The notes beneath the pieces are model-generated. The model made no database searches and had not been told where the DNA came from. It was given only the letters and a program-made list of their open reading frames with translations. The translations under genes and the position numbers were made by a program. From NCBI RefSeq assembly GCF_003704095.1, contig NW_020847627.1, positions 124,001 through 188,000 of the forward strand: a DNA stretch of 64,000 nucleotides. Direction: 5' to 3'. Positions 1 through 64,000 of the stretch are shown here, in pieces. The stretch's first letter is position 1; every line of letters starts with the position of its first letter. The stretch is from Pocillopora damicornis (lineage: Eukaryota).

Positions 1-3000
1 AGATTCCGGAATAATGACGTTAAAAAACAACATCGACGAAGAAGAATACAGACGGTTTATGATTATTGTAGAGGCAAAGGACCTTGGATCACCCCAGCCC
101 CTCTCGTCTGTTGTTCCTGTTTATGTCATCGTTGATGACGTGAATGACAATCAGCCGAAGTTTGAAAAAAAGTTTTACAGGTATTTACTTACGTGTACTT
201 TTGTGTAAAATGAAACCGTCCTCGCTCTCGCTCACTTATCGGAAAGGCCAGCCATAACAAAGAAACCATTCACTTGCTAAATTACAGAACCAATGAAATG
301 TTTCTCTCACTCGGTACGTCATGCTGCTTCCTTTTCCTTCTTTCCTTCATTAAGTGCGTCAGTGTCTGAGACGGCTTCTATTGGTTGGTCAGTTATCAAG
401 GTCAGAGCCACAGACCAAGATATGGGACCAAATGCCGAAATGACTTACAAGATAACACGAGGAGATGATCAGAGTAAGTCGCTAGAGTTACGATCTATCC
501 TGGAGTAGTAAATTGGTTTAAGTTTTGTTTTGCAGCTTCAAGTTTGTACAAGTGGACGAATAAAATTGTCCATAAACGTTTCATAACAATCACTGAGAGA
601 ATTCAAAACACTATGTCGAGGAATTTTTTTACATAATGTTCGTGGCCAAACCTTTTAAATGGTAATAGGAGAAAGATTTACTGGTTTCACTATCTTTGGT
701 CAATGCCGAGCTCTTTCCAGCAATTGGTTTGTTTCCTTGCTCACCTTAGTGTTAGAACCTTGCAACGAAATAATGAAATATTGAACCACAGAATTTATAA
801 ATTTTTGTGTGTTTTTTTTTAATATCGTCTAGGTGACTTCCGTATCGATAACAGTGGTACTGTGTTCGTAAACAAGGGTCTGGATCGAGAAAGGCATTCT
901 GCATACACGCTGGAGGTTCGAGCCTATAATTACAGAACCAAGGCTTTCAATGAGACCAGTCGACCGCGGCAGAGAAATGTAGATGGTAGGCATCGTCGTT
1001 TTGAATTGCACTCTATATTTTTTTCTTTCGTTACTACATGAATTAAACATAAGGAAAATTGTAGATCCTGTTGTAAGTTTTCAGGATCAAATGTTTTCCT
1101 CAAAACAAGGACTTTCAGCTTGCAAACGTATCTCACATGAAAGCAACTCATTGAATTTTCTCTGTGATTAAAGGTGATAAAGGTCCCATAAAAACATAGT
1201 TAAAATCCCCATGTTTTTTAGTCTCGTTTTCATATTCCTTTTTGTTTCAGCTGAAGGTTATTTGTATGACATTTCAACCCTCATCATAACTATACTTGAT
1301 ATCAACGATAACGCTCCTAGGTTCATCAGACCGCTCTTCACTGGAGGTAAGATCATCATATCAGGCCGAATAAAATCATCACGATACTCTGCGCACATAA
1401 CTCTGTTATGTGAGGAATACTCTACCCCTACCCCTACCCCCACAGGGGTCGATTAAATCGTAAACCATGTAATCATGGCTAAGGGCAAGTTATTCTTGTA
1501 CGTATCCTCGTTTGATTTCCTTCGTTTTATTTTATGTTTATTTTTTTCTTGGTAATCCACTTTTGCCCTGATGATTTAATACGAAAGTAAACATCGGGAA
1601 AATGAATAGCAATATCTGTTTTTTCAGGTATTGCAGAAGCTGCAGGTTTTGACTCGTACATCATGAAAGTCAAGGTATGAGAAGAAGAATATGTTGTACA
1701 TAAAATTTTTATCCTAACAGCCAGCAAAATAAAATATCTTTGAGCTGGTATCTTAGTTTTCTACAATCATCTGAAAGTGTTTGAGTTAGTTACTGCTCTT
1801 TACTAATATAGACACATTTACGACTTTGGCATGAATGAGATAAAATTTAAACCTTCCTCGACCTGGAAAAAACCGCGAACAACCTCGTATCTTTGTAATA
1901 AAGGGACTATGAGCATGTACAAAGTTGAATTTTCGATAAATTTTCTTATAATTATTTCAGGCTACAGATAGAGACGCGGGTAATTTTAGTGCGGTGCAGT
2001 ACAGAATATCCTCTGGAAATGATGGCGGCTTTTTCAAAATAGACGAAGACACTGGATTTATAACAACAGCCAGCAACTTTAAAGGGAAGAAGGGCGAACG
2101 TTTTGAAATTAAAGTCAGTGCTCATGACAACTACGGCAAACCTCCTACAAACGAGGCTGATGGAGAGGCCACGGTTCAGGTACTTTATTTTGAGGTGGTT
2201 ACAACCAATGTAATTAGCACTTCTACGCAAACACTCAGGAATGCACACGCACCAACATATAGTTAGCATATCAACACTTGTACATGCCACCTATGTAAGT
2301 CTGTATTTAAAGTTGTTTAATGGAAAGCTGATTGGTTTTGAAAAGTAAAAAAGAATGATCAAAATTAAGAACAACGAATTAGTTACTAAACTCAAGCTAA
2401 GAAAAAGATAGTAGAATGCTGATGGGGTTATCGAACTCGTCCATGAGTTGTTAGCATAATTATTCCATAAACATTCAACTGGGTATGAGATATACAGTAA
2501 AATAATCGAATTAATTGTTGATGCGTGCAGCTATCATTTATACGGTCGATAACACGTCTTACAGATATTTGTTCTTGTTGACGAGCAACGCGTAACTCTC
2601 AAGGCTGAAGTTGACCCATCTCTTATCGAGAGAAATAAGGAGGAATTTATAAGGTTAGAGACTACATGATTGAAATCAGTTCTTTACTCTTTTTAATGCT
2701 TTATAATATGATTCTCAATAAAGTATTTGTATTCGCATGTCGCAAGTTGCACATCCCACATCTACTTTGACGTATCTAACTTACTGTAAGTTTTAAATTT
2801 CCAGTTTCCACGGCTTTGTTTCGAACGTTAGTGGAAGAGGCCTTAGAAATTATCATATTATCTATAAACACATCCATGGACAATTCCATCAATTCCTCTA
2901 TCCCACATTTCTCTCCTTCTTTTTGAATTCTTTTCGTCTTTATTCCGTCACTTTTGTCTCTTCTATTCATTAGATTTAAATTGTGTTCCTATCCACAGCA

Positions 3001-6000
3001 ACAGTGTCTTTTATGTGATCCGATCTGTGAATCCGTTCATGAAACGAGGGGATTCAAAACGTTTCCTAATTGGCTCAGCAAACTCATTTCAATATCTTCA
3101 TCCTCTCGGCCTGATCACCTAGCATACCTATATTTTTCTACTGAATAAATTTCAGACTGAGATTGGCTGCCCTACTTATTCTTATCAAGGGGACTGCGTC
3201 TTGTGTTCAATAGACTGTCTTTTACAGATAATGAATCCTGTATTTTATTTAATTATAATCAATTTTTTTGTGTTGTTTCCTCAGTGTGTTGAATAACATA
3301 ACCGAGGCCGAGGTGAATATAGAGGCGATTTTCAAAGTTTTTTCGGAGAACTCTGAGGGTAAGCAGATCGCAAATTCTGAGGTGTTGTTCCACGCTGTTG
3401 ACCTCAATACTCAGACCATCATGACCAGCAATGAAGTGCTCAGGTAAATATTTCACCATTATGGTAATGTAAAGATAGGTTACTAAAACCCCTTTTTTTT
3501 TAATTTAAGAGAGACAACTAATGCTTAGCTTTCTCTTAATAATTTTTCATACGTTAGACAATATGTTTAGGTAATCGCAAGGTTGCGAATTCAATTTAGT
3601 TTGTAGAAATTCAAAGAGCTTGCAAATGTTTATGCCAATTTACACCAGGCTGAACTGCTACCTACTGTTTTTCTTAAGTTCCTCCTTGTTATTTATCCAT
3701 TTACTACCAAAGAAACCTCAAAACATTAGGAACAACTATTTCCTTTTTACAACGAAAAAAATAGGCTATTGTTAAACGTTATTACGTTTTTGCTACTCCA
3801 GCACTATTGAAAAGCACACTGACCAGTTGGAGACCTTGTACGCCAGATGGAAAATCAGAGCTCCCATCGCTTCCACCACACAACGTCCAACAGAGGACAG
3901 TGGCCTGGGTAACGCTGAACTAGCACTTATCATCCTTGGATCTGTAGTTGGGCTGCTGTTGTTACTGGGTCTGTGTTTTGCCGTAAAGACACGTTGCAGG
4001 TAACTATATTCAATGCATTTACAATTTTCAACTGAGTGTCGAAAGAAAACGCAAAATTAAGGTTTCCTTCAGTATGATTGTAACAACTCTCTAATGCCTA
4101 ATTGTCTCCGTCATGAGGAGCAACGCTCACTCTTTTACGCATACCAGCCTAAGAACCATTTTAATTTTCAAAGTGAATCATAATCCTCTACGTTGTCTCT
4201 TTTTTAGAGTAAAGAAACGTGAAATGTACAATTCGCCAAGAGCTCGAAGAAAGCTTGGTAGCACCAATCGCAAGTAGGTGTTTTAAATGGAGCTCCTGAT
4301 ATTTCAATACGACCATGCCATCGATCGGTACTATGTTTAAAGAATGTGTGATCACGCTGAAACAGGAAAACAACTGAACAATTATTTCATTACCTTAACT
4401 GGAAGCTTTCCTTTTCAGTTCTTTTTAGAAAAAAGTGAATAAAGAGTACCATCCTTTATAAATTATCAGTATTTCTCTTTAATTTTATTTGGTGGACTAA
4501 GACTTGTGATAATCACAAAGGTATCTTTATTTATGTGTAAACGTTCCTTATCCTCCTATTTCATCAAGCTTGCAAACCATGAAAATCCCATGGCCTTCTC
4601 ATGTTCAGGTATACTTTGCATTATAAAAATTATTTCTATATTTTTTCTTCTTCCAGTGGCTCCTGGTCGTATTATGATGACGTCATTGGAACTATTGAAG
4701 ACAAGAGTGTAGCTTCTGTCAGGTATAATAAAGCTGTATTAACGTTTACCCACTGCTTAAAATCATACTTTTCTCCGATATCTGATTGAATTTTAGTCCT
4801 TACCGGACAAAATAATTCACTAACTGAGTGGTGCATATAATATGTTTCTTGCCTTGCTTATCTTTGTGAATTCGTTAACTTTTTCATTACGAACTTGTTT
4901 TTTGTTGCAGGATGTCTCATCCGTATGGAAGCGACCCAGGAATGTACAGCGGCTCAGATTATGTGCTCACTAAGAAAGGACGGTAAGTTGTTGACAATGA
5001 AATTTACTAACGCAATGTGACCCTCATTTAGGTTATACTCTCCAGGCTTGAAAAACTCTCCCTTGAATGGAGGTCTTTTTAGACGAGAGTGAAAAATGCT
5101 GAGGGCTTGGAGCGTAATGCACTGATTAGGATCTAACTTTGTGTCCCTTGAGTAGAGTTGTCCCGAAGTAGAGATACTACAATGTTGGTATCGGATTTTC
5201 AAGCAAATGTTTGTACCTTTATTTTACTGTTTTATCCATTACGTTGTTTCTTGTTTACCGGTGCACGGTGTTTACTCACCTGTAATTTACCATTTTCTTT
5301 TCACATTCGGTATATATTCCAACACACAGTTAATCTTTAAAAATTAATATTCTCTATGGTAGAAGTTGCCATGAACCAATGGGGACCTTTTAGGTTTGGC
5401 GGTTTGGCAAAATTTCTTAAAGCTTTGCAGAAAGGGGCATTTAACAGCACAACCCTCCATAGTCTCTAGGATTAACAGACACTTTTTTTTCTTACAGCTC
5501 ATTGGAAGACAGAATTTGGGATGATGAGCCTGACTGCTATTTATCACAGGTTACAAATGCCCTCAAAAATTAGTATCTTGACCTATAAAAAAGATAATGT
5601 TGTAATATTAAGTGATAACTGCGCCTTAAAGGTGCAAAGATTTACTGCGAAAATGAGTTCAACCTTGAGAAAATAATGAAAAGTCATTTTCTCTTCGTCC
5701 AACAGAATATCTGGCATCTGTTTTCTCTTCGTTGCATGCACATGAAAAATTGATACTATCTAAACTTATTCAGGCAAGCTCAAAATTTGCGATATTTCCT
5801 ACCCATTCGGCTGCTTCTAGCAGTATGTCAGAGGGACGCTTTGTCCCAATCCCGAGGCGAAGTTTTGACAACTTCTCTCTGTACTCTTTAGGATTCAAAT
5901 TCTAAAATCGACTCATACCTTAATGATGACGGCGAATCAGAACACGGTGCAGCCGGAAGTGATATCAGCCAGGAAAGCTCCGTCCACTCATCGAAACTAA

Positions 6001-6032
6001 CAGCTGACGGCATGGTGGTTACGAAAGTCTAG
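1..6032 (+). CDS. CDH23: 3' part of a cadherin-23-like cadherin (14 exons; EC repeats, MAD/SEA-like domain, TM, cytoplasmic tail); 5' end lies outside the window
   Basis: Exons reconstructed by hand, all GT-AG and phase-consistent: <1-180, 355-473, 833-985, 1251-1346, 1628-1674, 1961-2179, 2565-2653, 3285-3443, 3802-3999, 4208-4273, 4657-4722, 4911-4982, 5498-5549, 5892-6032 (TAG). Cadherin motifs DVNDNQPKF, ATDQD, LDRE, DINDNAPRF, ATDRDAG. The post-EC segment IFVLVDEQRV...EEFISVLNNITEAEVN...EVLFHAVD resembles, from memory, the CDH23 membrane-adjacent domain. TM ALIILGSVVGLLLLLGLCFAV; ends VVTKV*. Cadherin identity is near-certain; CDH23 orthology is likely but unverified. Confidence 0.85.
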
Positions 6033-6860
6033 CAGGATACATCTCTTTCTTTGAAATACGAATCATTACAATACTGAGTTCAAATTTTTTCGGCGAGAAT
6101 GGGCTAAAACGGTCTCTTCTGACTTATCTTATTGTCAAAATTACTTGATGCAACTTTTTAGCGCTTCTAGAATCATAAAATAATGAGCAGGTGCAATAGG
6201 CAAAATGTATTTAAAAAACGCGAGTTGTATACCCTTTTTCCTGGCCACTTGGATGTTAGAATGCATTAGTGAGGCGTTTTTCGCCTTGAATTGTGAGAAC
6301 ATTTTGATTAAACTGTTCCCTTTAGTTGTCAGCATGAGGAGGAAGGAACTCATTGTTATAAATGAATAACACTGAGAGCGTTTTCAGTTTCCAACGAGCC
6401 TTTCAAAACGTGTCTTCGAATGTGCACAGTCGAATTTTCATCTCATTTTCTTTACTATTTTGATGTTTGATAAAAAGCTATATTGTATTTGCATCACACT
6501 TCTTCTCTGATGATTTAAGTCTACGGCCAATCATTTTCAGGAAATGGGCATGTTCGAGCAACTCGAGCAACTAGTTAAAGGAAGGTTTATTTTCGCGTTC
6601 ACTGAGCTTGACATTCAGAGTGAAAATCTCGCCGGGAATCGGCGCAGAGCTCCTCGCTGATCGTTTGGTTTTCATTTGATATTACCTATTGTCACATTAT
6701 GGACTTTCCAGGGGGACTTCAGAGTGATTTATTAGGACCTGCCTTCTCGCGATCAGCCTTATCAGGACCTGTTAGCGGTAGGTCCCGCAAGCAATTGGAA
6801 AGACCAAATGACATTCTTCTCGATACTATCAATTTAAGGGTAATAATGCACTATTAAACC

Positions 6861-6901
6861 AATAAAAACAATTTGGTCATTATCCTTGACTTAAGTTTAT
6901 T
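6861..6901. terminator. Candidate convergent polyadenylation signals (AATAAA + at 6861-6866; AATAAA - at 6896-6901)
   Basis: Canonical hexamers between the cadherin stop (6032, +) and the GPCR1 stop (7420, -). Confidence 0.35.
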
Positions 6902-7419
6902 ATGATGTATATCCAGTTGTTATTCTTACAATTACTTTGTCTATTCCTAACCTCTTTAAGCAGCTCTCTGCAAATACTTTTCTTCTATATATGTACATAT
7001 GAATTGAAGAATTTTTTGATGAATTTTTGTGATGATGTCATGTTTCGATGTTGAAAACTGAATGAGATAACAATTGCTTCAGCCTGGCAATTGTTGTTAT
7101 TGTGGAGGAAAATCAGTCTTTGCTCTTGACTGGTTTAGTTCGAATATGCAGTGGCACTCCTTTGATCGACCGGTGTAAGTCGGGCCTCGTAAATCAAATT
7201 GCCGAATTTGGTTAATTAAGGTTTGTTGGATTTGCCTCAGTTAAATGTAAAGTTAAACTTGTCCACCAGAAAGGTTGTCATTTAGCAGAGAGGTCTACCC
7301 CCCCCCCTACATATACTATTCAGTAAAGCTTCCATTACGTATTAAATGGCCCAAATTTCCTAAGACTTTGGGGAGCCTTTTAGACTCTTTTTACATAGAG
7401 TCACACGACAAATCACTGA

Positions 7420-8391
7420 TCACCTTAATTGCAGGGATTCAAATAGCGCAGTCCTTTTCCGTTTCAGCGATCCAAGAAGAGTTCTAGTGAATTTTGGTAT
7501 TCTTATGGAGTATACGATTGGATTGGCAAAGCTGTTACTATAATGCAACAGCTTTGTGAAAGCGAAGACTTCATAAGGAATGTGAGATGACTCCCAAGTA
7601 TCACTTAAGAAAACAACGATGTTAAGAATGTAGAAAGGTATCCAGGTTAAAACGAAAACAAGTGTTATAATTAAAAGGGTTGTGACGAGTTGTTTCTCTT
7701 GAGCACTTCGCTTCAGTTGGTCAAGTTCTTCCTTATATCTGCTCTCCCGCTTTGGTTTCTCTCTCTTGTGATAGGAAACATTAGCCCATACAAGCACATA
7801 TGCCACACAAATGACCAAAAGTGATGAGAATATGAAGAAAATAATAAAATAGAAGAAAATTCTGAACTTGAACACTTCGAATCCGTTCATAAAATACAAC
7901 ACAGCTACAAACAAAGACAACATCCATACGACTGCTATGAGCTGGTGGTAGGTTTTTTTGGAGGTAAGACGATGTCTTAGAGGACACATCACTGCATACA
8001 GTCGCTCCAGAGCGATTACTGTCAGAGCAAAGATTGAAGCAAACGCTGTGAAAATGTCAATGGCCTTATACGCAATATATGTCCCTTTCACATTTGTTTT
8101 CCAGTAGGATGTTAACTGATGAATATAAAGTGGAACTGCAAATGTGCCAACCATGAGGTCTGCAATAGCTAACGTTACAAGAAAGTAGCTGGCACGCATG
8201 CGTAGAAGTTTCCTTTTAGTGAAGACTGCGATGGTCAGGCAATTGCCAACGATGATAGCTATTGCCACCAATGCGAGTGCTACACACCACGTGACCTGCT
8301 CAGACATGGGCATGGCGCCATTCATAGTTGGTGTTCCCTGGGTTGAATTGAAGTCGTAGCTGTTAGAGCTTTTATTCATGGTCCTGTTCAT
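7420..8391 (-). CDS. Class A (rhodopsin-like) orphan GPCR 1, 323 aa, D3.32/K7.39 group
   Basis: Seven hydrophobic segments; GN (TM1), LAIADL (TM2), IALERLY (TM3), TWIP (TM6), NSFANPIVY (TM7); N-terminal sequons NRT/NKS/NST; acceptor ttttctttgcag 15 nt upstream of the ATG. Confidence 0.95.
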   Translation of the reverse strand: MNRTMNKSSNSYDFNSTQGTPTMNGAMPMSEQVTWCVALALVAIAIIVGNCLTIAVFTKRKLLRMRASYFLVTLAIADLMVGTFAVPLYIHQLTSYWKTNVKGTYIAYKAIDIFTAFASIFALTVIALERLYAVMCPLRHRLTSKKTYHQLIAVVWMLSLFVAVLYFMNGFEVFKFRIFFYFIIFFIFSSLLVICVAYVLVWANVSYHKREKPKRESRYKEELDQLKRSAQEKQLVTTLLIITLVFVLTWIPFYILNIVVFLSDTWESSHIPYEVFAFTKLLHYSNSFANPIVYSIRIPKFTRTLLGSLKRKRTALFESLQLR

Positions 8392-8560
8392 ACTGAGTGA
8401 TCACACCTGCAAAGAAAACAAACAAAACAAAACAACTAAACAGGCCACGTGGCGAGACTGTTCGCAGAAGGTAAATCAGGATTAATTCAAAGTTGTTACA
8501 TTATGGGTTTTACCTCCCTAAATTTCAGCTTTCGTGTCTCAAACTAATTAATTGGGTAAA

Positions 8561-8662
8561 TTAGTGTTATCAAATGAGTTAAAAGGTAAATTGGCCACCG
8601 TTAAGAGTTTTTAAACTCTTAACGGTGGCCAATTTACCTTTTAACTCATTTGATAACACTAA
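8561..8662. repeat. Perfect 50-bp inverted repeat with 2-nt spacer
   Basis: 8561-8610 is the exact reverse complement of 8613-8662. Confidence 0.95.
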
Positions 8663-8700
8663 AAAAGGCTGACGTTTCGAGCGTTAGCCCTTCGTCAATC

Positions 8701-8734
8701 GCTCTGACGAAGGGTTAACGCTCGAAACGTCAGC
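8701..8734 (+). ncRNA. Minimal type I hammerhead ribozyme motif
   Basis: gct-CTGACGA-a-ggg ttaacg ctc-GAAAC-GTC-agc: intact CUGANGA and GAAA cores, stem II, short palindromic stem III (ACGT), GUC cleavage triplet (cut after 8731) and 3-bp stem I gct/agc. Confidence 0.75.
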
Positions 8735-11700
8735 CTTTAAACTCTTTACGGTGGCCAATTTACCTTTTTAACTCAGTTGATAACACTAAATTACCCTGTT
8801 ATACTCTCCCACCGACGCAGCACCACAGTTTCTCTAAAAACTTACCCCTTTATTCAAACTAGTTAATTGCAAAGCATGGTATCATCCACCATCTTCAACC
8901 TTCACCTTTTTTTTGTTACATGAAATGCTAATTTTTTTTTGTTTACAACATTGGATTTTGTTTACTTTTTTTCTAAGGTTTTATCTAATTTAAATTTTCC
9001 TTGTAGTGCATCATTGAAAGACGTTGACTTTGGTAAAACGATACCATTACGGTTGTTATCATGGGAGCACAATGCTACAATGGTAACTATTAAAGAGAAA
9101 TATCAGGTAACGATTGTCGGGATGATTTCAGGGCAACACTACATTTACGAAAACGGAACGATTACTCTTCGATGATCAGACTAAAAATTTCTCCAAAAAC
9201 AAGTTATGTCCTGCACGCGGCTGCTTGGAAAGTCCTTCAAGTAACTGCTCATTTCCCTGGTTCTGTTCAGCTTTGAAAACTCGGCAGTCTTCAATGTGAT
9301 GCGTAATGGATCGTATGCCCTTGTGATATATATTTGGCTGGGACCACAAAACTCGTTATTTTCATTTCTCCGAATTGATATATTATTTTGATGTCGGTGT
9401 TTTTACCACTTGCCTCTATTTCGAAATTAGTAAGCTTGGTAAGGACAATCATTATTTTGTGGCCTTGATGACGGTTTTGCCGCTTGAAAATATTTAGAAA
9501 TGTAGAAAGAGAGATTTTTATCGTTCACCTGACTCCCAAGTCGACTTTAAAGATGAAAACTCATTTTCTCCAATTGAAAAATAAACGCGTCGTTGTAGGG
9601 ATAACTTCATTAGATAACATCAAGAGATGAAGACCTCCCCTCTGAAGTAAGAAGAGCTAGGTTGCTTTTTCAATTACACCGACTAAAACTTTTGCTTCAG
9701 GCCTTATCTGATATTCAACGGATCACAACCTCCTTTATCTTTTCTAATAACATCCAATGACCTTCCACTGTCAACAAAGGAGTGAAAATTCACAGTTGCA
9801 TTTTATTTTAAAAAAAAAACACAATGAACAAAGCTTGAACATGCCCTTTGTGGACCGCTAAAAATATGTGCTGATAACAGTATGCCTGATTATTAAGTGG
9901 ATTTAGAACCAACAAATAATATTCCATGTTTACTGCTAAAACTTGCACTGTTGATGATGTTTCCTCTTCATTTGCGAAAAAATCGTTCAATATTTATTCA
10001 AATTGGAACATGCTATTAGACAAGTCTATTAGATACAAGACAATACTCTATGAAAATTTATTCCGCCACCTCAGTTGGTTGTCTGATATGTTTTCTCAAC
10101 TTAATGAGATTTCTTGAAAATGGTCCCGCTGATTCACGAATCGAGGTATTTTAACATCATCTTATGGCAAAAGTGTTTCTGAATGCCACGAGCTTTCTGG
10201 CGACGAAGTGATGTATATGCGGTTTGTGTCCGATGATCGATTATATGTGTATTAGGAGAAAAAGACATGTAAAAAAACACCACTAAGGCTCCTACTGAAG
10301 AATATCGCTCCTAAAAAAATAGTGATGAAAAATAAACATCTATGATGACTGACATAGTAAACGAAATTATATACAACAGTTGAAAAATATTTACCCAAAT
10401 GATTCTTCAAGCGTGTTGTGATTCACTTTCGTTAAAAACTTTTAGCCTCCGGCTTCCGGCATTTTCAGTAATTAATATTCTTCAGAAATGCAATGTTCGT
10501 GTAGCTATGTTTTCCACTGCAATGCAGCCGTGCTGTAGTAACTGTACCCCAAATTATTTTGTTATCATGATGTTGCCATTAGATTTTAAACCTAATCCTA
10601 TTTAAAGCTACTTTCCCCAAGCACCTGGATACTATCCCGATCTCCAGTTATGTCATTTACCTCAAAGAATTCACGAGAAAACTTCCAGGATCGTCCCTAG
10701 AAGTCCATCGAATTTAACTATAAAAAAATGATCGTCAGCGCCGAACCTCCAAGTTCTGAGTCAAGAAAAGACAGTTAAGCGGGCGCAATAATGCACTGAG
10801 GCCAAACTCTCTCCTCTAGTTTGACTCTCGCTCTCTTTTGTAACAAACATGTTTTCAATGCTTTTCATCGCCAATTCATTTATGCTAAGGAATCTTGCGT
10901 CGCAAAGTACCTCAAAAGATATCTCAGGAGATTATCTTAATTTTCACTTGGAATAACAAAGAACGCAAAGCAATTGAATCACATTGTAGAATAAAGTGTA
11001 TTAAAAAGCAAACGTCGGTTATGCCGGAGAAAAGTAAAATTTTAGCCAAAACATGTTTTCAATAACCTTTCATTTCTCGGAGTTTTCCTCAAGTTCAAAC
11101 AAAGTTTTCTAAAGCGATCTGTAAGCTGCAATCTTTGCCGTCGGCGTGTGTGTTTTGTCAAAATACGAGATTTGACATGAAAGGCTTGTGAATTTTCAGT
11201 CTATTAGGTTTCTCAGGAACTGACTTATCTTGATCTCCTTCTGTCATTTGTACTTTAATTGATCTCAGAAGACCCTGCTTATTTTTCACTCAATTTGAGT
11301 TTGATGAATTTCATTTGTATAATTAGACAAGTTCACTTTTTTGCAACCATGACCTTGAGCATTTTTTACATTTTGCTTCCAGCCATATCATAGGGAAACA
11401 GGTATCTTTATTTTAATTATAATGTTCATTATCCACTAAAATACGTCAACGAAAATTTCCATTGCAAAAAAAAAATAACCTCTATGAAATATAGAATATA
11501 TGCGTCCATTCAGAGACCCATTTTGGTCTGTTTTACTTGTATTAGCGGGCTGTTTTCTGAGGTGCTTGGTTATAATCTAAATTTAATTGTTTCTTATTAC
11601 TTTTCCTTGGACCAAATCAGCGTTAATGACCCGTGCTTTACCAGCTTTTCTGTTTCTTGGGGTAAATGGTTATTGCAACATCAATTTTTTTAGTGATCCT

Positions 11701-14700
11701 CAAGTTGCAATGAGCCGGTTACAAGCAACCGACCTTCTCTCACCTTGTGTTAGGTTCACGCGAATCAGCTTAGTCCAAATTATTTTCAAAAAAAGTAGAT
11801 TATCCCTTCGAACTTCTTTGAGTTGAACAGTACTGATTATCTTACCCACTGAGAAACTGCCAGTCGCCAGATATGAGAACGTGACAATTTGTAAAGAATC
11901 TAGTCAACGTGAGTGCGTTTTCTTGCAAGTTATTTGCTCGTGAGAATATTATTATCGAGATACAATCATCATATCAATAAGGGAAGAGGTAAGTTCAGTG
12001 CGACAACTGAATCCTTCTATCTGTTGGACTATTGATTAGACTGACAGCACAGAGCATCTTTTGTAAACGATAAATCTAACGTCGGCGAAAATATAAAAGA
12101 ACAAAAAAGTTACCAGCAGGCACACACTCGAGAAACTGCTACTCAACGATGAGAAGAACCGAGTTTACCTTCCCCAGAAACAACATAAGAAAAACACCTG
12201 CAATGGCGGTTGTATTGTCGTATGAAAGGTAAGGAGAAATTCTCAAGAAACGGAATTTGCCTTTGGCTATCGGAGTAATAGCTGTAATGTTTAGCTTTCA
12301 GACGCAAAGAACAATTTGTGGCCAGTTGTAAAAAAGCAGGAAAAGATCGCATTTATTTGGGTTTGGGATTAAGCAAAAAACGGTTTAAGATGGGTTGTTG
12401 AGGCAAACATCGACTGAATTGAGCAATTATTTTAGAAATTTCCATATTTACGCTATTAGCTAAAGGGGTGACAATAAAATTTCGGCAAACAATTGAGCAA
12501 TTTCCGCCAAATGCTCTTGATAGTATGGCGAGTCTTTATGGCGAGTCTTCAAGCTTAGCCTACGCAACTACCAGCTCCGACTTCAATCGCCCCAAGCAAA
12601 AAAAGTACTCTTCTAGTTCACTTTTTAATGTAGATATAATTTACTTCCACATGCAATAATGGAAAGTACTGAAATGAAATACCGGGAAGAATCCTAAAAA
12701 TCTTCAAATCCCTCCAAAGTGAAACTATGTTGTTCACTCTATTGCAAAGAGTGTGGTTTCGAACTAGCCAATCAAAGGCTAAATTCTATTTGATCACCCG
12801 TAATTAATCCAATTGATGGCTTTTTTGGTGGTTTGTGGCTTGATAAATTGTTTTCGTTTACGCTTAAGCTTTCCAGCATGCTTAAGCCCGCAGAGACATC
12901 TTCACTTTCTATTGCAGCTCCCTGTCTACTCGCCTACCCTCATACATCCCCTCACTCAAAACAATCTGAGTAATATGCTAGTACCGTCTGCTAACGCTAG
13001 TGACCTAAAAAAGTTCCAAGTTTCCAAAAGACTCGAGTTCCCAGTTTAAAGCAAATGAGAACCAATTGAATCATTGCTTATATATCATACTATGTTTGCT
13101 GTCTATTCATGAACCCAGTGAATATTGGTTTCAGTAATTAGAAAAAGGTCTTCCTTTCTCTCTGCATGTGCAAATTGTACAAAATCATGGCAAGGTCTGA
13201 TAAATTTCTTACCTCTTCCCTCGTCATTTCCTTTCCAGATACAGCTTGTTGTCGTGACAACTTATTCCCTGTTGCAAGTGTTTGAGATACCAATTATGAA
13301 TACTACTTAACCTAGCATGCTGAGATCTGCTATGATCTCACGTTGATACGAAGACAGATTGGCAACCAGGACAGCTCCCCCAGCCAACTCCAACATCTCT
13401 GGATTCACATAGTAAAAACATGTTTGCAACCACAAAATATAGTCGACACCAAAATCACGCACATAGCTGGGCACAAAGGAGAACTTTCAACAGAGTTTTT
13501 GGCGAAATGAAAAATTACATGCCTTTTTGTTTTAGGTTTAAATTTTGCTCGCCATTTATTAGCCAGACAAAGAAGTGACTGTCAAATTGTCTTCTCTTTT
13601 TTATTTCCTCAATTTTCATGACAGTTTTATCATCACCTAAAGAAAAACTTTTCCCAAATAGCAATGAAGCAGACGCTGGCTTTCAATTCATTATAAAGCC
13701 TTACTAAGATAGAAACATTCTCGGCTTGATTATGAGAGCTTCCATAATTCTTTGAGATAGACTTTAAATTTTTTTCTTCTTCTGGCCGAATAGATTCAAT
13801 TTTACCTGTCACCCTAGGGTGTATGCAATCTATTAGATGAGGTCAATTTTGTTTTTCAGAAACAAATTTTCTCTGCGCTTCCCTTTACATCAGTTGCCGC
13901 ATCAGTTATCTTAATCTCGCACATCCATCAAAAACCTCATGCGTTTCATTCTCATCAAATACAATGTTTTCTTTTCAAAATGCTTACCTGCTGAGAAAAG
14001 AAATGAATTGCCCTATTCAAAAATATTCATGCCAGCCTGTTTATTCTTTTACTTAGAATTGCTCTTTGCGAAGAAAACCTGATCATTCGGAGGCGGATTT
14101 GTTGCGCAATTTTCTGTCGTTTTCTTTGCCCAATCACCCTACCATATGACTTACAACTATAAATAATAATACTTAAATGCGAAGAGTTTCCAATCAAGAG
14201 CTAGCAATTCTTTTCATCGAAAAAAAAAAGAATTTATGATTTAAACTCCTTGATAATAAAACCATAATTGTTTCAAAAGTATCCTTTTGACTATGTGTAA
14301 CAATTGACGACTCTCGAGGAATAGTTTGATTTCACGTTTGCCGTCTAATTAGCTCGTGATCTAATTGCAAAAATGTGTTTTATTACTTACCGATTACTGC
14401 AATAGCAAAGGTTCTTTCTACCAGAGAAGTATCTTCAACGTAACCTGAGTAGTGGAAAAGGAAAACTCCCCTTTAATTGTGCGATTCTTTGAGTATAACT
14501 TGGAGACAGCGATGGTGAAACACTGTTGTGATGATGACAAATGTATTTTGTCGCGAATTAAAATAAACATACAAATGTTGGCATATGATTCTGGTTGAAG
14601 ATATCCCACGCAATCGGAAACAATTACCCAATTTGCAAAACATATTATTATGGGCTATTTTGTGTTATTCTTTGTTGCTCGATCGTGTGATGCAATCTCT

Positions 14701-15779
14701 GATATATGACATTTTAATGGATTAATACCATTTAATTCGAAGCACGAATCTTGCGTTTAGCAATTTTACTGTCTGTAGAAGACTATCTCTATCATCTATA
14801 ATTGCTCTAAGAATTATGTGGTGCATTTGGCCATAGTTAGCCATCGTCGGGATAGAAGATTTTTTAAATGGAGTCTTATTTGCATCACTTCTTTAAAGAT
14901 GTAATTGAATCTATTTATAATTCATGGAGAGTGGTGTCCTTTTTTCAGTTTAATTTTCAAGACGACATGATGCTTTCAATTAAACAATTCAACCACAGTT
15001 GTTTCTTGGGAACGTTCGACGAAAAAAAAAGGAAAAAAAGCTTGGCTAAAAAAAAGCTATATGTAGGTAATGAAAAAAGTTTAAACTTCTGAACCGCTCA
15101 TATAGTCTAATATTTAATTTTTTTGGCATTAATGATAAATACGATGTAAAAGAGACCATTTGAATAAGGGAGTGATAATTAGTTGTAACATTTTAAACAC
15201 AAACACCTTCAATTTACAGAAACACGGAAGTAATTTTATTTCTTTTGACCAATGAAGTAATGTTTCTTTTTTCTAAATGAGAATATCCAAAGAATTATGT
15301 CCTTCCTACAGATCTGTTATGCATATAAATAAGAAAATATAACTAATAGGTTGATGTTAGTCTCGGCTCAAACAGCAGGACGTCGCGGACAAACATCGGT
15401 TTCACCAAAATTGCCTTCCAGAAGTCGACTTTGGTCCATTTTGTTTGAACACCTCCATCAAATTAACTCAAATAGGATCCAAAACTTCCATCATGATACT
15501 CTGAACTTTGTCGTGACTCCACTGTTGTCGATCCCTTTAACTTTTATTTCTGAAATTATATTGAAGGTTTATCTTGAGCGGTTTTGTTTACGAGGCGATG
15601 TTGCTAAAGAACACCGAAAATATCACATTTAAAATTTTCAGAAGAAATGTGGGAAATATTCATCGATCTCTCATTAAATATATCACAAAGGAAGAGGTAC
15701 TTTCTTCAATGAAGTGAAAGTCCGAGAAATTGCGCGAAAAAGGTTTTTCATGGCCTATTAAATGCCGGCGAGTCCTCCT

Positions 15780-16028
15780 TATGTACCGTGATATTACAAG
15801 GAGTTCTTCTCCTCCGCAGGATCCTAGCTCATTGCAGTCAATCCCACGGCATGGCTCCAGGTTTTCCTTGCAGTATGCTGTTGCCCCCACTAAAATCATG
15901 GGTGCTGAGGGGCACTGTGCGAATAAAGCTTCTTGCCTGAGAAGGCAAACGTAGTAACCCGGCCTTGGCTAGAACCCAGGTCTCTCATTCTGGAGTTTAA
16001 CGCGCGATAAACACTTGGCCACCGCGGC
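15780..16028 (-). mobile_element. Degenerate tRNA-derived SINE
   Basis: Minus-strand head GCGGTGGCCAAGTG...GGGTTCTAGCC (A-box/B-box-like) followed by a SINE-like body; recognised by pattern only. Confidence 0.5.
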
Positions 16029-16121
16029 TTACGACCGCAAAGCAATTTATCATCCATCGCGGGCTCAAAGGCTGCAAATTACTCAAAAAAATTCTTATTA
16101 AAAAATGTCAATTTTTTTCGC

Positions 16122-16287
16122 ACAATGGTTCACAGCTAATGGTCAACGCTCCAGTACAGTATTCAGCTTGAATATGCCTTTTTAACATCAAAACTACCGT
16201 TAAACTACAATGGTTCACAGCTAATGGTCAACGCTCCAGTACAGTTTTCAGCTTGAATATGCCTTTTTAACATCAAAACTACCGTTA
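16122..16287. repeat. Tandem duplication, 85-bp period, 2 copies
   Basis: ACAATGGTTCACAGCTAATGG...AAAACTACCGTTA starts at 16122 and 16207; near-identical. Confidence 0.95.
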
Positions 16288-16501
16288 CGTGATTAAATCT
16301 GCTCAGCAACATGTTAGAGGTTGCTAAAATGCAGAAATGAAAAATTAACATTTTATTGCAGAGATTGTCTCTGTTCCAATGAATCAGCGGTATCAACTGG
16401 TACCGCTGGGTTGATGCATATATTAATATTCTCTTATTATCACGGCAAACGGGTAATTCTGTCGGTTTTTTTTTTGTGATGCCGGATCAGCTAACGGTAA
16501 T

Positions 16502-17062
16502 GGCCCGATTTATACTAGAGACGGATCATCCGTCTAGACGGATCATCCGTCATACGGATAATCCGTCCAAGTATAAATCCGAAGACGAATTTTGACGAAT
16601 AATCTGTCTGTTTACGAGTTTCACGACGGGTGTCTCGGTGTTGAGCCGAGTGGAAGCCTGGCGAGAGCTTAAATATGGCGGCTCTTGTAGCCTTGTTGAT
16701 TTGCTTTCTCCTTCTTTTTTGTGATTGCTTTCGAGGGCACGATTACTTTACCGGACGCCATCTTGAAATAGGCATGCCAGGAAACCTTGCAAAACTATAG
16801 AAACCAGTCTCTCTCATATGGAAACTTCGTCAAAAACCGTCTTCGTTTTCCGTCTAGATAAAAATTTAGAGACGGATGATCCGTCTAAGACGAGCTATCC
16901 GTCTGTTAGCACGTCTTGAAGACGTGCTGACAGACGGATCAGCCTGAGACGAATTTTGCTCCATAATTCGTCTTAGTACCGAATTTATATTTAGACGAGT
17001 TATCCGTCTGAGACAGATGATTCGTCTCTGACGGATAACTCGTCTCTAGTATAAATTCGGCC
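16502..17062. mobile_element. MITE / non-autonomous DNA transposon (PIF/Harbinger-like), 561 bp
   Basis: TIRs GGCCCGATTTATACTAGAGACG / CGTCTCTAGTATAAATTCGGCC (20/22), 3-bp TSD AAT, and many subterminal palindromic GACGGATNATCCGTC-type repeats at both ends; no long ORF. Confidence 0.85.
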
Positions 17063-17068
17063 AATGTC

Positions 17069-17153
17069 TCGGTGGCTCACTGAAATAGAATCTTGGAGCT
17101 CGGAGTCTTGAAGTTCGTTTCCTCATAGGGACTCAAACTTTTTCCTAATCCCA
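17069..17153 (+). mobile_element. Degenerate tRNA-derived SINE fragment
   Basis: GGTGGCTCACTG (A-box-like) and AGTTCGTTTCC (B-box-like) followed by CATAGGGACTCA; a related degenerate minus-strand copy lies near 23245-23390. Confidence 0.4.
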
Positions 17154-19323
17154 CAATAGTGGGACAAAGCATTGTTCAGCCGAAGGTCTTGAAAGAAATT
17201 AACTTCTGGGTTTAAATGGATCTGCCATACCTTTTACTGGACCATATATATCTAATTTCGCACTGCATGGTTTGTAAACAAAACATCTACATATATCCGT
17301 GGTAACTCACGAGGGTTTTGTCAAATAAATTTTTTATAGGTCTCATGGACACTTTTATATCATCCCATGTTCAGATTCCTTCGTAAGTAAACGATTTTAA
17401 GTCGGATGAGTAATCACGAGAGTTTAGTGGAGGACCAAACTGTTCTTTATGTAAGTAAAAATCAGCATCTATGAGCCTCACTTGACACCGGTAAAAAAGT
17501 ATCTAAATCGAAAGAACAACCATTTTCTTCTAAAGAAGGTTGTTGACCTTTGTAAGCGGCAGTCAACAACATATTCATATGCACAACTTATCTTCATTGC
17601 TTTTAAACGGTGACGTCGACCTAACAGGGAACAGTAGTTTTCAGTCTATAGTGTACTGGTAAAATTAAAAAATATGATCTGACTGTAGTCGGCCCATGCA
17701 TCCTCATACGTCATATAGACATGTAGTGCAGCCTACATCATACTGAGAAAAAGGTGTGTTACACAAATGAAGCGCTACTCTAAATCACTGAATCCTAAGT
17801 TATAGCGTGACGCAATTCTATTGTGATAGTCCGTCGACGGTTCATGGTCATAAATAGCTACCGCTGTTTTGAAACCGATGATTGAATGCGCAATTATCTC
17901 ACGCACTTTGAATAATCTTAGAGTCTTCATTTTTAGTGACATCAACCGCCCCGATTGTTTTTGAATTACAAAGACGTTTTTCAGGAACTTTTGTTCGCTC
18001 CGAACCCTTTGGGAGGTGCAATCGGTACTTTTGTTTACACTGATTTCGTAAAAGATCTCTTAATATTCGACTGAAGAGGTTTCGGTATTTTCATGCAAGC
18101 GAAAACTTCTGTCCAAACAACTGCATTAGACTTGTTTGTTAAGCTTTAATTGAATGTTTGTTTGCGAATCCCTTCTTTTGAAGTTCAAATAAGTTGAATA
18201 CGTCATTCAAATACTCATCAATACGTCATTAACGCTATAGTTGTTTTTAGTTGAAAACATTGTTTAAAAAAATCTTTAAGTACGTGTAGTAGTTTAGACT
18301 CAGTTGTTTATGGTCAGATGTTCAGGAGTGAATACTGAAAGAGTGAAGGAACAAATACGGAAAAAATCGCTTTCGTGAATGGGTTTGTGAGCATATCTTT
18401 GCCTTTATTAGTTTTCATTAGTTTCTCTAAATCCCAGCGGCTTAAATTCGCCTCACTGTACAAAATGTATCAACCTACTAATACTTTAGGAGTTTCATAC
18501 TATAAAAGAAGATGCGTTTTAGGCGGATCCTAATCTTCTTTTGACACACAAATCTAAGCATTCTGTCCCATTTCTGGGATAAACAATCATTATTACGAGA
18601 TAAACGTCGGAAAAGAGCGCTACAGAAACTGAACCTGTACGTATCACTTACTCAGAATTGCGTGGGTGAAACCTCTCTACTTGATGAAAAAACATCTTCT
18701 TTGAGGATGATAACGATTCATATATGTTTTCTGATTGAAAGGGGAAGGTTTGGCCCGTTCGACTTCACGTAAGACACTGGATGTCGCCACTTTGTAGTCC
18801 TGGTTGAAATTTGTCTTATTCTATGTGAAACGAGCTTAACCTGCCCTAGTTTTATGTATTTGAAGTGCTTAGCGTCGTTAACTAAGTGATTTTGAGCCGG
18901 TTGTGGCCGATTCCATCATGTTGTGTAACGTCAGCAAGAAGTGAAAAAATTACTTTTCACACAAGGGACAGAAAGATGAATTCTCTGCACTGTCCGCTAA
19001 ACATGTCTTATAATTCTTGCTTTGAGATTTTGTGGTTTGAATCAAACAGCATCCTCAATTGATTTTTCACTCTCCTCTCATCACCTTATTTCTGAAAATG
19101 TCTTTATTTATCATATTTTGGTCTCTATGAAGCAAAAGGTTGAATAATAGTCCGTGCTATTCTTACACCAGGCTCTCAATGAGGCGATTGCTTGTACGAC
19201 TGATGGTTGAAATTTTTCAGTTTTTACGCCTTAAATTATTAACCACATGGAGACTCTTTGTGTTACACGATTACTTCGTGTTATGTGAGAAATTATTTAT
19301 GCCCATTATTAATGCCCCTTCGT

Positions 19324-19521
19324 TTAATCCTTTACATCCTAACATTACTGTCCACATTCTCCATGCTCTTCTCTAGAACGTCTCCTTTAGCATTGACAAG
19401 GAGAATAACAATCAAGAGCTTCCTTACTTGACGATCAATGATTTTAATGAATGATTCAGCAGAATTCCTTCCTGTAAGGAGGAATCATATGCAAGTCACT
19501 CTCAGGGTCTAAGGCATTTAA
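19324..19521 (+). mobile_element. TTAA-bounded MITE (piggyBac-like termini)
   Basis: TTAATCCTTT...AAGGCATTTAA ends; homologous to the reverse-orientation copy at 48259-48468 (shared TGACAAGGAGAAT, ATCAAGAGCT, GTCACTCT). Confidence 0.7.
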
Positions 19522-20222
19522 CTACTAAAACAAGTTAATGTCAAGAAAAATCTTTAAGTCCTTATAAGGTTAAATTTCATTTAGTGCAATTCGGAGACAG
19601 TTAAAAATTAATTAGTTTATTTTGACCTTTATGTGCTGTTAGACTGATATTAGATGTCATTATTAACATAGAGTTTTCATTCTGGTTTAATCTGAAAAGG
19701 ATGGCTTGGAATCTTGTTGCTACATCTTTAAATTAGGTTTTCCTCCATCCATAAAACATTGTTATTTCACGGAAATTTTTTTGTTTTTAAATGATGCGAG
19801 ACTTATTTGGCATATTGGAACGCGAATTCTGTAGGTTTGTTAAAACATAGATCAATCTGTATTTACCAGCTTTTGTGTGCGTGTTTTGATATGAGCTATA
19901 TTTTGACAGTTGCTATAGACACTCGCCTTTTAAGATTTCACCTTGGGAAAAAATATTCAATTGATTCAAGCTGTTTGACAAAATTGGTCCACATCCTCTC
20001 TCTTCTCGAGAAAAATCTTCCCACTCTTATGCCCGTTGCTGTTGGGAGCTCGAAGACTTGTCTCAATGTGATAAGTCCACCAACTCCATTTTACCCAAAG
20101 GCTCCGCGACACATCAGACGGCACCAAACTTTTGAAACCCACTAAATTTATTTCTTGGGGAAGTCTTCTTTTCCAAATCGAATTAATTTCTGTCTTTATT
20201 TTTACAAATTTCAGAAAAATTG

Positions 20223-20250
20223 ATGGCGGAACACAGTACTAGAAATCAAG
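20223..20250 (+). CDS. Probable first coding mini-exon of GPCR2 (exon 20215-20250; MAEHSTRNQ)
   Basis: Polypyrimidine tract plus cag acceptor ending at 20214; donor CAAG|GTAAAA at 20251. Splices in frame to 21487, giving MAEHSTRNQDTMFHAAD... Confidence 0.6.
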
Positions 20251-21491
20251 GTAAAACGAACAGTGTGGTTCACTTTTGTTAATAGTTTGTTGAGGATGAT
20301 ATTCGGGGCAATTTCACAATAAACCGGGAGAAAATAGGACGTTTTCACTACGTAAAGTCAAATTACGTACGTATAATAATTGTGAACTAAACTGTCTTTT
20401 AAAAATACAGAATCTTGAGCTGAAAGGATCCCAACAACTTTCACACTTGGCACTTATGTGAACATACTCTAATAAGCATAAATTTGTTTCACCAAAGAAA
20501 AAGGGAGGAGAAATCTTTCCCAGTTTTTAGAATTTAAATAATTTTTTTCTTTTCAATTATTTATTCTTCGATCGGAAACATAAGCAAAGAGCATGGTGGC
20601 AGTTTGGTCATTTATTTTAGTGAACCTGCTGTGCTCATGATTACCTAACACAAGCAGCTGATTATATGTAACAAATTATAGAAAGGATTTCTAAATCAAT
20701 TAGAACACGAAGTCTTCGATTTTTATGTAATTTAGAATAATTAAATAAATTTTATCCCTCGGCACATCCAGCAAAAGAAATCCTAAATTAATTTTTGCCT
20801 AATAACTTTTGTGGGTTTGACATCCCTGTTGTCAATTATTTGGTTGTAATCAGCATATCGAGATTAAAAGAAAATTACAAAAATCCCCCCAAAAAATTGC
20901 AGAAAGGGTTCAAAGCCCCCTATAAAACTATTTTTCCTTTTAGAAGATGTTTTGTATAATAATGTAAATTGCTCTTGTGGAGTGCGTCAGTGAAAAAATG
21001 TTGTGTAACTTATTCTTATTTGTATTCAAAATCATAATTCAAATCATTCGTTTTCTTTTCATAGAGTTAGGTTTCAGTAAGGTTAAAAATTACATCAGTA
21101 AAGACGAAAAATAAACTCGTTAAATCCACTGCTACTTTTCTCTAGTTTTGTATTAACGTTTTGTGTTTTGTAACTTTATGATTTGTTGTCAACCGTACTT
21201 GACATCCCGTAACTTTTAAACGAAGTCACCGCCAGGTAAAATTGTTGAATAACGCGAGTTAAAAACATAGCTGGAGGCTTCCTTTACGGAGACAAAATGC
21301 TGAATGCAATTAAATAATAAAAAGGGAACACTGAACTCCGGTGGTTTTGAGTTGCAGGCTCATGTAACTAAAATTACGAGTGTTCTAATGACACAGAAGC
21401 GCTGTCCCGGTGACTTCCCGCCTCGATTAAAATATTTAATCTTGCCCGGGATGATAAATAATAGTATACCTGTTCTCTGGTTTTAGATACA

Positions 21492-22445
21492 ATGTTTCAT
21501 GCAGCGGATTATCATCAAACAGACGCTGAAACAATTGCCTGGATTGTGACGTTAGCTGTTGTGGGTGCCTTAGCAATTGTCATAAACCTCTTGACACTGT
21601 ACACGTTTCTCTCAGCTACAGCGCTCAGATCTCGTAAGCATGTAATGATCATGAACCTCGCTGCGGCTGACGCTTTGTTCGGAGTCACTGGAATACCAGT
21701 TTACCTAGTTTATCTAATTCGACCACAGTTGACTTTGTTTTACGTATGGGTGATGGCGAGCAGGTTCTGCAAAGTAGCTTCACTTTTTACTGTCGGTGTC
21801 ATCGCAGTGGAAAGGATGCATGCCATTGTATGTCCTCTGCGGCACAAAACTCTCTCAAGGCTGGTCTTCAACATCACCATCGCATCAATTTGGATTTGTG
21901 CATCTGCATTAACAGTGAGCGGGTTGGTTGTGCTTTTTCGTAACGTTGACATTATAACCTTTCTTTCACTTGCCTCTGTATTTACTCCCGTTTTGACTAT
22001 TACTGTGGTGTTAGTCATTGGTTCGTGTTACATCTTCATTTGGGTCTCCTACAAGCGTCGAAGATTTCATGCGATCAATCCTTCAACCATTCGGGAACGT
22101 TCGTTGGCTCTCACGCTACTACTGGTCAGTGGTGCCTTCCTAGTCACGTGGTGTCCTCCCTTACTATATCTATCAGTTATTCCGAATTGCATAGACTGCA
22201 TCCAGCCTAATATACAAATCTTAGACTGGTTTGTATTGGTATTTGGAATTCAGTGTCTGGTTAACCCTGCCATTTATTGCTATCGACTGCCTCTGTTTAA
22301 AGTCAGTTTGAAAGCGGTTATCAAAAGAGTGTTTGTGAAGTGTTTCCATCCGTGTTGCAATACGGCACCCAAAAACTCCTCAATTCGTCCCGGTGACCAA
22401 AAGGTTCAGGAACTACAAAAACAGCCAAAGGTTGAGTGTAATTGA
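21492..22445 (+). CDS. Class A orphan GPCR 2, 317 aa (328 aa with upstream exon), K3.36 group
   Basis: 7TM; NLAAADAL, IAVERMHA, TWCPP, ECL3 CIDC, QCLVNPAIYCYRLP; acceptor ggttttag 5 nt before the ATG. Confidence 0.95.
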   Translation: MFHAADYHQTDAETIAWIVTLAVVGALAIVINLLTLYTFLSATALRSRKHVMIMNLAAADALFGVTGIPVYLVYLIRPQLTLFYVWVMASRFCKVASLFTVGVIAVERMHAIVCPLRHKTLSRLVFNITIASIWICASALTVSGLVVLFRNVDIITFLSLASVFTPVLTITVVLVIGSCYIFIWVSYKRRRFHAINPSTIRERSLALTLLLVSGAFLVTWCPPLLYLSVIPNCIDCIQPNIQILDWFVLVFGIQCLVNPAIYCYRLPLFKVSLKAVIKRVFVKCFHPCCNTAPKNSSIRPGDQKVQELQKQPKVECN

Positions 22446-24439
22446 TATGAAAGTGACTTTGGAAGGCTCTATCGCTGTGGAAATAGAGGCTAGAAGTCTT
22501 ACATAGACATTTTTGTGATAACCCTCATTTTCCATTTATAAGGGGACCCTCTGGTTGAAATCCATCAAAAGAAGAGATCACTAGTGATTTGATCATAGCA
22601 TCGCAACTGTTCTTATTAAACTGTTAAAATTTAACAGAAAGCAAGTGGACGGCTCTTTGTATCGGCCAATGTGAAAACTTCGCCGTATTTGTTTAATCCT
22701 GATTAATTATTAACACAACAAAGAATCAACCATTTTTCAAGCTATCTTCAGCCCTCGTAAACTAAATGTACAAAATACATCCAATTGAACTGGTTTCTAG
22801 CATCATGCATCTATATAAGATGGATTATAAGCTACTTTAGAGGGAAATCGGTTTCGACTCTTGATTTCACCATGGTACTAAGAGCCTTTCGAGAAAAGTT
22901 AAACTTGTCGAAACTCAGTTGTTTTGTAAGAAAAATGGAATTTCGCTCAATTTTTGCAAGGTATGTCAAATTAAAAACATTTACAACAAATTTGGTAATG
23001 ACTGCACAAAAACAACTTGAGCAATTTAACCTTAATAGTTATTAAGAAGGATTTCAAATAAATAATGTTGAAGTAAACATTTTTTTTTACAAAGATGTCT
23101 TAGACCGTCTTTTAAAAGTGTTAGATCGTAACTGCCTGTCAGCAGAAGTTCATCGCATCAAGATTAGGTACCGGGGCAAGATGTTATCCTAGTGGAGCGA
23201 AGAAAGATGTTACCGATCATTTCACTAAAGTGGACAAACACAAAAAAATTAACGGGTCCTCCTCTCTCCCCTGAGAAATCGAATCTCTATTTCAGGTCCG
23301 CACTCCGATGAACAGGGAATCATTGTTTTATGGTGAGCTCTTGTAGGCTAACATTCGGCCAATATTAGGTTGATATGCAACACGTGCAATATATATATTG
23401 TCCCTACTTGAGCCTCGGGAACTGGAAAAAAAATCTCGATTCATTGTATATGAGCTTTTTTTTCAAGGTAGACAATATCTAAACCGTATTTAGAAATTTC
23501 GTATGTTCTTAATCTGAAGACCTTTGTTAAAAAGATAATGTCAACAACTCATTTTAATTTATCTATCGGTAGAAGTGTTGATTCAGGTGGCAATCGGAAG
23601 CATTTCGATGAAATATTATCATGGACTTTTATCTCATTTGGCTGTTTTCTATTATTGCTATTGACATGGGAGGGAGCTTCGTTTTCAATTCAAAACAAGC
23701 TGAGTTCTTTTTTTATTTCACATAATACTTTGCAACCGGCTATGGAAGTTTCAAAGTAAAATGCTCTAATTGTGAACCAAAGAATGTCTACTGTTTGCTA
23801 GTGCACCTCGCAATTTTTGTTGTCTTCAAGTCATGATTTGATTCAGGTCTACACACGATACTGAAACCGACAGTGTAAACTTATAAAACGGCTACGTGAT
23901 AACGTAGAATCTTCGACATAAAGGGAAGTTTATTTAACCAAAGTTTAGGAGTTGTTTAACAAAACCGCGTCCTAAACCATCCTTATTTTAGCAAGACCTT
24001 TAATTTGAACATTTAAGTTTGTGAACAGTGTCAAGAGGGACGAAGACTAAAAGACTGGGAACGAAATTACTTTATTATATCGACCATCTTATGAAGAAAA
24101 CCTGAGGCCCACTGCTTGCGTAAAATCGTGGTTTGGAACGCTCTTTAGAACTTTCATGAACCGCCCTGATCGTTTCATAATTACACTGAGACGTTGAAAA
24201 GAATCCTTTGTTTGCTTGTAGCCTTCTGGGACGCTTAGTCATTAATGTTGTTTGGAAACTCATGTAAATTTTTCGCAAAATTCAATCAATAGCCTTTGTT
24301 CGAAAAAATACAAGCAAAAGTTTTAAAGCGGAATTTAGCTGCTGGGCGAAAGATATTTACTTGTGCCTTAGCTTTCAGTTCAATGAGGATAATTTTTTTC
24401 AACAGTTTCAGTCTTACTGCAAAGGTCAATTAATATTCA

Positions 24440-24584
24440 TCTGACATTACAGTCATATTGTCACTCGTAAACAACATTTTAGAGGCAATTACAGCAGAAC
24501 TCGGCTTTCAGTTTGACGCAGCCGGAGATGGAATGAAAAAAAAGGCATAAATCATTAGAACTTGGGTCGTGGTGAGTATGTCTT
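24440..24584 (+). promoter_or_regulatory. Putative non-coding 5' exon of GPCR3, donor GTGAGTATGTCTT at 24572
   Basis: The same 13-nt donor and similar flanks occur upstream of GPCR4 at 28210. Confidence 0.55.
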
Positions 24585-25228
24585 CGCTTCATTTGAAGTA
24601 GAGCTCGCGCACCTTTGCAGTCCTTTGATCGCAGTGATCGCATAGCGCAATTTGTCGACCGCGATTGGTTTTGAGCCCATACTCATAACAATGGTCATTC
24701 TGTATTATTCTCGAAGCCAAAAACAAGTTTATTTAATACGTTGGTTTATATGAAAGTTGATTATTGATCCTCGCAGGAAATTTTCTTTTCTTCTGAAGCA
24801 AAGGTCTGATTAGTTTTATCATATATCAAATTAAATATCGTCACCCACTGGATTGCATCGTTTGTTTCTTGATGATTACTGAGTCTTGAGGTTTTTCGAC
24901 AATACTAGTGATGACTTTTCTTCATTTGTACAGTTCTGCCTTGTATAATCGAGTTGAAGGGAGCCTCTCTCTTTAGCATCCAAGTTTTAACGTTCCACTT
25001 CTCAGAATTCAGGAAGCTGTTAAGGCTTTTATTTCATTTTGGAGGAAACAATTCAAAACTTGTGACAAGTTCTTTTCGAGAAATCTGGTGATTTGCTTGA
25101 CGACATTTTTTGTCATATATTTCGTCATGTGCAAATATAAGTCAAATTCAATTCAGTTTAGCATATCTCTTTTCTGATACTAACAGTATGATTTTATCAT
25201 CTTTACAGTAAAATTTGAATTAGCATAA

Positions 25229-26227
25229 ATGGATTCACACGAAGCAGAGGAGAATCTTGATTTGGAATCGTCATCGTGGAAGGTTTGGTGTTCAATTTAT
25301 GGAATATTAAGTTTCTTCATCATCGTCGTCAACACTTTGGCGCTGTTCACTTTCATAAAGACTCCATCGCTCAAGTGTCGAAAACACATCATGGTCATCA
25401 ATCTTGTTGTCGCTGATCTCAGTTATGGAGCCTTGGGATTACCTACATTTATTTACTACGCATTCAAGCCAACATTAATCTCCTTTAACGTCTCAACAGT
25501 TCTTACCTCTTTTTCAAAATTGGTTTGTCTTTTCAGCGTTACTGCGATTGCCATGGATCGAATGTATTCCGTTGTTTGGCCAATACATCATAAAGTTATC
25601 AGCATTAATGTTTACAAATGTGCCGTCATGGCTGTTTGGATTGTTTCTGCTGGAGTGGCCACATTTGAGATGTATAATCGGGGTACATTTAGCAAAAAGC
25701 CCAAAACTTTTATCCCTGTGTTATTAATCGCATTACTGGTAGCAGGTATAGTAACTATTGGTTGCTATGTGTGTATTTGGTTTAAAGCTAGACGCAGAAG
25801 GAAGAGAACAACCACCAAACAGGATAGAAACTTGGTTTTTACTCTGTTACTAGTAACCGGAGTGTTTATGGTCACTTGGGGAATTCCTATCAGTTTTCTG
25901 TCAGTCTCCAGAATGTGCAAAAAATGTTATCAATTTTCTGCTGTGGCTTTTAAATGCATGCAGCTGCTTTTTGCATTACAATCTTTGATCAACCCAATTA
26001 TTTATTGCTTTCGACTGCCAACGTTCAAAATAAGTTTAAAAATGAGATTACAAGAGTTGAAAAGTTCAGGCCGAGGCAATGCGCCAAGAAGATCAAGTAA
26101 GGTGACTGCTAAACCTGAATTGTGGAGGACCTCGGTAATTAAAGAAACGCCGAAACAGCCAGTAAGAACTGAGGGGGAGGCGGCACAACTAACACGCACT
26201 GAGCCTAAGAGAGATCGAAATTTGTAA
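25229..26227 (+). CDS. Class A orphan GPCR 3, 332 aa, K3.36 group
   Basis: 7TM; NLVVADL, IAMDRMYS, TWGIP, ECL3 CKKC, QSLINPIIYCFRLP; acceptor ctttacag 20 nt before the ATG. Confidence 0.95.
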   Translation: MDSHEAEENLDLESSSWKVWCSIYGILSFFIIVVNTLALFTFIKTPSLKCRKHIMVINLVVADLSYGALGLPTFIYYAFKPTLISFNVSTVLTSFSKLVCLFSVTAIAMDRMYSVVWPIHHKVISINVYKCAVMAVWIVSAGVATFEMYNRGTFSKKPKTFIPVLLIALLVAGIVTIGCYVCIWFKARRRRKRTTTKQDRNLVFTLLLVTGVFMVTWGIPISFLSVSRMCKKCYQFSAVAFKCMQLLFALQSLINPIIYCFRLPTFKISLKMRLQELKSSGRGNAPRRSSKVTAKPELWRTSVIKETPKQPVRTEGEAAQLTRTEPKRDRNL

Positions 26228-28099
26228 TATTGCAATCCCCCCATTAAGCCGAGGTGCTTTGGGAAAAACAATGAAAAACACGTTTACATGTAGTAACTTT
26301 TCTTTTTTTTTTTGTTTGTTTGTTTGCTCTTAAAGCTTTTGCTAGTTATAGTGGCTGAGAGAGGAGGCCGTTATTACTGACAGCGGGTTCAAGTGCGAAA
26401 CTGAACTAGATAATCACCCTCTGAAGGCGTAAATAGATATAGATACGAAAAGTAAAACCTGTATCTATCAAGTCGGTGCAGACATTAATTGTGAGTCCTT
26501 TTGCGTCCGAAATTTTCAGAAATAATGCTTAAAGTTACAACTTCTTGGCAAGATGGGCATGAGGTCTTTCTTGTGAAGGAGGAAATCGAAAAAGATGTCA
26601 GCTGTTTTGAAACTGGAGTCTTTTTCACACCGCTATTTTGTATCATATGATGTAATACCGTTTTTCTCATTTATCTGCATGATCCGGCTTTGGGACTACC
26701 AGAAACCAAGAAGCTCTTGTTTGATTAGGACAATGGCATCCGTATTTCGTCATTGCATCCAAAATAGCGCTTACTGGGAAATGTAACATCAACATTTCGT
26801 GTATTTGTTTCTAGCTTAATTACATTTTTTTCTTGTTTCCCAATTTTTCTTGTGATTCTTCATAACACAAGACATTATCATGGGTATTGCTAGAACGGAT
26901 TTGAAAAGCGCGTGCTAACTCAAAGCTAGTGCTCAGATCCTTTTTCCGTTTTGTCGTCCGCTATGTTAATGTTTTTAGACCGAGAGTCTGTTACGAAAAA
27001 AATCACACTTCCCACGCGCTCCTAAATTTACGAGCGTCACGTTCTGATTTAATGCCTCACGTACTATTTTTTTTTGTGTGTGTTAGTCACGCGTCTCTCG
27101 CGTTTCTGAAAAAAGACGTTTACCAATAAAAAAAAGTTGGTTTTAATCCACGAATCTCTTACAAACGCACGATACAAAAAACATGGTGGTTGGAATATAA
27201 ACGCGGCTTGACACAAACTAGTATGAACACGAACTCATGGAGCACTGAATATTTGACATGAAGAAATTATGCAGTTCTTGGCACGGAGTGTCCGTAAGGG
27301 TAAATTATACAACGGCGCGATGCACAATATTTGCTACCCTAATCTAAGATCTCTTTGGATCCATGAAGATGTGTTTGTTGAAAATGAATCTTTTTTTTCA
27401 AATATCCGAATGAATCCATGTCGGATTAAAAATAGTCAGAACTGAACCATTTTACATGTCGGAAAGTGACTGCCTTTTTCTGCTGCACAATTTGCAATCT
27501 TTATTGTAGTGTTATGGTTTGCAAATTATCGTTTTCTTTGAGAAAATGTCGCTCGCGCAGTATGCGATCGACACTCGGTTATAGAAACTGCTGTTTACAA
27601 AAATTAAAATGCCGTTAAATCACTTATACCGTTTCCTAGAACTTTGATTGCTGAGCACTCAAACATTTCTCGTTATAATAACAGGGATGAAGTCTTCACC
27701 AAGTGATCTAAAATTAGAGATTAAATGAGCATAGTTCTTAATTGCTGTTGTGGGCCACCCTGATTGTTTTCAACGTATTTAAATCACAAAGACGTTGACG
27801 CAAAAGTTTTTTTTTGTCCCAAACCAACTGGGAGGGGACTTTTAGTTCATTATTTTTGTTGGAAATTCATAACAGTTTTCTCACGCTCCTGCGAGAAAAC
27901 GTTTTTCTTTTTCTCCCCGAAATTTTTTTTAAAAGAGCATTTATGTCTGAAATCGAACATTGTAGCGGAAGTTGATATTTAGGATTTTGGTTTATGGGTC
28001 ATTAGCGAATTGTTTTGTGTTTCCTTTTAGTAGAGGAAAATTATTCGTTAATTCGTCATTAACGCCACAATTGTTAATATCTGTAAACATCATTTTGAC

Positions 28100-28222
28100 A
28101 AAATAGCAGTCATGTTAGTTACCGGTGACACACTAGTTCCAGTTGTATTTTGGATTTGGTTTGACTCGTCTGTCCACGGAGTGAAGACTGGAGGAACTAT
28201 CATTGGCTCGTGAGTATGTCTT
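28100..28222 (+). promoter_or_regulatory. Putative non-coding 5' exon of GPCR4, donor GTGAGTATGTCTT at 28210
   Basis: Paralogous to the exon/donor at 24572; a further candidate UTR exon at 28862-28963 (ttcacag| ... GAG|gtaaac). Confidence 0.5.
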
Positions 28223-29113
28223 ATCCTTTGAGCAGAGGTAATTTCAATTTCAATTTCTGGCAATTTCTACGATCATAAGTACCGCACAATGCGGTCAACG
28301 ACAGCCTCCCGTTGAATTATTGTCTAATCGTGGTGCAGTAATTTACTGACTGCGCTCTGAAGAGTTACAACTTTGAATGATAGGTTTATGCTTGAGGTTA
28401 ATAGCAACGGTGAAAAAGATCTTTGATTTCACTCGTGCAAATCGACCCAACTGAAAATAGCAGCTGAAAAATATGTCGTTTGCGGTTTATTCAAAAGTGT
28501 CGCGTCAGCGCACGTAAGCTGAATGCAGTTAACGAGAAGAACCTCTCTAGTCTCAGAAAACAACATTCGTTTTCGATAAATATAACTGCTTGCATTTCAG
28601 TAAAACGCAAGATATAAACTACTGTGCGGCTCTTAGATGTATTCAATTAACGCATAAGCGAGAAAAGTTACTTGAGCGATCGACGCTGCTAATTAACAAC
28701 GGTTTGACTTTGACTGGCGAGAGAGACACTAAGTTTATCCTTTTGAAAGTTTTCTACGAAACGGTTAAAGATTTGATACTATGATGTTAAAACAGGATTT
28801 TTAAAGACTTTCTCTGAATGACATCTGAGCTCAATTTTTTTTAAATATTTAAATTTCACAGATGTTCTGAAAAGAAGTTCTGATGAAAGTTTTTCATACG
28901 ACACGCCAAAGACATTCTCTTTCAATTATCATGGCCGCAGTATGATTATAACGAGTTTTAGAGGTAAACTGCTCTCCTTCATAACTCAGTGAATAACCTT
29001 AAAGTTCTTGTGATACTTAGTTCTTTTTATCTCGACTGCAACAGACTTAATCCCGCTAATACTGTTTCTCATGAGTAGATTAGTGTTTGTTATACGTTTT
29101 ATTTCAGCAATCC

Positions 29114-29360
29114 AAGCCATTTATTAAAGTTCACTCGAATTACTCTAGTCTGAAGTTTCAACGAAGCTCAAATAAACACCGTAAAATTTCGTTTTCAGAA
29201 TTTGTTTTAAGGTGTGCTGTTTTAATTTGAGAGAGAAGCTATTTATTAAAGTTCACTCAAATTACTCTAGTCTGAAGTTTCAACGAAGCTCAAATAAACA
29301 CCGTAAAATTTCGTTTTCAGAATTTGTTTTAAGGGGTGCTGTTTTAATTTGAGAGAGAAG
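29114..29360. repeat. Tandem duplication, 122-bp period, 2 copies
   Basis: ATTTATTAAAGTTCACTC...TTTGAGAGAGAAG starts at 29119 and 29241; a few substitutions. Confidence 0.95.
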
Positions 29361-30241
29361 GTTTGCATAAAAAAAACATGTCATCAAAGCTGTCCTGTTT
29401 GTTTTTTTTTTTTTTTAAGACCATACTGGACGAAGTCTCATTTGAATCAGCTGAATCGGGGAGGAGCGGAACACATATCGTTTCCAATATCATTCTGAAA
29501 TTTTATGAACGCAGCCTGCTTAAATGATTTATTGACACAGGGTTTTTTAATTTGAGGTTTTCCTAGTCATCGCGAATGTCAAATAAATATATCCTCCAAG
29601 AGACGTTGTTCGGTTAATTAAAATAATCATTCTGATTTTGCCGGTCATTTTTGGCCTGTTCGCCTTTCTGACGAAACCATGTACAGTGAAGGACTATAGC
29701 GAGACGTGTAAGTCTGTTGTAAAAGAGACTTCAATGGTCATTTGAAATATGAATATGAACGCTATTTTGACAGTTGCTAAGGACACTTGCGTATTTGTTT
29801 TATTGTAGGATACAGAAAGAGTGTTAGACGTGAACAAATTGCTTTCAAAACTTTGAGTTTTAAAAATCTTTTCTTTTCTGGTTGGGAATGTTTATGTGGT
29901 TTAAATTTTACCGCTGCGATCGCTAAAGTGCGACTGTTAGGTCGAATTCTTTTTAAATATCCCATGATCCAAGCATGATAGATGAAAAGACCACTTTATT
30001 GACTCTGAGCGACATCAAAATTGCTTCTATCTCGCGTTCAATGTAAAAGTGTCAAACTACTTCATAAGAAAAGAAGTACATCATAATGATTTCAAAAACA
30101 CAACATTTCTTTCACAAAAACGAAACAACTTATAGCGATAATCCCAACCAAAATGATTCTTTTGTTTCGCATTGTAACCCACCTAAACTAACCTTTTCAA
30201 AATTAACAGGATAATTGATTTCGTTTCGTTTTGGCCAACCT

Positions 30242-30413
30242 TTTCGAACGTTAGCCCTTCGCCTGTCGCTCTGACTAAGGGCTAACGCTCCAAACGTCAG
30301 CTTTCAAACTCTTTACGGTGGCCAATTTACGTTATCAACGCAGTTGATAATACCAAATTACCTTGCTATACTCTCCCACCGAAGCAGCACCACAGTTTCT
30401 TTAGAAAATTACC
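30242..30413 (+). mobile_element. Copy of the Penelope-type repeat, hammerhead core mutated
   Basis: Homologous to about 8675-8846; core reads CTGACTA...CAAACGTC (two catalytic-core substitutions). Confidence 0.75.
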
Positions 30414-31068
30414 TTATTGCGAATTAAGAGGCGATCTCTATAAAAGCGGTCCAGGGCATTTCGCATCGGAATAAAGTTTCCCTAAAACTTTGCCCAATGA
30501 TCTATCTTTGGTAGCAAGTAAATAAAACCACATTAGTTTCTGGAAATAAGTTAAAATAAAATTTTTTAGAGTTCTCAATAGTCAAAGCTGCAAAAGTCAC
30601 TTTTTTGACCACTTGCGACATCGAAAATTTCAAAAGTAAAAAAAGCCCGGTTCTCGTATCACACCGCATGCAGCAAAAGATCTTTTGTATTCTTAGACTG
30701 TGCGGTATGTAAGGTGTATAAAAAGCATTTCAATTTTGATATTCGTTTATTCAGAGGTTCGTCATGATTTATTTAATGACACACGTTAGACAGCTTTCTG
30801 AAATTGGTCAAAAGTACTCTTTCTTTCTTGGTTGATATTGCTCAAGTCCAGACCAGACCATTGAAAACTCCGCTTGATTTCTTCTAATAAGATGTTTGGC
30901 AGCAGAAAAATATAAAAACATCTTGCACTTATTGATTTTCTTCGCCGTGGTGACTTCAAACTTTTAGCGATTTTGCTAGCGCGACAGCCGATTATGCAAA
31001 TTATTCATTGAGCAAACTCTGACCGTTTTATATAAGTAGCTCAATAAATCTTAGATTTTGGCCATTTC

Positions 31069-31190
31069 AAGTTGAAAATATAGTAGGACAGAGTTTTTAG
31101 ACCAGAGTTTAGAGTTTTTTTTGGACTTTTAAAATGTTTAGGGTGTCAATCAGCGTGGTCTGTTAGCTCTGTCCTACTATATTTCAACTT
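31069..31190. repeat. Foldback / small MITE-like inverted repeat
   Basis: AAGTTGAAAATATAGTAGGACAGAG...CTCTGTCCTACTATATTTCAACTT arms, extending inward to AGACCA/TGGTCT. Confidence 0.75.
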
Positions 31191-31463
31191 AAACAACCCC
31201 TTCAAAACTTACTTCCTGCATCATATCTATTTAACACAGTTATTTAACACTCGATACACGAGTCAGAACAATGTTTATTCGTTTATACGCATATGAGCAA
31301 CTGGCCGATTCGATTACGATTTGCACCGGGAAATGTTCCAGTTTTTTTTCTCTCAGTCTGGAATTTGCATATTGTATGCTAAGGCTTTTGTTCATTTGCA
31401 CTTAGTCCTTTTATTTATTTCTTTCCTACCATGATTCATTCATAGAAATCTGAACAATCATCA

Positions 31464-32423
31464 ATGGATATTCGCCAAGTAAAAGAGATTGTTCAAACGT
31501 TATCAACTGGAACTTTACGGGCTTGGACCGGAGTTTATGCTGTTGAAAGTTTCATCATCGTCTTTGTCAACTCCTTGTCACTGTATACTTTTATCAAGAC
31601 TCCGTCCCTCAAGACACGAAAGCACATGATGGTTGTCAATCTCGCAGTCGCTGATCTCATTTTTGGAGCCCTCGGAATATCGTCTCTTATTTACCTGATA
31701 TTTAAACCAACAATTACTTCCGTTTATGTGTTAAATGCGTCGTACACGTTTCCGAAAGCAGCATGCCTTTTTACTCTGGGTGTGATTGCAGTGGAACGAA
31801 TGCATGCAGTCGTCTGGCCCTTACGTCACAAAGTTATGAGTGGTCGTGTCCACAAAATTGCTCTCGTGGGAATTTGGATACTGTCCGGCATCGTGACTGC
31901 ATTGGAATTGTACAATACGGATGCATTTGGCGAATCTGTTAGATTTGTCTTTTTCCTGCCAATGACAATTTTTGGTGTAATTAGCATAACAATTGTTTGT
32001 TACGTGTGCATTTGGATAAAAGTTAAACGCAGACGACAGAGCGTGCACGGTGCAGCGACCCGAAAGGATAAATCATTGGTGCACACGTTGCTGCTTATTA
32101 CAGGGGTTTTTGTGCTCATGTGGGCACTTCCTATAACTTATTTTTCAGCTTCAAAGATCTGTGACAGCTGTTACAAGATTACATATCCGCTTCTTTTCCA
32201 CCTTTTTAACGCGTTGTTAGCGCTACAATCATTTCTCAACCCAATAATTTATTGCTTCAGGCTGCCTATGTTTAGGATGAGTTTGAAAGCGAGGCTGCGA
32301 GAGATGAAACATTCAGTTTGTTTTCTGCAGAGGCTTTCGTTAGAGTCAAGAAAGAGAGGAACACGAACTGAATTGCCAACCTCAGTGGTAAGAGAAAATC
32401 AAGGCAGCCTGGAAGTCGTTTGA
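31464..32423 (+). CDS. Class A orphan GPCR 4, 319 aa, K3.36 group
   Basis: 7TM; NLAVADL, IAVERMHA, MWALP, ECL3 CDSC, QSFLNPIIYCFRLP; acceptor ttcatag 18 nt before the ATG. Confidence 0.95.
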   Translation: MDIRQVKEIVQTLSTGTLRAWTGVYAVESFIIVFVNSLSLYTFIKTPSLKTRKHMMVVNLAVADLIFGALGISSLIYLIFKPTITSVYVLNASYTFPKAACLFTLGVIAVERMHAVVWPLRHKVMSGRVHKIALVGIWILSGIVTALELYNTDAFGESVRFVFFLPMTIFGVISITIVCYVCIWIKVKRRRQSVHGAATRKDKSLVHTLLLITGVFVLMWALPITYFSASKICDSCYKITYPLLFHLFNALLALQSFLNPIIYCFRLPMFRMSLKARLREMKHSVCFLQRLSLESRKRGTRTELPTSVVRENQGSLEVV

Positions 32424-34017
32424 ACTAGGGTTAGAGCTATCAAGTTTGGAGCTTGGAGCGGGTCCCAATATAAGCGCCGCTGCAAGTGCGTTTCTTCGCT
32501 CACGAGTCATGTGAGGTGGCAAACTGATGCTAGAGCTCTCCTGGCCCTCTCCGTTGGTCGGTACCGATCAACCAATGGACACCTGTTTATAGAGACAATT
32601 GAGCAAGGCGACAATATGAAATATTTTGAGTTCTTGAAAAATATTCGTTCTAAAATTAATTAGGAACCTCACACGTGTCACATGACGACAATTGTATAAA
32701 ATGTTAATCTTGAGAGTTAAGCAGTTCGCCTAAAAATTGGTATCAATAAGAACAATAGTAATCATGATTTTAGAATGATAACGGTAGACGTTATTAAATA
32801 GTTGACTCCAGTGTCTGGGTCTAGCCGAGTAAAGGGGAAAAGACAGAATGTCCACCTTTATTGTACTGACCGGAGAAAAAGATGTGCGTCTTTAGGAAAA
32901 AAAAGCAAAAAGGAGGAAAAAATTAATTTCCCTCTAAACGCAGACACCTAGACACTATACATAAGGGCGTTGCGTTGTACTTAAGTTATTGTGACTATGT
33001 ATGCATAGAACAATTGCGTAAAAAATGCTTCTTCCGAAATGACGCCTAGAATGCGAAAACTCACCTTGGTTAACAATTTTTTTTGTTAGCTACGCCTGTC
33101 AGCACCCTCTGACAGGGCCGTGATTTAAGATTCTGTCCAGTTCGTTTCATGCTACCAACCTCTTTAGCTATGTTGGCTTTGGTTGAACACTGATTTTGCA
33201 CGTAACATCTTTCCTGGCCTTGAAAAGTTTTAATTTCGTTAAAAACGCTAATTATGAAGGTTAAATCCTGACCGTAGGAAAAGCTTGATTTTTAACTCGC
33301 CGATGGCAACCTGTGGACAGCAACTTTTCACTGGACAATAGCTAGGTTTCCTCCTAATTAGTCACAATTAAGCGCTTAATAGCTGCCTCCCAGCCCAGTG
33401 CACAGTGAGTTTCGTTTTCCCCAGGCGAAGCTGAGGAGCACTAGGGCGGTTATTTGCGAGAGGTCTACCCAGACGACGGTTTTACGCAATCAGCGGGCCT
33501 CAGACTTTCTCTATAAGAGAGTTGATTTAATTAAATAAATGTTCTTCTGCTGTCAGCTTTCGGTCTTCTTGACGCTGTGCACAAATATGAATGTTCAGAT
33601 AAAAGATTCAGCTAAATTGTAGATTGTTTGGGACGCGGTTGTGTTAAACAACGGTTAAACTTTTTTTTAATATTCAGACCTGAGGTTCCTCCCCTCTGCC
33701 CTCCTTTTCCCATGGGACCAGTCTCAGGGACTTTTTTTCAATCGCCGCATTCAAATATTTTCTCGAAGCGAGCTGGGAGGCAAATGTTTGCAAAGGTGTC
33801 AATGTTAACGATCTGCAATCATATTCATTTTTACTACCCAATACTTTCGTTCAGCTTTCGTTCGCCGAATTACCCCGCTGTTGCAGCTGCTTTTGTCTTC
33901 ATTCTTGAACTCCAAAGATTCTATTTGATTGTAACTTGAAGCTATGAAATTAAGAATATCAGCACCATGTCTCGGGATTAAGAAAGTTGTTAGACGAGCG
34001 AGGCAATTTGCACCATT

Positions 34018-34210
34018 TTTAATGATCGGCGCTGTTTAATATGGACCTTTGAGGGCTGAAGTAATTATTTTGAAATATGAGAAAAACCGAAGTGGTTTTG
34101 AATACTTTTAGACTTTAATGATCGGCGCTGTTGAATATGGACCTTTGAGGACTGAAGTAATTATTTTGAAACATATGAAAAACCGAAGTGGTTTTGAATA
34201 CTTTCAGACT
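34018..34210. repeat. Tandem duplication, ~96-bp period, 2 copies
   Basis: AATGATCGGCGCTGTT...GAATACTTT.AGACT starts at 34021 and 34117. Confidence 0.93.
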
Positions 34211-34526
34211 AAGACAGATTCACGGGCAAAGTTTGAAAGAAATAGATTGTTCGAAGCGAAATTCACCGTACCGCTTTATTTTAGAGAGACTGCGTCTTAA
34301 ATCCTCTTTATCAAGGAAAAGAGATCCTTGTCAAACAAGCTGATTTCCTCCGGTAATGTAAACGTTCTAACTGGCCTTCTTTCAGTTTATGTCATTTTTC
34401 ACAATGAAGGCATTATGTCTTCGAGAGAAGACATAAAGGGCTACTCTAAAAATAATAACAAAGGGAAAGTCGAAACTCATGCTCAACTCATTGATAGTTC
34501 CTTTAAAACGATTTTATTTAACATTG

Positions 34527-34675
34527 AATAAAGGGGCAAGTTTCTAAAGAAGCTGTGGTGCTGCGTCGGTGGGAGAGTATAGCAGGTAATTTAGTGTTGA
34601 CAAGTGAGATGAAAACGTAAATTGGCCACCGTAAAGGGTAAAAAAGCTGACCTTTCGAGCGTTAGTCCTTCGTCA
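34527..34675 (-). mobile_element. 5'-truncated copy of the Penelope-type repeat with 14-bp TSD
   Basis: Reverse complement of 8705-8853; flanked by TTTATTTAACATTG (34513-34526) and TTTATTAAACATTG (34676-34689). Confidence 0.75.
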
Positions 34676-35226
34676 TTTATTAAACATTGGTTGCCATTTG
34701 TATTTACATATATGAAAACTTCAGGAAGCTAGAGTTCTGAGATGTAAAGAGCAAAATAAAAAAAACTTCTTCTTGAAATTAACTTATCAGAAAATGTTTC
34801 GTTTAATTTTCAGAATTAATACGGTAAGGAACTCATTTTCGCGTACGCGGTTTAGCATATGTAATTAGCAGAAGTTTAGTACAGAATTTCCGATGTAACC
34901 TCTCAGCTGTTTTTGCAAGCTGTCATGCCAAAACAAGATTACCTGTTTTTTTGAAATGAGTTTTTAATCAAAATACAGCGTTGGCATCAGCAAAGCAATA
35001 ACTTGTTTACCTGCCTGAAAAGCTGCTTTATTATCCATAATAATCATCAAGTCGCATTTGCCAGCCAAGGTCTGTGAATTGCTGCTAGATTGACATCATA
35101 TGGTAGAAAAAAGGTGCGAAAACAAAACAAAGCGGATTCACCGCATTTAAGACTAGCACACTGTGAAACTGCATTGAAAGAGTAACGTTGCCAACATCGA
35201 TATCCCTAGCTTTGGCTAGTGAAGAG

Positions 35227-36192
35227 ATGGCAGCAAACTTCACGCACTCTAAATTAGCACTATGGACGACAGCGTTCGTGGTAGAAAGTGTAGCAATCAT
35301 TGTGGGAAATGCTGTCACTATCGCCATATTTTGGGAGAAAAGATCCACTTTGAATAGGACCCGGTTCTTTTTGATAAACCTTTCCGTTGCTGATTTGTTC
35401 ATTGGTGTCGGAGTAATGGAGGATATTGTATGTTTCGCTCTTCGCTACAAAAATGACACCTGCAAGGTGACTCAAAAAACAAATGTAGCTGACGCCATTT
35501 TTGGAATGGCTTCGTTGTCATTCTTAGTCGTAATCGCTTTAGAAAGGCTTTACGCCGTTACCTTTCCTTTACGACACCGCACGATAGCTACGAAAACGTA
35601 CTTCTTCGTTATTGGAACAACCTGGACCGTCTCAGCCATGCTGATTATAATAACGTATCCCATTTTTTCGTACTTTGCAGTTTATATCTTACTTCAACCT
35701 ATCGTAATATCAACGTACACGGCAACATGCTTAATAATCATTACAACGGCATATCTTATAATATTCATTTATTCTAAAAAGAGAGTTCCAAGGGTCGAGT
35801 TAAATCGGGAACAGAACCATAATAAACTGACCAAAACTCTTTTCATAGTTACATTATTGTCGCTGATTACGTGGACTCCGCATGGAATTGCAAATGTGTT
35901 GCGCTTCACAACATATGATGTAGAAGGAGAAGTCTACCTTGCAGGTCAATTTTGTCGATTGGCAAATTCTTATGTAAACCCGATCGTATACTGTCTCCAA
36001 ATGCCGGAATTTCGAGAGAGACTTATCAATCTTTTTGCGTTCAAACGACGCAATAAAGATGCGTCGGGTCTACAGAATCAATTAGCAATTGCGGAGTCGA
36101 TGGATCCGGATTGTCCAGTCTTGCTCTCGTTTACCCGGTTGGATGCAACCCAGGAATTTAAGACCACTATGATTCTGGTATCAAAAATGTAA
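35227..36192 (+). CDS. Class A orphan GPCR 5, 321 aa from first ATG (MAANFTHS...), D3.32/R7.42
   Basis: 7TM; VGN, NLSVADL, IALERLYA, TWTP, NSYVNPIVY. The ORF-track start at 35188 is TTG; the first ATG is 35227 (gagATGg), followed by an NFT sequon. Confidence 0.93.
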   Translation: MAANFTHSKLALWTTAFVVESVAIIVGNAVTIAIFWEKRSTLNRTRFFLINLSVADLFIGVGVMEDIVCFALRYKNDTCKVTQKTNVADAIFGMASLSFLVVIALERLYAVTFPLRHRTIATKTYFFVIGTTWTVSAMLIIITYPIFSYFAVYILLQPIVISTYTATCLIIITTAYLIIFIYSKKRVPRVELNREQNHNKLTKTLFIVTLLSLITWTPHGIANVLRFTTYDVEGEVYLAGQFCRLANSYVNPIVYCLQMPEFRERLINLFAFKRRNKDASGLQNQLAIAESMDPDCPVLLSFTRLDATQEFKTTMILVSKM

Positions 36193-36317
36193 TTTTTCGG
36201 CTAACTCTGCTTAAAATCAGACCTTCGAGGTATGACATATTTTTTTTGTTGACGATGCCTGCAATTTTGTTGGATGATGTCGCAACCCACGTGAACACTT
36301 CTTTCAAGCTCTTATTC

Positions 36318-36710
36318 CAAGTGCGCAAACATCAAGTGTATTCCTCGTTCTAAAAGCCCTATGCGAAGTGCAAAAGCAACAGAAGTATTCCTCTTTCTAA
36401 AAGTACCGCGCCAAGTGCGTAAACATTAATTGTATTCCTCGTTCTAAAAGCCCCGCGCGAAGTGTAAAAGCAACAAGAGTATTCCTATTTCTACAAGTAC
36501 CGCGCCAAGGGCATAAGCATCAAGTGTATTCCTCGTTCTAAAAGCACCGCGTTAAGTGCAAAAACAACAATAGTATTCCTCTTTCCAAAAGTACTGTGCC
36601 AAGTGCATAAACATCAAGTGTATTTCTAGTTTTAAAAGCCCCGCGCGAAGTGCAAAAGCAACAAGAGTATTCCTCTTTCTAAAAGTACCGCGCCAAGTGC
36701 AGAAAACAAT
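36318..36710. repeat. Minisatellite: 47-bp monomers alternating A/B (94-bp higher-order unit), 8 full monomers plus a partial one
   Basis: A = CAAGTGCGCAAACATCAAGTGTATTCCTCGTTCTAAAAGCCC..., B = GAAGTGCAAAAGCAACAAGAGTATTCCTCTTTCTAAAAGTACCGCGC; exact 47-bp spacing from 36318 to 36694. Confidence 0.95.
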
Positions 36711-37748
36711 CTGAACCAGGAATGGTGAATTCGAAGCCCTTAGGGATAGAGGGCCGGATAGGAAAGAAAATTTTTTTTCCTTCCCTCATTGGCGGCATTC
36801 ATAAAGGATTTCACTTTAAATGAAAAATATGTTACCTATAATTTGTTATAAATTGCAACCTCTACGCATATTCAAAGAATATAGAAAGATTAATTGGATG
36901 GGATGTCCAATGGAAAACGCAACTTTCTGAAAGGAAAAGGATGGACATTTTTATTTTATAAAGTATCAACCAATAGTAATGTGAACTCTGTTTTAATTGA
37001 ATACAAGACAAAAGAGGGGGCAAAATCGACGCACGTGTCAGAACATCAAAGGTATCCAGTCACTTCGTAACGGCGGTCCTCTCGTACCCAAATGCAGTCG
37101 ATTCGTGCCCAAACCACTAACCAGTTCTAACTTGTTGTTACACCTCCAAATATACATTAATTCTAAATACCTTACGTGCGAGTGCGTGAACAGATGTTAA
37201 TGATGCCTACAAAAATCAATTAGAGTCAAGCGAGTATTAAAGATACAAAAATAATTATGTTGTGTGTACTTGTAACCGTATTGCTTAGCGCGAAGTAAGT
37301 GTGATATTTTTTTCAGAAAAGTCTATTGTTTATACTTGTGATAACAGCTCGTGTAAGTGAGATATTAATTCTCCTGTTGTTGTCAACAGAAACAATTTCG
37401 TTTCTTCTAATTAAAAATTAATTTGTAGAAACGAGAACTAGCCATTATAAGGGAAGAAAAAGAGGATTAAAAAAATTGTGCTTTTGAAAAAGAGATGCAT
37501 CCACAGGAAATATTTATAGCCAGGTTTCTCCTACTCTTTGTAATACCAAATTGATGGTCAAGATGAAAAAGAATGACGGGAAATTCCCTTGCTTTGAAAC
37601 CTTGCGTCCTTAAGGTCGAAAACTTCGGTGAGTTTTTTTTTAAAATCACAGAGCGTTTTGTTGTTGCTATATAGATGCCGTTCGTTTATCAATTATGATA
37701 GTTCGATCAAATAACATCTCTATCGTTTAAATCTTTACCTGCTTAAAT

Positions 37749-37969
37749 GACTGTGAGTATATGAAAGTCGTATATGTGAATTGCGGATTGTGAAATGAAT
37801 AGGAAAGTGATCTTCCCAATAATGAACACTACTAAAACAGGAGTGAAAATATGGCCTGGAAATAACTCAGGCCTGTACGGGATTTTAACCCATGACCTCT
37901 ATCATACTGGTGCGGTGCTCTACAAACTGAGCTAACAAGCCAACTGTGAACTGGTCATTTTGTTGGTTC
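37749..37969 (-). mobile_element. tRNA-derived SINE
   Basis: Minus strand TAGCTCAGTTTGTAGAGCACCGCACC...GGGTTAAAATCCC (A-box, degenerate B-box), then an AGGCCTGA..TCAGGCC hairpin and tail. Confidence 0.7.
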
Positions 37970-38603
37970 TTACTAGACGAATTTCTCTTCTTACTTTTGC
38001 CTTATTTGACTGTCAAAGACAAATAACTTATCTTGTTTTCTAGAGTTCATTGCTGGATTCATTTATCCTTGTAGATCAGGAAAAAAATAAGAGCCTGTAG
38101 ATGTAACTTAAGTGTCTGTAAGTATCGAGGAATGTGGAGAAGAAGTTCTCCAGGTCACCAGGCCATGGGCGTCACTGAAACACAGTGAACTTCAAGTTCC
38201 AAAATTATCTTGGCAAAATAGCAACCATATCTAGCGGATCAGTTCAGAAATGCAAGATTTAGCGGCATTTCGAAGGCTTCTCAAGTAAAATACGCTAAGA
38301 AAGGATGGAACGGTATACACCATGCAAGACTGTTTTCCCTTCGGAGAGGGAAAGAGCAATTTTACGTTGCCTCTTTTGATCAAATTCCCGGTTTTGTCAT
38401 TTATTTGTTTCATCTAAGAGAGCTGTCGAATTTTCAGATGATAAAGTGATTTAACTCAAAATGGTTTAACTCTCATTCAGGTAGAAGGTCTTTTATGACC
38501 AGTTTCAGCTGTTTAACAAGTAACCTCCCACCACATTTCCACTGCATCTCAAAAGCACCAAGGAACAGAAATCCGGTCATTAGTTGGTCGACACTATCTT
38601 CAG

Positions 38604-39557
38604 TCAACCGAGGGGCTCATTGCTCGCACTTACTTTAATTACCGAGGAATTTTCAGGCAGTTTTGTTCCAGCTACCACTTTTCTGGATCTTATCGATCTT
38701 CTTGGTTTGATATGTAGGAAAGATTTTATTTCTTGCAACCTCGTTTTCAGGCCCATTTTAAACAAAGGCATTCGAAAGCAATAAATTATTGGGTTCACCA
38801 AAGATTGTACCGCAAGTAGGAGCGTTGCACACATGAAATACCAACCAGAAAAGTGGTCACAACTTTTGCACAACAGGAAGATTGGCTTACAGGTCATGGG
38901 AATTCCCCACGTAACCAAGAAAACTCCCGTGACCAGCAATAGAGTTAGGGCCAATGATCTGTCTTGTCTGGCTGCTGTGCCGATTCTGCACTGTCCTCTG
39001 CGTCGAAGAGTTATCCAAATGCGTAAATAACAAGTAGATGTAATTATAACTATCACAAACAGCGCAGCTGGCTGCAAAAAAGGAGAAAACTTGGAAACCT
39101 TATCTCGCCGATAAATAGAAAGAGTGGTGTTGCCCATCGAAAAGATCCAGATTGCCAGAACAGCTACTTTGTAAGCTTTGCTATTCATCAGTTTGTGACG
39201 TATCGGCCAAACCACTGAATACATCCTCTCCACTGCAATCACACTAAGAGTAAACAGACAAGCGGATTTCGTGAACGTGATCATTACACTTGACACAATA
39301 ATAGAGATAGGCGTTGGATTGAATATGGAGAAGATGAGTGATGGTATTCCCAGGAGTCCATAAATAAGATCAGCAACAGCAAGATTGACAACCATCATGT
39401 GTTTCCGATTCCTGAGCAACGGATTCTTAATGAAAGTATGCAGCAACAAGGTGTTAACTAGCACGACAATGAAACTCATTGTAGCGGAAACTGTACCCCA
39501 AAACTTCCAAATAGATGATCCCAATCCAAAAATCTCTGCAGCTCGGTAGTAATCCAT
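38604..39557 (-). CDS. Class A orphan GPCR 6, 317 aa, K3.36 group (inverted paralogue of GPCR3/4)
   Basis: 7TM; RKHMMVVNLAVADL, IAVERMYS, TWGIP, ECL3 CKSC, QSLVNPIIYCFRMP; acceptor cttttgtgacag 15 nt before the ATG. Confidence 0.95.
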   Translation of the reverse strand: MDYYRAAEIFGLGSSIWKFWGTVSATMSFIVVLVNTLLLHTFIKNPLLRNRKHMMVVNLAVADLIYGLLGIPSLIFSIFNPTPISIIVSSVMITFTKSACLFTLSVIAVERMYSVVWPIRHKLMNSKAYKVAVLAIWIFSMGNTTLSIYRRDKVSKFSPFLQPAALFVIVIITSTCYLRIWITLRRRGQCRIGTAARQDRSLALTLLLVTGVFLVTWGIPMTCKPIFLLCKSCDHFSGWYFMCATLLLAVQSLVNPIIYCFRMPLFKMGLKTRLQEIKSFLHIKPRRSIRSRKVVAGTKLPENSSVIKVSASNEPLG

Positions 39558-39929
39558 GATTCTATTGGATTTCTGTCACAAAAGATAAAACCTTGTCTTG
39601 GTTTTTTTTTAAGTACGTACATTGAAACGATGTTTGCTGCAAATATCATGAAATCATTCAAACAAAGGGTTTTTTGATAATTTCCCCAGCTTATCACCCT
39701 ATTTAAAAAATTGACATCTCTTCATTTCGCATCGTTTTCTCGAAATGAAAAAATGCCCTAATGAAAGGTTGTTAAAGCGGACAAAGAGTTAAAAAAGAGG
39801 GAAATTAACAACCATTTTCGAGGGGTTTTAAATCTTCTGAGTACCATTCAACAAAGTACCAATTTATTTCCCATTCTTCTACCATTCAATACGTTGTAAT
39901 TCTATGGCAAAGATAGTCACTGCAATTAA

Positions 39930-40178
39930 GGCCCTGTCCATACGTTTATGGATATTTTTGAAACCGCAACTTTTACGATGCTTATTTCAATACATTGACG
40001 TCCCCTAGTAAAGTTTTCGAATCGTTTTAGTGCACACGACGCTGTTTATAATGCGTATTCAAAACAAAATCCACGCCGGAAAGCGTTAAAAAATTTGCGG
40101 ATTTTTCAACCTTATTCACCGGATACGTGCGCACGGAAGGCCAATCCGCAACAATAGAGTTGCGTTTTCAAAAAACAT
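39930..40178. mobile_element. Degenerate Harbinger-like MITE, right end truncated
   Basis: TAA|GGCCCTGTCCATACG left end; GATATTTTTGAAACCGCAACT is mirrored by AGTTGCGTTTTCAAAAA near 40158-40175. Confidence 0.55.
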
Positions 40179-42166
40179 TCTTAGTCTTAGCCCTTAGCCC
40201 TTCCAAGCCTTAGTCCTTGGAAATTTTGATTTTTTAATTCCTCAGCTCCCATTTAATTAAAGCGAACCTTACTTTTTTTTGCTTATCATACAGACATGAG
40301 AAAATACGAATATGATCTTAAGCATTACCCTAAACAACACGATTAATGTGATGACCGAAAGTTTTCTACCCTGAACTAAAACCGTATTTTTCAAAAGTTT
40401 TCACACATCACGAGGTATCCACTTTGAAGTCATCATTTAATTTAAGGTAATACAACTTTTCGCTAATCGTTCTAAGTCGATAAGTTCAATCCATGATTTC
40501 AATCCCGAACTGCTTATATAATGACCACATAAAATTAATTTTTACTGGATATTAAAGGTAAGAAATGTGCGGCAAACCTTGTTTAGTTTGTATTCCTCTG
40601 ACAGATCAAAATGTAGTAAACAACCTCTCTAAGACTAAGCAGAACAGGCTTGATTTCCATTAAGGTCAGTGATAATTATATTGGAGCAAGAGATTCTAAT
40701 CTTTTGATTGGTGGCAAAGTGTAATAGAGGAGTGATTTACGTAAACGATTGTTATTATATTCTGAATTGCAGATTCACTCTAAACATTTCAAAGTCTAAC
40801 TTTTTGTGGGAGGGGGGGAGGGAGGGGAGGGAGAGAGAAGAGAGTTAGTGAGTTTAGCCAAACCCCGCTTAATTTCACAACACAAGTTAAACACCGTTTA
40901 AATGAAAAGCACTGATCATTTCGCACAAGAATACAGCTATAGCTTTATTGCTTTTCAGAACAATTTAGTGTTTCGCCATGATTTCAAAATCAAATCGGAC
41001 ATCTCAACTGTTCGAAGTATGAAAAAATGATCAAAAACTGAATTTGAACCAATATTGTTTTTGTCCTTCATATTTTATTTTGAACCCCAAAAGAAGCAAG
41101 ATTTAGAAATATACACTAAAAATGTTTTAAATAAGGGAACAAAGACCAGCAATTTCACTGATTATCTATGAATGATTTTTAATTTCAGCTGTTCTTGAGA
41201 AATCGTATTGTTCTATTTAAATGGTTTGTGATAGACGCGTTTGAGCAATCATTAAAATTCATAAATTTTGCTGAGATGAGTTTGAAAAAAGGCGCCGTTG
41301 AGAGTATGAAATCAATTTGTCGAGGAAACAAATATGCCAGTGCTTCAAAAAACAGCGGGACATCTTGAAGAACGACTGCGGAATTAAAAAGGTAGTAAAG
41401 AAGTTGGTTAAACAGTTCTTGTGGCGAGTCCAGGTCACCACTTAAACGACGCCAGCCTCACAGGGCAATTACAAAGCTTAAAATTTGGTCGGGTTAGGAG
41501 GTGAAAACTTTGCTCTTCTTGATCTTAGCTCTGATTGATGGGAAGCAACGCCGACGCAAGTTCGGGCTCAGCAACTTAAACCGCAAGCTGTACCTTTTTA
41601 TCAATTATCCTTTGATAAGTGAACATCGTTATGAACCGTTATTCGGCCACATTTATTGGTAAAATTAAGCATCCATCAGACATGTCAAAAGCTTACGTTT
41701 GAATTGAAGAATCGAGAAGAATTATATTTGCAAGACTCACTCTGCAGTCAAGCCAAAAGTTTGGCTCAAGTAAAGTTTAGTTTTACGATTGAAAACTGTC
41801 TTCTGACCGAGGCAGATAAGATCATTTTTAGTGTTCAAAAATGTGTTATGATTGGTTATATTGTTGCTTTTTTTTAAGGGCGCACACTCAGCTCTTTTGA
41901 ATGTTTCTATTAGACATGCTGTGCTGAAGCACTTACTTATATTAAAAAAGAGAATATAAGGAAACCTCAACATTGCAAAGTCCTCACAGGTTTTTCGTGC
42001 CTGTGATCTTGTTACAAACGTGAATTATAACCAAGTAATATATCAGTCTCAATACTTGCTTATCGCTATATGCTGATGCCGCTGAGGACATTCGCCTCGA
42101 GACCTGTTCGAAAACCTTAGCGTTTCAGTAAAACGCGTTTGAGACATTGTAAAAGATCAGTTACAA

Positions 42167-43078
42167 TTAATTTTTTCTGGTGTAGCGATATCTCGGTATT
42201 CCAAGACAGTCATAAGTAAGGATTTTCTTTACAGTTCTATGAAGTGAACTGATGGTATAGAAATAAAATCCGAGCATTAAAATTGATTTCAGATACAAAA
42301 CGATTCTAACACTGTACAGAAACATTATGGAAACAGGGACACAAAAGTTACAAAATTTATAATATGTAAAACCTGTATAAGGTAAGGCCCATAAAACTAC
42401 ATAAACAGCACATGATGCTATCACTGATTTTACAATTTTTTTGTCTTCGTCGCGATCAGTTTCACGCACTTTGCCATACAGCTGAGAAACCATTACCACT
42501 GTGCACGTGAAGATAAGGAAGAGGGCGGTTATAGCGAGTAGACCAACTGCTAAGTAGAAGTAAACGAAGAATGAAACGTAATCCATTAGACATGCAACAT
42601 TAAAGGCCACAGCACCACCAGCAATAAACGTCGAGCCCGCGATGACGAGATAAAAATTGCGCTTTTTAGGATAACCTGCGTACCGAGTCGGGGACCTGAA
42701 TGTTGAACGTAATGCTTGTACTGATAGAGCCACGAGAATGCCGGCTGAGCCAAACCCAGAGGCACAGTCAGATGCTTCATAGATGTAAAAGCTGTAACTT
42801 GGCCAGTTAGTCATGTTGTACAAGAAGGTTGGTATCGATGCCAGTCCCACCACAAGATCAGCGCAGGCGAGGTAGCCCAGGAAGTATCTCTGATGGTATA
42901 GTAGCGATTGATTTGTAATAAAGGCTCGCACCATGAGGTAGTTAACGGTCAAAATGGCGAGACACACAATGGAATAACACACCACTAGGATTATCAGCTG
43001 GTATGTTTCCATGCCTGGATCCTGGTTAAAGGTGCTATTGACAGATCGCAAATTTGGGGTGACTCGTGTGACGTTCAT
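42167..43078 (-). CDS. Atypical class A-like 7TM receptor 7, 303 aa, lacking E/DRY and NPxxY
   Basis: Intact ORF with 7 hydrophobic segments. VN (TM1), LACADLVVG (TM2), D3.32, WALP and ECL3 CNFC are retained; TM3 end is SVQALR and TM7 end is KSILMLGFY. Acceptor cgtttcag 1 nt before the ATG. Confidence 0.88.
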   Translation of the reverse strand: MNVTRVTPNLRSVNSTFNQDPGMETYQLIILVVCYSIVCLAILTVNYLMVRAFITNQSLLYHQRYFLGYLACADLVVGLASIPTFLYNMTNWPSYSFYIYEASDCASGFGSAGILVALSVQALRSTFRSPTRYAGYPKKRNFYLVIAGSTFIAGGAVAFNVACLMDYVSFFVYFYLAVGLLAITALFLIFTCTVVMVSQLYGKVRETDRDEDKKIVKSVIASCAVYVVLWALPYTGFTYYKFCNFCVPVSIMFLYSVRIVLYLKSILMLGFYFYTISSLHRTVKKILTYDCLGIPRYRYTRKN

Positions 43079-46000
43079 ACTGAAACGATAGATACACAGT
43101 AAAGAATAAATTAACTTTTAAGAGGTGGACTTCTGAGGCCATTCGAGTCCGCAATCACCTTCTTGACCATATTCAACCCTAGGGGACGAAAAGATGAGCA
43201 AGATTGAAGTATTTATCATATATCCAATGAACTGCCTAAATAAACACGAACTATTTAAATTACACCAGAGGCGTTCCCTTTTGACTCTAATCGGTTCAAC
43301 TTTAAAAATGCTAATAGTTTTTGCAGCAACAATCTCTCTTGAAAACTTTCTACCATTTCCAGGTTAGGTTCCCTTAGCATGAAACGAGTAAACGGGCGAT
43401 CAATGAACGGAGGAAGTGATAAGGAGTAGATGGATTGATAGCCCAACAACTGAATAAATGGATAAATGATCGATAAATAATTGTAGCTGCTCATAAGTCA
43501 GTAGATGACTCAATGGAAGAAAACGATTCAAAAGCAGTTGACTAACATGGATAAACAAATGTCCTTTTTTTTCTTAGATGCTGGTCGAATTCGGAATGAG
43601 CAGTATGGATTAAGTTGTGTTGCTAAAGGTTTTTCCTCAGCGAGAAGCATGATTTTGTTTTATTTTTTGCGAATATTTTCTGGCTCTATTCTCCAAATAA
43701 AGATATCGAGGAAAAGAAATGAATGACCGATTCTCTTGAAAATTAATTGCTATTACCTTTTTCTGGATTATTTGAAAGGAAAATTGTCAGAAGCTCGATG
43801 AGCCCAGTCAGAAATGGTTTGTGACTTCCTTTAACACTTGAAAACCAACAACATCAATTTCAGCCTGTCAGATGCAAATATAAGTATCAAATAAAATTGT
43901 AAGGGAGTGTTTGATCATTAAAAACAAACCTTATTGCAATGAATTTCTTATGTGGAACATTCGCGAGAAAAGTTGAAAGATGAAAGGAGAACCATGCCGA
44001 GATGTCATTTTATTATTTTTGCTAATAAATATTTCAAAAGAGACTCTAAAAGATTGCAAGTAAGCTTGACGAAAAAAATTGTTTTGAAGCAAGCTTAATT
44101 AAAAAACATAGAAAACTTCCTGTCCTAATAACAAACAAAATGAAAAATTATTTCCCCTCAACTAGCGCAATTGAATGTCATAGTCTCGAAAATAATGTAA
44201 AACTTTACTAATTGAACGTCCAAAGAGCATCATACAGGCCATGATTTATGTGAAAGTGCATAATTCAAGATCCCACTTACAGCTGTATAGCTCTCATTGT
44301 GATGCATAGTGGCTTTGGGTATTTTCATTGGAGGGTGAACTTAGACGCTTAATTGAATTTTAGACCATGAAATCAAGATGATTCCAAAAGTTAAATTTTC
44401 TGTCTTGAGTAGTGACTGTTAGAATACAAATATGTATATATCGTACTTTTTTTTTAAGTAAATAGCGCTTTCAACTCCTTTCACATTAAGATTGGCACCT
44501 GACGGGATTCCTTTTTGAAAATTCATTGATCACTGGCAGAAGACAACAGCAGGATTCAACGCTTTTCAAAAATCTTTTCAAGACGCTGATAAAAAATTTA
44601 TTGTGTGCATAGGTTAGATTGATTGGTTGAATTGAAATGAGTCTGGCGTATAGTTTTTGAGAAGCAAATACTCTTATGTCCATGCACCTGAAAGCTTATT
44701 GCTAAGATCATCAAGAAATCAGATAAAACTAGTCTGGCTTGAATCCCTCGCTGTATCGAACAATTAAATTTTTATGGATCATAATTGGGATTTGACCCAA
44801 ACAATTTTAATTCTGTAAAGCCAATATAATAAAGAATTAATTAGGCAGGTAATCATTTTCGTTTGCTCTCAGGTCACAAAAACGTACCAGAGTAAATATG
44901 GAATACTCGAGAAAAGTTGCTTATAATACCAGATATATGATCTACCAAAGTTTCTTGCTCACATTGAAAAACCGAAAAAAAAATCAAAATTGCAAATCTG
45001 TCGATGGATGTGGAGTTTTGAATACCATAAATCGAACGATCATTCACAACTATTTACTTTTCTCCACGGTATTCGAAATATCTTTCGGTTGTATTGACTG
45101 TATTAGAAGCCTATGCTCACGGTACTTTTCCCCCGTGACTTCGTGAGAACTGCACTTCATATCCTTTAATCCAAAGGTTTTAAATTCTCAGAATCGGTCT
45201 CGGGAAACTCTGAATGTTTCAAGATTTGTTAATCGATCTTGCGTGCAAAATTACTACTTTGAGTGTCTCGGTTTCTTGGCGAGTTTGAGTTCCCATTCTA
45301 GACCCCTATAAATCATTCAATAAGTCGGAAATATCTAGTGATATAGCACGTACTTGAATTTTGGTCGATTAGATTCGCTTTCCAGTGTAGTGTTTCCTGT
45401 TTTCTTTTTCTTGATCCTTCGAAGAGTTCAAGCTTCCTTGCTGCTTCTTGTGTCACGCTGGAGCATCGCCAAATGATGAACTTCAAGGATTAAGTAGTCT
45501 TGCTAATTTACATTGACGCTGGCGATGTTTATTTGCATACACTGTGACCAAGCTTCGACTTTTGTTTTCAACCCCACGGTATTTATACAATCCTTTGTCT
45601 TAAGTATCTCAAGCAGTTTTGGTTGGTCACCTGAATGTAATCAGATCTGATTTACAATTATTATTGAAAACCGGTCTAATTTTTCAACGGAATTTTTCGC
45701 TGTCTTTATGTAGTTTTGTTTACAGTTAATTATTACTGTTTTTACGTACACCGTACCGAAAATTTTTGGCAGGGTTTTCCCGTTTCTTCGCTGGTTTGTG
45801 TTTAATATTTCGAAAACCTAGATTATATTATGCGTTCTTAACTTCAGTCAAATCTGAGAGTTCGGAAGGCATGGAGCGTACACCATAATTCCTTCTAGAA
45901 CATTCTCTCTTTTACCATTCAGCACGGCACAAATTATTTTGTTTCATTTAGAGTTTTTTGTTTTCTGGTAAGAATATATTACCCTGGATTTAAAAATTTC

Positions 46001-47402
46001 AAAGTTGACTTAACCCTTAGAAGCTTGCACACCGAAAATTTTTATATCCTGCAATCTTCTGAATTCATAATTTCTGAGATATCTGAGGTAATGGTATATT
46101 CCAGCTGGGATTTCAACAGAGAGCGATCAAGAGTGAAATTTTTGGAGAAAAACAATTGATGTAAGTGGATGATTTTAACCAAAGCGCAGCTTTGAATTAA
46201 GAAAAATCAGCGTGAGTGATGTATCATCGAGACAATCTGTAAACGACTTCCGTTAGTGACGGCTGGATTCGAAGTAAATCAACCACAGTCTAGAACCACT
46301 AAAGGTTTTTTTCATTTAGACAAAACCGGAACTGGAAACCAGCCGCCGAACCTTTCAAGGTTGGAGGCATGTTTTCTTTCCCCATCTCCAGCCAATCATT
46401 CTTCGTTCCAGTGGAATTTTTAGATGCTTAGGCTAATAGGGGAGTGATTTTTGATTCAATAACAGCAAATCTCGGCATTGCACGAGCCCAATTACCTTAC
46501 GAGCCCTTACGTACCTAGAATATACTAATACTCTAAGCGTGCTTTCGAAGTGTGTTATAAAAACTCAGGCAAATTGCACAATATTTTTGCAAGCCTACTT
46601 TTATAAAATTACAGTTGCTTAATGACTTAAGAAATCTCTTCAACAAGACACCATGTAACACCTGCACCAGGTAGGCCATGAAGTTCATGAAGTTCTGGTC
46701 CGGTGGTCAGATTGTTAAGGTTGTAAATCACACACTGACTTTGCTTTTCATCAGGAAGAGAAAGAATTAGCTGCAATGGCGAAAAAGTTGTACTAATTGT
46801 TTTATCGTACAACGCAGTTCTCGAGCCATTCGACTAAACTTCTGTCATTATGGTTAAGGAGCAACATGCTGAGTAGTAGAGTTGGGATCATCTTTCTCTT
46901 TTGGGAGATACCTCTCACTGGCCTATTGCCAGGTATCAACTTCACATTTCACCGATAATGACGGAAAAAGGAAATCAAAGTGATACTATGGTGAACTCGT
47001 AGATAAACTGTGAAAAATATCATGTAAACGATGGTATTCTGTTGAATCTTGTACCGTTAACTTGAGTCGAATCAAAACGTTAGACCAGGAAGTGGCAGTT
47101 GTAGAGAGGTGGCCGTAAGTGAAGGGGCGACCTTGAAATTAGTGTCGTAGTTAGCGAAAGATTCCACGTCGCCTGGCATATGTTTAGGAAAAAAGGCAGC
47201 ATATGAGGCGCACAGATGCTCGAAAGCACCACGTACGTCAGAGCAGTGATCTAACAATGAACAGACACACGGCAACATTAAATCTATTTTTGATTTATAT
47301 AACAAAGAAACACGAGAAGTTGATAAGGACGTCCATTGTGTCTGCCCTCCGATATTTCATTAGTAAGAATCAATCAAAAAACTTATGAATTCAGCTTATC
47401 AT

Positions 47403-47597
47403 TTGACCCTTTAATTATCAAGATTTGATTATTAATGCTCTCCTCCAGCTGCGACACATTTTCTTATAAATCGGTTACGAGAATTTGGCGTTCAATCAAG
47501 ATAAGTTTGCGTAATCTCACTACCTGTTTGCTGGATAATCTATAGATACTGTAGGGAGAAGTTACAAGTTAATCACCTCTGGGACTTAAAGGTGTAA
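47403..47597 (+). mobile_element. TTAA-type MITE, related subfamily, degenerate
   Basis: TTGACCCTTT...AAAGGTGTAA ends and internal similarity (GAGAATTTG, ATCAAGA, GGAGAA...TCACCTCTGGG) to 19324-19521. Confidence 0.5.
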
Positions 47598-48258
47598 TTA
47601 TGGAAGGACAGCGATTGGCGAAAAAATCCAGGTCATGCCAACATCCATTTTCTTAGCCCGTTGGACGAATTAAAGGACGCATTAGAGAAAAAAAACTAGG
47701 CTATGGAACTATAATATGCATAATCAATATTATTTAAAAAAAAGGAAACATCACCTACGTACATTGTAATCTTATTTTTAATTCAGATAAGTCAAAGTAA
47801 TATTTCATCATAACAGTACCATTGCACTCCATTATTACCGTTACGTTGTCGAATTCAATAAATTTACAAAGTTAAAATCGTATATACTATAATTCAATTC
47901 TAATACATTTCAAAAAATTGAAGCATACCTTGACACTCATGTTTCAAACTTATTTCGAAGATAGAGGAAACAGTATGCTGATCCTCCCCTTGATCAAAAC
48001 AGCTGAGCGGTGAAATTTATGATGACAAATTAATTACTCCAAAAATATCATTAAACATATAAATTTTAAAGCTTTGCAACCAAAAATTGCTTAATATGTC
48101 TTTTTCCTCCTCGGTCTAAAACTTGGAGGGTAGACAAATTCTCAGCACTAACATGTGTTAGAATGATATTTTAGCTACATTGCTACGGCTATGTACATTA
48201 AGCCATGTATATTTTGATTTCACTTAGCGAGGCCAACCGTCTAACTTCCCGTGTACAT

Positions 48259-48468
48259 TTAGCCTTAGACCCCTAAGAGTGACCAGCATCTAAATTCTCC
48301 TCGCTGTAATACTCCTGAATCATATACTGAGGTCACGAGAATAAAGGAAATGATCTCCAACTAGAGTAGCTCTTGATTGATAAACAAATTCTCCTTGTCA
48401 GCACCTTAGGAAGTGTATAGTGACCAGAAAGGAGGATATGCATACTGATGTCAGGGTGAAAAGGATAA
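48259..48468 (-). mobile_element. TTAA-type MITE, same family as 19324-19521
   Basis: Reverse-complement homology to 19324-19521 over about 200 bp. Confidence 0.7.
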
Positions 48469-49623
48469 AAGAAGTATTAATTCTAATCTCTCCCTGAATC
48501 TCTATTCTCGCCCGCATAAACCGTGGACTCGACCAAGTCTTTCAAATTAATCCGTTAGATTTCAAAGGACGAGATTCTACACCTGACTAATGAAAGAAAG
48601 GTCAGTTTTGTTCCAAAAAAAATGACCTAATCAATTCACTCCTAGAGTGGAACCTCCTTGAACTATTATAGTGCAGTTATACCTTTGTTTTAAATGTAAA
48701 CAAATTCCAAATTGTATAATAAGTGCAAATTATTTTCATTAACTGAGTACGTCCACAAGGACAAAATACCGTAGAGGATAGACATAAAACTTAGGAAAAG
48801 ACGTCTTTGATTTGGAGCTGCTGAAGGTACATGTAAATTGAAGGAACGCTTGCCTCACAATCATTTCTTGGTAGCGAAAGACCAAACATTTACTTTAGTT
48901 TGCACACCTTCTTGCTAAAGACCCAAAGGAACTATTCAGGGTAATTTGAGACGGAAAATTCTTGTACGAAACCGAAATGCCGGTAAGCGTCCACACAAAA
49001 ACGTACCTTCAAGAATGAAGAATGTTGTATTATGCTACTCGATAAATTTTTTGGACATCTTTTGTGAATGAAGAACCAATCAAAATCCACACCTTTTGGA
49101 GGAAAAGTTTCTTGATTATAAAGGCTGTAATTCTACCTCGAGGTTTCTTTCTTCAACAAAAAGCAAAGTAAAAAAAAGCAAGACTTAAGAACGAAAAAGT
49201 CGGCATTGGAATTTGCGAACTTATTTCACTGCTTCTTTTTTTTTTTTAGAAATGCATAGTGTACAGTGTCCGCTTTGAACGGAACACCACTGTCTCTAAC
49301 TCAGCTCGAGAGTAAGGCAAACCCCATCAAAGTTGTCAAACCCGCAAATTAAAAAGAGACTACAAAAAGATTTCAAACATTGTAAGGCCTCGGTTTTGAG
49401 CGATGATCCCTGTGGAAGATTGATTATATAGATTGTGGAGACTTTGGGATAGCCCAGTTGTGCGCATGTACAAAGATCTCGACACAATGGTATCGCCCGC
49501 GTGCCTTGGCGAAGTCTTGGATAGTAATCCTTTAAGATACAAATCATTACATTTCATCCCTCAGGATAGTAACTGAAACGATACTGCTCCTATAGAACAG
49601 TCTTTCAAGATCACACTACAATG

Positions 49624-50634
49624 TTACAGCGCACACTCACAGTTGCCGTTTGCCTCTGTTTCACTAGATCGTAACGTGCTTGCTCTTCGGCGTCGCTCAG
49701 ATAACATCCTCGAAGTAGCTCGGGTCGATGCCCCATATAAAACTTTCTTTCCAAATAAAGCTAGAAGACCTCGCCTGAAGTCAGGCATCTTGAAGGTGTA
49801 GATAATAGGATTGATGAACGAGTTCATATATTGCATCAATTTAGTGAGGAAAACGAGAGTCAGAATGGATAAAGTGCATCCATTTTCACACAACGTTGGA
49901 ATGAAGATGTTGATGCCTTGGAATGGGAACCAAGTCAAGATGAAAATAGCTGACACAAGAAAAAGTGTTGTTGCTAGTTTCTTGTCTTTTTCCAACGATT
50001 TCTTCGTTTTCTCGTGTATCCTCTGGTTAACCTTGAACCAAATGCCGATATAAGCCAAGCAAATCACCACCACGCAAATGAAGAAAGATACGAGCATAAG
50101 GTACAAGAATATGTTGCTTGAGATCATCTTCTCGTTCACGAGCACTTTTACACACACAAGCACGCCCGCCAGAATCCAGATCATGCTTATCAAGATAAAA
50201 TACAGACAACTTGGTGTAGTTCGATGCCAGTTTGGTAGAACCACTGAGTATAAACGTTCCAATGCAATAGTTGTTAGTGCAAAGATTGAAGCAAATCCTG
50301 AAAAAATGTCCAATAATCTATGAAGTACGTTGATCCACGCGCTATCCAATTCTTCACCTCTTGTGTAAAGAACGAGAGTATGTACAAATATCGGTAATGA
50401 TATTGTACCAACCATCATATCTGCAATCGCCAGGCACAGCAAAAAGTAGTTTGTACGTTTCCGTAGCAACTTGCTCCGCGTGAATACGACTATAGCGAGG
50501 GTATTGCTCATCACAATGAGCATATCGACAATACCAAACGCAAAACACCATCCTATCACCTCCGTGTGTGTGAAGAATGCCTGTCTTGCCCGGCTCTGGT
50601 TATTCACATGGCCGTTGGAATCGTTAACCATCAT
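49624..50634 (-). CDS. Class A orphan GPCR 8, 336 aa, D3.32/K7.39 group
   Basis: 7TM; LAIADMMVG, LDIFSGFASIFALTTIALERLYS, TWFP, ECL3 CENGC, NSFINPIIY; sequons NDS/NQS; acceptor ttttctttcattag 12 nt before the ATG. TM3 is near-identical to GPCR1. Confidence 0.95.
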   Translation of the reverse strand: MMVNDSNGHVNNQSRARQAFFTHTEVIGWCFAFGIVDMLIVMSNTLAIVVFTRSKLLRKRTNYFLLCLAIADMMVGTISLPIFVHTLVLYTRGEELDSAWINVLHRLLDIFSGFASIFALTTIALERLYSVVLPNWHRTTPSCLYFILISMIWILAGVLVCVKVLVNEKMISSNIFLYLMLVSFFICVVVICLAYIGIWFKVNQRIHEKTKKSLEKDKKLATTLFLVSAIFILTWFPFQGINIFIPTLCENGCTLSILTLVFLTKLMQYMNSFINPIIYTFKMPDFRRGLLALFGKKVLYGASTRATSRMLSERRRRASTLRSSETEANGNCECAL

Positions 50635-53600
50635 GGCAATGAGTCACTAATGAAAGAAAAATACGAAATTGTCGATAAGTGTTTTGATTTCTTGGAATTG
50701 CTTTTTTTCCTTATCGTATTTCTTAGCTACAAATGTTTAATAGAGTTCGTTGGAATGACGCCTTTTCTTAAGTTCTTAATCGTTATAGATGGGACCCAAT
50801 CTTGAAGCTCCTGAAACTAACGTAATACGAGGAGTGTGCATGACGCAACTGGAAGAAAAAGTGGTTTTTTTTAAATGAAATGCTTGTTCATCATCGGTTA
50901 CAACTGATCCCAAATCATCTTCCCTATTTCGAGAGTGAAATTTTTTTGCCGAAATGCCCAATACAACAACCTGACAAAGGCTTGTACCCGAATCTGCCAA
51001 ACTGCAGTCCAGCGTGTAAGCCATTAGGTCATCACGCCATCTATTCTTTTGGCATAAAACAATTTCCTCCCAAGTTCACGTCATGAATGACACTACAGGC
51101 GGGCAATTTTGTTGCAAGGGTCACGAAGTAACATTTGAAATGTTACTCATTGACACTCCTTTACAAATGCATCATCACCGTCCATTGCAGGAGTATTGTG
51201 CGCTTGGGTTACTAGCATCCGTCAAATTGAATACGTCTTCAAATTTTAAGAACTCAAAAGTTGTTAGTGTTTGCTTGCGTTTTACAAGTTGGTAATTTGC
51301 ATTTCTCGGCAATCTCATCCGTTCTGGACCATCCTCGATCCAATTTGGATTATTCTTCCCATATTTTTCTATTTTCGTCATGGCATTATATTTGTAGCTT
51401 CCGCAGCAACGAAGTATTGTCACTAAGAAATACAATTATGACAAACTGGTAGTTAAATTGAAACGGAAATAAACGTTCCTCTGAGCTTTACGCTCAATTT
51501 CCGTTGCTTTCTCGAGTGCATTATTAGTTTCCTTCTCCTTTTCGGGGTATGCAAAGGTAACGGCAGCTCGACATGCTTTAAAGCCATGTTTAATCAAGGG
51601 TCTCTTTGGAACTGAATTTATTAGCCAGAGACCTATAAATAAGATTATCGAGGCCAACTCTCATATTCATAATTTACGGCTGAACTTAGAACTGTTATGA
51701 ATTGTGACAACAGTTATGTATGTTTCTTCGGGTAATGATTGTTTTGGAGATTCTTTTTATCTTAAAGAGAAGCTGCGAGAGGGATACGTGACAGCAACAG
51801 GATAACAGGAAGCAAAGTTCAATTTCTCTAAAGAATTTTTAGAATTTTAACTGCCACATATCGCTTGGTGAAGACACAACGTCAGGAACAAAAGCTCCTT
51901 TCGAAAAAAAAAACCTCCGCGAACTAAAGGACCCCAACGAATAATACTGAAAGCTGAGAGCAAATTGAGATGTTTAGGAATAAGCAAAAGCGTGACAGGA
52001 AATGCAACTCAAGATACCACTGAGAATCTGTCCGTCACAAATTAAGTATCGCTTCAATTATAGTAAAAATACAAACTTTCGATTTTAAGTCAAAAGACAC
52101 TTTCTTAATGGGATAAATTTAAGCTGCCTCGAGTTGTCACAAGAGCGAACTACATATAGTAATACCGGATATTCAGGATATTGTAATGCTTGCCAATGTC
52201 CACGAGATACGGAACAACTAACACGTAATAGATTATCTGTCTAGAAATATCAATAGAAATCACTTCGATGCGAAATAATTTACCTCAGGAAGCTGACTAT
52301 CGTAGATTCAGGATAGATGCCATTCTTTTTCTAAAAGCTTTTCTTTGTTCCTACGCAGAAAGCTTCAGCCCGCCTTACAGTGCAAAACGTGCCTTTTCCG
52401 TCGCAGCATATTAAGAATTTACTCTCGTATACATATACGTCCAAAAAGCCACTAGATTAGACATTTGTTCCTCAGTTGGCAAGCAAACTACGAAAGAAGC
52501 AGTCAAGAATGTTTAGGTTACGGTTTTGTGGCGTCGGTGGTACAAAAACATATTTTGCACTCTAACCTCCGGAATCATGCCAAGATTGTTGACGTTCTGT
52601 TTGAATCACTTGACGTATCTTCACATTATTCCGTGATAAATTTATCCTTTCTTCCTAAAAAGAGAGAAGGCTTCTATTGTCACCAAGAGCCTAATTACTT
52701 TAAGTAATGATGCGACCACGCTAAAATTGGGTTTTTTACTGAGTCAGTATGCTTTTTGTTTGTAGTTCGAAACGATTAAAATTGTAACCATTTCCGTCAG
52801 CCGCAAAATGAAATATGGTAAAGCGAATATAAGTGGTTTGATAAGCTTCTATAGTTGTCAAAACATTATAATGATCACGCTTTCTTCTCTCTTCAAAAGA
52901 CCGTACTGACGACGTCCCTTCTCCTTTTTAAACCTAACCAAACAGGAAGAAGAGATAGCAATAAATGGCTCCTATATTGCGTTGGTGCAGTTTGGCCCCC
53001 TTTTCATAGACCTATGTTTGTCTTACTTGTTTGTTTTTTAGCGCAGAATATTTCCTATATTTCATAAGGTGAACTGATATATAAAGGAAAAAGCCCTGAC
53101 TACTTGAACGTGAAACCAATACTGCACAATAGAAAATTGATGAAACAATCAGATCCGAAGCACGCAATCGAGTATTAAAGCCGTTTTCGCGGAGCTGAAT
53201 TTGACACCACTTTCGATGGATAATTTTTTTTGGATAAGTTTTTTTAATATTTTTTAAGACGATTTGCCGTTGAATGACATTTATTCTCCAGATTTCACCC
53301 ACTGGTCGTAAACAATTTTAAGACACGCCGAAGTTATGTTATTTTCCTGATAATCTACAGCTCTGCCTTTGAATAGATTTACGTGATAACTGACATAAAG
53401 AGTTTGCTTTAAAGTTAAGCGTTAGATACTCGAGTTTTCCTGTAAATAATAAGATCGTAGTTTACGCTAGTGGAGGTAAGGTCAAAACTCGAATTTTTAG
53501 TCTACACCCTGTTGGCGATGACGATCAAGATGTATTGACAGCGGAGAAATTCAACACCAAACGACGATTAAATTCATTTTAACAGTTAAGTTGTTTTACG

Positions 53601-56600
53601 AATTAATATCTCGTGTTACTACTTAAAAACAAGCTTTATCATTATCTTCAATCACTAAAAAAGCAAATGGAATCCAAACGCCTATGTGAAAGTTTAAATC
53701 ATAAACAAGGTGTGCTGGCCTACATGTTTAGTCTTATTATCTGAACTCTGCGGGTGAAACCTTCCAAAAAAAACCATCGATCATATGATCATAGTCTGCA
53801 TATTCTAAGAATCACTCCTTGTCGTTTATTTCAAACATTTAAAACTGGAGAAAACCGTGTCGAGTGTCTCAAACAGCAAAAGCGACCCAAGGAAAAAAAG
53901 CCTACCAGTGATTTCAGGGCCAAAGGTGAGTGCAATGTCGTCTATTTATTTACGTCTCTCTCGTGTTAATACTACGGAAAATTCAATCTTAAGGGTATTC
54001 GCAAGCCAAAATAATACGCTTTGGTTACATTGCTTTTCAGAAACATCGCGATGAGGCTCGCAGGGTTGTCTTCAAACGGTCAACGAAGAATGCAAAGCAC
54101 TCGACGGAATTTTTAGTTGTACACTGTCGCATACTGTGAACCATAAGCGAAGACACTATCAATACTCGGCCGTACGGTGTTTTCATCTCGTGTTTCACTC
54201 GATGGAAATGATACAGATATCTCGAGCGCAATCCACCGAAATGGCTTCAATGCTCACTTGATGATTCGATAATTGCGAAAGTAAACAAGGAGAAGGTAAA
54301 AAGCATCGAAAAAAAAACTATGATTGAGGAAAATGTCATTCATTTGCCAAGATCGTTCGTGTGATGCGCGCACCAAGTTTTTATAGAACAGCACACCGCC
54401 ATGTATCGACAGCTGTAGTTTGATAAATAACACAATCTGGAGAATTTCACGTTTGCCCAAACTTTAAGTGAATCTATGAGCGGGTTCAACTTACCAATCC
54501 AACATGTCCCCTTGTGAATCCAACGCTTTCACGAGAATTCTGTTGCATCTTACATAACAGAGTAGATGAGCGATGGCTGTTCTTTGCGAAAGCAGGAACT
54601 GAGCGATTACGTGACGGCTTCGGTTCATTTGATCCGATTAATAAAAAAGTTCTCCTATGTGTCTTCTTAAAGATTAACCTTGCATTGTTTTGAGATTTGA
54701 GTTGTTAATCTTTAGAGAGGGCGCTTAGCTCGAAGGCCATAGGCGAGCCACCCTACGCGTTCCTTAAAAGTGAAGCAATCCGCGGATATCAAGAGAAATA
54801 AAATTGACGGTTATGAAGACAGCCCTGAATGACATCTATATACGCTGTTCTTGGTCTAAACATTTCGGTTATCGTATAATATAGTGAACTTTATTCCACT
54901 AATGCGTATCATCTGAATGTTTGTCTGTTTGTTTGTATTTTAATATAAAAGTACGAGAGTTGGTGTTAAGTCCATGTGTAAAAGGAGGAAACTTTTTTTG
55001 AGTTTTTTTAGCCAGACATGACGCATCAGGTGTAATATTTGCATTATTCAGTGTTTTTTTCACAGCTCTCGCATGGTTCTCTTGATTCCCACAGTTCGTT
55101 TCGTTCATGCATGTCAACAGCCACGATGGGTGGCCCGCCCGTGCCTATATTATTGCGTTTCCATTCTCATCGATTCTCGTGCTTATCACCCTTTTTCTCT
55201 GCTTAGATTGTTTTTGTTTTTTTTTTTCTGTGAAACACGCCGTTATCTTTGCTTTTTTCAGGAAAATACGCAGCCAAACCAATCTAAATACGTGGATTCA
55301 CAGGTAATTATTCATTGGTAACAAGTACTTCATCAAAAAGAAAAAATATTACTGATTAACTATGAGGCGCTGAAATATTTATGAATGCTCTACCAAACTT
55401 ATGTTTGGCTAATTAGAGATTGTCTCATAATTTTTGCAAACGGTACAAAACTATACAAGATCGTTTTCTCTTGAGGACAACTGAGTCTGAATTACCTTGA
55501 GATTGAGGAACCTTAATCGATTTCTTTTTCAATTGCACCAACGACTCTAGACGCGCGCTCACAGTCGAAGTCTTTGGTTAATCTCTTTGGTTTACATGGT
55601 TAACATTATGAGATCGATAAAGAAGATTGACTTCAAGATATTTGCAGCTCGAAGAACTGATAAAAATCCTGCACAAGTATGGGTCGAAGTTATTATTTAA
55701 AAGAGCTTTGTTCATCTTAGACACCTGCTTCTGTTATCTTTATGAAGGAATTGAAAAAAGAACATTCAAATGTTTAGAAAAATGAATGGACTGCCCTGTT
55801 TTATTAATTATAGCTTTCATAGAATAGCTGAAGGCTATGATTTGACCAATGCCCCCTACATGCATAATTAAAACAATATTTCTCATCAGTTCCTCACATA
55901 TTTATTCAGTAGCTTTCGAATAAAGCAGTCTACTTGAACCTTAAACCGAGATTAAAATCGATCTCAATTTGATCTTTGTAGGCCTTGGCAGTGAAACTTC
56001 AAGAAAATTAGTTTTTAGCAGCATTTCAAATCAGACAAAACTGCATTGAGTCACTCTCCATAAATATTACGAAAAACTCGCATTAAGAAACCGTTCGTGA
56101 ACCTCTTAGTTACCAACGGGTACATTAAAAAAGAGCGCCAGCGCAGTGGTCCTGTTTTTCTTTAACATCTCTCGTTTTTGTTTAAGTTTTAAGGGAAACT
56201 GGACGCGTCTTTAATGTGCGGCATCCCAATTTATTTCCTGTTTTCATTTTCTTTGCCGTGTAAATGCATTAAAATGAACTTATCTTATGCAATTTACCTG
56301 CGGTCGTCCTAATGCTTTGTCGAAAAAGACCATTTGCTACGCCAACTACAATTTGTATTCCTTGCATGTTTTATCTGCCCAGTGTTCTATTTTCAGTTGC
56401 AGGTGAACACAATCCTTAAAAACCTTCATCTGATGTGGTTGTCTGACTTTTTTTTCTTGATTAAACTTATGAAAATTTTATCATCTCCGGTGTTAAACCA
56501 AATCCACGAAAGGATCTTCAGTGCTATTATGATCGAATTTTTACTATATTTATCGTTAAAAATATATTTAAATAATGATGTATGATATAAAAAAAATGAG

Positions 56601-59600
56601 ACAATTTTGGATAAGTATTTCCATAACAAAAATCACCATGAAGTTTGTAAAGGCAGGTATGGCCTAATCAAAGTCTAATCTGCTTGCAAATCAGTTTGAA
56701 ACTACACCTACTACAGTAAAAGGACAAAAGCGCACTAAAAAATGGCTTAGAAGCGGGTGAATTTAAATGTATTCAGAGAAAATAAGCAATTTATCTAAAT
56801 TGTGCGATTTAATTCTAGTTATCACTAGAGGCCCATTAAATTTACATTCGCTTTTTCGAAACCGCGACAGAAAACTAAATTTTAACTACATGTAAGCCCG
56901 CGGTGACCATCAATTGCGAGTCGCCCACATTCCCGCCATCTGCAATCTCTTAAAATGGAGAGAGTTCTTTATTCGGTTTGTATTAAATTGGTTTGGTTCA
57001 CCACTCAGACTACCCACGCCGGCTGGTTATTGGCTTTAACAACAACAAAATTTTAAAAAATGCACGAAAAGATAGGGCGTTTTTATTTCTGGATTTTCTT
57101 AGGGGGAATTTTATCAAAAGGCAAACGCCTCACGGCAAAAAAATGACTTCCTTTTCGAATGCTTCAAGCTGTCTTTGCACTTCATTGAGAATATTTGAAT
57201 ATAATTTGCGCAGGAAATATTTTCAAATTTTCCTTCGGTAATATTGATAGTGAAATTGGGTAAAGTCAGAGTTCATTTTTCCCGTTTGTTTTCGGTAAAC
57301 GCTCTACTTGAAAATACAAAGTGAATCAATGTTATACTCACCAGTTCAGGAGAAAACAGTATCAATTTTCAGCCTATTTTTCAACCCTACTCATGGGTGA
57401 TATGATATAACTAATGGTTGCCATCCGTGCTCAGGCTCTGCAACTGATGGGCACTTAGTCAGAGACTAAGTAAAGTGTATCTTATGCTATAAACTTTGCT
57501 CGTTTCCTTTTCCGGTGGAAACCAACGGAGAAAAATACTTGACTGTGGAACTTCATAACCAACATAATTCACTGATTAAAAACAGATATTAGTAGGAAGC
57601 CTTCTTAATGTCTGCAAAACGCGCCTGTACTAAGAGACAATTTATTCTAAGAGAACGACATGATGTATCCAGGGCGATGTTTGTGCACGCTACGCTAGCT
57701 TATCAGTTTCGCGGTTTTCCAAAGAACATTAACAATGCAAATTTCACTCGACATAAGATTTCTTTGTTTACCGTTGTAATGACTTTTTCAATAACATGTT
57801 CGTAACCTTTTATCTTTAGTAACTTTGATCATTTTCCTCCAAATGTGACGTTGTCTCGGAAAACTACGTCGAGTTCTAAGGATGACACAAATTAGGAAAA
57901 ATTTCAATTTTCTACTTGTTGTCATAAACTGTGTATTTTCACCTAAAGAGGTCTTATCAAAATTTCGAAAATAACATCGCCGCAATGCCGGATATTTGCG
58001 AACGTCTTTGAAGTAAACACACTTGTACCAGTCGTAAAAGAAACTTCTCTAAACGCATTAAAACATCTAAAAGTCGACAAACTGAAATGTATTTCGTACG
58101 TGCTTGAATCTAACAATAGGTTGGCAGAACGAAATTAAAAACACGACTGGAATCTTCGATCGACGAAGCTTGGATGCAGAAGTGAGCCGATCATCTATGA
58201 ATATTCAATTAAGGGTCTTAAGTCTTCTTCTAGAACCTGGCATTTTAAAATTCGTGTGTGTATTTGGCAGTCTCTTTATGCATGACTTTAGCAGTTTTAA
58301 TTGCAATCTTCATGAGTAAGAAAACAGTTCCAGGAAAGGGTTTCCGGAAAAGTTTAATACATCGACAGAATACTATTCATACACCGCTATTATTATGCAA
58401 TTACGATTAAAAGACGCAGGCTTTATCAATGTCGCCTGTTATAAACTTACAAATTGTAAACAGGCAATAAAAAATTTGCGTGAAAATTCAGTGCGGAATA
58501 AAAGGTGACTGCTTATGTATATGCGCTCTCTGAGTACTGCTTCATAAACGCGCATTTGAGCATCTTTTTCTAGTAATGATCCATGATTTCACGTCGGCGG
58601 TGCCCATAAAACTACAAACTTGATTAAAATCGTTGCCCATTCAAAGAGACTAATCATGGTATATACATTGCTTTGTGCATTTACTTTCAAAGAGCAAATG
58701 GTACATCGCCCCTAAGCCAAGTGTTACATAGAACCTCTGAATGAAGATTTGATTTCATCATTAGTGTTAGTATTATCTGTATTATTTTTCAATTTTTTTT
58801 AGGAATAATTATACTGTCTAACGACGATGCTAGCATTCTCCAGGTCACAGACGTTTTCACCTTTCATTACTTTGGTATCAAAAACTTGTAAATTATTTGT
58901 AAACATTGATGAATTTAATGTCTTTATAGATCTGTTCTGAACTTTCCCCTCGTTTTACTTTCGAAAAGGTGTCGCACGTCGTGGAAGTAAGAACACTAAC
59001 AGTTAATTGTGCCGCTCTATTTTGAAACAAATGGAACTCATGCATACAAAACAGCTGGACGTGGCGTGAATTTTGACATGATAGACCGATCGTGGTTTTC
59101 GTTTACGAGGTTTTAACATGTGTTCAAAATATCCCGCTCTCAGGCTACCCGTCATGTTTCGCCAATATGAAACCCTGCAGGTAATTTGTCTATCTGGGTC
59201 TGTTATGGCTATTTAATTAAAAGACATTGATCCTTGGCAAGAAATTTTGCTGCATCATTTTGCGTCATGTTTTTTACCTTACCCTGCCTTGAGACTAAGC
59301 CATGAAGTAAGTTCAAATAAAAGCCAAAAGGTATATATCGGCTACATAAAGTTACCAGAAATAATGCGATTTAAGGGAACCTTGAAATTACGGCATTTCT
59401 ATAGCAACTCTGGGGTGTCCGAGCAATTTCATACGATAACAGCCTTCACGTTATAGCAGTTAAATAGTAAGATAAATAAAAGCACTACAGTGCAGCCTAT
59501 GGCCTCGTCATGATCAGTTGAAAATGAATCAGAACGCCGAATGATGGACAATCGCTGTGGCATCTTCAATCAAATCCCTTTTGGTGAGAACAATTGTAAT

Positions 59601-61083
59601 GATAACCACACAATCGTTTTCACTTGCCATGGCACAACGCGGGCGGGCTCCAGAAATTATGAAGATCGCAGCGGTGGCTCGACAGTAAGCAGGATAATGA
59701 GCGTCGAAAATTTAGTTATCAAAAATTTTTACCTTTAACTTTATCAAAGGAAGAGTTAATACCTCCTGCCCTCCGCTCGGGTGATCATCTAAATTGAGTA
59801 TGGCAAACACTTCACGTACTTTTGCCTTGTCACTTTGTGCTAAAATGGACCCTCGACCGCGTCGTGACATATATGCAAATCGCTCAGCCGCTTTTATACT
59901 TTTGTGTTGGTTTACGTGCGTGGACAATAGGCTAATTGAATATCTGAAAAAGTTGTTTATAGAACTACCTTTACTCCTTACTTGACTCAAGACGCTTGTG
60001 CTTTCCAACTTTGAAGCGCAGTTAACCGTTAACACCTGTTGGTAGTTGTTCTCGTTTCCTCGGTTCAAAGTAAGCGAGATATAGTAAAAAATTTGAGGGT
60101 GAACGTAACGGTGTAAGCGTTATCCACCTGGGGCAATATCAGCTAATGCTTGGATGATTAAATTTTTTGCTCTAGTGATACCCACGAGATGCAAGTACTC
60201 TCGTCCAACTTGAACAAGTTTGATCCATTTCCATTGTGAACGCAAGCGATTTACGCGGGCGGGGAAAAGGCCCCGGGCAGATCGACTTTTATACTAACAA
60301 CGCGTTACTCGCCTTTGCACTTCAAGTAATGACGTCTGCATTTTTCATTTACTTTTGGCTGATAATCACCTAGCTGTATGAGCTATGCACCCGGTCTCCT
60401 ATTAGAGGATTTGGCTTTTGACGCAGTCGGTCGCCACTTGCAGCCTGCTGATGTTAATCACCGATAGCTAATGCGGCACGTGTTTTACCGTATGGCAAAG
60501 TACAAATTTGAGGTTATGTACCTTTTGGAGGTTTGGACGGTCAAGATTTGATGAAACAAGAAGTTTGTCGTTCTAGAAACCGTAGCTAAGCACAAAGCAG
60601 ACGAATGATCGCTCTTTTACAGCCCTGTGCCCGCTGCAACTATTAATTCATAAATATACAAGATCATCTGCACACTCAAAAACAATCGAACATTTAATAA
60701 TACCGCGCAGATATTTCTGACCAAAGGATCTACATTTTTAGATACTGATTATTAACAACTGATAGATGACATTGAGCGTAAAGCGTTTTATTTGTTTGAA
60801 TAACCGTTGATTCCATATCATCCAAAGGTTCAGTTAATTTACGTTCATTTAATTATATCGAGCTGCGGCTATTTGCTCTCACACACCTGGAGGTGTCTGT
60901 CAAAAATTGAAGCTTGCTCCAAAAAAAATTCCAAAAAATAGGTGAACCAGCTACCAGAAAGAAAATAGATGTAAAAAAAAAAGAACATCAATCTTATTTA
61001 ACACCCAAAATTTAATTATTTCATCCCGCGGTAACAGTTGATCGTGCGATCTAATCGACAGTTGTCGTTAGCAACTAACCTTG

Positions 61084-61133
61084 GCGGAAGTCAATGATGA
61101 TGACTTCCGTTCAGGTTATCGAAATGTGGGTCA
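61084..61133 (+). mobile_element. Degenerate fragment of a second hammerhead-bearing repeat family
   Basis: GCGGAAGTCA inverted against TGACTTCCG; relic core aTGATGA-t-GAC...ATC-GAAAtgt. Confidence 0.45.
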
Positions 61134-61246
61134 CTGCTTTTCTGGCACTCCCAAATTATGTGTTCCGCTACTTTATTGATTATGAACGAAGCGTTTTACT
61201 AAAGCTTTTTCCAAATGAAAGATAATCAACCGGATTGAATTTCAAT

Positions 61247-61306
61247 TTTTAACTCTTTCAGGTGGCCAATTTACGTTTTCAACTCAGTCGTTAACACCAA
61301 ATTACC
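61247..61306 (+). mobile_element. 60-bp fragment of the Penelope-type repeat with perfect 11-bp TSD
   Basis: Homologous to about 8736-8795; flanked by TGAATTTCAAT at 61236-61246 and 61307-61317. Confidence 0.75.
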
Positions 61307-62005
61307 TGAATTTCAATAGCCTCGATTATACTCCCACAAAGAATAACGTCTCAGTTAAAAACGTTATAACTGATACCGATTGATAAAGGTTTTTTCAAAC
61401 GCACAACGCAATGACAATTCGTAATATAAATTGATTCCTTTGAAAAGAAAAATTATCATTGTGAGATGACGAGCAGCTTTGGTAACAAAAGCACGCAATT
61501 TATATCTTACTGTTTGTTTCAATAAAGTTCAGTAGGAAGCACGAAACGTTCATTTCAGGTTTTCCCAATCCCATAGGGATTGTATAATGCATGAAACAAG
61601 AATTGCAACGTGACTTTCATAAAAAGTTAAAGCTTACTGAATAGAAGTTAAGCTTTGCTTTCGTTTGCTGGGTCTTTCAAAATGTGTTACCTCATCTTTA
61701 GACGAAAAGACTCATCTCATGCCGTATGACTGAGGTGTTTTAAACTGACATTCTTTTTAAACTGTTTTTAAATCAGTTTTTTTCTTTTTAGTGACTCTTT
61801 TGTGCGTGCGGCACTCCACTAAATATTAAATCTTTTTCTCTATTTTCATGCGTCAGGCGTCGACAGGTGTCACCATACCCACTGGTACTTTAATTGTAAG
61901 GAAGCTGTTAATTTCTTCATTGGCACTTCAGATATTGGCCCCAACTAATTATTGCTCCGTTTCCTTTATGTGTAAAGTCAACCACTATCAAATCAATACA
62001 ATCAA

Positions 62006-62908
62006 TCAAACTCGAGTCTCTCTGACCCAGTTTTTACAAAACATGCGCCTCACTACTACTCTGAACTCGGGTATTTTCAGAGAATAAATGGCAGGATTTG
62101 CTAGTGAATTACCATAGTGAAGCAGCTTTGCAGAGAAAACAAGGTCTACAGGTATTCTCTCCAAAGCTGTGCTTGTAAAGTTCGCAATAATGTTCATGGC
62201 ATGAAAAGGAGTCCAACTTAAAACGAAAACAACCGTAACTATGTACAACGCGGTTGCTAAGCGTTTTTCCTGCTTGGAAACACACATATCCATTTTAGCC
62301 TTGTTCCATAGATGAACACGAACGGAAACGGTCACGTAGGCAGCAGAAATGACAAAAACAGACAGAACAGACAAAATTGTTAAATAATAGATGAAAGTTG
62401 CTCTAGGCAGAATGAAAAGAAGATTTCGAGAGCTTAAAATGTAAACAACAGACGCTATTCCTGATGTAACCCATACCATGGTTATAGCCTTGTAATAACC
62501 TGTCTTGGTTTTTTTCCAGCGGTATGTCATTGGGTAAAGTACGGCATAGAGTCTCTCGAGTGCGATACAAGCCAGTGTGAACACAGAAGCAAGACCAGTA
62601 AAGACGTCTACAACCACATAAGCCTCTTGGAAGAGCAAAAGACTTCTGTCGATTGACGAATAACTGAGGGCGTACACAATATAGATGTACATTGGCATAG
62701 CAGAAGAACCCACCATTAGATCAGCGACAGCCAAATTCATCAAAAAGTAGCCGCCGAATTTCCTTGGAAATTTCTTGTTTGAAAAAATTGCAATGGTAAG
62801 GCTGTTGCCAATGGTAATGAGTACTGCTACGATTCCGTATGATATACACCATGCAATGACGCGAAGATGTTTTGTGGGAAGAGAGTTCTCGGTTGTTGAA
62901 TTGTTCAT
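62006..62908 (-). CDS. Class A orphan GPCR 9, 300 aa, D3.32/K7.39 group; C-terminal PDZ ligand ETRV
   Basis: 7TM; IGN, NLAVADL, VDVFTGLASVFTLACIALERLYA, SWTP, KLLHYGNSLANPAIY; sequons NNS/NST; acceptor ttttcctttcag 60 nt before the ATG. Confidence 0.95.
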   Translation of the reverse strand: MNNSTTENSLPTKHLRVIAWCISYGIVAVLITIGNSLTIAIFSNKKFPRKFGGYFLMNLAVADLMVGSSAMPMYIYIVYALSYSSIDRSLLLFQEAYVVVDVFTGLASVFTLACIALERLYAVLYPMTYRWKKTKTGYYKAITMVWVTSGIASVVYILSSRNLLFILPRATFIYYLTILSVLSVFVISAAYVTVSVRVHLWNKAKMDMCVSKQEKRLATALYIVTVVFVLSWTPFHAMNIIANFTSTALERIPVDLVFSAKLLHYGNSLANPAIYSLKIPEFRVVVRRMFCKNWVRETRV

Positions 62909-64000
62909 GGCAGTTTCACTGTTGATGAATGGTTCATGTTAGTCTGTGGCTAAACCAGGGAGATTTTTCTGAAAGGAAAAAACATGATAAAATGATTTCA
63001 GTAATTCAGGGGCAGGCATTAATCGTTTAAAGATGAACATATTGATGAGTTAGGTGACAAACAAGAAGTGAGTCACGTTGGGTTACACGAAATCCCCAGC
63101 AAAGATGACTCGTTGTCGAAGTATTAACACGGTCGAATAGCGTTTGATCAAACTTGCGATGACTGAAAGAATATATATATATATATATATAATTACTCGT
63201 ACATTAGCGTTTTTTTTATAGAACTCTAAACTCTCTTGAAGTTGCCTTCGATATTCTTTTAAAGGGGGGGTCAATAGAGATAGTGGGGTATGCATCTTGC
63301 AGATAATATGATTTATCGAATGGTATAAACATTGATGAGGCATAGCTAAGATTTGATTTCATATAAACGTGCTCTGACTTGAATGAATCAAACTGGCATC
63401 AACGCTGTCGAAACATTCTCAAGGATCAAGATCAAAGTTGCCTTCAGGCTCAAGAATGCCATCCGAAAGATGGAAGTTTTCTTCGAAAGTGATCAAAAGA
63501 TTCTTTTAATTCAGAGTTCACCGTCGCTTCCATAACATAAGCTCAAGATACTGAATTTTAGGGCTTGATCACAGTGGTTTCTTAACATCAGTGGTATGGG
63601 AACTGCGAAGGAAACAAGAATACTGAGTGCTGTCAAACATTTTATTCATTTTCGACATATGTTAGAAGTAAATTTTCTAACACTCGTCGTTTGGTAAGTT
63701 AATTCTTCTTTATTCTCTTTCTTCACAAATTGATACAACGGGGACTAGCTGCTATCTGACAGGGAAAACTAGAGTCTCCGCATATAAAGGTGACACTACG
63801 GATGACGTTTCTAAGCCGTCAATCTTCTTGTGTCGTCATCGTACCATCTCAACTAGCGAATCACGCTTGACTACGTACTACAGTTCCCACATACTGAGTA
63901 TGCACCTTCGAGTTGTTCACGCAGTTACAAAATCAATTTCTACCTTAATTTTCATATCTTTACGGTTGAGATCGGCCAGAACAGAAACGAGATCGATAAT

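What the first reader, a model, noticed from the sequence alone, without database searches (positions are those of the whole stretch)
7420..62908. Nine-gene orphan GPCR array with olfactory-receptor-like gene architecture beside a tip-link cadherin
Seen: nine intact 300-336 aa class A 7TM ORFs in 55 kb (orientation - + + + + - - - -) with no other recognisable gene between them. Each 7TM body is one exon. Eight have a clear polypyrimidine+AG acceptor 1-60 nt before the ATG; GPCR5's is weaker. Known: an intronless CDS, 5'-UTR introns and tandem clustering is how vertebrate OR/TAAR chemoreceptor loci are built, and anthozoans have large orphan class A expansions. Inference: this is a chemosensory receptor locus, possibly expressed in the same sensory cells as the adjacent CDH23-like gene.
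Basis: partly seen in the sequence, partly recalled or inferred. Interest (0 to 1): 0.75.

Follow-up and report, generated by a model that had tools for sequence, protein, structure and literature searches.

The report
Conserved orphan GPCR gene array, coral
The nine receptor genes are real and intact, but they are the first half of a larger, evolutionarily old cluster of orphan G-protein-coupled receptor genes of a kind that is common in this stony coral's genome, and nothing yet shows that they are smell or taste receptors.

Summary
All nine ORFs sit exactly where reported. All nine pass Pfam 7tm_1, and no other gene or receptor fragment lies between them. Splice-acceptor-like sites before the ATGs are enriched (7 of 9 against 13% background), and RNA contigs support the one at gene 4.

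"Nine genes" is a window artefact. On the contig the array runs on to at least 19 intact receptor ORFs in about 121 kb, plus two broken copies.

It is a mosaic of old subfamilies (16-50% identity). G1, G2, G5, G7, G8 and G9 have orthologues in other stony corals, and G1 also has one in Nematostella. Members of different subfamilies share one contig in 8 other assemblies. G3/G4/G6 are fast-evolving duplicates.

Single-exon, clustered class A genes are the norm in this genome, and this scan holds 17 other notes that carry the words 'GPCR array'. The gene architecture therefore says nothing about chemosensation. None of the nine matches the olfactory-receptor model. The G1/G8/G9 group keeps an invariant D3.32/K7.39/Y7.43 pocket.

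The neighbouring gene is a giant cadherin with a weak PCDH15-type membrane-adjacent domain hit, lying tail-to-tail with G1. Its CDH23 identity is not established.

Verdict: an ordinary orphan receptor cluster. Chemosensory function and co-expression with the cadherin remain untested.

The parts
7420..8391 (-). G1, 323-aa class A GPCR (subfamily A). Predicted acceptor puts the coding-exon start at 8406.
   Evidence: ORF. PF00001 123.1 bits. Orthologues at 88% in Stylophora, 78% in Oculina, 62% in Montipora and 50% in Nematostella. Acceptor with 13/15 pyrimidines, 15 nt before the ATG.
21492..22445 (+). G2, 317-aa class A GPCR (subfamily B, old lineage). Predicted exon start 21487.
   Evidence: 61.4 bits. 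Orthologue clade of 10 rows, support 99/99. Acceptor 11/15.
25229..26227 (+). G3, 332-aa class A GPCR (subfamily B, fast-evolving triplet). Predicted exon start 25209.
   Evidence: 73.1 bits. Long branch of 0.53 in the tree. Acceptor 11/15.
31464..32423 (+). G4, 319-aa class A GPCR (subfamily B triplet). Coding exon starts at 31446.
   Evidence: 80.3 bits. RNA contigs lie over the CDS in 4 of 4 runs. The X13 contig begins at 31446; the X1 contig ends at 31444 with 98 unlaid letters.
35227..36192 (+). G5, 321-aa class A GPCR from its first ATG (the ORF is listed from a TTG at 35188). Weak acceptor.
   Evidence: 77.7 bits. 62% to Oculina P0112. RNA contigs only at depth about 2.5, which equals the intergenic background.
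38604..39557 (-). G6, 317-aa class A GPCR (subfamily B triplet). Predicted exon start 39572.
   Evidence: 72.3 bits; 11/15.
42167..43078 (-). G7, 303-aa divergent 7TM protein without E/DRY and NPxxY. Predicted exon start 43079.
   Evidence: PF00001 31.8 bits against a cut-off of 30.5. 16 relatives, including orthologues at 79-47%. None of the 16 relatives has a standard E/DRY or NPxxY at these places.
49624..50634 (-). G8, 336-aa class A GPCR (subfamily A). Predicted exon start 50646.
   Evidence: 104.5 bits. 63% to P0066. Acceptor 12/15.
62006..62908 (-). G9, 300-aa class A GPCR (subfamily A). Predicted exon start 62968 (or 62943).
   Evidence: 99.2 bits. 88% to P0082, in an orthologue clade of 15 rows. 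Acceptor 13/15.
2..2266 (+). Last cadherin-repeat exons of a giant cadherin gene that starts upstream of the window.
   Evidence: PF00028 hits for the ORFs at 14-208, 293-508, 823-1038 and 1994-2266. 36 of 112 + strand ORFs over C4262:84001-131400 hit Cadherin.
3259..3444 (+). Exon resembling the PCDH15-type membrane-adjacent domain.
   Evidence: PF23206 at E 1.4e-4, 22.2 bits, below the cut-off of 27. It covers profile positions 27-82 of 115.
3776..4000 (+). Exon with the cadherin's single hydrophobic (transmembrane-like) segment.
   Evidence: The translation shows a run of about 22 hydrophobic residues followed by basic residues. No Pfam hit.

Best explanation
The nine genes are the first half of a tandem array of at least 19 orphan rhodopsin-class (class A) GPCR genes spanning about 121 kb in a pocilloporid stony coral.

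The array was built by old tandem duplications into at least five subfamilies:
- A: G1, G8, G9 and four genes beyond the window.
- B: G2 plus the G3/G4/G6 triplet.
- G5-like.
- G7-like.
- Two further genes beyond the window.

It has stayed linked in stony corals.

Each member is a separate gene. It has a non-coding leader, an intron ending 1-60 nt before the ATG, and one coding exon. Eight of the nine products keep the class A activation residues (N1.50, D2.50, E/D-R at 3.49-3.50, W6.48-x-P, NPxxY), so they most likely signal through heterotrimeric G proteins.

Inferred, not shown: the conserved members detect conserved ligands. For subfamily A this would be one chemotype of small polar or cationic molecule held by the invariant D3.32/K7.39/Y7.43/N6.55 pocket. 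On this reading they are neuromodulator- or metabolite-type receptors rather than a broadly tuned odorant repertoire. Only the fast-evolving G3/G4/G6 triplet shows the dynamics expected of environment-facing receptors.
For: Anatomy.

Extension of the array: tblastn on C4262:84001-368000; 9 of 10 tested extension ORFs pass PF00001; a tenth is intact.

Old subfamilies and orthologues: FastTree of 164 rows; IQ-TREE of 30 rows; G7 orthologues.

Linkage: members of different subfamilies share the same longest-contig length in 8 other assemblies.
- Stylophora 666,655 (P0002, P0044, P0050).
- Oculina 64,437,903 (P0005, P0039, P0052, P0112).
- 1,711,270.
- 440,293 (G1, G7 and G9 orthologues plus P0041).
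- 409,106.
- 147,008.
- 372,515.
- 3,376,472.

Pocket: across 32 subfamily-A sequences at 36-87% identity, D3.32, F6.51, N6.55, K7.39 and Y7.43 are invariant.

Gene structure: acceptor enrichment at 7 of 9 window genes and 6 of 10 extension genes, against 13% background; G4 RNA contigs.

Background: rhodopsin-like GPCRs are the most abundant domain among tandemly amplified coral gene families (34 of 192 orthogroups; PMC10236652, passages). They are expressed in large numbers in coral neurons (PMC8162421, passages).
Against: - No ligand, G-protein coupling or cell type was tested.
- Conserved orthology does not exclude chemosensation. Vertebrate TAARs also keep D3.32 (recalled, not tested).
- Listed variants in G4 gave 8 synonymous against 16 non-synonymous codon changes, a rough pN/pS of about 0.6. 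The G3/G4/G6 branches are 0.53-0.74 against 0.08-0.13 for the sister triplet. Part of the array therefore evolves fast.
- RNA evidence covers only G4 convincingly. G5 is at background level.
- One contig crosses the G4 acceptor unspliced.
Confidence: 0.6

Rival explanations
1. One reading: the array is a chemosensory receptor locus, working like vertebrate OR/TAAR clusters. Its members are expressed in sensory cells, possibly the same hair-bundle cells that use the neighbouring cadherin.
For: - Tandem, single-coding-exon genes with 5'-UTR acceptors.
- Orphan status.
- A fast-evolving triplet and two broken copies in the extension.
- The neighbouring cadherin has a weak PCDH15-type membrane-adjacent-domain hit.
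- The presumptive Nematostella hair-cell metacell expresses several GPCR genes, some of which the authors suggest may be chemosensory (PMC8846589, passages).
- Pfam Srsx 'chemoreceptor' hits over cut-off in 4 of 9.
Against: - The architecture is the genome-wide default for class A genes.
- 0 of 9 hit PF13853.
- No OR or TAAR chain is among the 60 best solved-structure matches of G1.
- Srsx hits also occur in a histamine-H1-like receptor (P0159), so they are not diagnostic.
- Six of nine genes have conserved orthologues.
- Subfamily A has an invariant pocket.
- There are no pseudogenes in the window.
- The cadherin and G1 are tail-to-tail.
Confidence: 0.2
2. The series of same-strand genes (G2-G5 on the + strand; G6 to the thirteenth gene on the - strand) share upstream leader exons or a promoter. 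Alternative splicing to the acceptor before each ATG would then choose which receptor is made.
For: - Acceptors sit directly before most ATGs in same-strand runs.
- The X1 contig over G4 carries 98 letters that lie nowhere in 31001-37000.
Against: - No joint between a shared exon and two different receptor exons was seen.
- Contigs cannot show transcript starts.
- One contig runs unspliced through the G4 acceptor, and low-depth contigs lie at 31127-31332, which fits a local start.
Confidence: 0.07
3. Some of the ORFs, especially G7, are decaying copies that happen to stay open.
For: G7 barely passes PF00001 (31.8 against 30.5 bits) and lacks E/DRY and NPxxY.
Against: G7 has 16 relatives at 100-47% identity. 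They share its odd motifs and a conserved C-terminal DCLG motif. All nine frames are open, and eight keep the class A residues.
Confidence: 0.03

Closest known systems
Tandemly amplified rhodopsin-like GPCR orthogroups of stony corals (Noel et al. 2023, PMC10236652; passages seen)
   Same: Same kind of object: class A GPCR genes multiplied by tandem duplication in coral genomes, function unknown.
   Different: That paper, in the passages seen, treats them as gene-family counts. Here one locus is resolved: at least 19 genes, at least five old subfamilies, linkage kept across corals, and only part of it recently duplicated.
Vertebrate olfactory receptor and TAAR gene clusters
   Same: Class A fold, single coding exon, 5'-UTR intron, tandem clustering. 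Subfamily A keeps D3.32 and Y7.43, as TAARs do (the TAAR features are recalled).
   Different: No PF13853 match. No C3.25 (0 of 32), and L/F/M instead of W at 7.40. Low turnover with conserved orthologues. Pocket invariant across paralogues. No pseudogenes in the window.
Bilaterian aminergic and adenosine receptors (alpha group of class A)
   Same: Best solved-structure matches of G1, G5, G7, G8 and G9: beta-adrenergic, D2, M3, 5-HT1A, A2A. D3.32, W6.48, F6.51 and Y7.43 are present.
   Different: Only E 1e-22 to 1e-6, so no orthology. No TM3-ECL2 cysteine, no P5.50, no W7.40, and no conserved serine at 5.42/5.43 (S at 5.46 in only 7 of 32). K7.39 is invariant beside D3.32.
Nematostella neuropeptide GPCRs deorphanised by Thiel et al. 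2024 (PMC11087051; abstract and passages seen)
   Same: Cnidarian class A receptors that expanded independently of the bilaterian ones. G1 has a Nematostella orthologue (EDO34795.1 / XP_048580971.1).
   Different: It is unknown whether that orthologue was among the 161 tested or the 31 activated receptors. The lists are in supplements, which were closed. Its accessions occur in no searchable paper.
PCDH15/CDH23-type (tip-link, intermicrovillar) cadherins
   Same: Giant multi-EC cadherin, a weak membrane-adjacent-domain hit just before a single hydrophobic segment.
   Different: The domain hit is below Pfam's cut-off. A 361-aa EC exon matches CELSR1 and protocadherins better than CDH23. Orthology to CDH23 is not shown.

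Membership tests
Class A (rhodopsin-like) GPCR, Pfam 7tm_1 | PF00001 match over the curated cut-off | tested here: met
   9 of 9 window ORFs. 9 of 10 tested extension ORFs.
Class A (rhodopsin-like) GPCR, Pfam 7tm_1 | Conserved activation residues N1.50, D2.50, E/D-R 3.49-3.50, W4.50, W6.48-x-P6.50, NPxxY | tested here: met
   Present in 8 of 9 by alignment and invariant in 32 of 32 subfamily-A sequences. G7 lacks E/DRY and NPxxY. Position 3.51 is L or M, not Y.
Class A (rhodopsin-like) GPCR, Pfam 7tm_1 | TM3 (C3.25)-ECL2 disulfide | tested here: not met
   0 of 32 subfamily-A sequences have C at 3.25. This feature is common but not obligatory in class A; it is absent in melanocortin and lipid receptors (recalled).
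Vertebrate-type olfactory receptors (Pfam 7tm_4) | PF13853 match | tested here: not met
   0 of 9 at E<=0.01.
Vertebrate-type olfactory receptors (Pfam 7tm_4) | Expression of one receptor per olfactory sensory cell | not testable with these tools
   No single-cell data were reachable. Supplements were closed.
Trace amine-associated receptors | D3.32 with W7.40 and Y7.43, and the TM7 fingerprint (recalled from memory) | tested here: not met
   D3.32 and Y7.43 are invariant in subfamily A, but 7.40 is L, F or M. No TAAR chain is among G1's 60 best solved-structure matches.
Bilaterian monoamine receptors | Orthology, plus D3.32, serines at 5.42/5.43/5.46 and W7.40 | tested here: not met
   Best E only 2e-22. 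5.42 is F/L/Y/V/I, 5.46 is mostly F, 7.40 is L/F/M.
Chemosensory receptor (functional class) | Activated by environmental compounds; expressed in exposed sensory cells | not testable with these tools
   Bulk RNA contigs show only that G4 is transcribed.
CDH23/PCDH15-type cadherin | Long run of EC repeats, then a membrane-adjacent domain, then a single TM | tested here: inconclusive
   36 of 112 ORFs hit Cadherin. PF23206 scores 22.2 bits, below the cut-off of 27. The hydrophobic segment is in the 3776-4000 exon.
CDH23/PCDH15-type cadherin | Closest relative is CDH23 | tested here: not met
   For the 361-aa exon: the full-length CELSR1 chain scores 403.7 bits over 4 stretches; a 449-aa CELSR1 fragment 198.3; a protocadherin 264.2; PCDH15 184.5; CDH23 fragments at most 121.7. 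Chain lengths differ, so this is only indicative.

The most novel reading that the evidence does not exclude
The locus is a deeply conserved receptor supercluster. At least five class A subfamilies, which split before stony corals radiated, would be held together next to a tip-link-type cadherin because they share regulation in one sensory cell type, perhaps with leader-exon splicing choosing the receptor. That would be a cnidarian counterpart of receptor-choice loci, and the first molecular handle on chemo-mechanosensory hair-bundle cells.
Probability: 0.07. Interest if true: 0.7.

Novelty: new member of a known kind. Interest (0 to 1): 0.25.

Why it matters
Corals have hundreds to thousands of orphan class A receptors and no identified chemoreceptors. 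Larval settlement, feeding and symbiont uptake all depend on chemical cues.

This locus gives a resolved, partly conserved set of candidates. It includes a subfamily with a fixed D3.32/K7.39 pocket, which should share one ligand chemotype, and a fast-evolving triplet.

The main value of this check is negative. Gene architecture and clustering cannot be used to call chemoreceptors in this genome, because nearly all class A genes look like this.

Tried and rejected
1. Pseudogene-rich birth-and-death array. Rejected for the window, with 0 fragments. Two broken copies exist only beyond it. Another array on contig C2381 has stops in 8 of 9 listed copies.

2. OR or TAAR membership. Rejected.

3. Hidden genes between the receptors. 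None found.

6. Whether the Nematostella orthologue has been studied. Its four accessions occur in no searchable paper. The supplements of PMC11087051, PMC8846589 (file 14, GPCRs of the hair-cell metacell) and PMC8162421 were not seen and may hold the answer.

7. Whether the 393 nt that one run replaces at the G4 stop codon is a transposon. It is single-copy in the genome and has no clear terminal repeats. Left unexplained.

8. The big protein-representative search was not used. It gives no taxa, so it could not test the coral restriction of subfamily B.
Full report
**The observation.** All nine pass Pfam 7tm_1. Their scores are 123.1, 61.4, 73.1, 80.3, 77.7, 72.3, 31.8, 104.5 and 99.2 bits against a cut-off of 30.5. 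G5 is listed from a TTG. Its first ATG is at 35227, which gives 321 aa.

tblastn with the nine proteins gives 76 HSPs, none outside the nine ORFs, so the window holds no receptor fragments. One search found 72 stop-to-stop ORFs of 75 aa or more outside the nine. I scanned the 55 that lie between or after the receptors and found only one chance-level Pfam hit, E 0.003. The other 17 lie in the cadherin region and were treated separately. Rfam reports one tRNA-like match at 37869-37941, which ARAGORN does not call.

**Gene structure.** Each ATG is preceded by an in-frame stop 3-63 nt upstream and by no upstream in-frame ATG. I defined an acceptor-like site as an AG with at least 11 of 15 pyrimidines before it and a pyrimidine at -3, within 60 nt of the ATG.
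- It occurs at 7 of 9 genes, against 13% of random window positions.
- At the looser threshold of 10 of 15 it is 9 of 9 against 23%.
- G5 and G7 miss the 11-of-15 threshold. G7's site (10 of 15) ends one base before its ATG.
- The ten intact receptor ORFs beyond the window show the same site at 6 of 10.

RNA evidence comes from one 6-kb stretch (31001-37000) and four runs held as contigs, three of them on record as RNA.
- G4's coding region is covered in 4 of 4 runs.
- In the oligo-dT run X13 the contig depth is 67-117 over the CDS, against 0-17 in the flanks.
- The X13 contig starts exactly at 31446, the first base after the predicted AG 18 nt before the ATG.
- The X1 contig stops at 31444 and carries 98 further letters that do not lie on the stretch.
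- Against this, one random-primed contig (X10, 31298-31613, depth 3.9) runs through the site unspliced.
- Contigs cannot show transcript ends.
- G5 is covered only at depth about 2.5, which equals the intergenic background, so its expression is not shown.

**Extent of the array.** The window is G000:C4262:124001-188000, on a 368,009-base contig of a 234.35-Mb assembly. I fetched 84001-368000.

tblastn and ORF finding show ten more intact receptor ORFs:
- 193661-194632 (-)
- 199189-200178 (-)
- 204352-205341 (-)
- 210207-211130 (-)
- 228006-228917 (+)
- 231294-232319 (-)
- 237120-238253 (-)
- 241334-242242 (-)
- 244274-245284 (-)
- 251925-252800 (-)

Nine of the ten proteins sent to Pfam pass PF00001. 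The tenth sent, at 256192-257268, has no hit and is not counted. The ORF at 237 kb crosses a locus boundary and was not sent, but it is an open 377-aa frame matching G1 at E 9e-32.

Two loci are broken: about 247.1-248.0 kb, and 253.8-254.7 kb, which is split over two frames. No receptor match lies between 257 and 368 kb. None is listed on this contig below 131 kb, though only the best candidates are scored there.

The array therefore has at least 19 intact genes in about 121 kb. "Nine" is a window artefact.

**What the genes are.** Pairwise identities define four groups:
- {G1, G8, G9}: 33-38%.
- {G2, G3, G4, G6}: 33-50%.
- G5 alone: at most 29% to any other.
- G7 alone: at most 22% to any other.

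G1 has 159 relatives in the word-index search. They include Stylophora pistillata (88%), Oculina patagonica (78%), Montipora foliosa (62%) and Nematostella vectensis (50%). Their automatic names contradict each other: substance-P, beta-2 adrenergic, somatostatin-5 and adenosine-A3 "-like".

I built a FastTree of 164 rows: 9 window genes, 11 extension ORFs, the 141 hits of 250 aa or more among P0001-P0145, and 3 outgroups. Left out were three broken fragments, four short hits and the remaining bird NPFF2 hits. The tree puts G1 in a starred clade that includes Nematostella. G9, G8, G5 and G2 each fall in starred clades with other corals' proteins. The extension genes at 204 and 210 kb fall next to Stylophora P0050 (85%) and P0044 (90%).

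G7 has 16 relatives at 100-47% identity. None of them has a standard E/DRY or NPxxY: most carry MPxxY where G7 has MLxxY, and all share a C-terminal DCLG motif. It is therefore a conserved divergent family and not a decaying copy.

An IQ-TREE of 30 rows places G3, G4 and G6 in a 100/100 clade with a triplet from another coral (P0124, P0126, P0127).
- All three members of that triplet sit on one 409,106-base contig.
- That triplet is monophyletic (93/96) with short branches (0.08-0.13).
- G3, G4 and G6 have branches of 0.53-0.74.
- The monophyly of G3/G4/G6 themselves is unresolved (72/61).

In the own genome, subfamily B exists only at this locus. The four members match G3 at 100-39%, and the next match is 32%.

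Listed differences in the G4 contigs give 8 synonymous against 16 non-synonymous codon changes. That is a rough pN/pS of about 0.6, based on 25 listed places with 36 more not shown.

**Linkage elsewhere.** As a proxy I used identical "longest contig" lengths. Members of different subfamilies share a contig in 8 assemblies:

| Contig length | Assembly | Members on it |
|---|---|---|
| 666,655 | Stylophora | G1 orthologue, P0044, P0050 |
| 64,437,903 | Oculina (a whole chromosome, so weak) | G1 and G5 orthologues, P0039, P0052 |
| 1,711,270 | unnamed | G1 and G7 orthologues, P0036, P0054 |
| 440,293 | unnamed | G1, G7 and G9 orthologues, P0041 |
| 409,106 | unnamed | subfamily B triplet, P0046 |
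| 147,008 | unnamed | G1 orthologue and a B member |
| 372,515 | unnamed | G1 orthologue, P0074 |
| 3,376,472 | unnamed | G8 and G7 orthologues |

This supports conserved linkage among the receptor genes. It says nothing about the cadherin.

**Is the architecture diagnostic?** No.
- The PF00001 scan of the own genome had 2576 first-look candidates. All 149 listed matches are free of stops, nearly all span the whole model in one frame, and many sit in clusters (C3577, C406, C1462, C622 and others).
- The G1 search lists further arrays on C3982, C905, C1751, C2045 and others. It also lists one on C2381 where 8 of 9 listed copies carry stops.
- This scan already holds 17 notes with the words "GPCR array" for this genome.
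- In print, rhodopsin-like GPCR is the most abundant domain among coral-amplified, tandemly duplicated orthogroups: 34 of 192 (PMC10236652, passages).
- Rhodopsin-type GPCRs are expressed in large numbers in coral neuronal cell types, including a Pou4 group (PMC8162421, passages).

**Comparison with known receptors.**
- None of the nine hits the olfactory-receptor model PF13853 at E<=0.01.
- Four of nine exceed the cut-off of the nematode Srsx "chemoreceptor" model. That model also marks a histamine-H1-like receptor among the hits (P0159), so it is not evidence of chemosensation.
- The best solved-structure matches are weak and aminergic or adenosine-like for most genes: G1 with beta-2 adrenergic at 2e-22, G8 with D2 at 1e-21, G9 with M3 at 6e-18, G5 with beta-1 at 3e-15, and G7 with M3 at 1e-6.
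- G3's best matches are GPR20 and SSTR2, at about 1e-9.

I aligned 32 subfamily-A sequences at 36-87% identity to G1.
- N1.50, D2.50, D3.32, E3.49, R3.50, W4.50, F6.44, W6.48, P6.50, F6.51, N6.55, K7.39, Y7.43, N7.45 and NPxxY are invariant.
- H7.42 is present in 30 of 32.
- C3.25 is absent in all 32.
- Position 5.50 is S, A or C.
- Position 7.40 is L, F or M.

A fixed pocket across paralogues that predate the anemone-coral split argues for one ligand chemotype. It argues against OR-like tuning diversity. It does not tell an endogenous ligand from an environmental one. The ligand class is my inference.

**The neighbouring gene.** On the + strand, 36 of 112 ORFs of 60 aa or more over C4262:84001-131400 match the cadherin domain. 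Window exons at 14-208, 293-508, 823-1038 and 1994-2266 are cadherin repeats. The exon at 3259-3444 matches the PCDH15-type membrane-adjacent domain at E 1.4e-4, 22.2 bits, below the cut-off of 27. The 3776-4000 exon holds a hydrophobic segment.

A 361-aa exon matches CELSR1 and protocadherins better than CDH23 fragments. "Giant cadherin with a probable membrane-adjacent domain" is therefore supported, and "CDH23 orthologue" is not. The gene runs towards G1, which runs towards it, so the two are tail-to-tail and cannot share a promoter.

Sea-anemone hair bundles do carry a cadherin-23-like protein. The presumptive hair-cell metacell of Nematostella expresses several GPCR genes (PMC8846589, passages). 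The gene list is in a supplement that I could not open.

**Verdict.** The object is an ordinary but well-preserved cluster of orphan class A receptor genes, so it is a new member of a known kind. Chemosensory function and co-expression with the cadherin remain untested, and the argument from gene architecture does not hold in this genome.

The organism is a pocilloporid stony coral, judged by the 88-90% identities to Stylophora. My recollection that a 234-Mb assembly in 4,393 pieces is Pocillopora damicornis comes from no call.

Noticed in passing
window 34533-34673: A short stretch with contig depth of about 10,000-38,000 in all four RNA runs and many loose ends on both sides. This probably marks a highly repeated or highly expressed short element. 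No Rfam family passes threshold there.
   Followed up: partly
window 37869-37941 (-): Rfam tRNA match (41.6 bits, gathering score 29) that ARAGORN does not call. Possibly a tRNA-derived repeat or a degenerate tRNA gene, lying between G5 and G6.
   Followed up: partly
window 32399-32793: In run X13 a contig joins 32399 to 32793 with the letters TAA in between. That ends the G4 reading frame eight codons early. Run X15 reads straight through, like the window. The 393 nt are single-copy in the genome and have no clear terminal repeats.
   Followed up: partly
window 32119-32331: One low-depth contig of run X1 skips 211 nt with GT..AG ends inside the G4 coding region, which is not a multiple of three. 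Likely a rare mis-splice or an assembly artefact.
   Followed up: no
window 42167-43078 (G7) and its 16 relatives: A coral family of 7TM proteins with no standard E/DRY or NPxxY; most members carry MPxxY where G7 itself has MLxxY. All share a C-terminal DCLG motif (DCLGIPRKY in several). Its members share contigs with G1, G8 or G9 orthologues in three other assemblies.
   Followed up: partly
G1, G8, G9 and C4262:204352-205341, 210207-211130: Subfamily A keeps D3.32, N6.55, K7.39 and Y7.43 invariant, with H7.42 in 30 of 32. It lacks C3.25 and P5.50 in all 32 sequences compared. ECL2 in G1 is only about eight residues long.
   Followed up: partly
G000:C4262 about 247.1-248.0 kb and 253.8-254.7 kb: Two broken G5-like receptor copies (a 206-aa frame, and one locus split over two frames) in the part of the array beyond the window.
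   Followed up: partly
G000:C2381:45-191 kb: Another class A array in which 8 of 9 listed copies contain in-frame stops. It is a better candidate for birth-and-death dynamics than the locus studied here.
   Followed up: no
G000:C4262:84001-124000 (+ strand): Besides the cadherin repeats, two ORFs hit the F5/8 type C (discoidin) domain and one hits Laminin_G_3. I did not determine whether they belong to the cadherin gene or to a separate upstream gene.
   Followed up: no

Follow-up and report, generated by a model that had tools for sequence, protein, structure and literature searches.

A 303-amino acid class A (rhodopsin-like) G-protein-coupled receptor (GPCR) of the coral Pocillopora damicornis likely works, by analogy with known decoy receptors, as an atypical receptor that binds a ligand without signalling. 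Its gene is the seventh of nine single-ORF class A GPCR genes in a 64-kb window (64,000 nt; assembly GCF_003704095.1, contig NW_020847627.1, positions 124,001–188,000 of the forward strand), the window being the whole stretch of DNA analysed here, in which all coordinates are given unless a locus is named. We propose a ligand-binding, G-protein-silent receptor that would be held inactive by a tethered sodium mimic, the lysine at position 7.45 bound to the aspartate at 2.50, and place the probability of this whole chain at roughly 45%; the narrower claim that the receptor lacks classical G-protein activation is, judging from its residue pattern, probable.

The protein was matched by Pfam 7tm_1 at 31.8 bits, against a gathering score of 30.5 and 61–123 bits for the other eight receptors in the window, and AlphaFold2, run on a 12-sequence alignment, predicted seven helices followed by helix 8 (H277–291) with a mean pLDDT of 71, in keeping with the full-length receptor that the preliminary description had read from the intact ORF. 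By Foldseek the model reached a TM of about 0.6–0.7 to A2AR, beta1-AR, muscarinic and S1P receptors, the top solved-structure relatives found by HMM were aminergic and adenosine receptors, and the ESM Atlas matches were generic 7tm_1 clusters only. The class A core residues N1.50, D2.50, W6.48 and Y7.53 are each present in all 19 members of the clade to which the receptor belongs. The residue register was fixed two ways, by alignment with the window paralogues and, independently, by aligning the protein to muscarinic M3 through an HMM, and generic numbers other than these anchors were assigned from them. In this register the receptor carries N46 (1.50), D74 (2.50), D104 (3.32), R258 (7.39), Y262 (7.43), the CxxC of ECL3 and sequons at N2 and N14, all of which had been described as retained; this stands for every one of them except R7.39, which is a clade-specific change from the K7.39 of the relatives (27/32). 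The register also bears on the TM7 lysine K264, which, being invariant in the clade and found in corals, whose opsins are unusual according to the available text on them, might be taken for the retinal-binding lysine of an opsin-like pigment. The retinal lysine of opsins (Lys296) occupies position 7.43, where the coral receptor has tyrosine, and K264, five residues ahead of P7.50, is aligned to N7.45 of M3; an opsin was rejected on this register as highly improbable, and none appeared among the 60 best solved-structure matches listed or among the Foldseek matches listed.

The coding sequence (42167..43078, minus strand) lies wholly inside the second exon, and its start methionine was lined up in 17/17 rows of alignment A2. 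The gene had been placed at 42167..43078, positions that hold for the coding sequence; the gene itself is larger: its first exon, which is non-coding, occupies 45354 and higher positions, and its 3′ UTR runs down to about 41134. A GT-AG intron in the 5′ UTR (43080..45353, minus strand) has its 3′ end one base before the ATG, and the corresponding joint, 43079/45354, was present in all four runs examined (three recorded as RNA and one guessed to be RNA, from 18 runs containing the stretch, six of them recorded as RNA), the run contigs having been picked for containing this gene. The first exon (45354..45545, minus strand, upper end approximate) is covered by contig pieces as far as 45458 in run X5, the end at 45545 having been inferred from a distance-to-end figure in run X1, and the 3′ UTR of about 1 kb (41134..42166, minus strand, lower end approximate) is joined to the ORF in single RNA contigs spanning 41134–43079 (X1) and 41151–43079 (X11). 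Run X11 differed from the window at 4 of 909 bases in the ORF, 3 of them silent, and at 13 of 1,016 bases in the UTR. The non-coding first exon is ~70–72% conserved in loci L001, L002 and L004, the splice donor of the intron is conserved in L001 and L004, and the region upstream of the gene (promoter) is also conserved in other loci.

The intron contains an AT-rich element (window 44755–44881, L001 1400–1526, L004 8242–8335) that is 79–80% conserved over 95–127 bases, compared with ~72% for coding sequence, and is likely a regulatory element; Rfam gave no match anywhere in 41000–49600, this element included. Close to the inferred transcription start, a near-invariant block at ~45500–45590 (minus strand), shared with L001 and L004, holds what we take to be an octamer-like motif beside a forkhead-like motif, and can also be read as an 11-codon upstream ORF whose stop position is identical in the window, L001 and L004.

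A word search with the protein returned 16 clusters at 47–100% identity, a full HMMER search gave two further clusters at 35% identity, one of them the Nematostella vectensis protein EDO49975.1/XP_032223463.1, and a search starting from this Nematostella protein added a third deep member, yielding a clade of 19 proteins, sixteen of which are close coral-type sequences and three deep. The named members of the receptor's own cluster are all Pocillopora, a Desmophyllum pertusum protein sits in one coral cluster of the clade, and all named near relatives are cnidarian. In an unrooted tree of 33 of 55 rows, from which near-copies and long and fragmentary rows had been dropped, a branch with support 100/100 separated the 11 clade members included from all other rows, and the stem leading to the clade was long. 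For all ten pairs of five DNA sequences (the window and four of five loci, L002 being a near-copy of L001), dN/dS was 0.12–0.24 by NG86 and 0.16–0.28 by YN00, with bootstrap upper limits ≤0.32 and the deeper pairs near saturation (dS > 1); the canonical neighbour receptor at 49624 gave 0.16 (NG86) and 0.21 (YN00) for the matching species pair. The gene is genuine, ancient and under selection, and is common to corals and sea anemones, whose lineages split several hundred million years ago. The low Pfam score and the long stem branch might suggest an artefact of assembly or a young pseudogene, a duplicate in decay, for which the preliminary description had named missing orthologues, a dN/dS near 1 or absent expression as the marks; this explanation was rejected on the intact frame, a dN/dS of 0.12–0.28, far below 1, in 10/10 pairs and spliced RNA in 4/4 runs, and with orthologues reaching Nematostella and the promoter and splice donor conserved it is scarcely credible.

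Four window receptors (21465–22445, 25229–26227, 31446–32423 and 38604–39575) fell on the same side as the clade of a branch with support 95/87, both groups being long-stemmed, and a grouping of the clade with the adjacent receptor at 49624 is still permitted in this unrooted tree (AU p 0.067); the view that the gene arose as a duplicate of that receptor is not favoured. The four receptors form one clade of their own (support 100/99), with Q7.45, a one-residue insertion in W6.48-x-x-P and the CxxC of ECL3, and have lost D3.32, K7.39 and Y7.43 and kept E/D-R and NPxxY.

To compare the activation switches, the 19 clade proteins were set against 34 canonical relatives, namely the eight window paralogues and 26 of 36 weaker HMMER matches (nine dropped on length and one as a near-copy); these rows are mostly paralogues and not a single orthogroup, and counts of 32–33 instead of 34 reflect rows that lack TM7. 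The sodium-pocket lysine K264 (7.45; 42287..42289, minus strand) is present in 19/19 clade members and 0/33 relatives, with both AAA and AAG codons in use, and N7.45, which it had been said to replace, occurs in 0/19. In both the paralogue and the M3 alignments Q121-A122 (3.49–3.50; 42713..42718, minus strand) stands in place of E/D-R, with L123 at 3.51, which agrees with the replacement of E/DR(Y) by QA(L) described earlier; the motif of the window neighbours is E/D-R-L/M-Y/H, not DRY as had been assumed. Arginine at 3.50 occurs in none of the clade members and in all 34 relatives, the clade residue being A, G, V, I, M or T, six alternatives as would be expected of a freed site. Two further losses and the short tail had gone unmentioned: C192 (5.58; 42503..42505, minus strand) takes the place of a tyrosine that is absent from 19/19 clade members and present in 31/33 relatives, and W4.50 is lost in 16/19, surviving only in the three deep members.

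The claim that both activation motifs are gone holds for R3.50 and was overstated for NPxxY. The receptor reads MLGFY at 7.49–7.53 (42263..42277, minus strand), most corals are MPIFY-like, Nematostella has SPIIY and two members have the full NPIIY, so that N7.49 is found in 2/19; P7.50 is absent from 9/33 canonical relatives as well, the wider cnidarian family often lacking it with N7.49 and Y7.53 retained. Because Y7.53 is present in 19/19 and P7.50 in 16/19 clade members, and two are NPIIY, MLGFY is a late and local decay, and the founding changes are the loss of R3.50 and Y5.58 and the replacement of N7.45 by lysine. S3.39 (16/19), S7.46 (17/19) and D2.50 (19/19) are kept, and a basic residue stands at 3.49 or 3.52 in 17/19 members, 3.52 being cysteine in L001 and L002.

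Positions 2.50, 3.39, 7.45 and 7.49 make up the sodium pocket, and activation begins when this pocket collapses (available text of PMC6954041). According to the same study, A2AR carrying N280(7x45)R had no agonist potency left and a reduced basal cAMP level, and this mutant does not appear in the list of those whose agonist binding was lost. A lysine mutant of the A2AR sodium pocket did lose agonist binding and is printed there as 'N284 7x45 K', N284 being elsewhere 7x49 (PMC6954041), and in M4 the mutation N7.49R is described as forming a salt bridge to D2.50, mimicking sodium and locking the inactive state (available text of PMC7055379). The silencing of A2AR by N7.45R agrees with the earlier statement that a basic residue beside D2.50 can stabilise the inactive state. 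In the coral receptor the predicted salt-bridge partner of K264 is D74 (2.50; 42857..42859, minus strand; 19/19), a contact deduced from the known sodium-pocket positions, and K264 would reach D74 as a permanent stand-in for the sodium ion. With the lysine in the place of sodium, the pocket would be unable to collapse and TM7 unable to move in. R3.50 touches Y5.58 and Gα in the active state, and C5L2, which has leucine at 3.50, is non-signalling and regains signalling in part when arginine is restored, as described in the portions of PMC3414077 available; with both R3.50 and Y5.58 missing from the coral receptor, the active-state lock and the main Gα contact could not form. Taking the A2AR, M4 and C5L2 precedents together with the residue pattern, we infer that the receptor is held inactive through K264–D74 and still binds its ligand.

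The ligand side of the receptor is strongly kept in the clade. Y100-E101-x-x-D104 (3.28, 3.29 and 3.32; 42767..42781, minus strand) is invariant at each named position, as are N88, W92-P93, R258 and Y262 (each 19/19), and the ECL3 motif C243-x-x-C246 (42341..42352, minus strand; 19/19) follows the one-residue W6.48-x-x-P insertion that is common to the receptors at 21465, 25229, 31446 and 38604. This invariant polar pocket (N2.64, Y3.28, E3.29, D3.32, R7.39, Y7.43 and the W-P of ECL1) would bind a ligand that is probably small and charged. Agreement between the clade and the canonical consensus falls from 66% in the core (13 positions) to 46% in the pocket (17 positions) and 13% on the G-protein face (17 positions), and the proposal that the ligand half is conserved and the G-protein face changed was upheld by conservation within the clade of 0.86 for the pocket versus 0.65 for the G-protein face (weighted difference 0.16, permutation p 0.013 with sequence weights). 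In the relatives the order is reversed, 0.50 versus 0.69, where divergence of the pocket is expected because the rows are mostly paralogues. The sole like-for-like control on this contrast is one species pair, the window versus L004, in which the extracellular half is identical at 76/108 positions in the 303-aa receptor versus 59/108 in the canonical neighbour (p 0.024), and the cytoplasmic half at 85/127 versus 97/125 (p 0.068, not significant).

The cytoplasmic half is itself under purifying selection (dN 0.04–0.31 versus dS 0.38–1.56), and since Y7.53 is invariant and the basic residue at 3.49 or 3.52 recurs, the cytoplasmic face presumably binds something. These same features, with P7.50 in 16/19 and NPIIY in two members, would also suit a receptor that activates G proteins in a non-canonical manner, K7.45 being a fixed allosteric brake or tuner that replaces sodium, and Y7.53 and the displaced basic residue at 3.49/3.52 supporting coupling; in the available text of the sources, EHV2 ORF74 (DTW, without R3.50) is constitutively Gi-active (PMC3414077) and V2R R3.50C/L is listed as constitutively active (PMC4814114). 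We consider such signalling an appreciable but minority possibility, given that the loss of R3.50 and Y5.58 and the change of N7.45 to lysine coincide in all 19 members, that merely 13% of G-protein-face positions match the canonical consensus, that the net charge of TM5-ICL3-TM6 falls from a median of +5 in the relatives to +1 in the clade, and that basic sodium-pocket residues silence A2AR and M4 in the mutant studies, as far as their text is available. A third option, by analogy with HCMV US27, described in the accessible part of PMC8782444 as constitutively inactive and trapping Gi as a sink, would be an inactive receptor that traps Gi.

How a silent receptor would handle its ligand depends on its tail. 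The segment at 42170..42223 (minus strand) comprises the helix 8 end, with I286, T288 and C291 invariant, and a short tail almost devoid of Ser/Thr: a median of 26 residues follow Y7.53 in the clade versus 58 in the relatives, some of which are also short-tailed, and Ser/Thr after helix 8 number 0–1 in 19/19 clade members versus a median of 8 in the relatives. With only 5–16 residues past a probably palmitoylated cysteine, the tail would recruit arrestin poorly, and a poorly recruiting receptor would act on its ligand at the surface, by holding, buffering or presenting it, instead of clearing it by arrestin-driven uptake. Scavengers driven by arrestin (of the ACKR2, ACKR3 or ACKR4 type) carry a Ser/Thr-rich C-tail for kinase and arrestin. 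The loss of the G-protein switches with the pocket kept would suit such a scavenger, or a receptor that signals through arrestin only, and for CCR5 R3.50N the available text of PMC3414077 reports arrestin-mediated endocytosis with G-protein coupling lost. The scavenger role put forward in the preliminary description is, in this arrestin-driven sense, weakened by the tail, and with a very short third loop (0–5 Ser/Thr) and an inactive-state lock that would presumably disfavour arrestin too, it is quite improbable; the better fit is a receptor that holds or presents its ligand or serves as a partner.

A partner role would draw on the residues that set the clade apart. Y1.51, R1.55 and T288 (each 19/19 versus 0/34 in the relatives), F7.54 (18/19 versus 0/34) and C291 (19/19 versus 3/34) are concentrated in helix 8 and the cytoplasmic end of TM1; TM1 and helix 8 form a common GPCR dimer surface, and the receptor might use this surface as a silent partner (co-receptor, chaperone or inhibitor) of another membrane protein. 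A possible partner is the canonical neighbour receptor (49624..50634, minus strand; ERLY, NPIIY, D3.32/K7.39), which served as a control and is syntenic in L004, where its orthologue lies ~7 kb upstream of the orthologue of the 303-aa receptor in the same orientation, and which is transcribed in the same four runs, spliced separately at the joint 50646/52284. We regard this role as unlikely, given that the genes of a tandem array are linked in any case, that the synteny comes from one locus, the sole one of five long enough, that the TM1/helix-8 residues may just pack against each other and that a pure chaperone leaves the invariant polar pocket unexplained. Should a ligand be shared with another window receptor, the retention of D3.32, K7.39 and Y7.43 would make the receptors at 7420, 49624 and 62006 the candidates; all of these residues are missing from the receptors at 21465, 25229, 31446 and 38604. 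For service to neighbours, as put forward in the preliminary description, pocket residues and synteny likewise favour the D3.32/K7.39 receptors over GPCR2/3/4/6, the set it had named for co-expression. In the wider cnidarian family (P0076–P0111 and the window receptors at 7420, 49624 and 62006), D3.32 (29/34) is paired with K7.39 (27/32), and the two may be ion-paired inside the ligand pocket.

The surroundings of the two genes contain several further features. The public Pocillopora meandrina gene model P0020 (CAH3117621.1, 687 aa) fuses the neighbour (49624–50634) to the 303-aa receptor (42167–45458) through an open frame of the latter's non-coding first exon; this double receptor is probably a prediction artefact, as the RNA contigs are separate transcripts with no such joint among those listed. 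In all four RNA runs, contig depth was very high and loose ends and short joints were numerous at 48260–48470, where the neighbour's transcript has its 3′ end, and at 37860–37970; both stretches are probably dispersed repeats. A tandem array of ~8 copies of a 47-base unit occupies 36317–36709, just downstream of the receptor at 35167–36192, and in L004 a 219-residue open frame (638–1297, minus strand) just upstream of the neighbour's orthologue resembles what we take to be a GIY-YIG-type mobile-element fragment.

No published description of the clade was found in the open-access literature by member accession, by 'K7.45' or by cnidarian atypical, decoy or DRY-lacking receptors; the motifs of the Nematostella protein were absent from the filtered cluster file of the Nematostella deorphanisation study of Thiel et al. 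2024 (PMC11087051), as far as that source was available, and the accessible portions of 10.1101/587576, 10.1101/2025.04.18.649542 and PMC12401545 contain nothing on it. We tentatively suggest that cnidarians evolved a hard-wired-off receptor (K7.45–D2.50), a silent ligand sink or subunit, independently of and long before the vertebrate ACKRs. Those non-signalling class A receptors that have been studied well come from vertebrates or viruses, and basic residues that mimic sodium are known as laboratory tools. If the suggestion is right, decoy or silent-partner regulation of GPCRs arose separately in cnidarians before the coral/anemone split, the clade shows in nature what structural biologists engineer as inactivating mutations, and a non-bilaterian decoy receptor becomes accessible to Nematostella genetics. 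The receptor would also be a test case for the sodium-pocket model, in which three back-substitutions would be expected to bring coupling back provided the model holds, and its locked inactive state may ease structure and ligand discovery for a large orphan family of cnidarian receptors; if it instead signals, it would be a rare case of natural activation without the canonical switches.

Among known systems, the nearest relatives are the cnidarian D3.32/K7.39/Y7.43 class A receptors, at 21–28% identity over full-length matches, whose database names (adenosine-A3-like, somatostatin-2, S1P2-like) are automatic similarity labels; they share with the clade D3.32, Y7.43, a basic residue at 7.39 and often the ECL3 cysteines, but carry R3.50 in all 34 examined and K7.45 in none. 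The vertebrate receptors C5aR2 (C5L2) and ACKR1 (DARC) resemble the coral clade in having no positive charge at 3.50, according to the text available on them, and the altered DRY-type motif of the atypical receptors is found in the clade as well, with arginine at 3.50 in 0/19. We know of no lysine at 7.45 in C5aR2 or ACKR1. Both are described as binding ligand without G-protein coupling in the available portions of PMC3414077, and the coral receptor would be their predicted counterpart only. It does not share their descent, given its cnidarian relatives, its aminergic and adenosine structure matches and the vertebrate-specific ACKR groups (the chemokine receptor groups are vertebrate-specific in the accessible part of PMC10792014); unlike C5aR2 and ACKR1, it belongs with cnidarian receptors, and its sequence and fold are like those of aminergic, adenosine and lipid receptors.

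The viral receptors EHV2 ORF74 (DTW), EBV BILF1 (EKT) and HCMV US27 are likewise class A GPCRs with altered switch motifs; in the available text on them, ORF74 and BILF1 signal, BILF1 depending on its lysine at 3.50, and US27 retains R3.50 with its pocket blocked, the opposite of the coral pattern. A likeness to the placement of K7.45 is seen in the mutants A2AR N7.45R and N7.49K, M4 N7.49R and M2 S3.39R, in each of which, as far as the accessible reports describe, a basic side chain beside D2.50 abolished signalling. The M4 and M2 mutant structures, by the same text, show the salt bridge, whereas the K264–D74 bridge of the coral receptor is a prediction; these sodium mimics are laboratory-made, whereas the lysine at 7.45 is natural and fixed across corals and an anemone.
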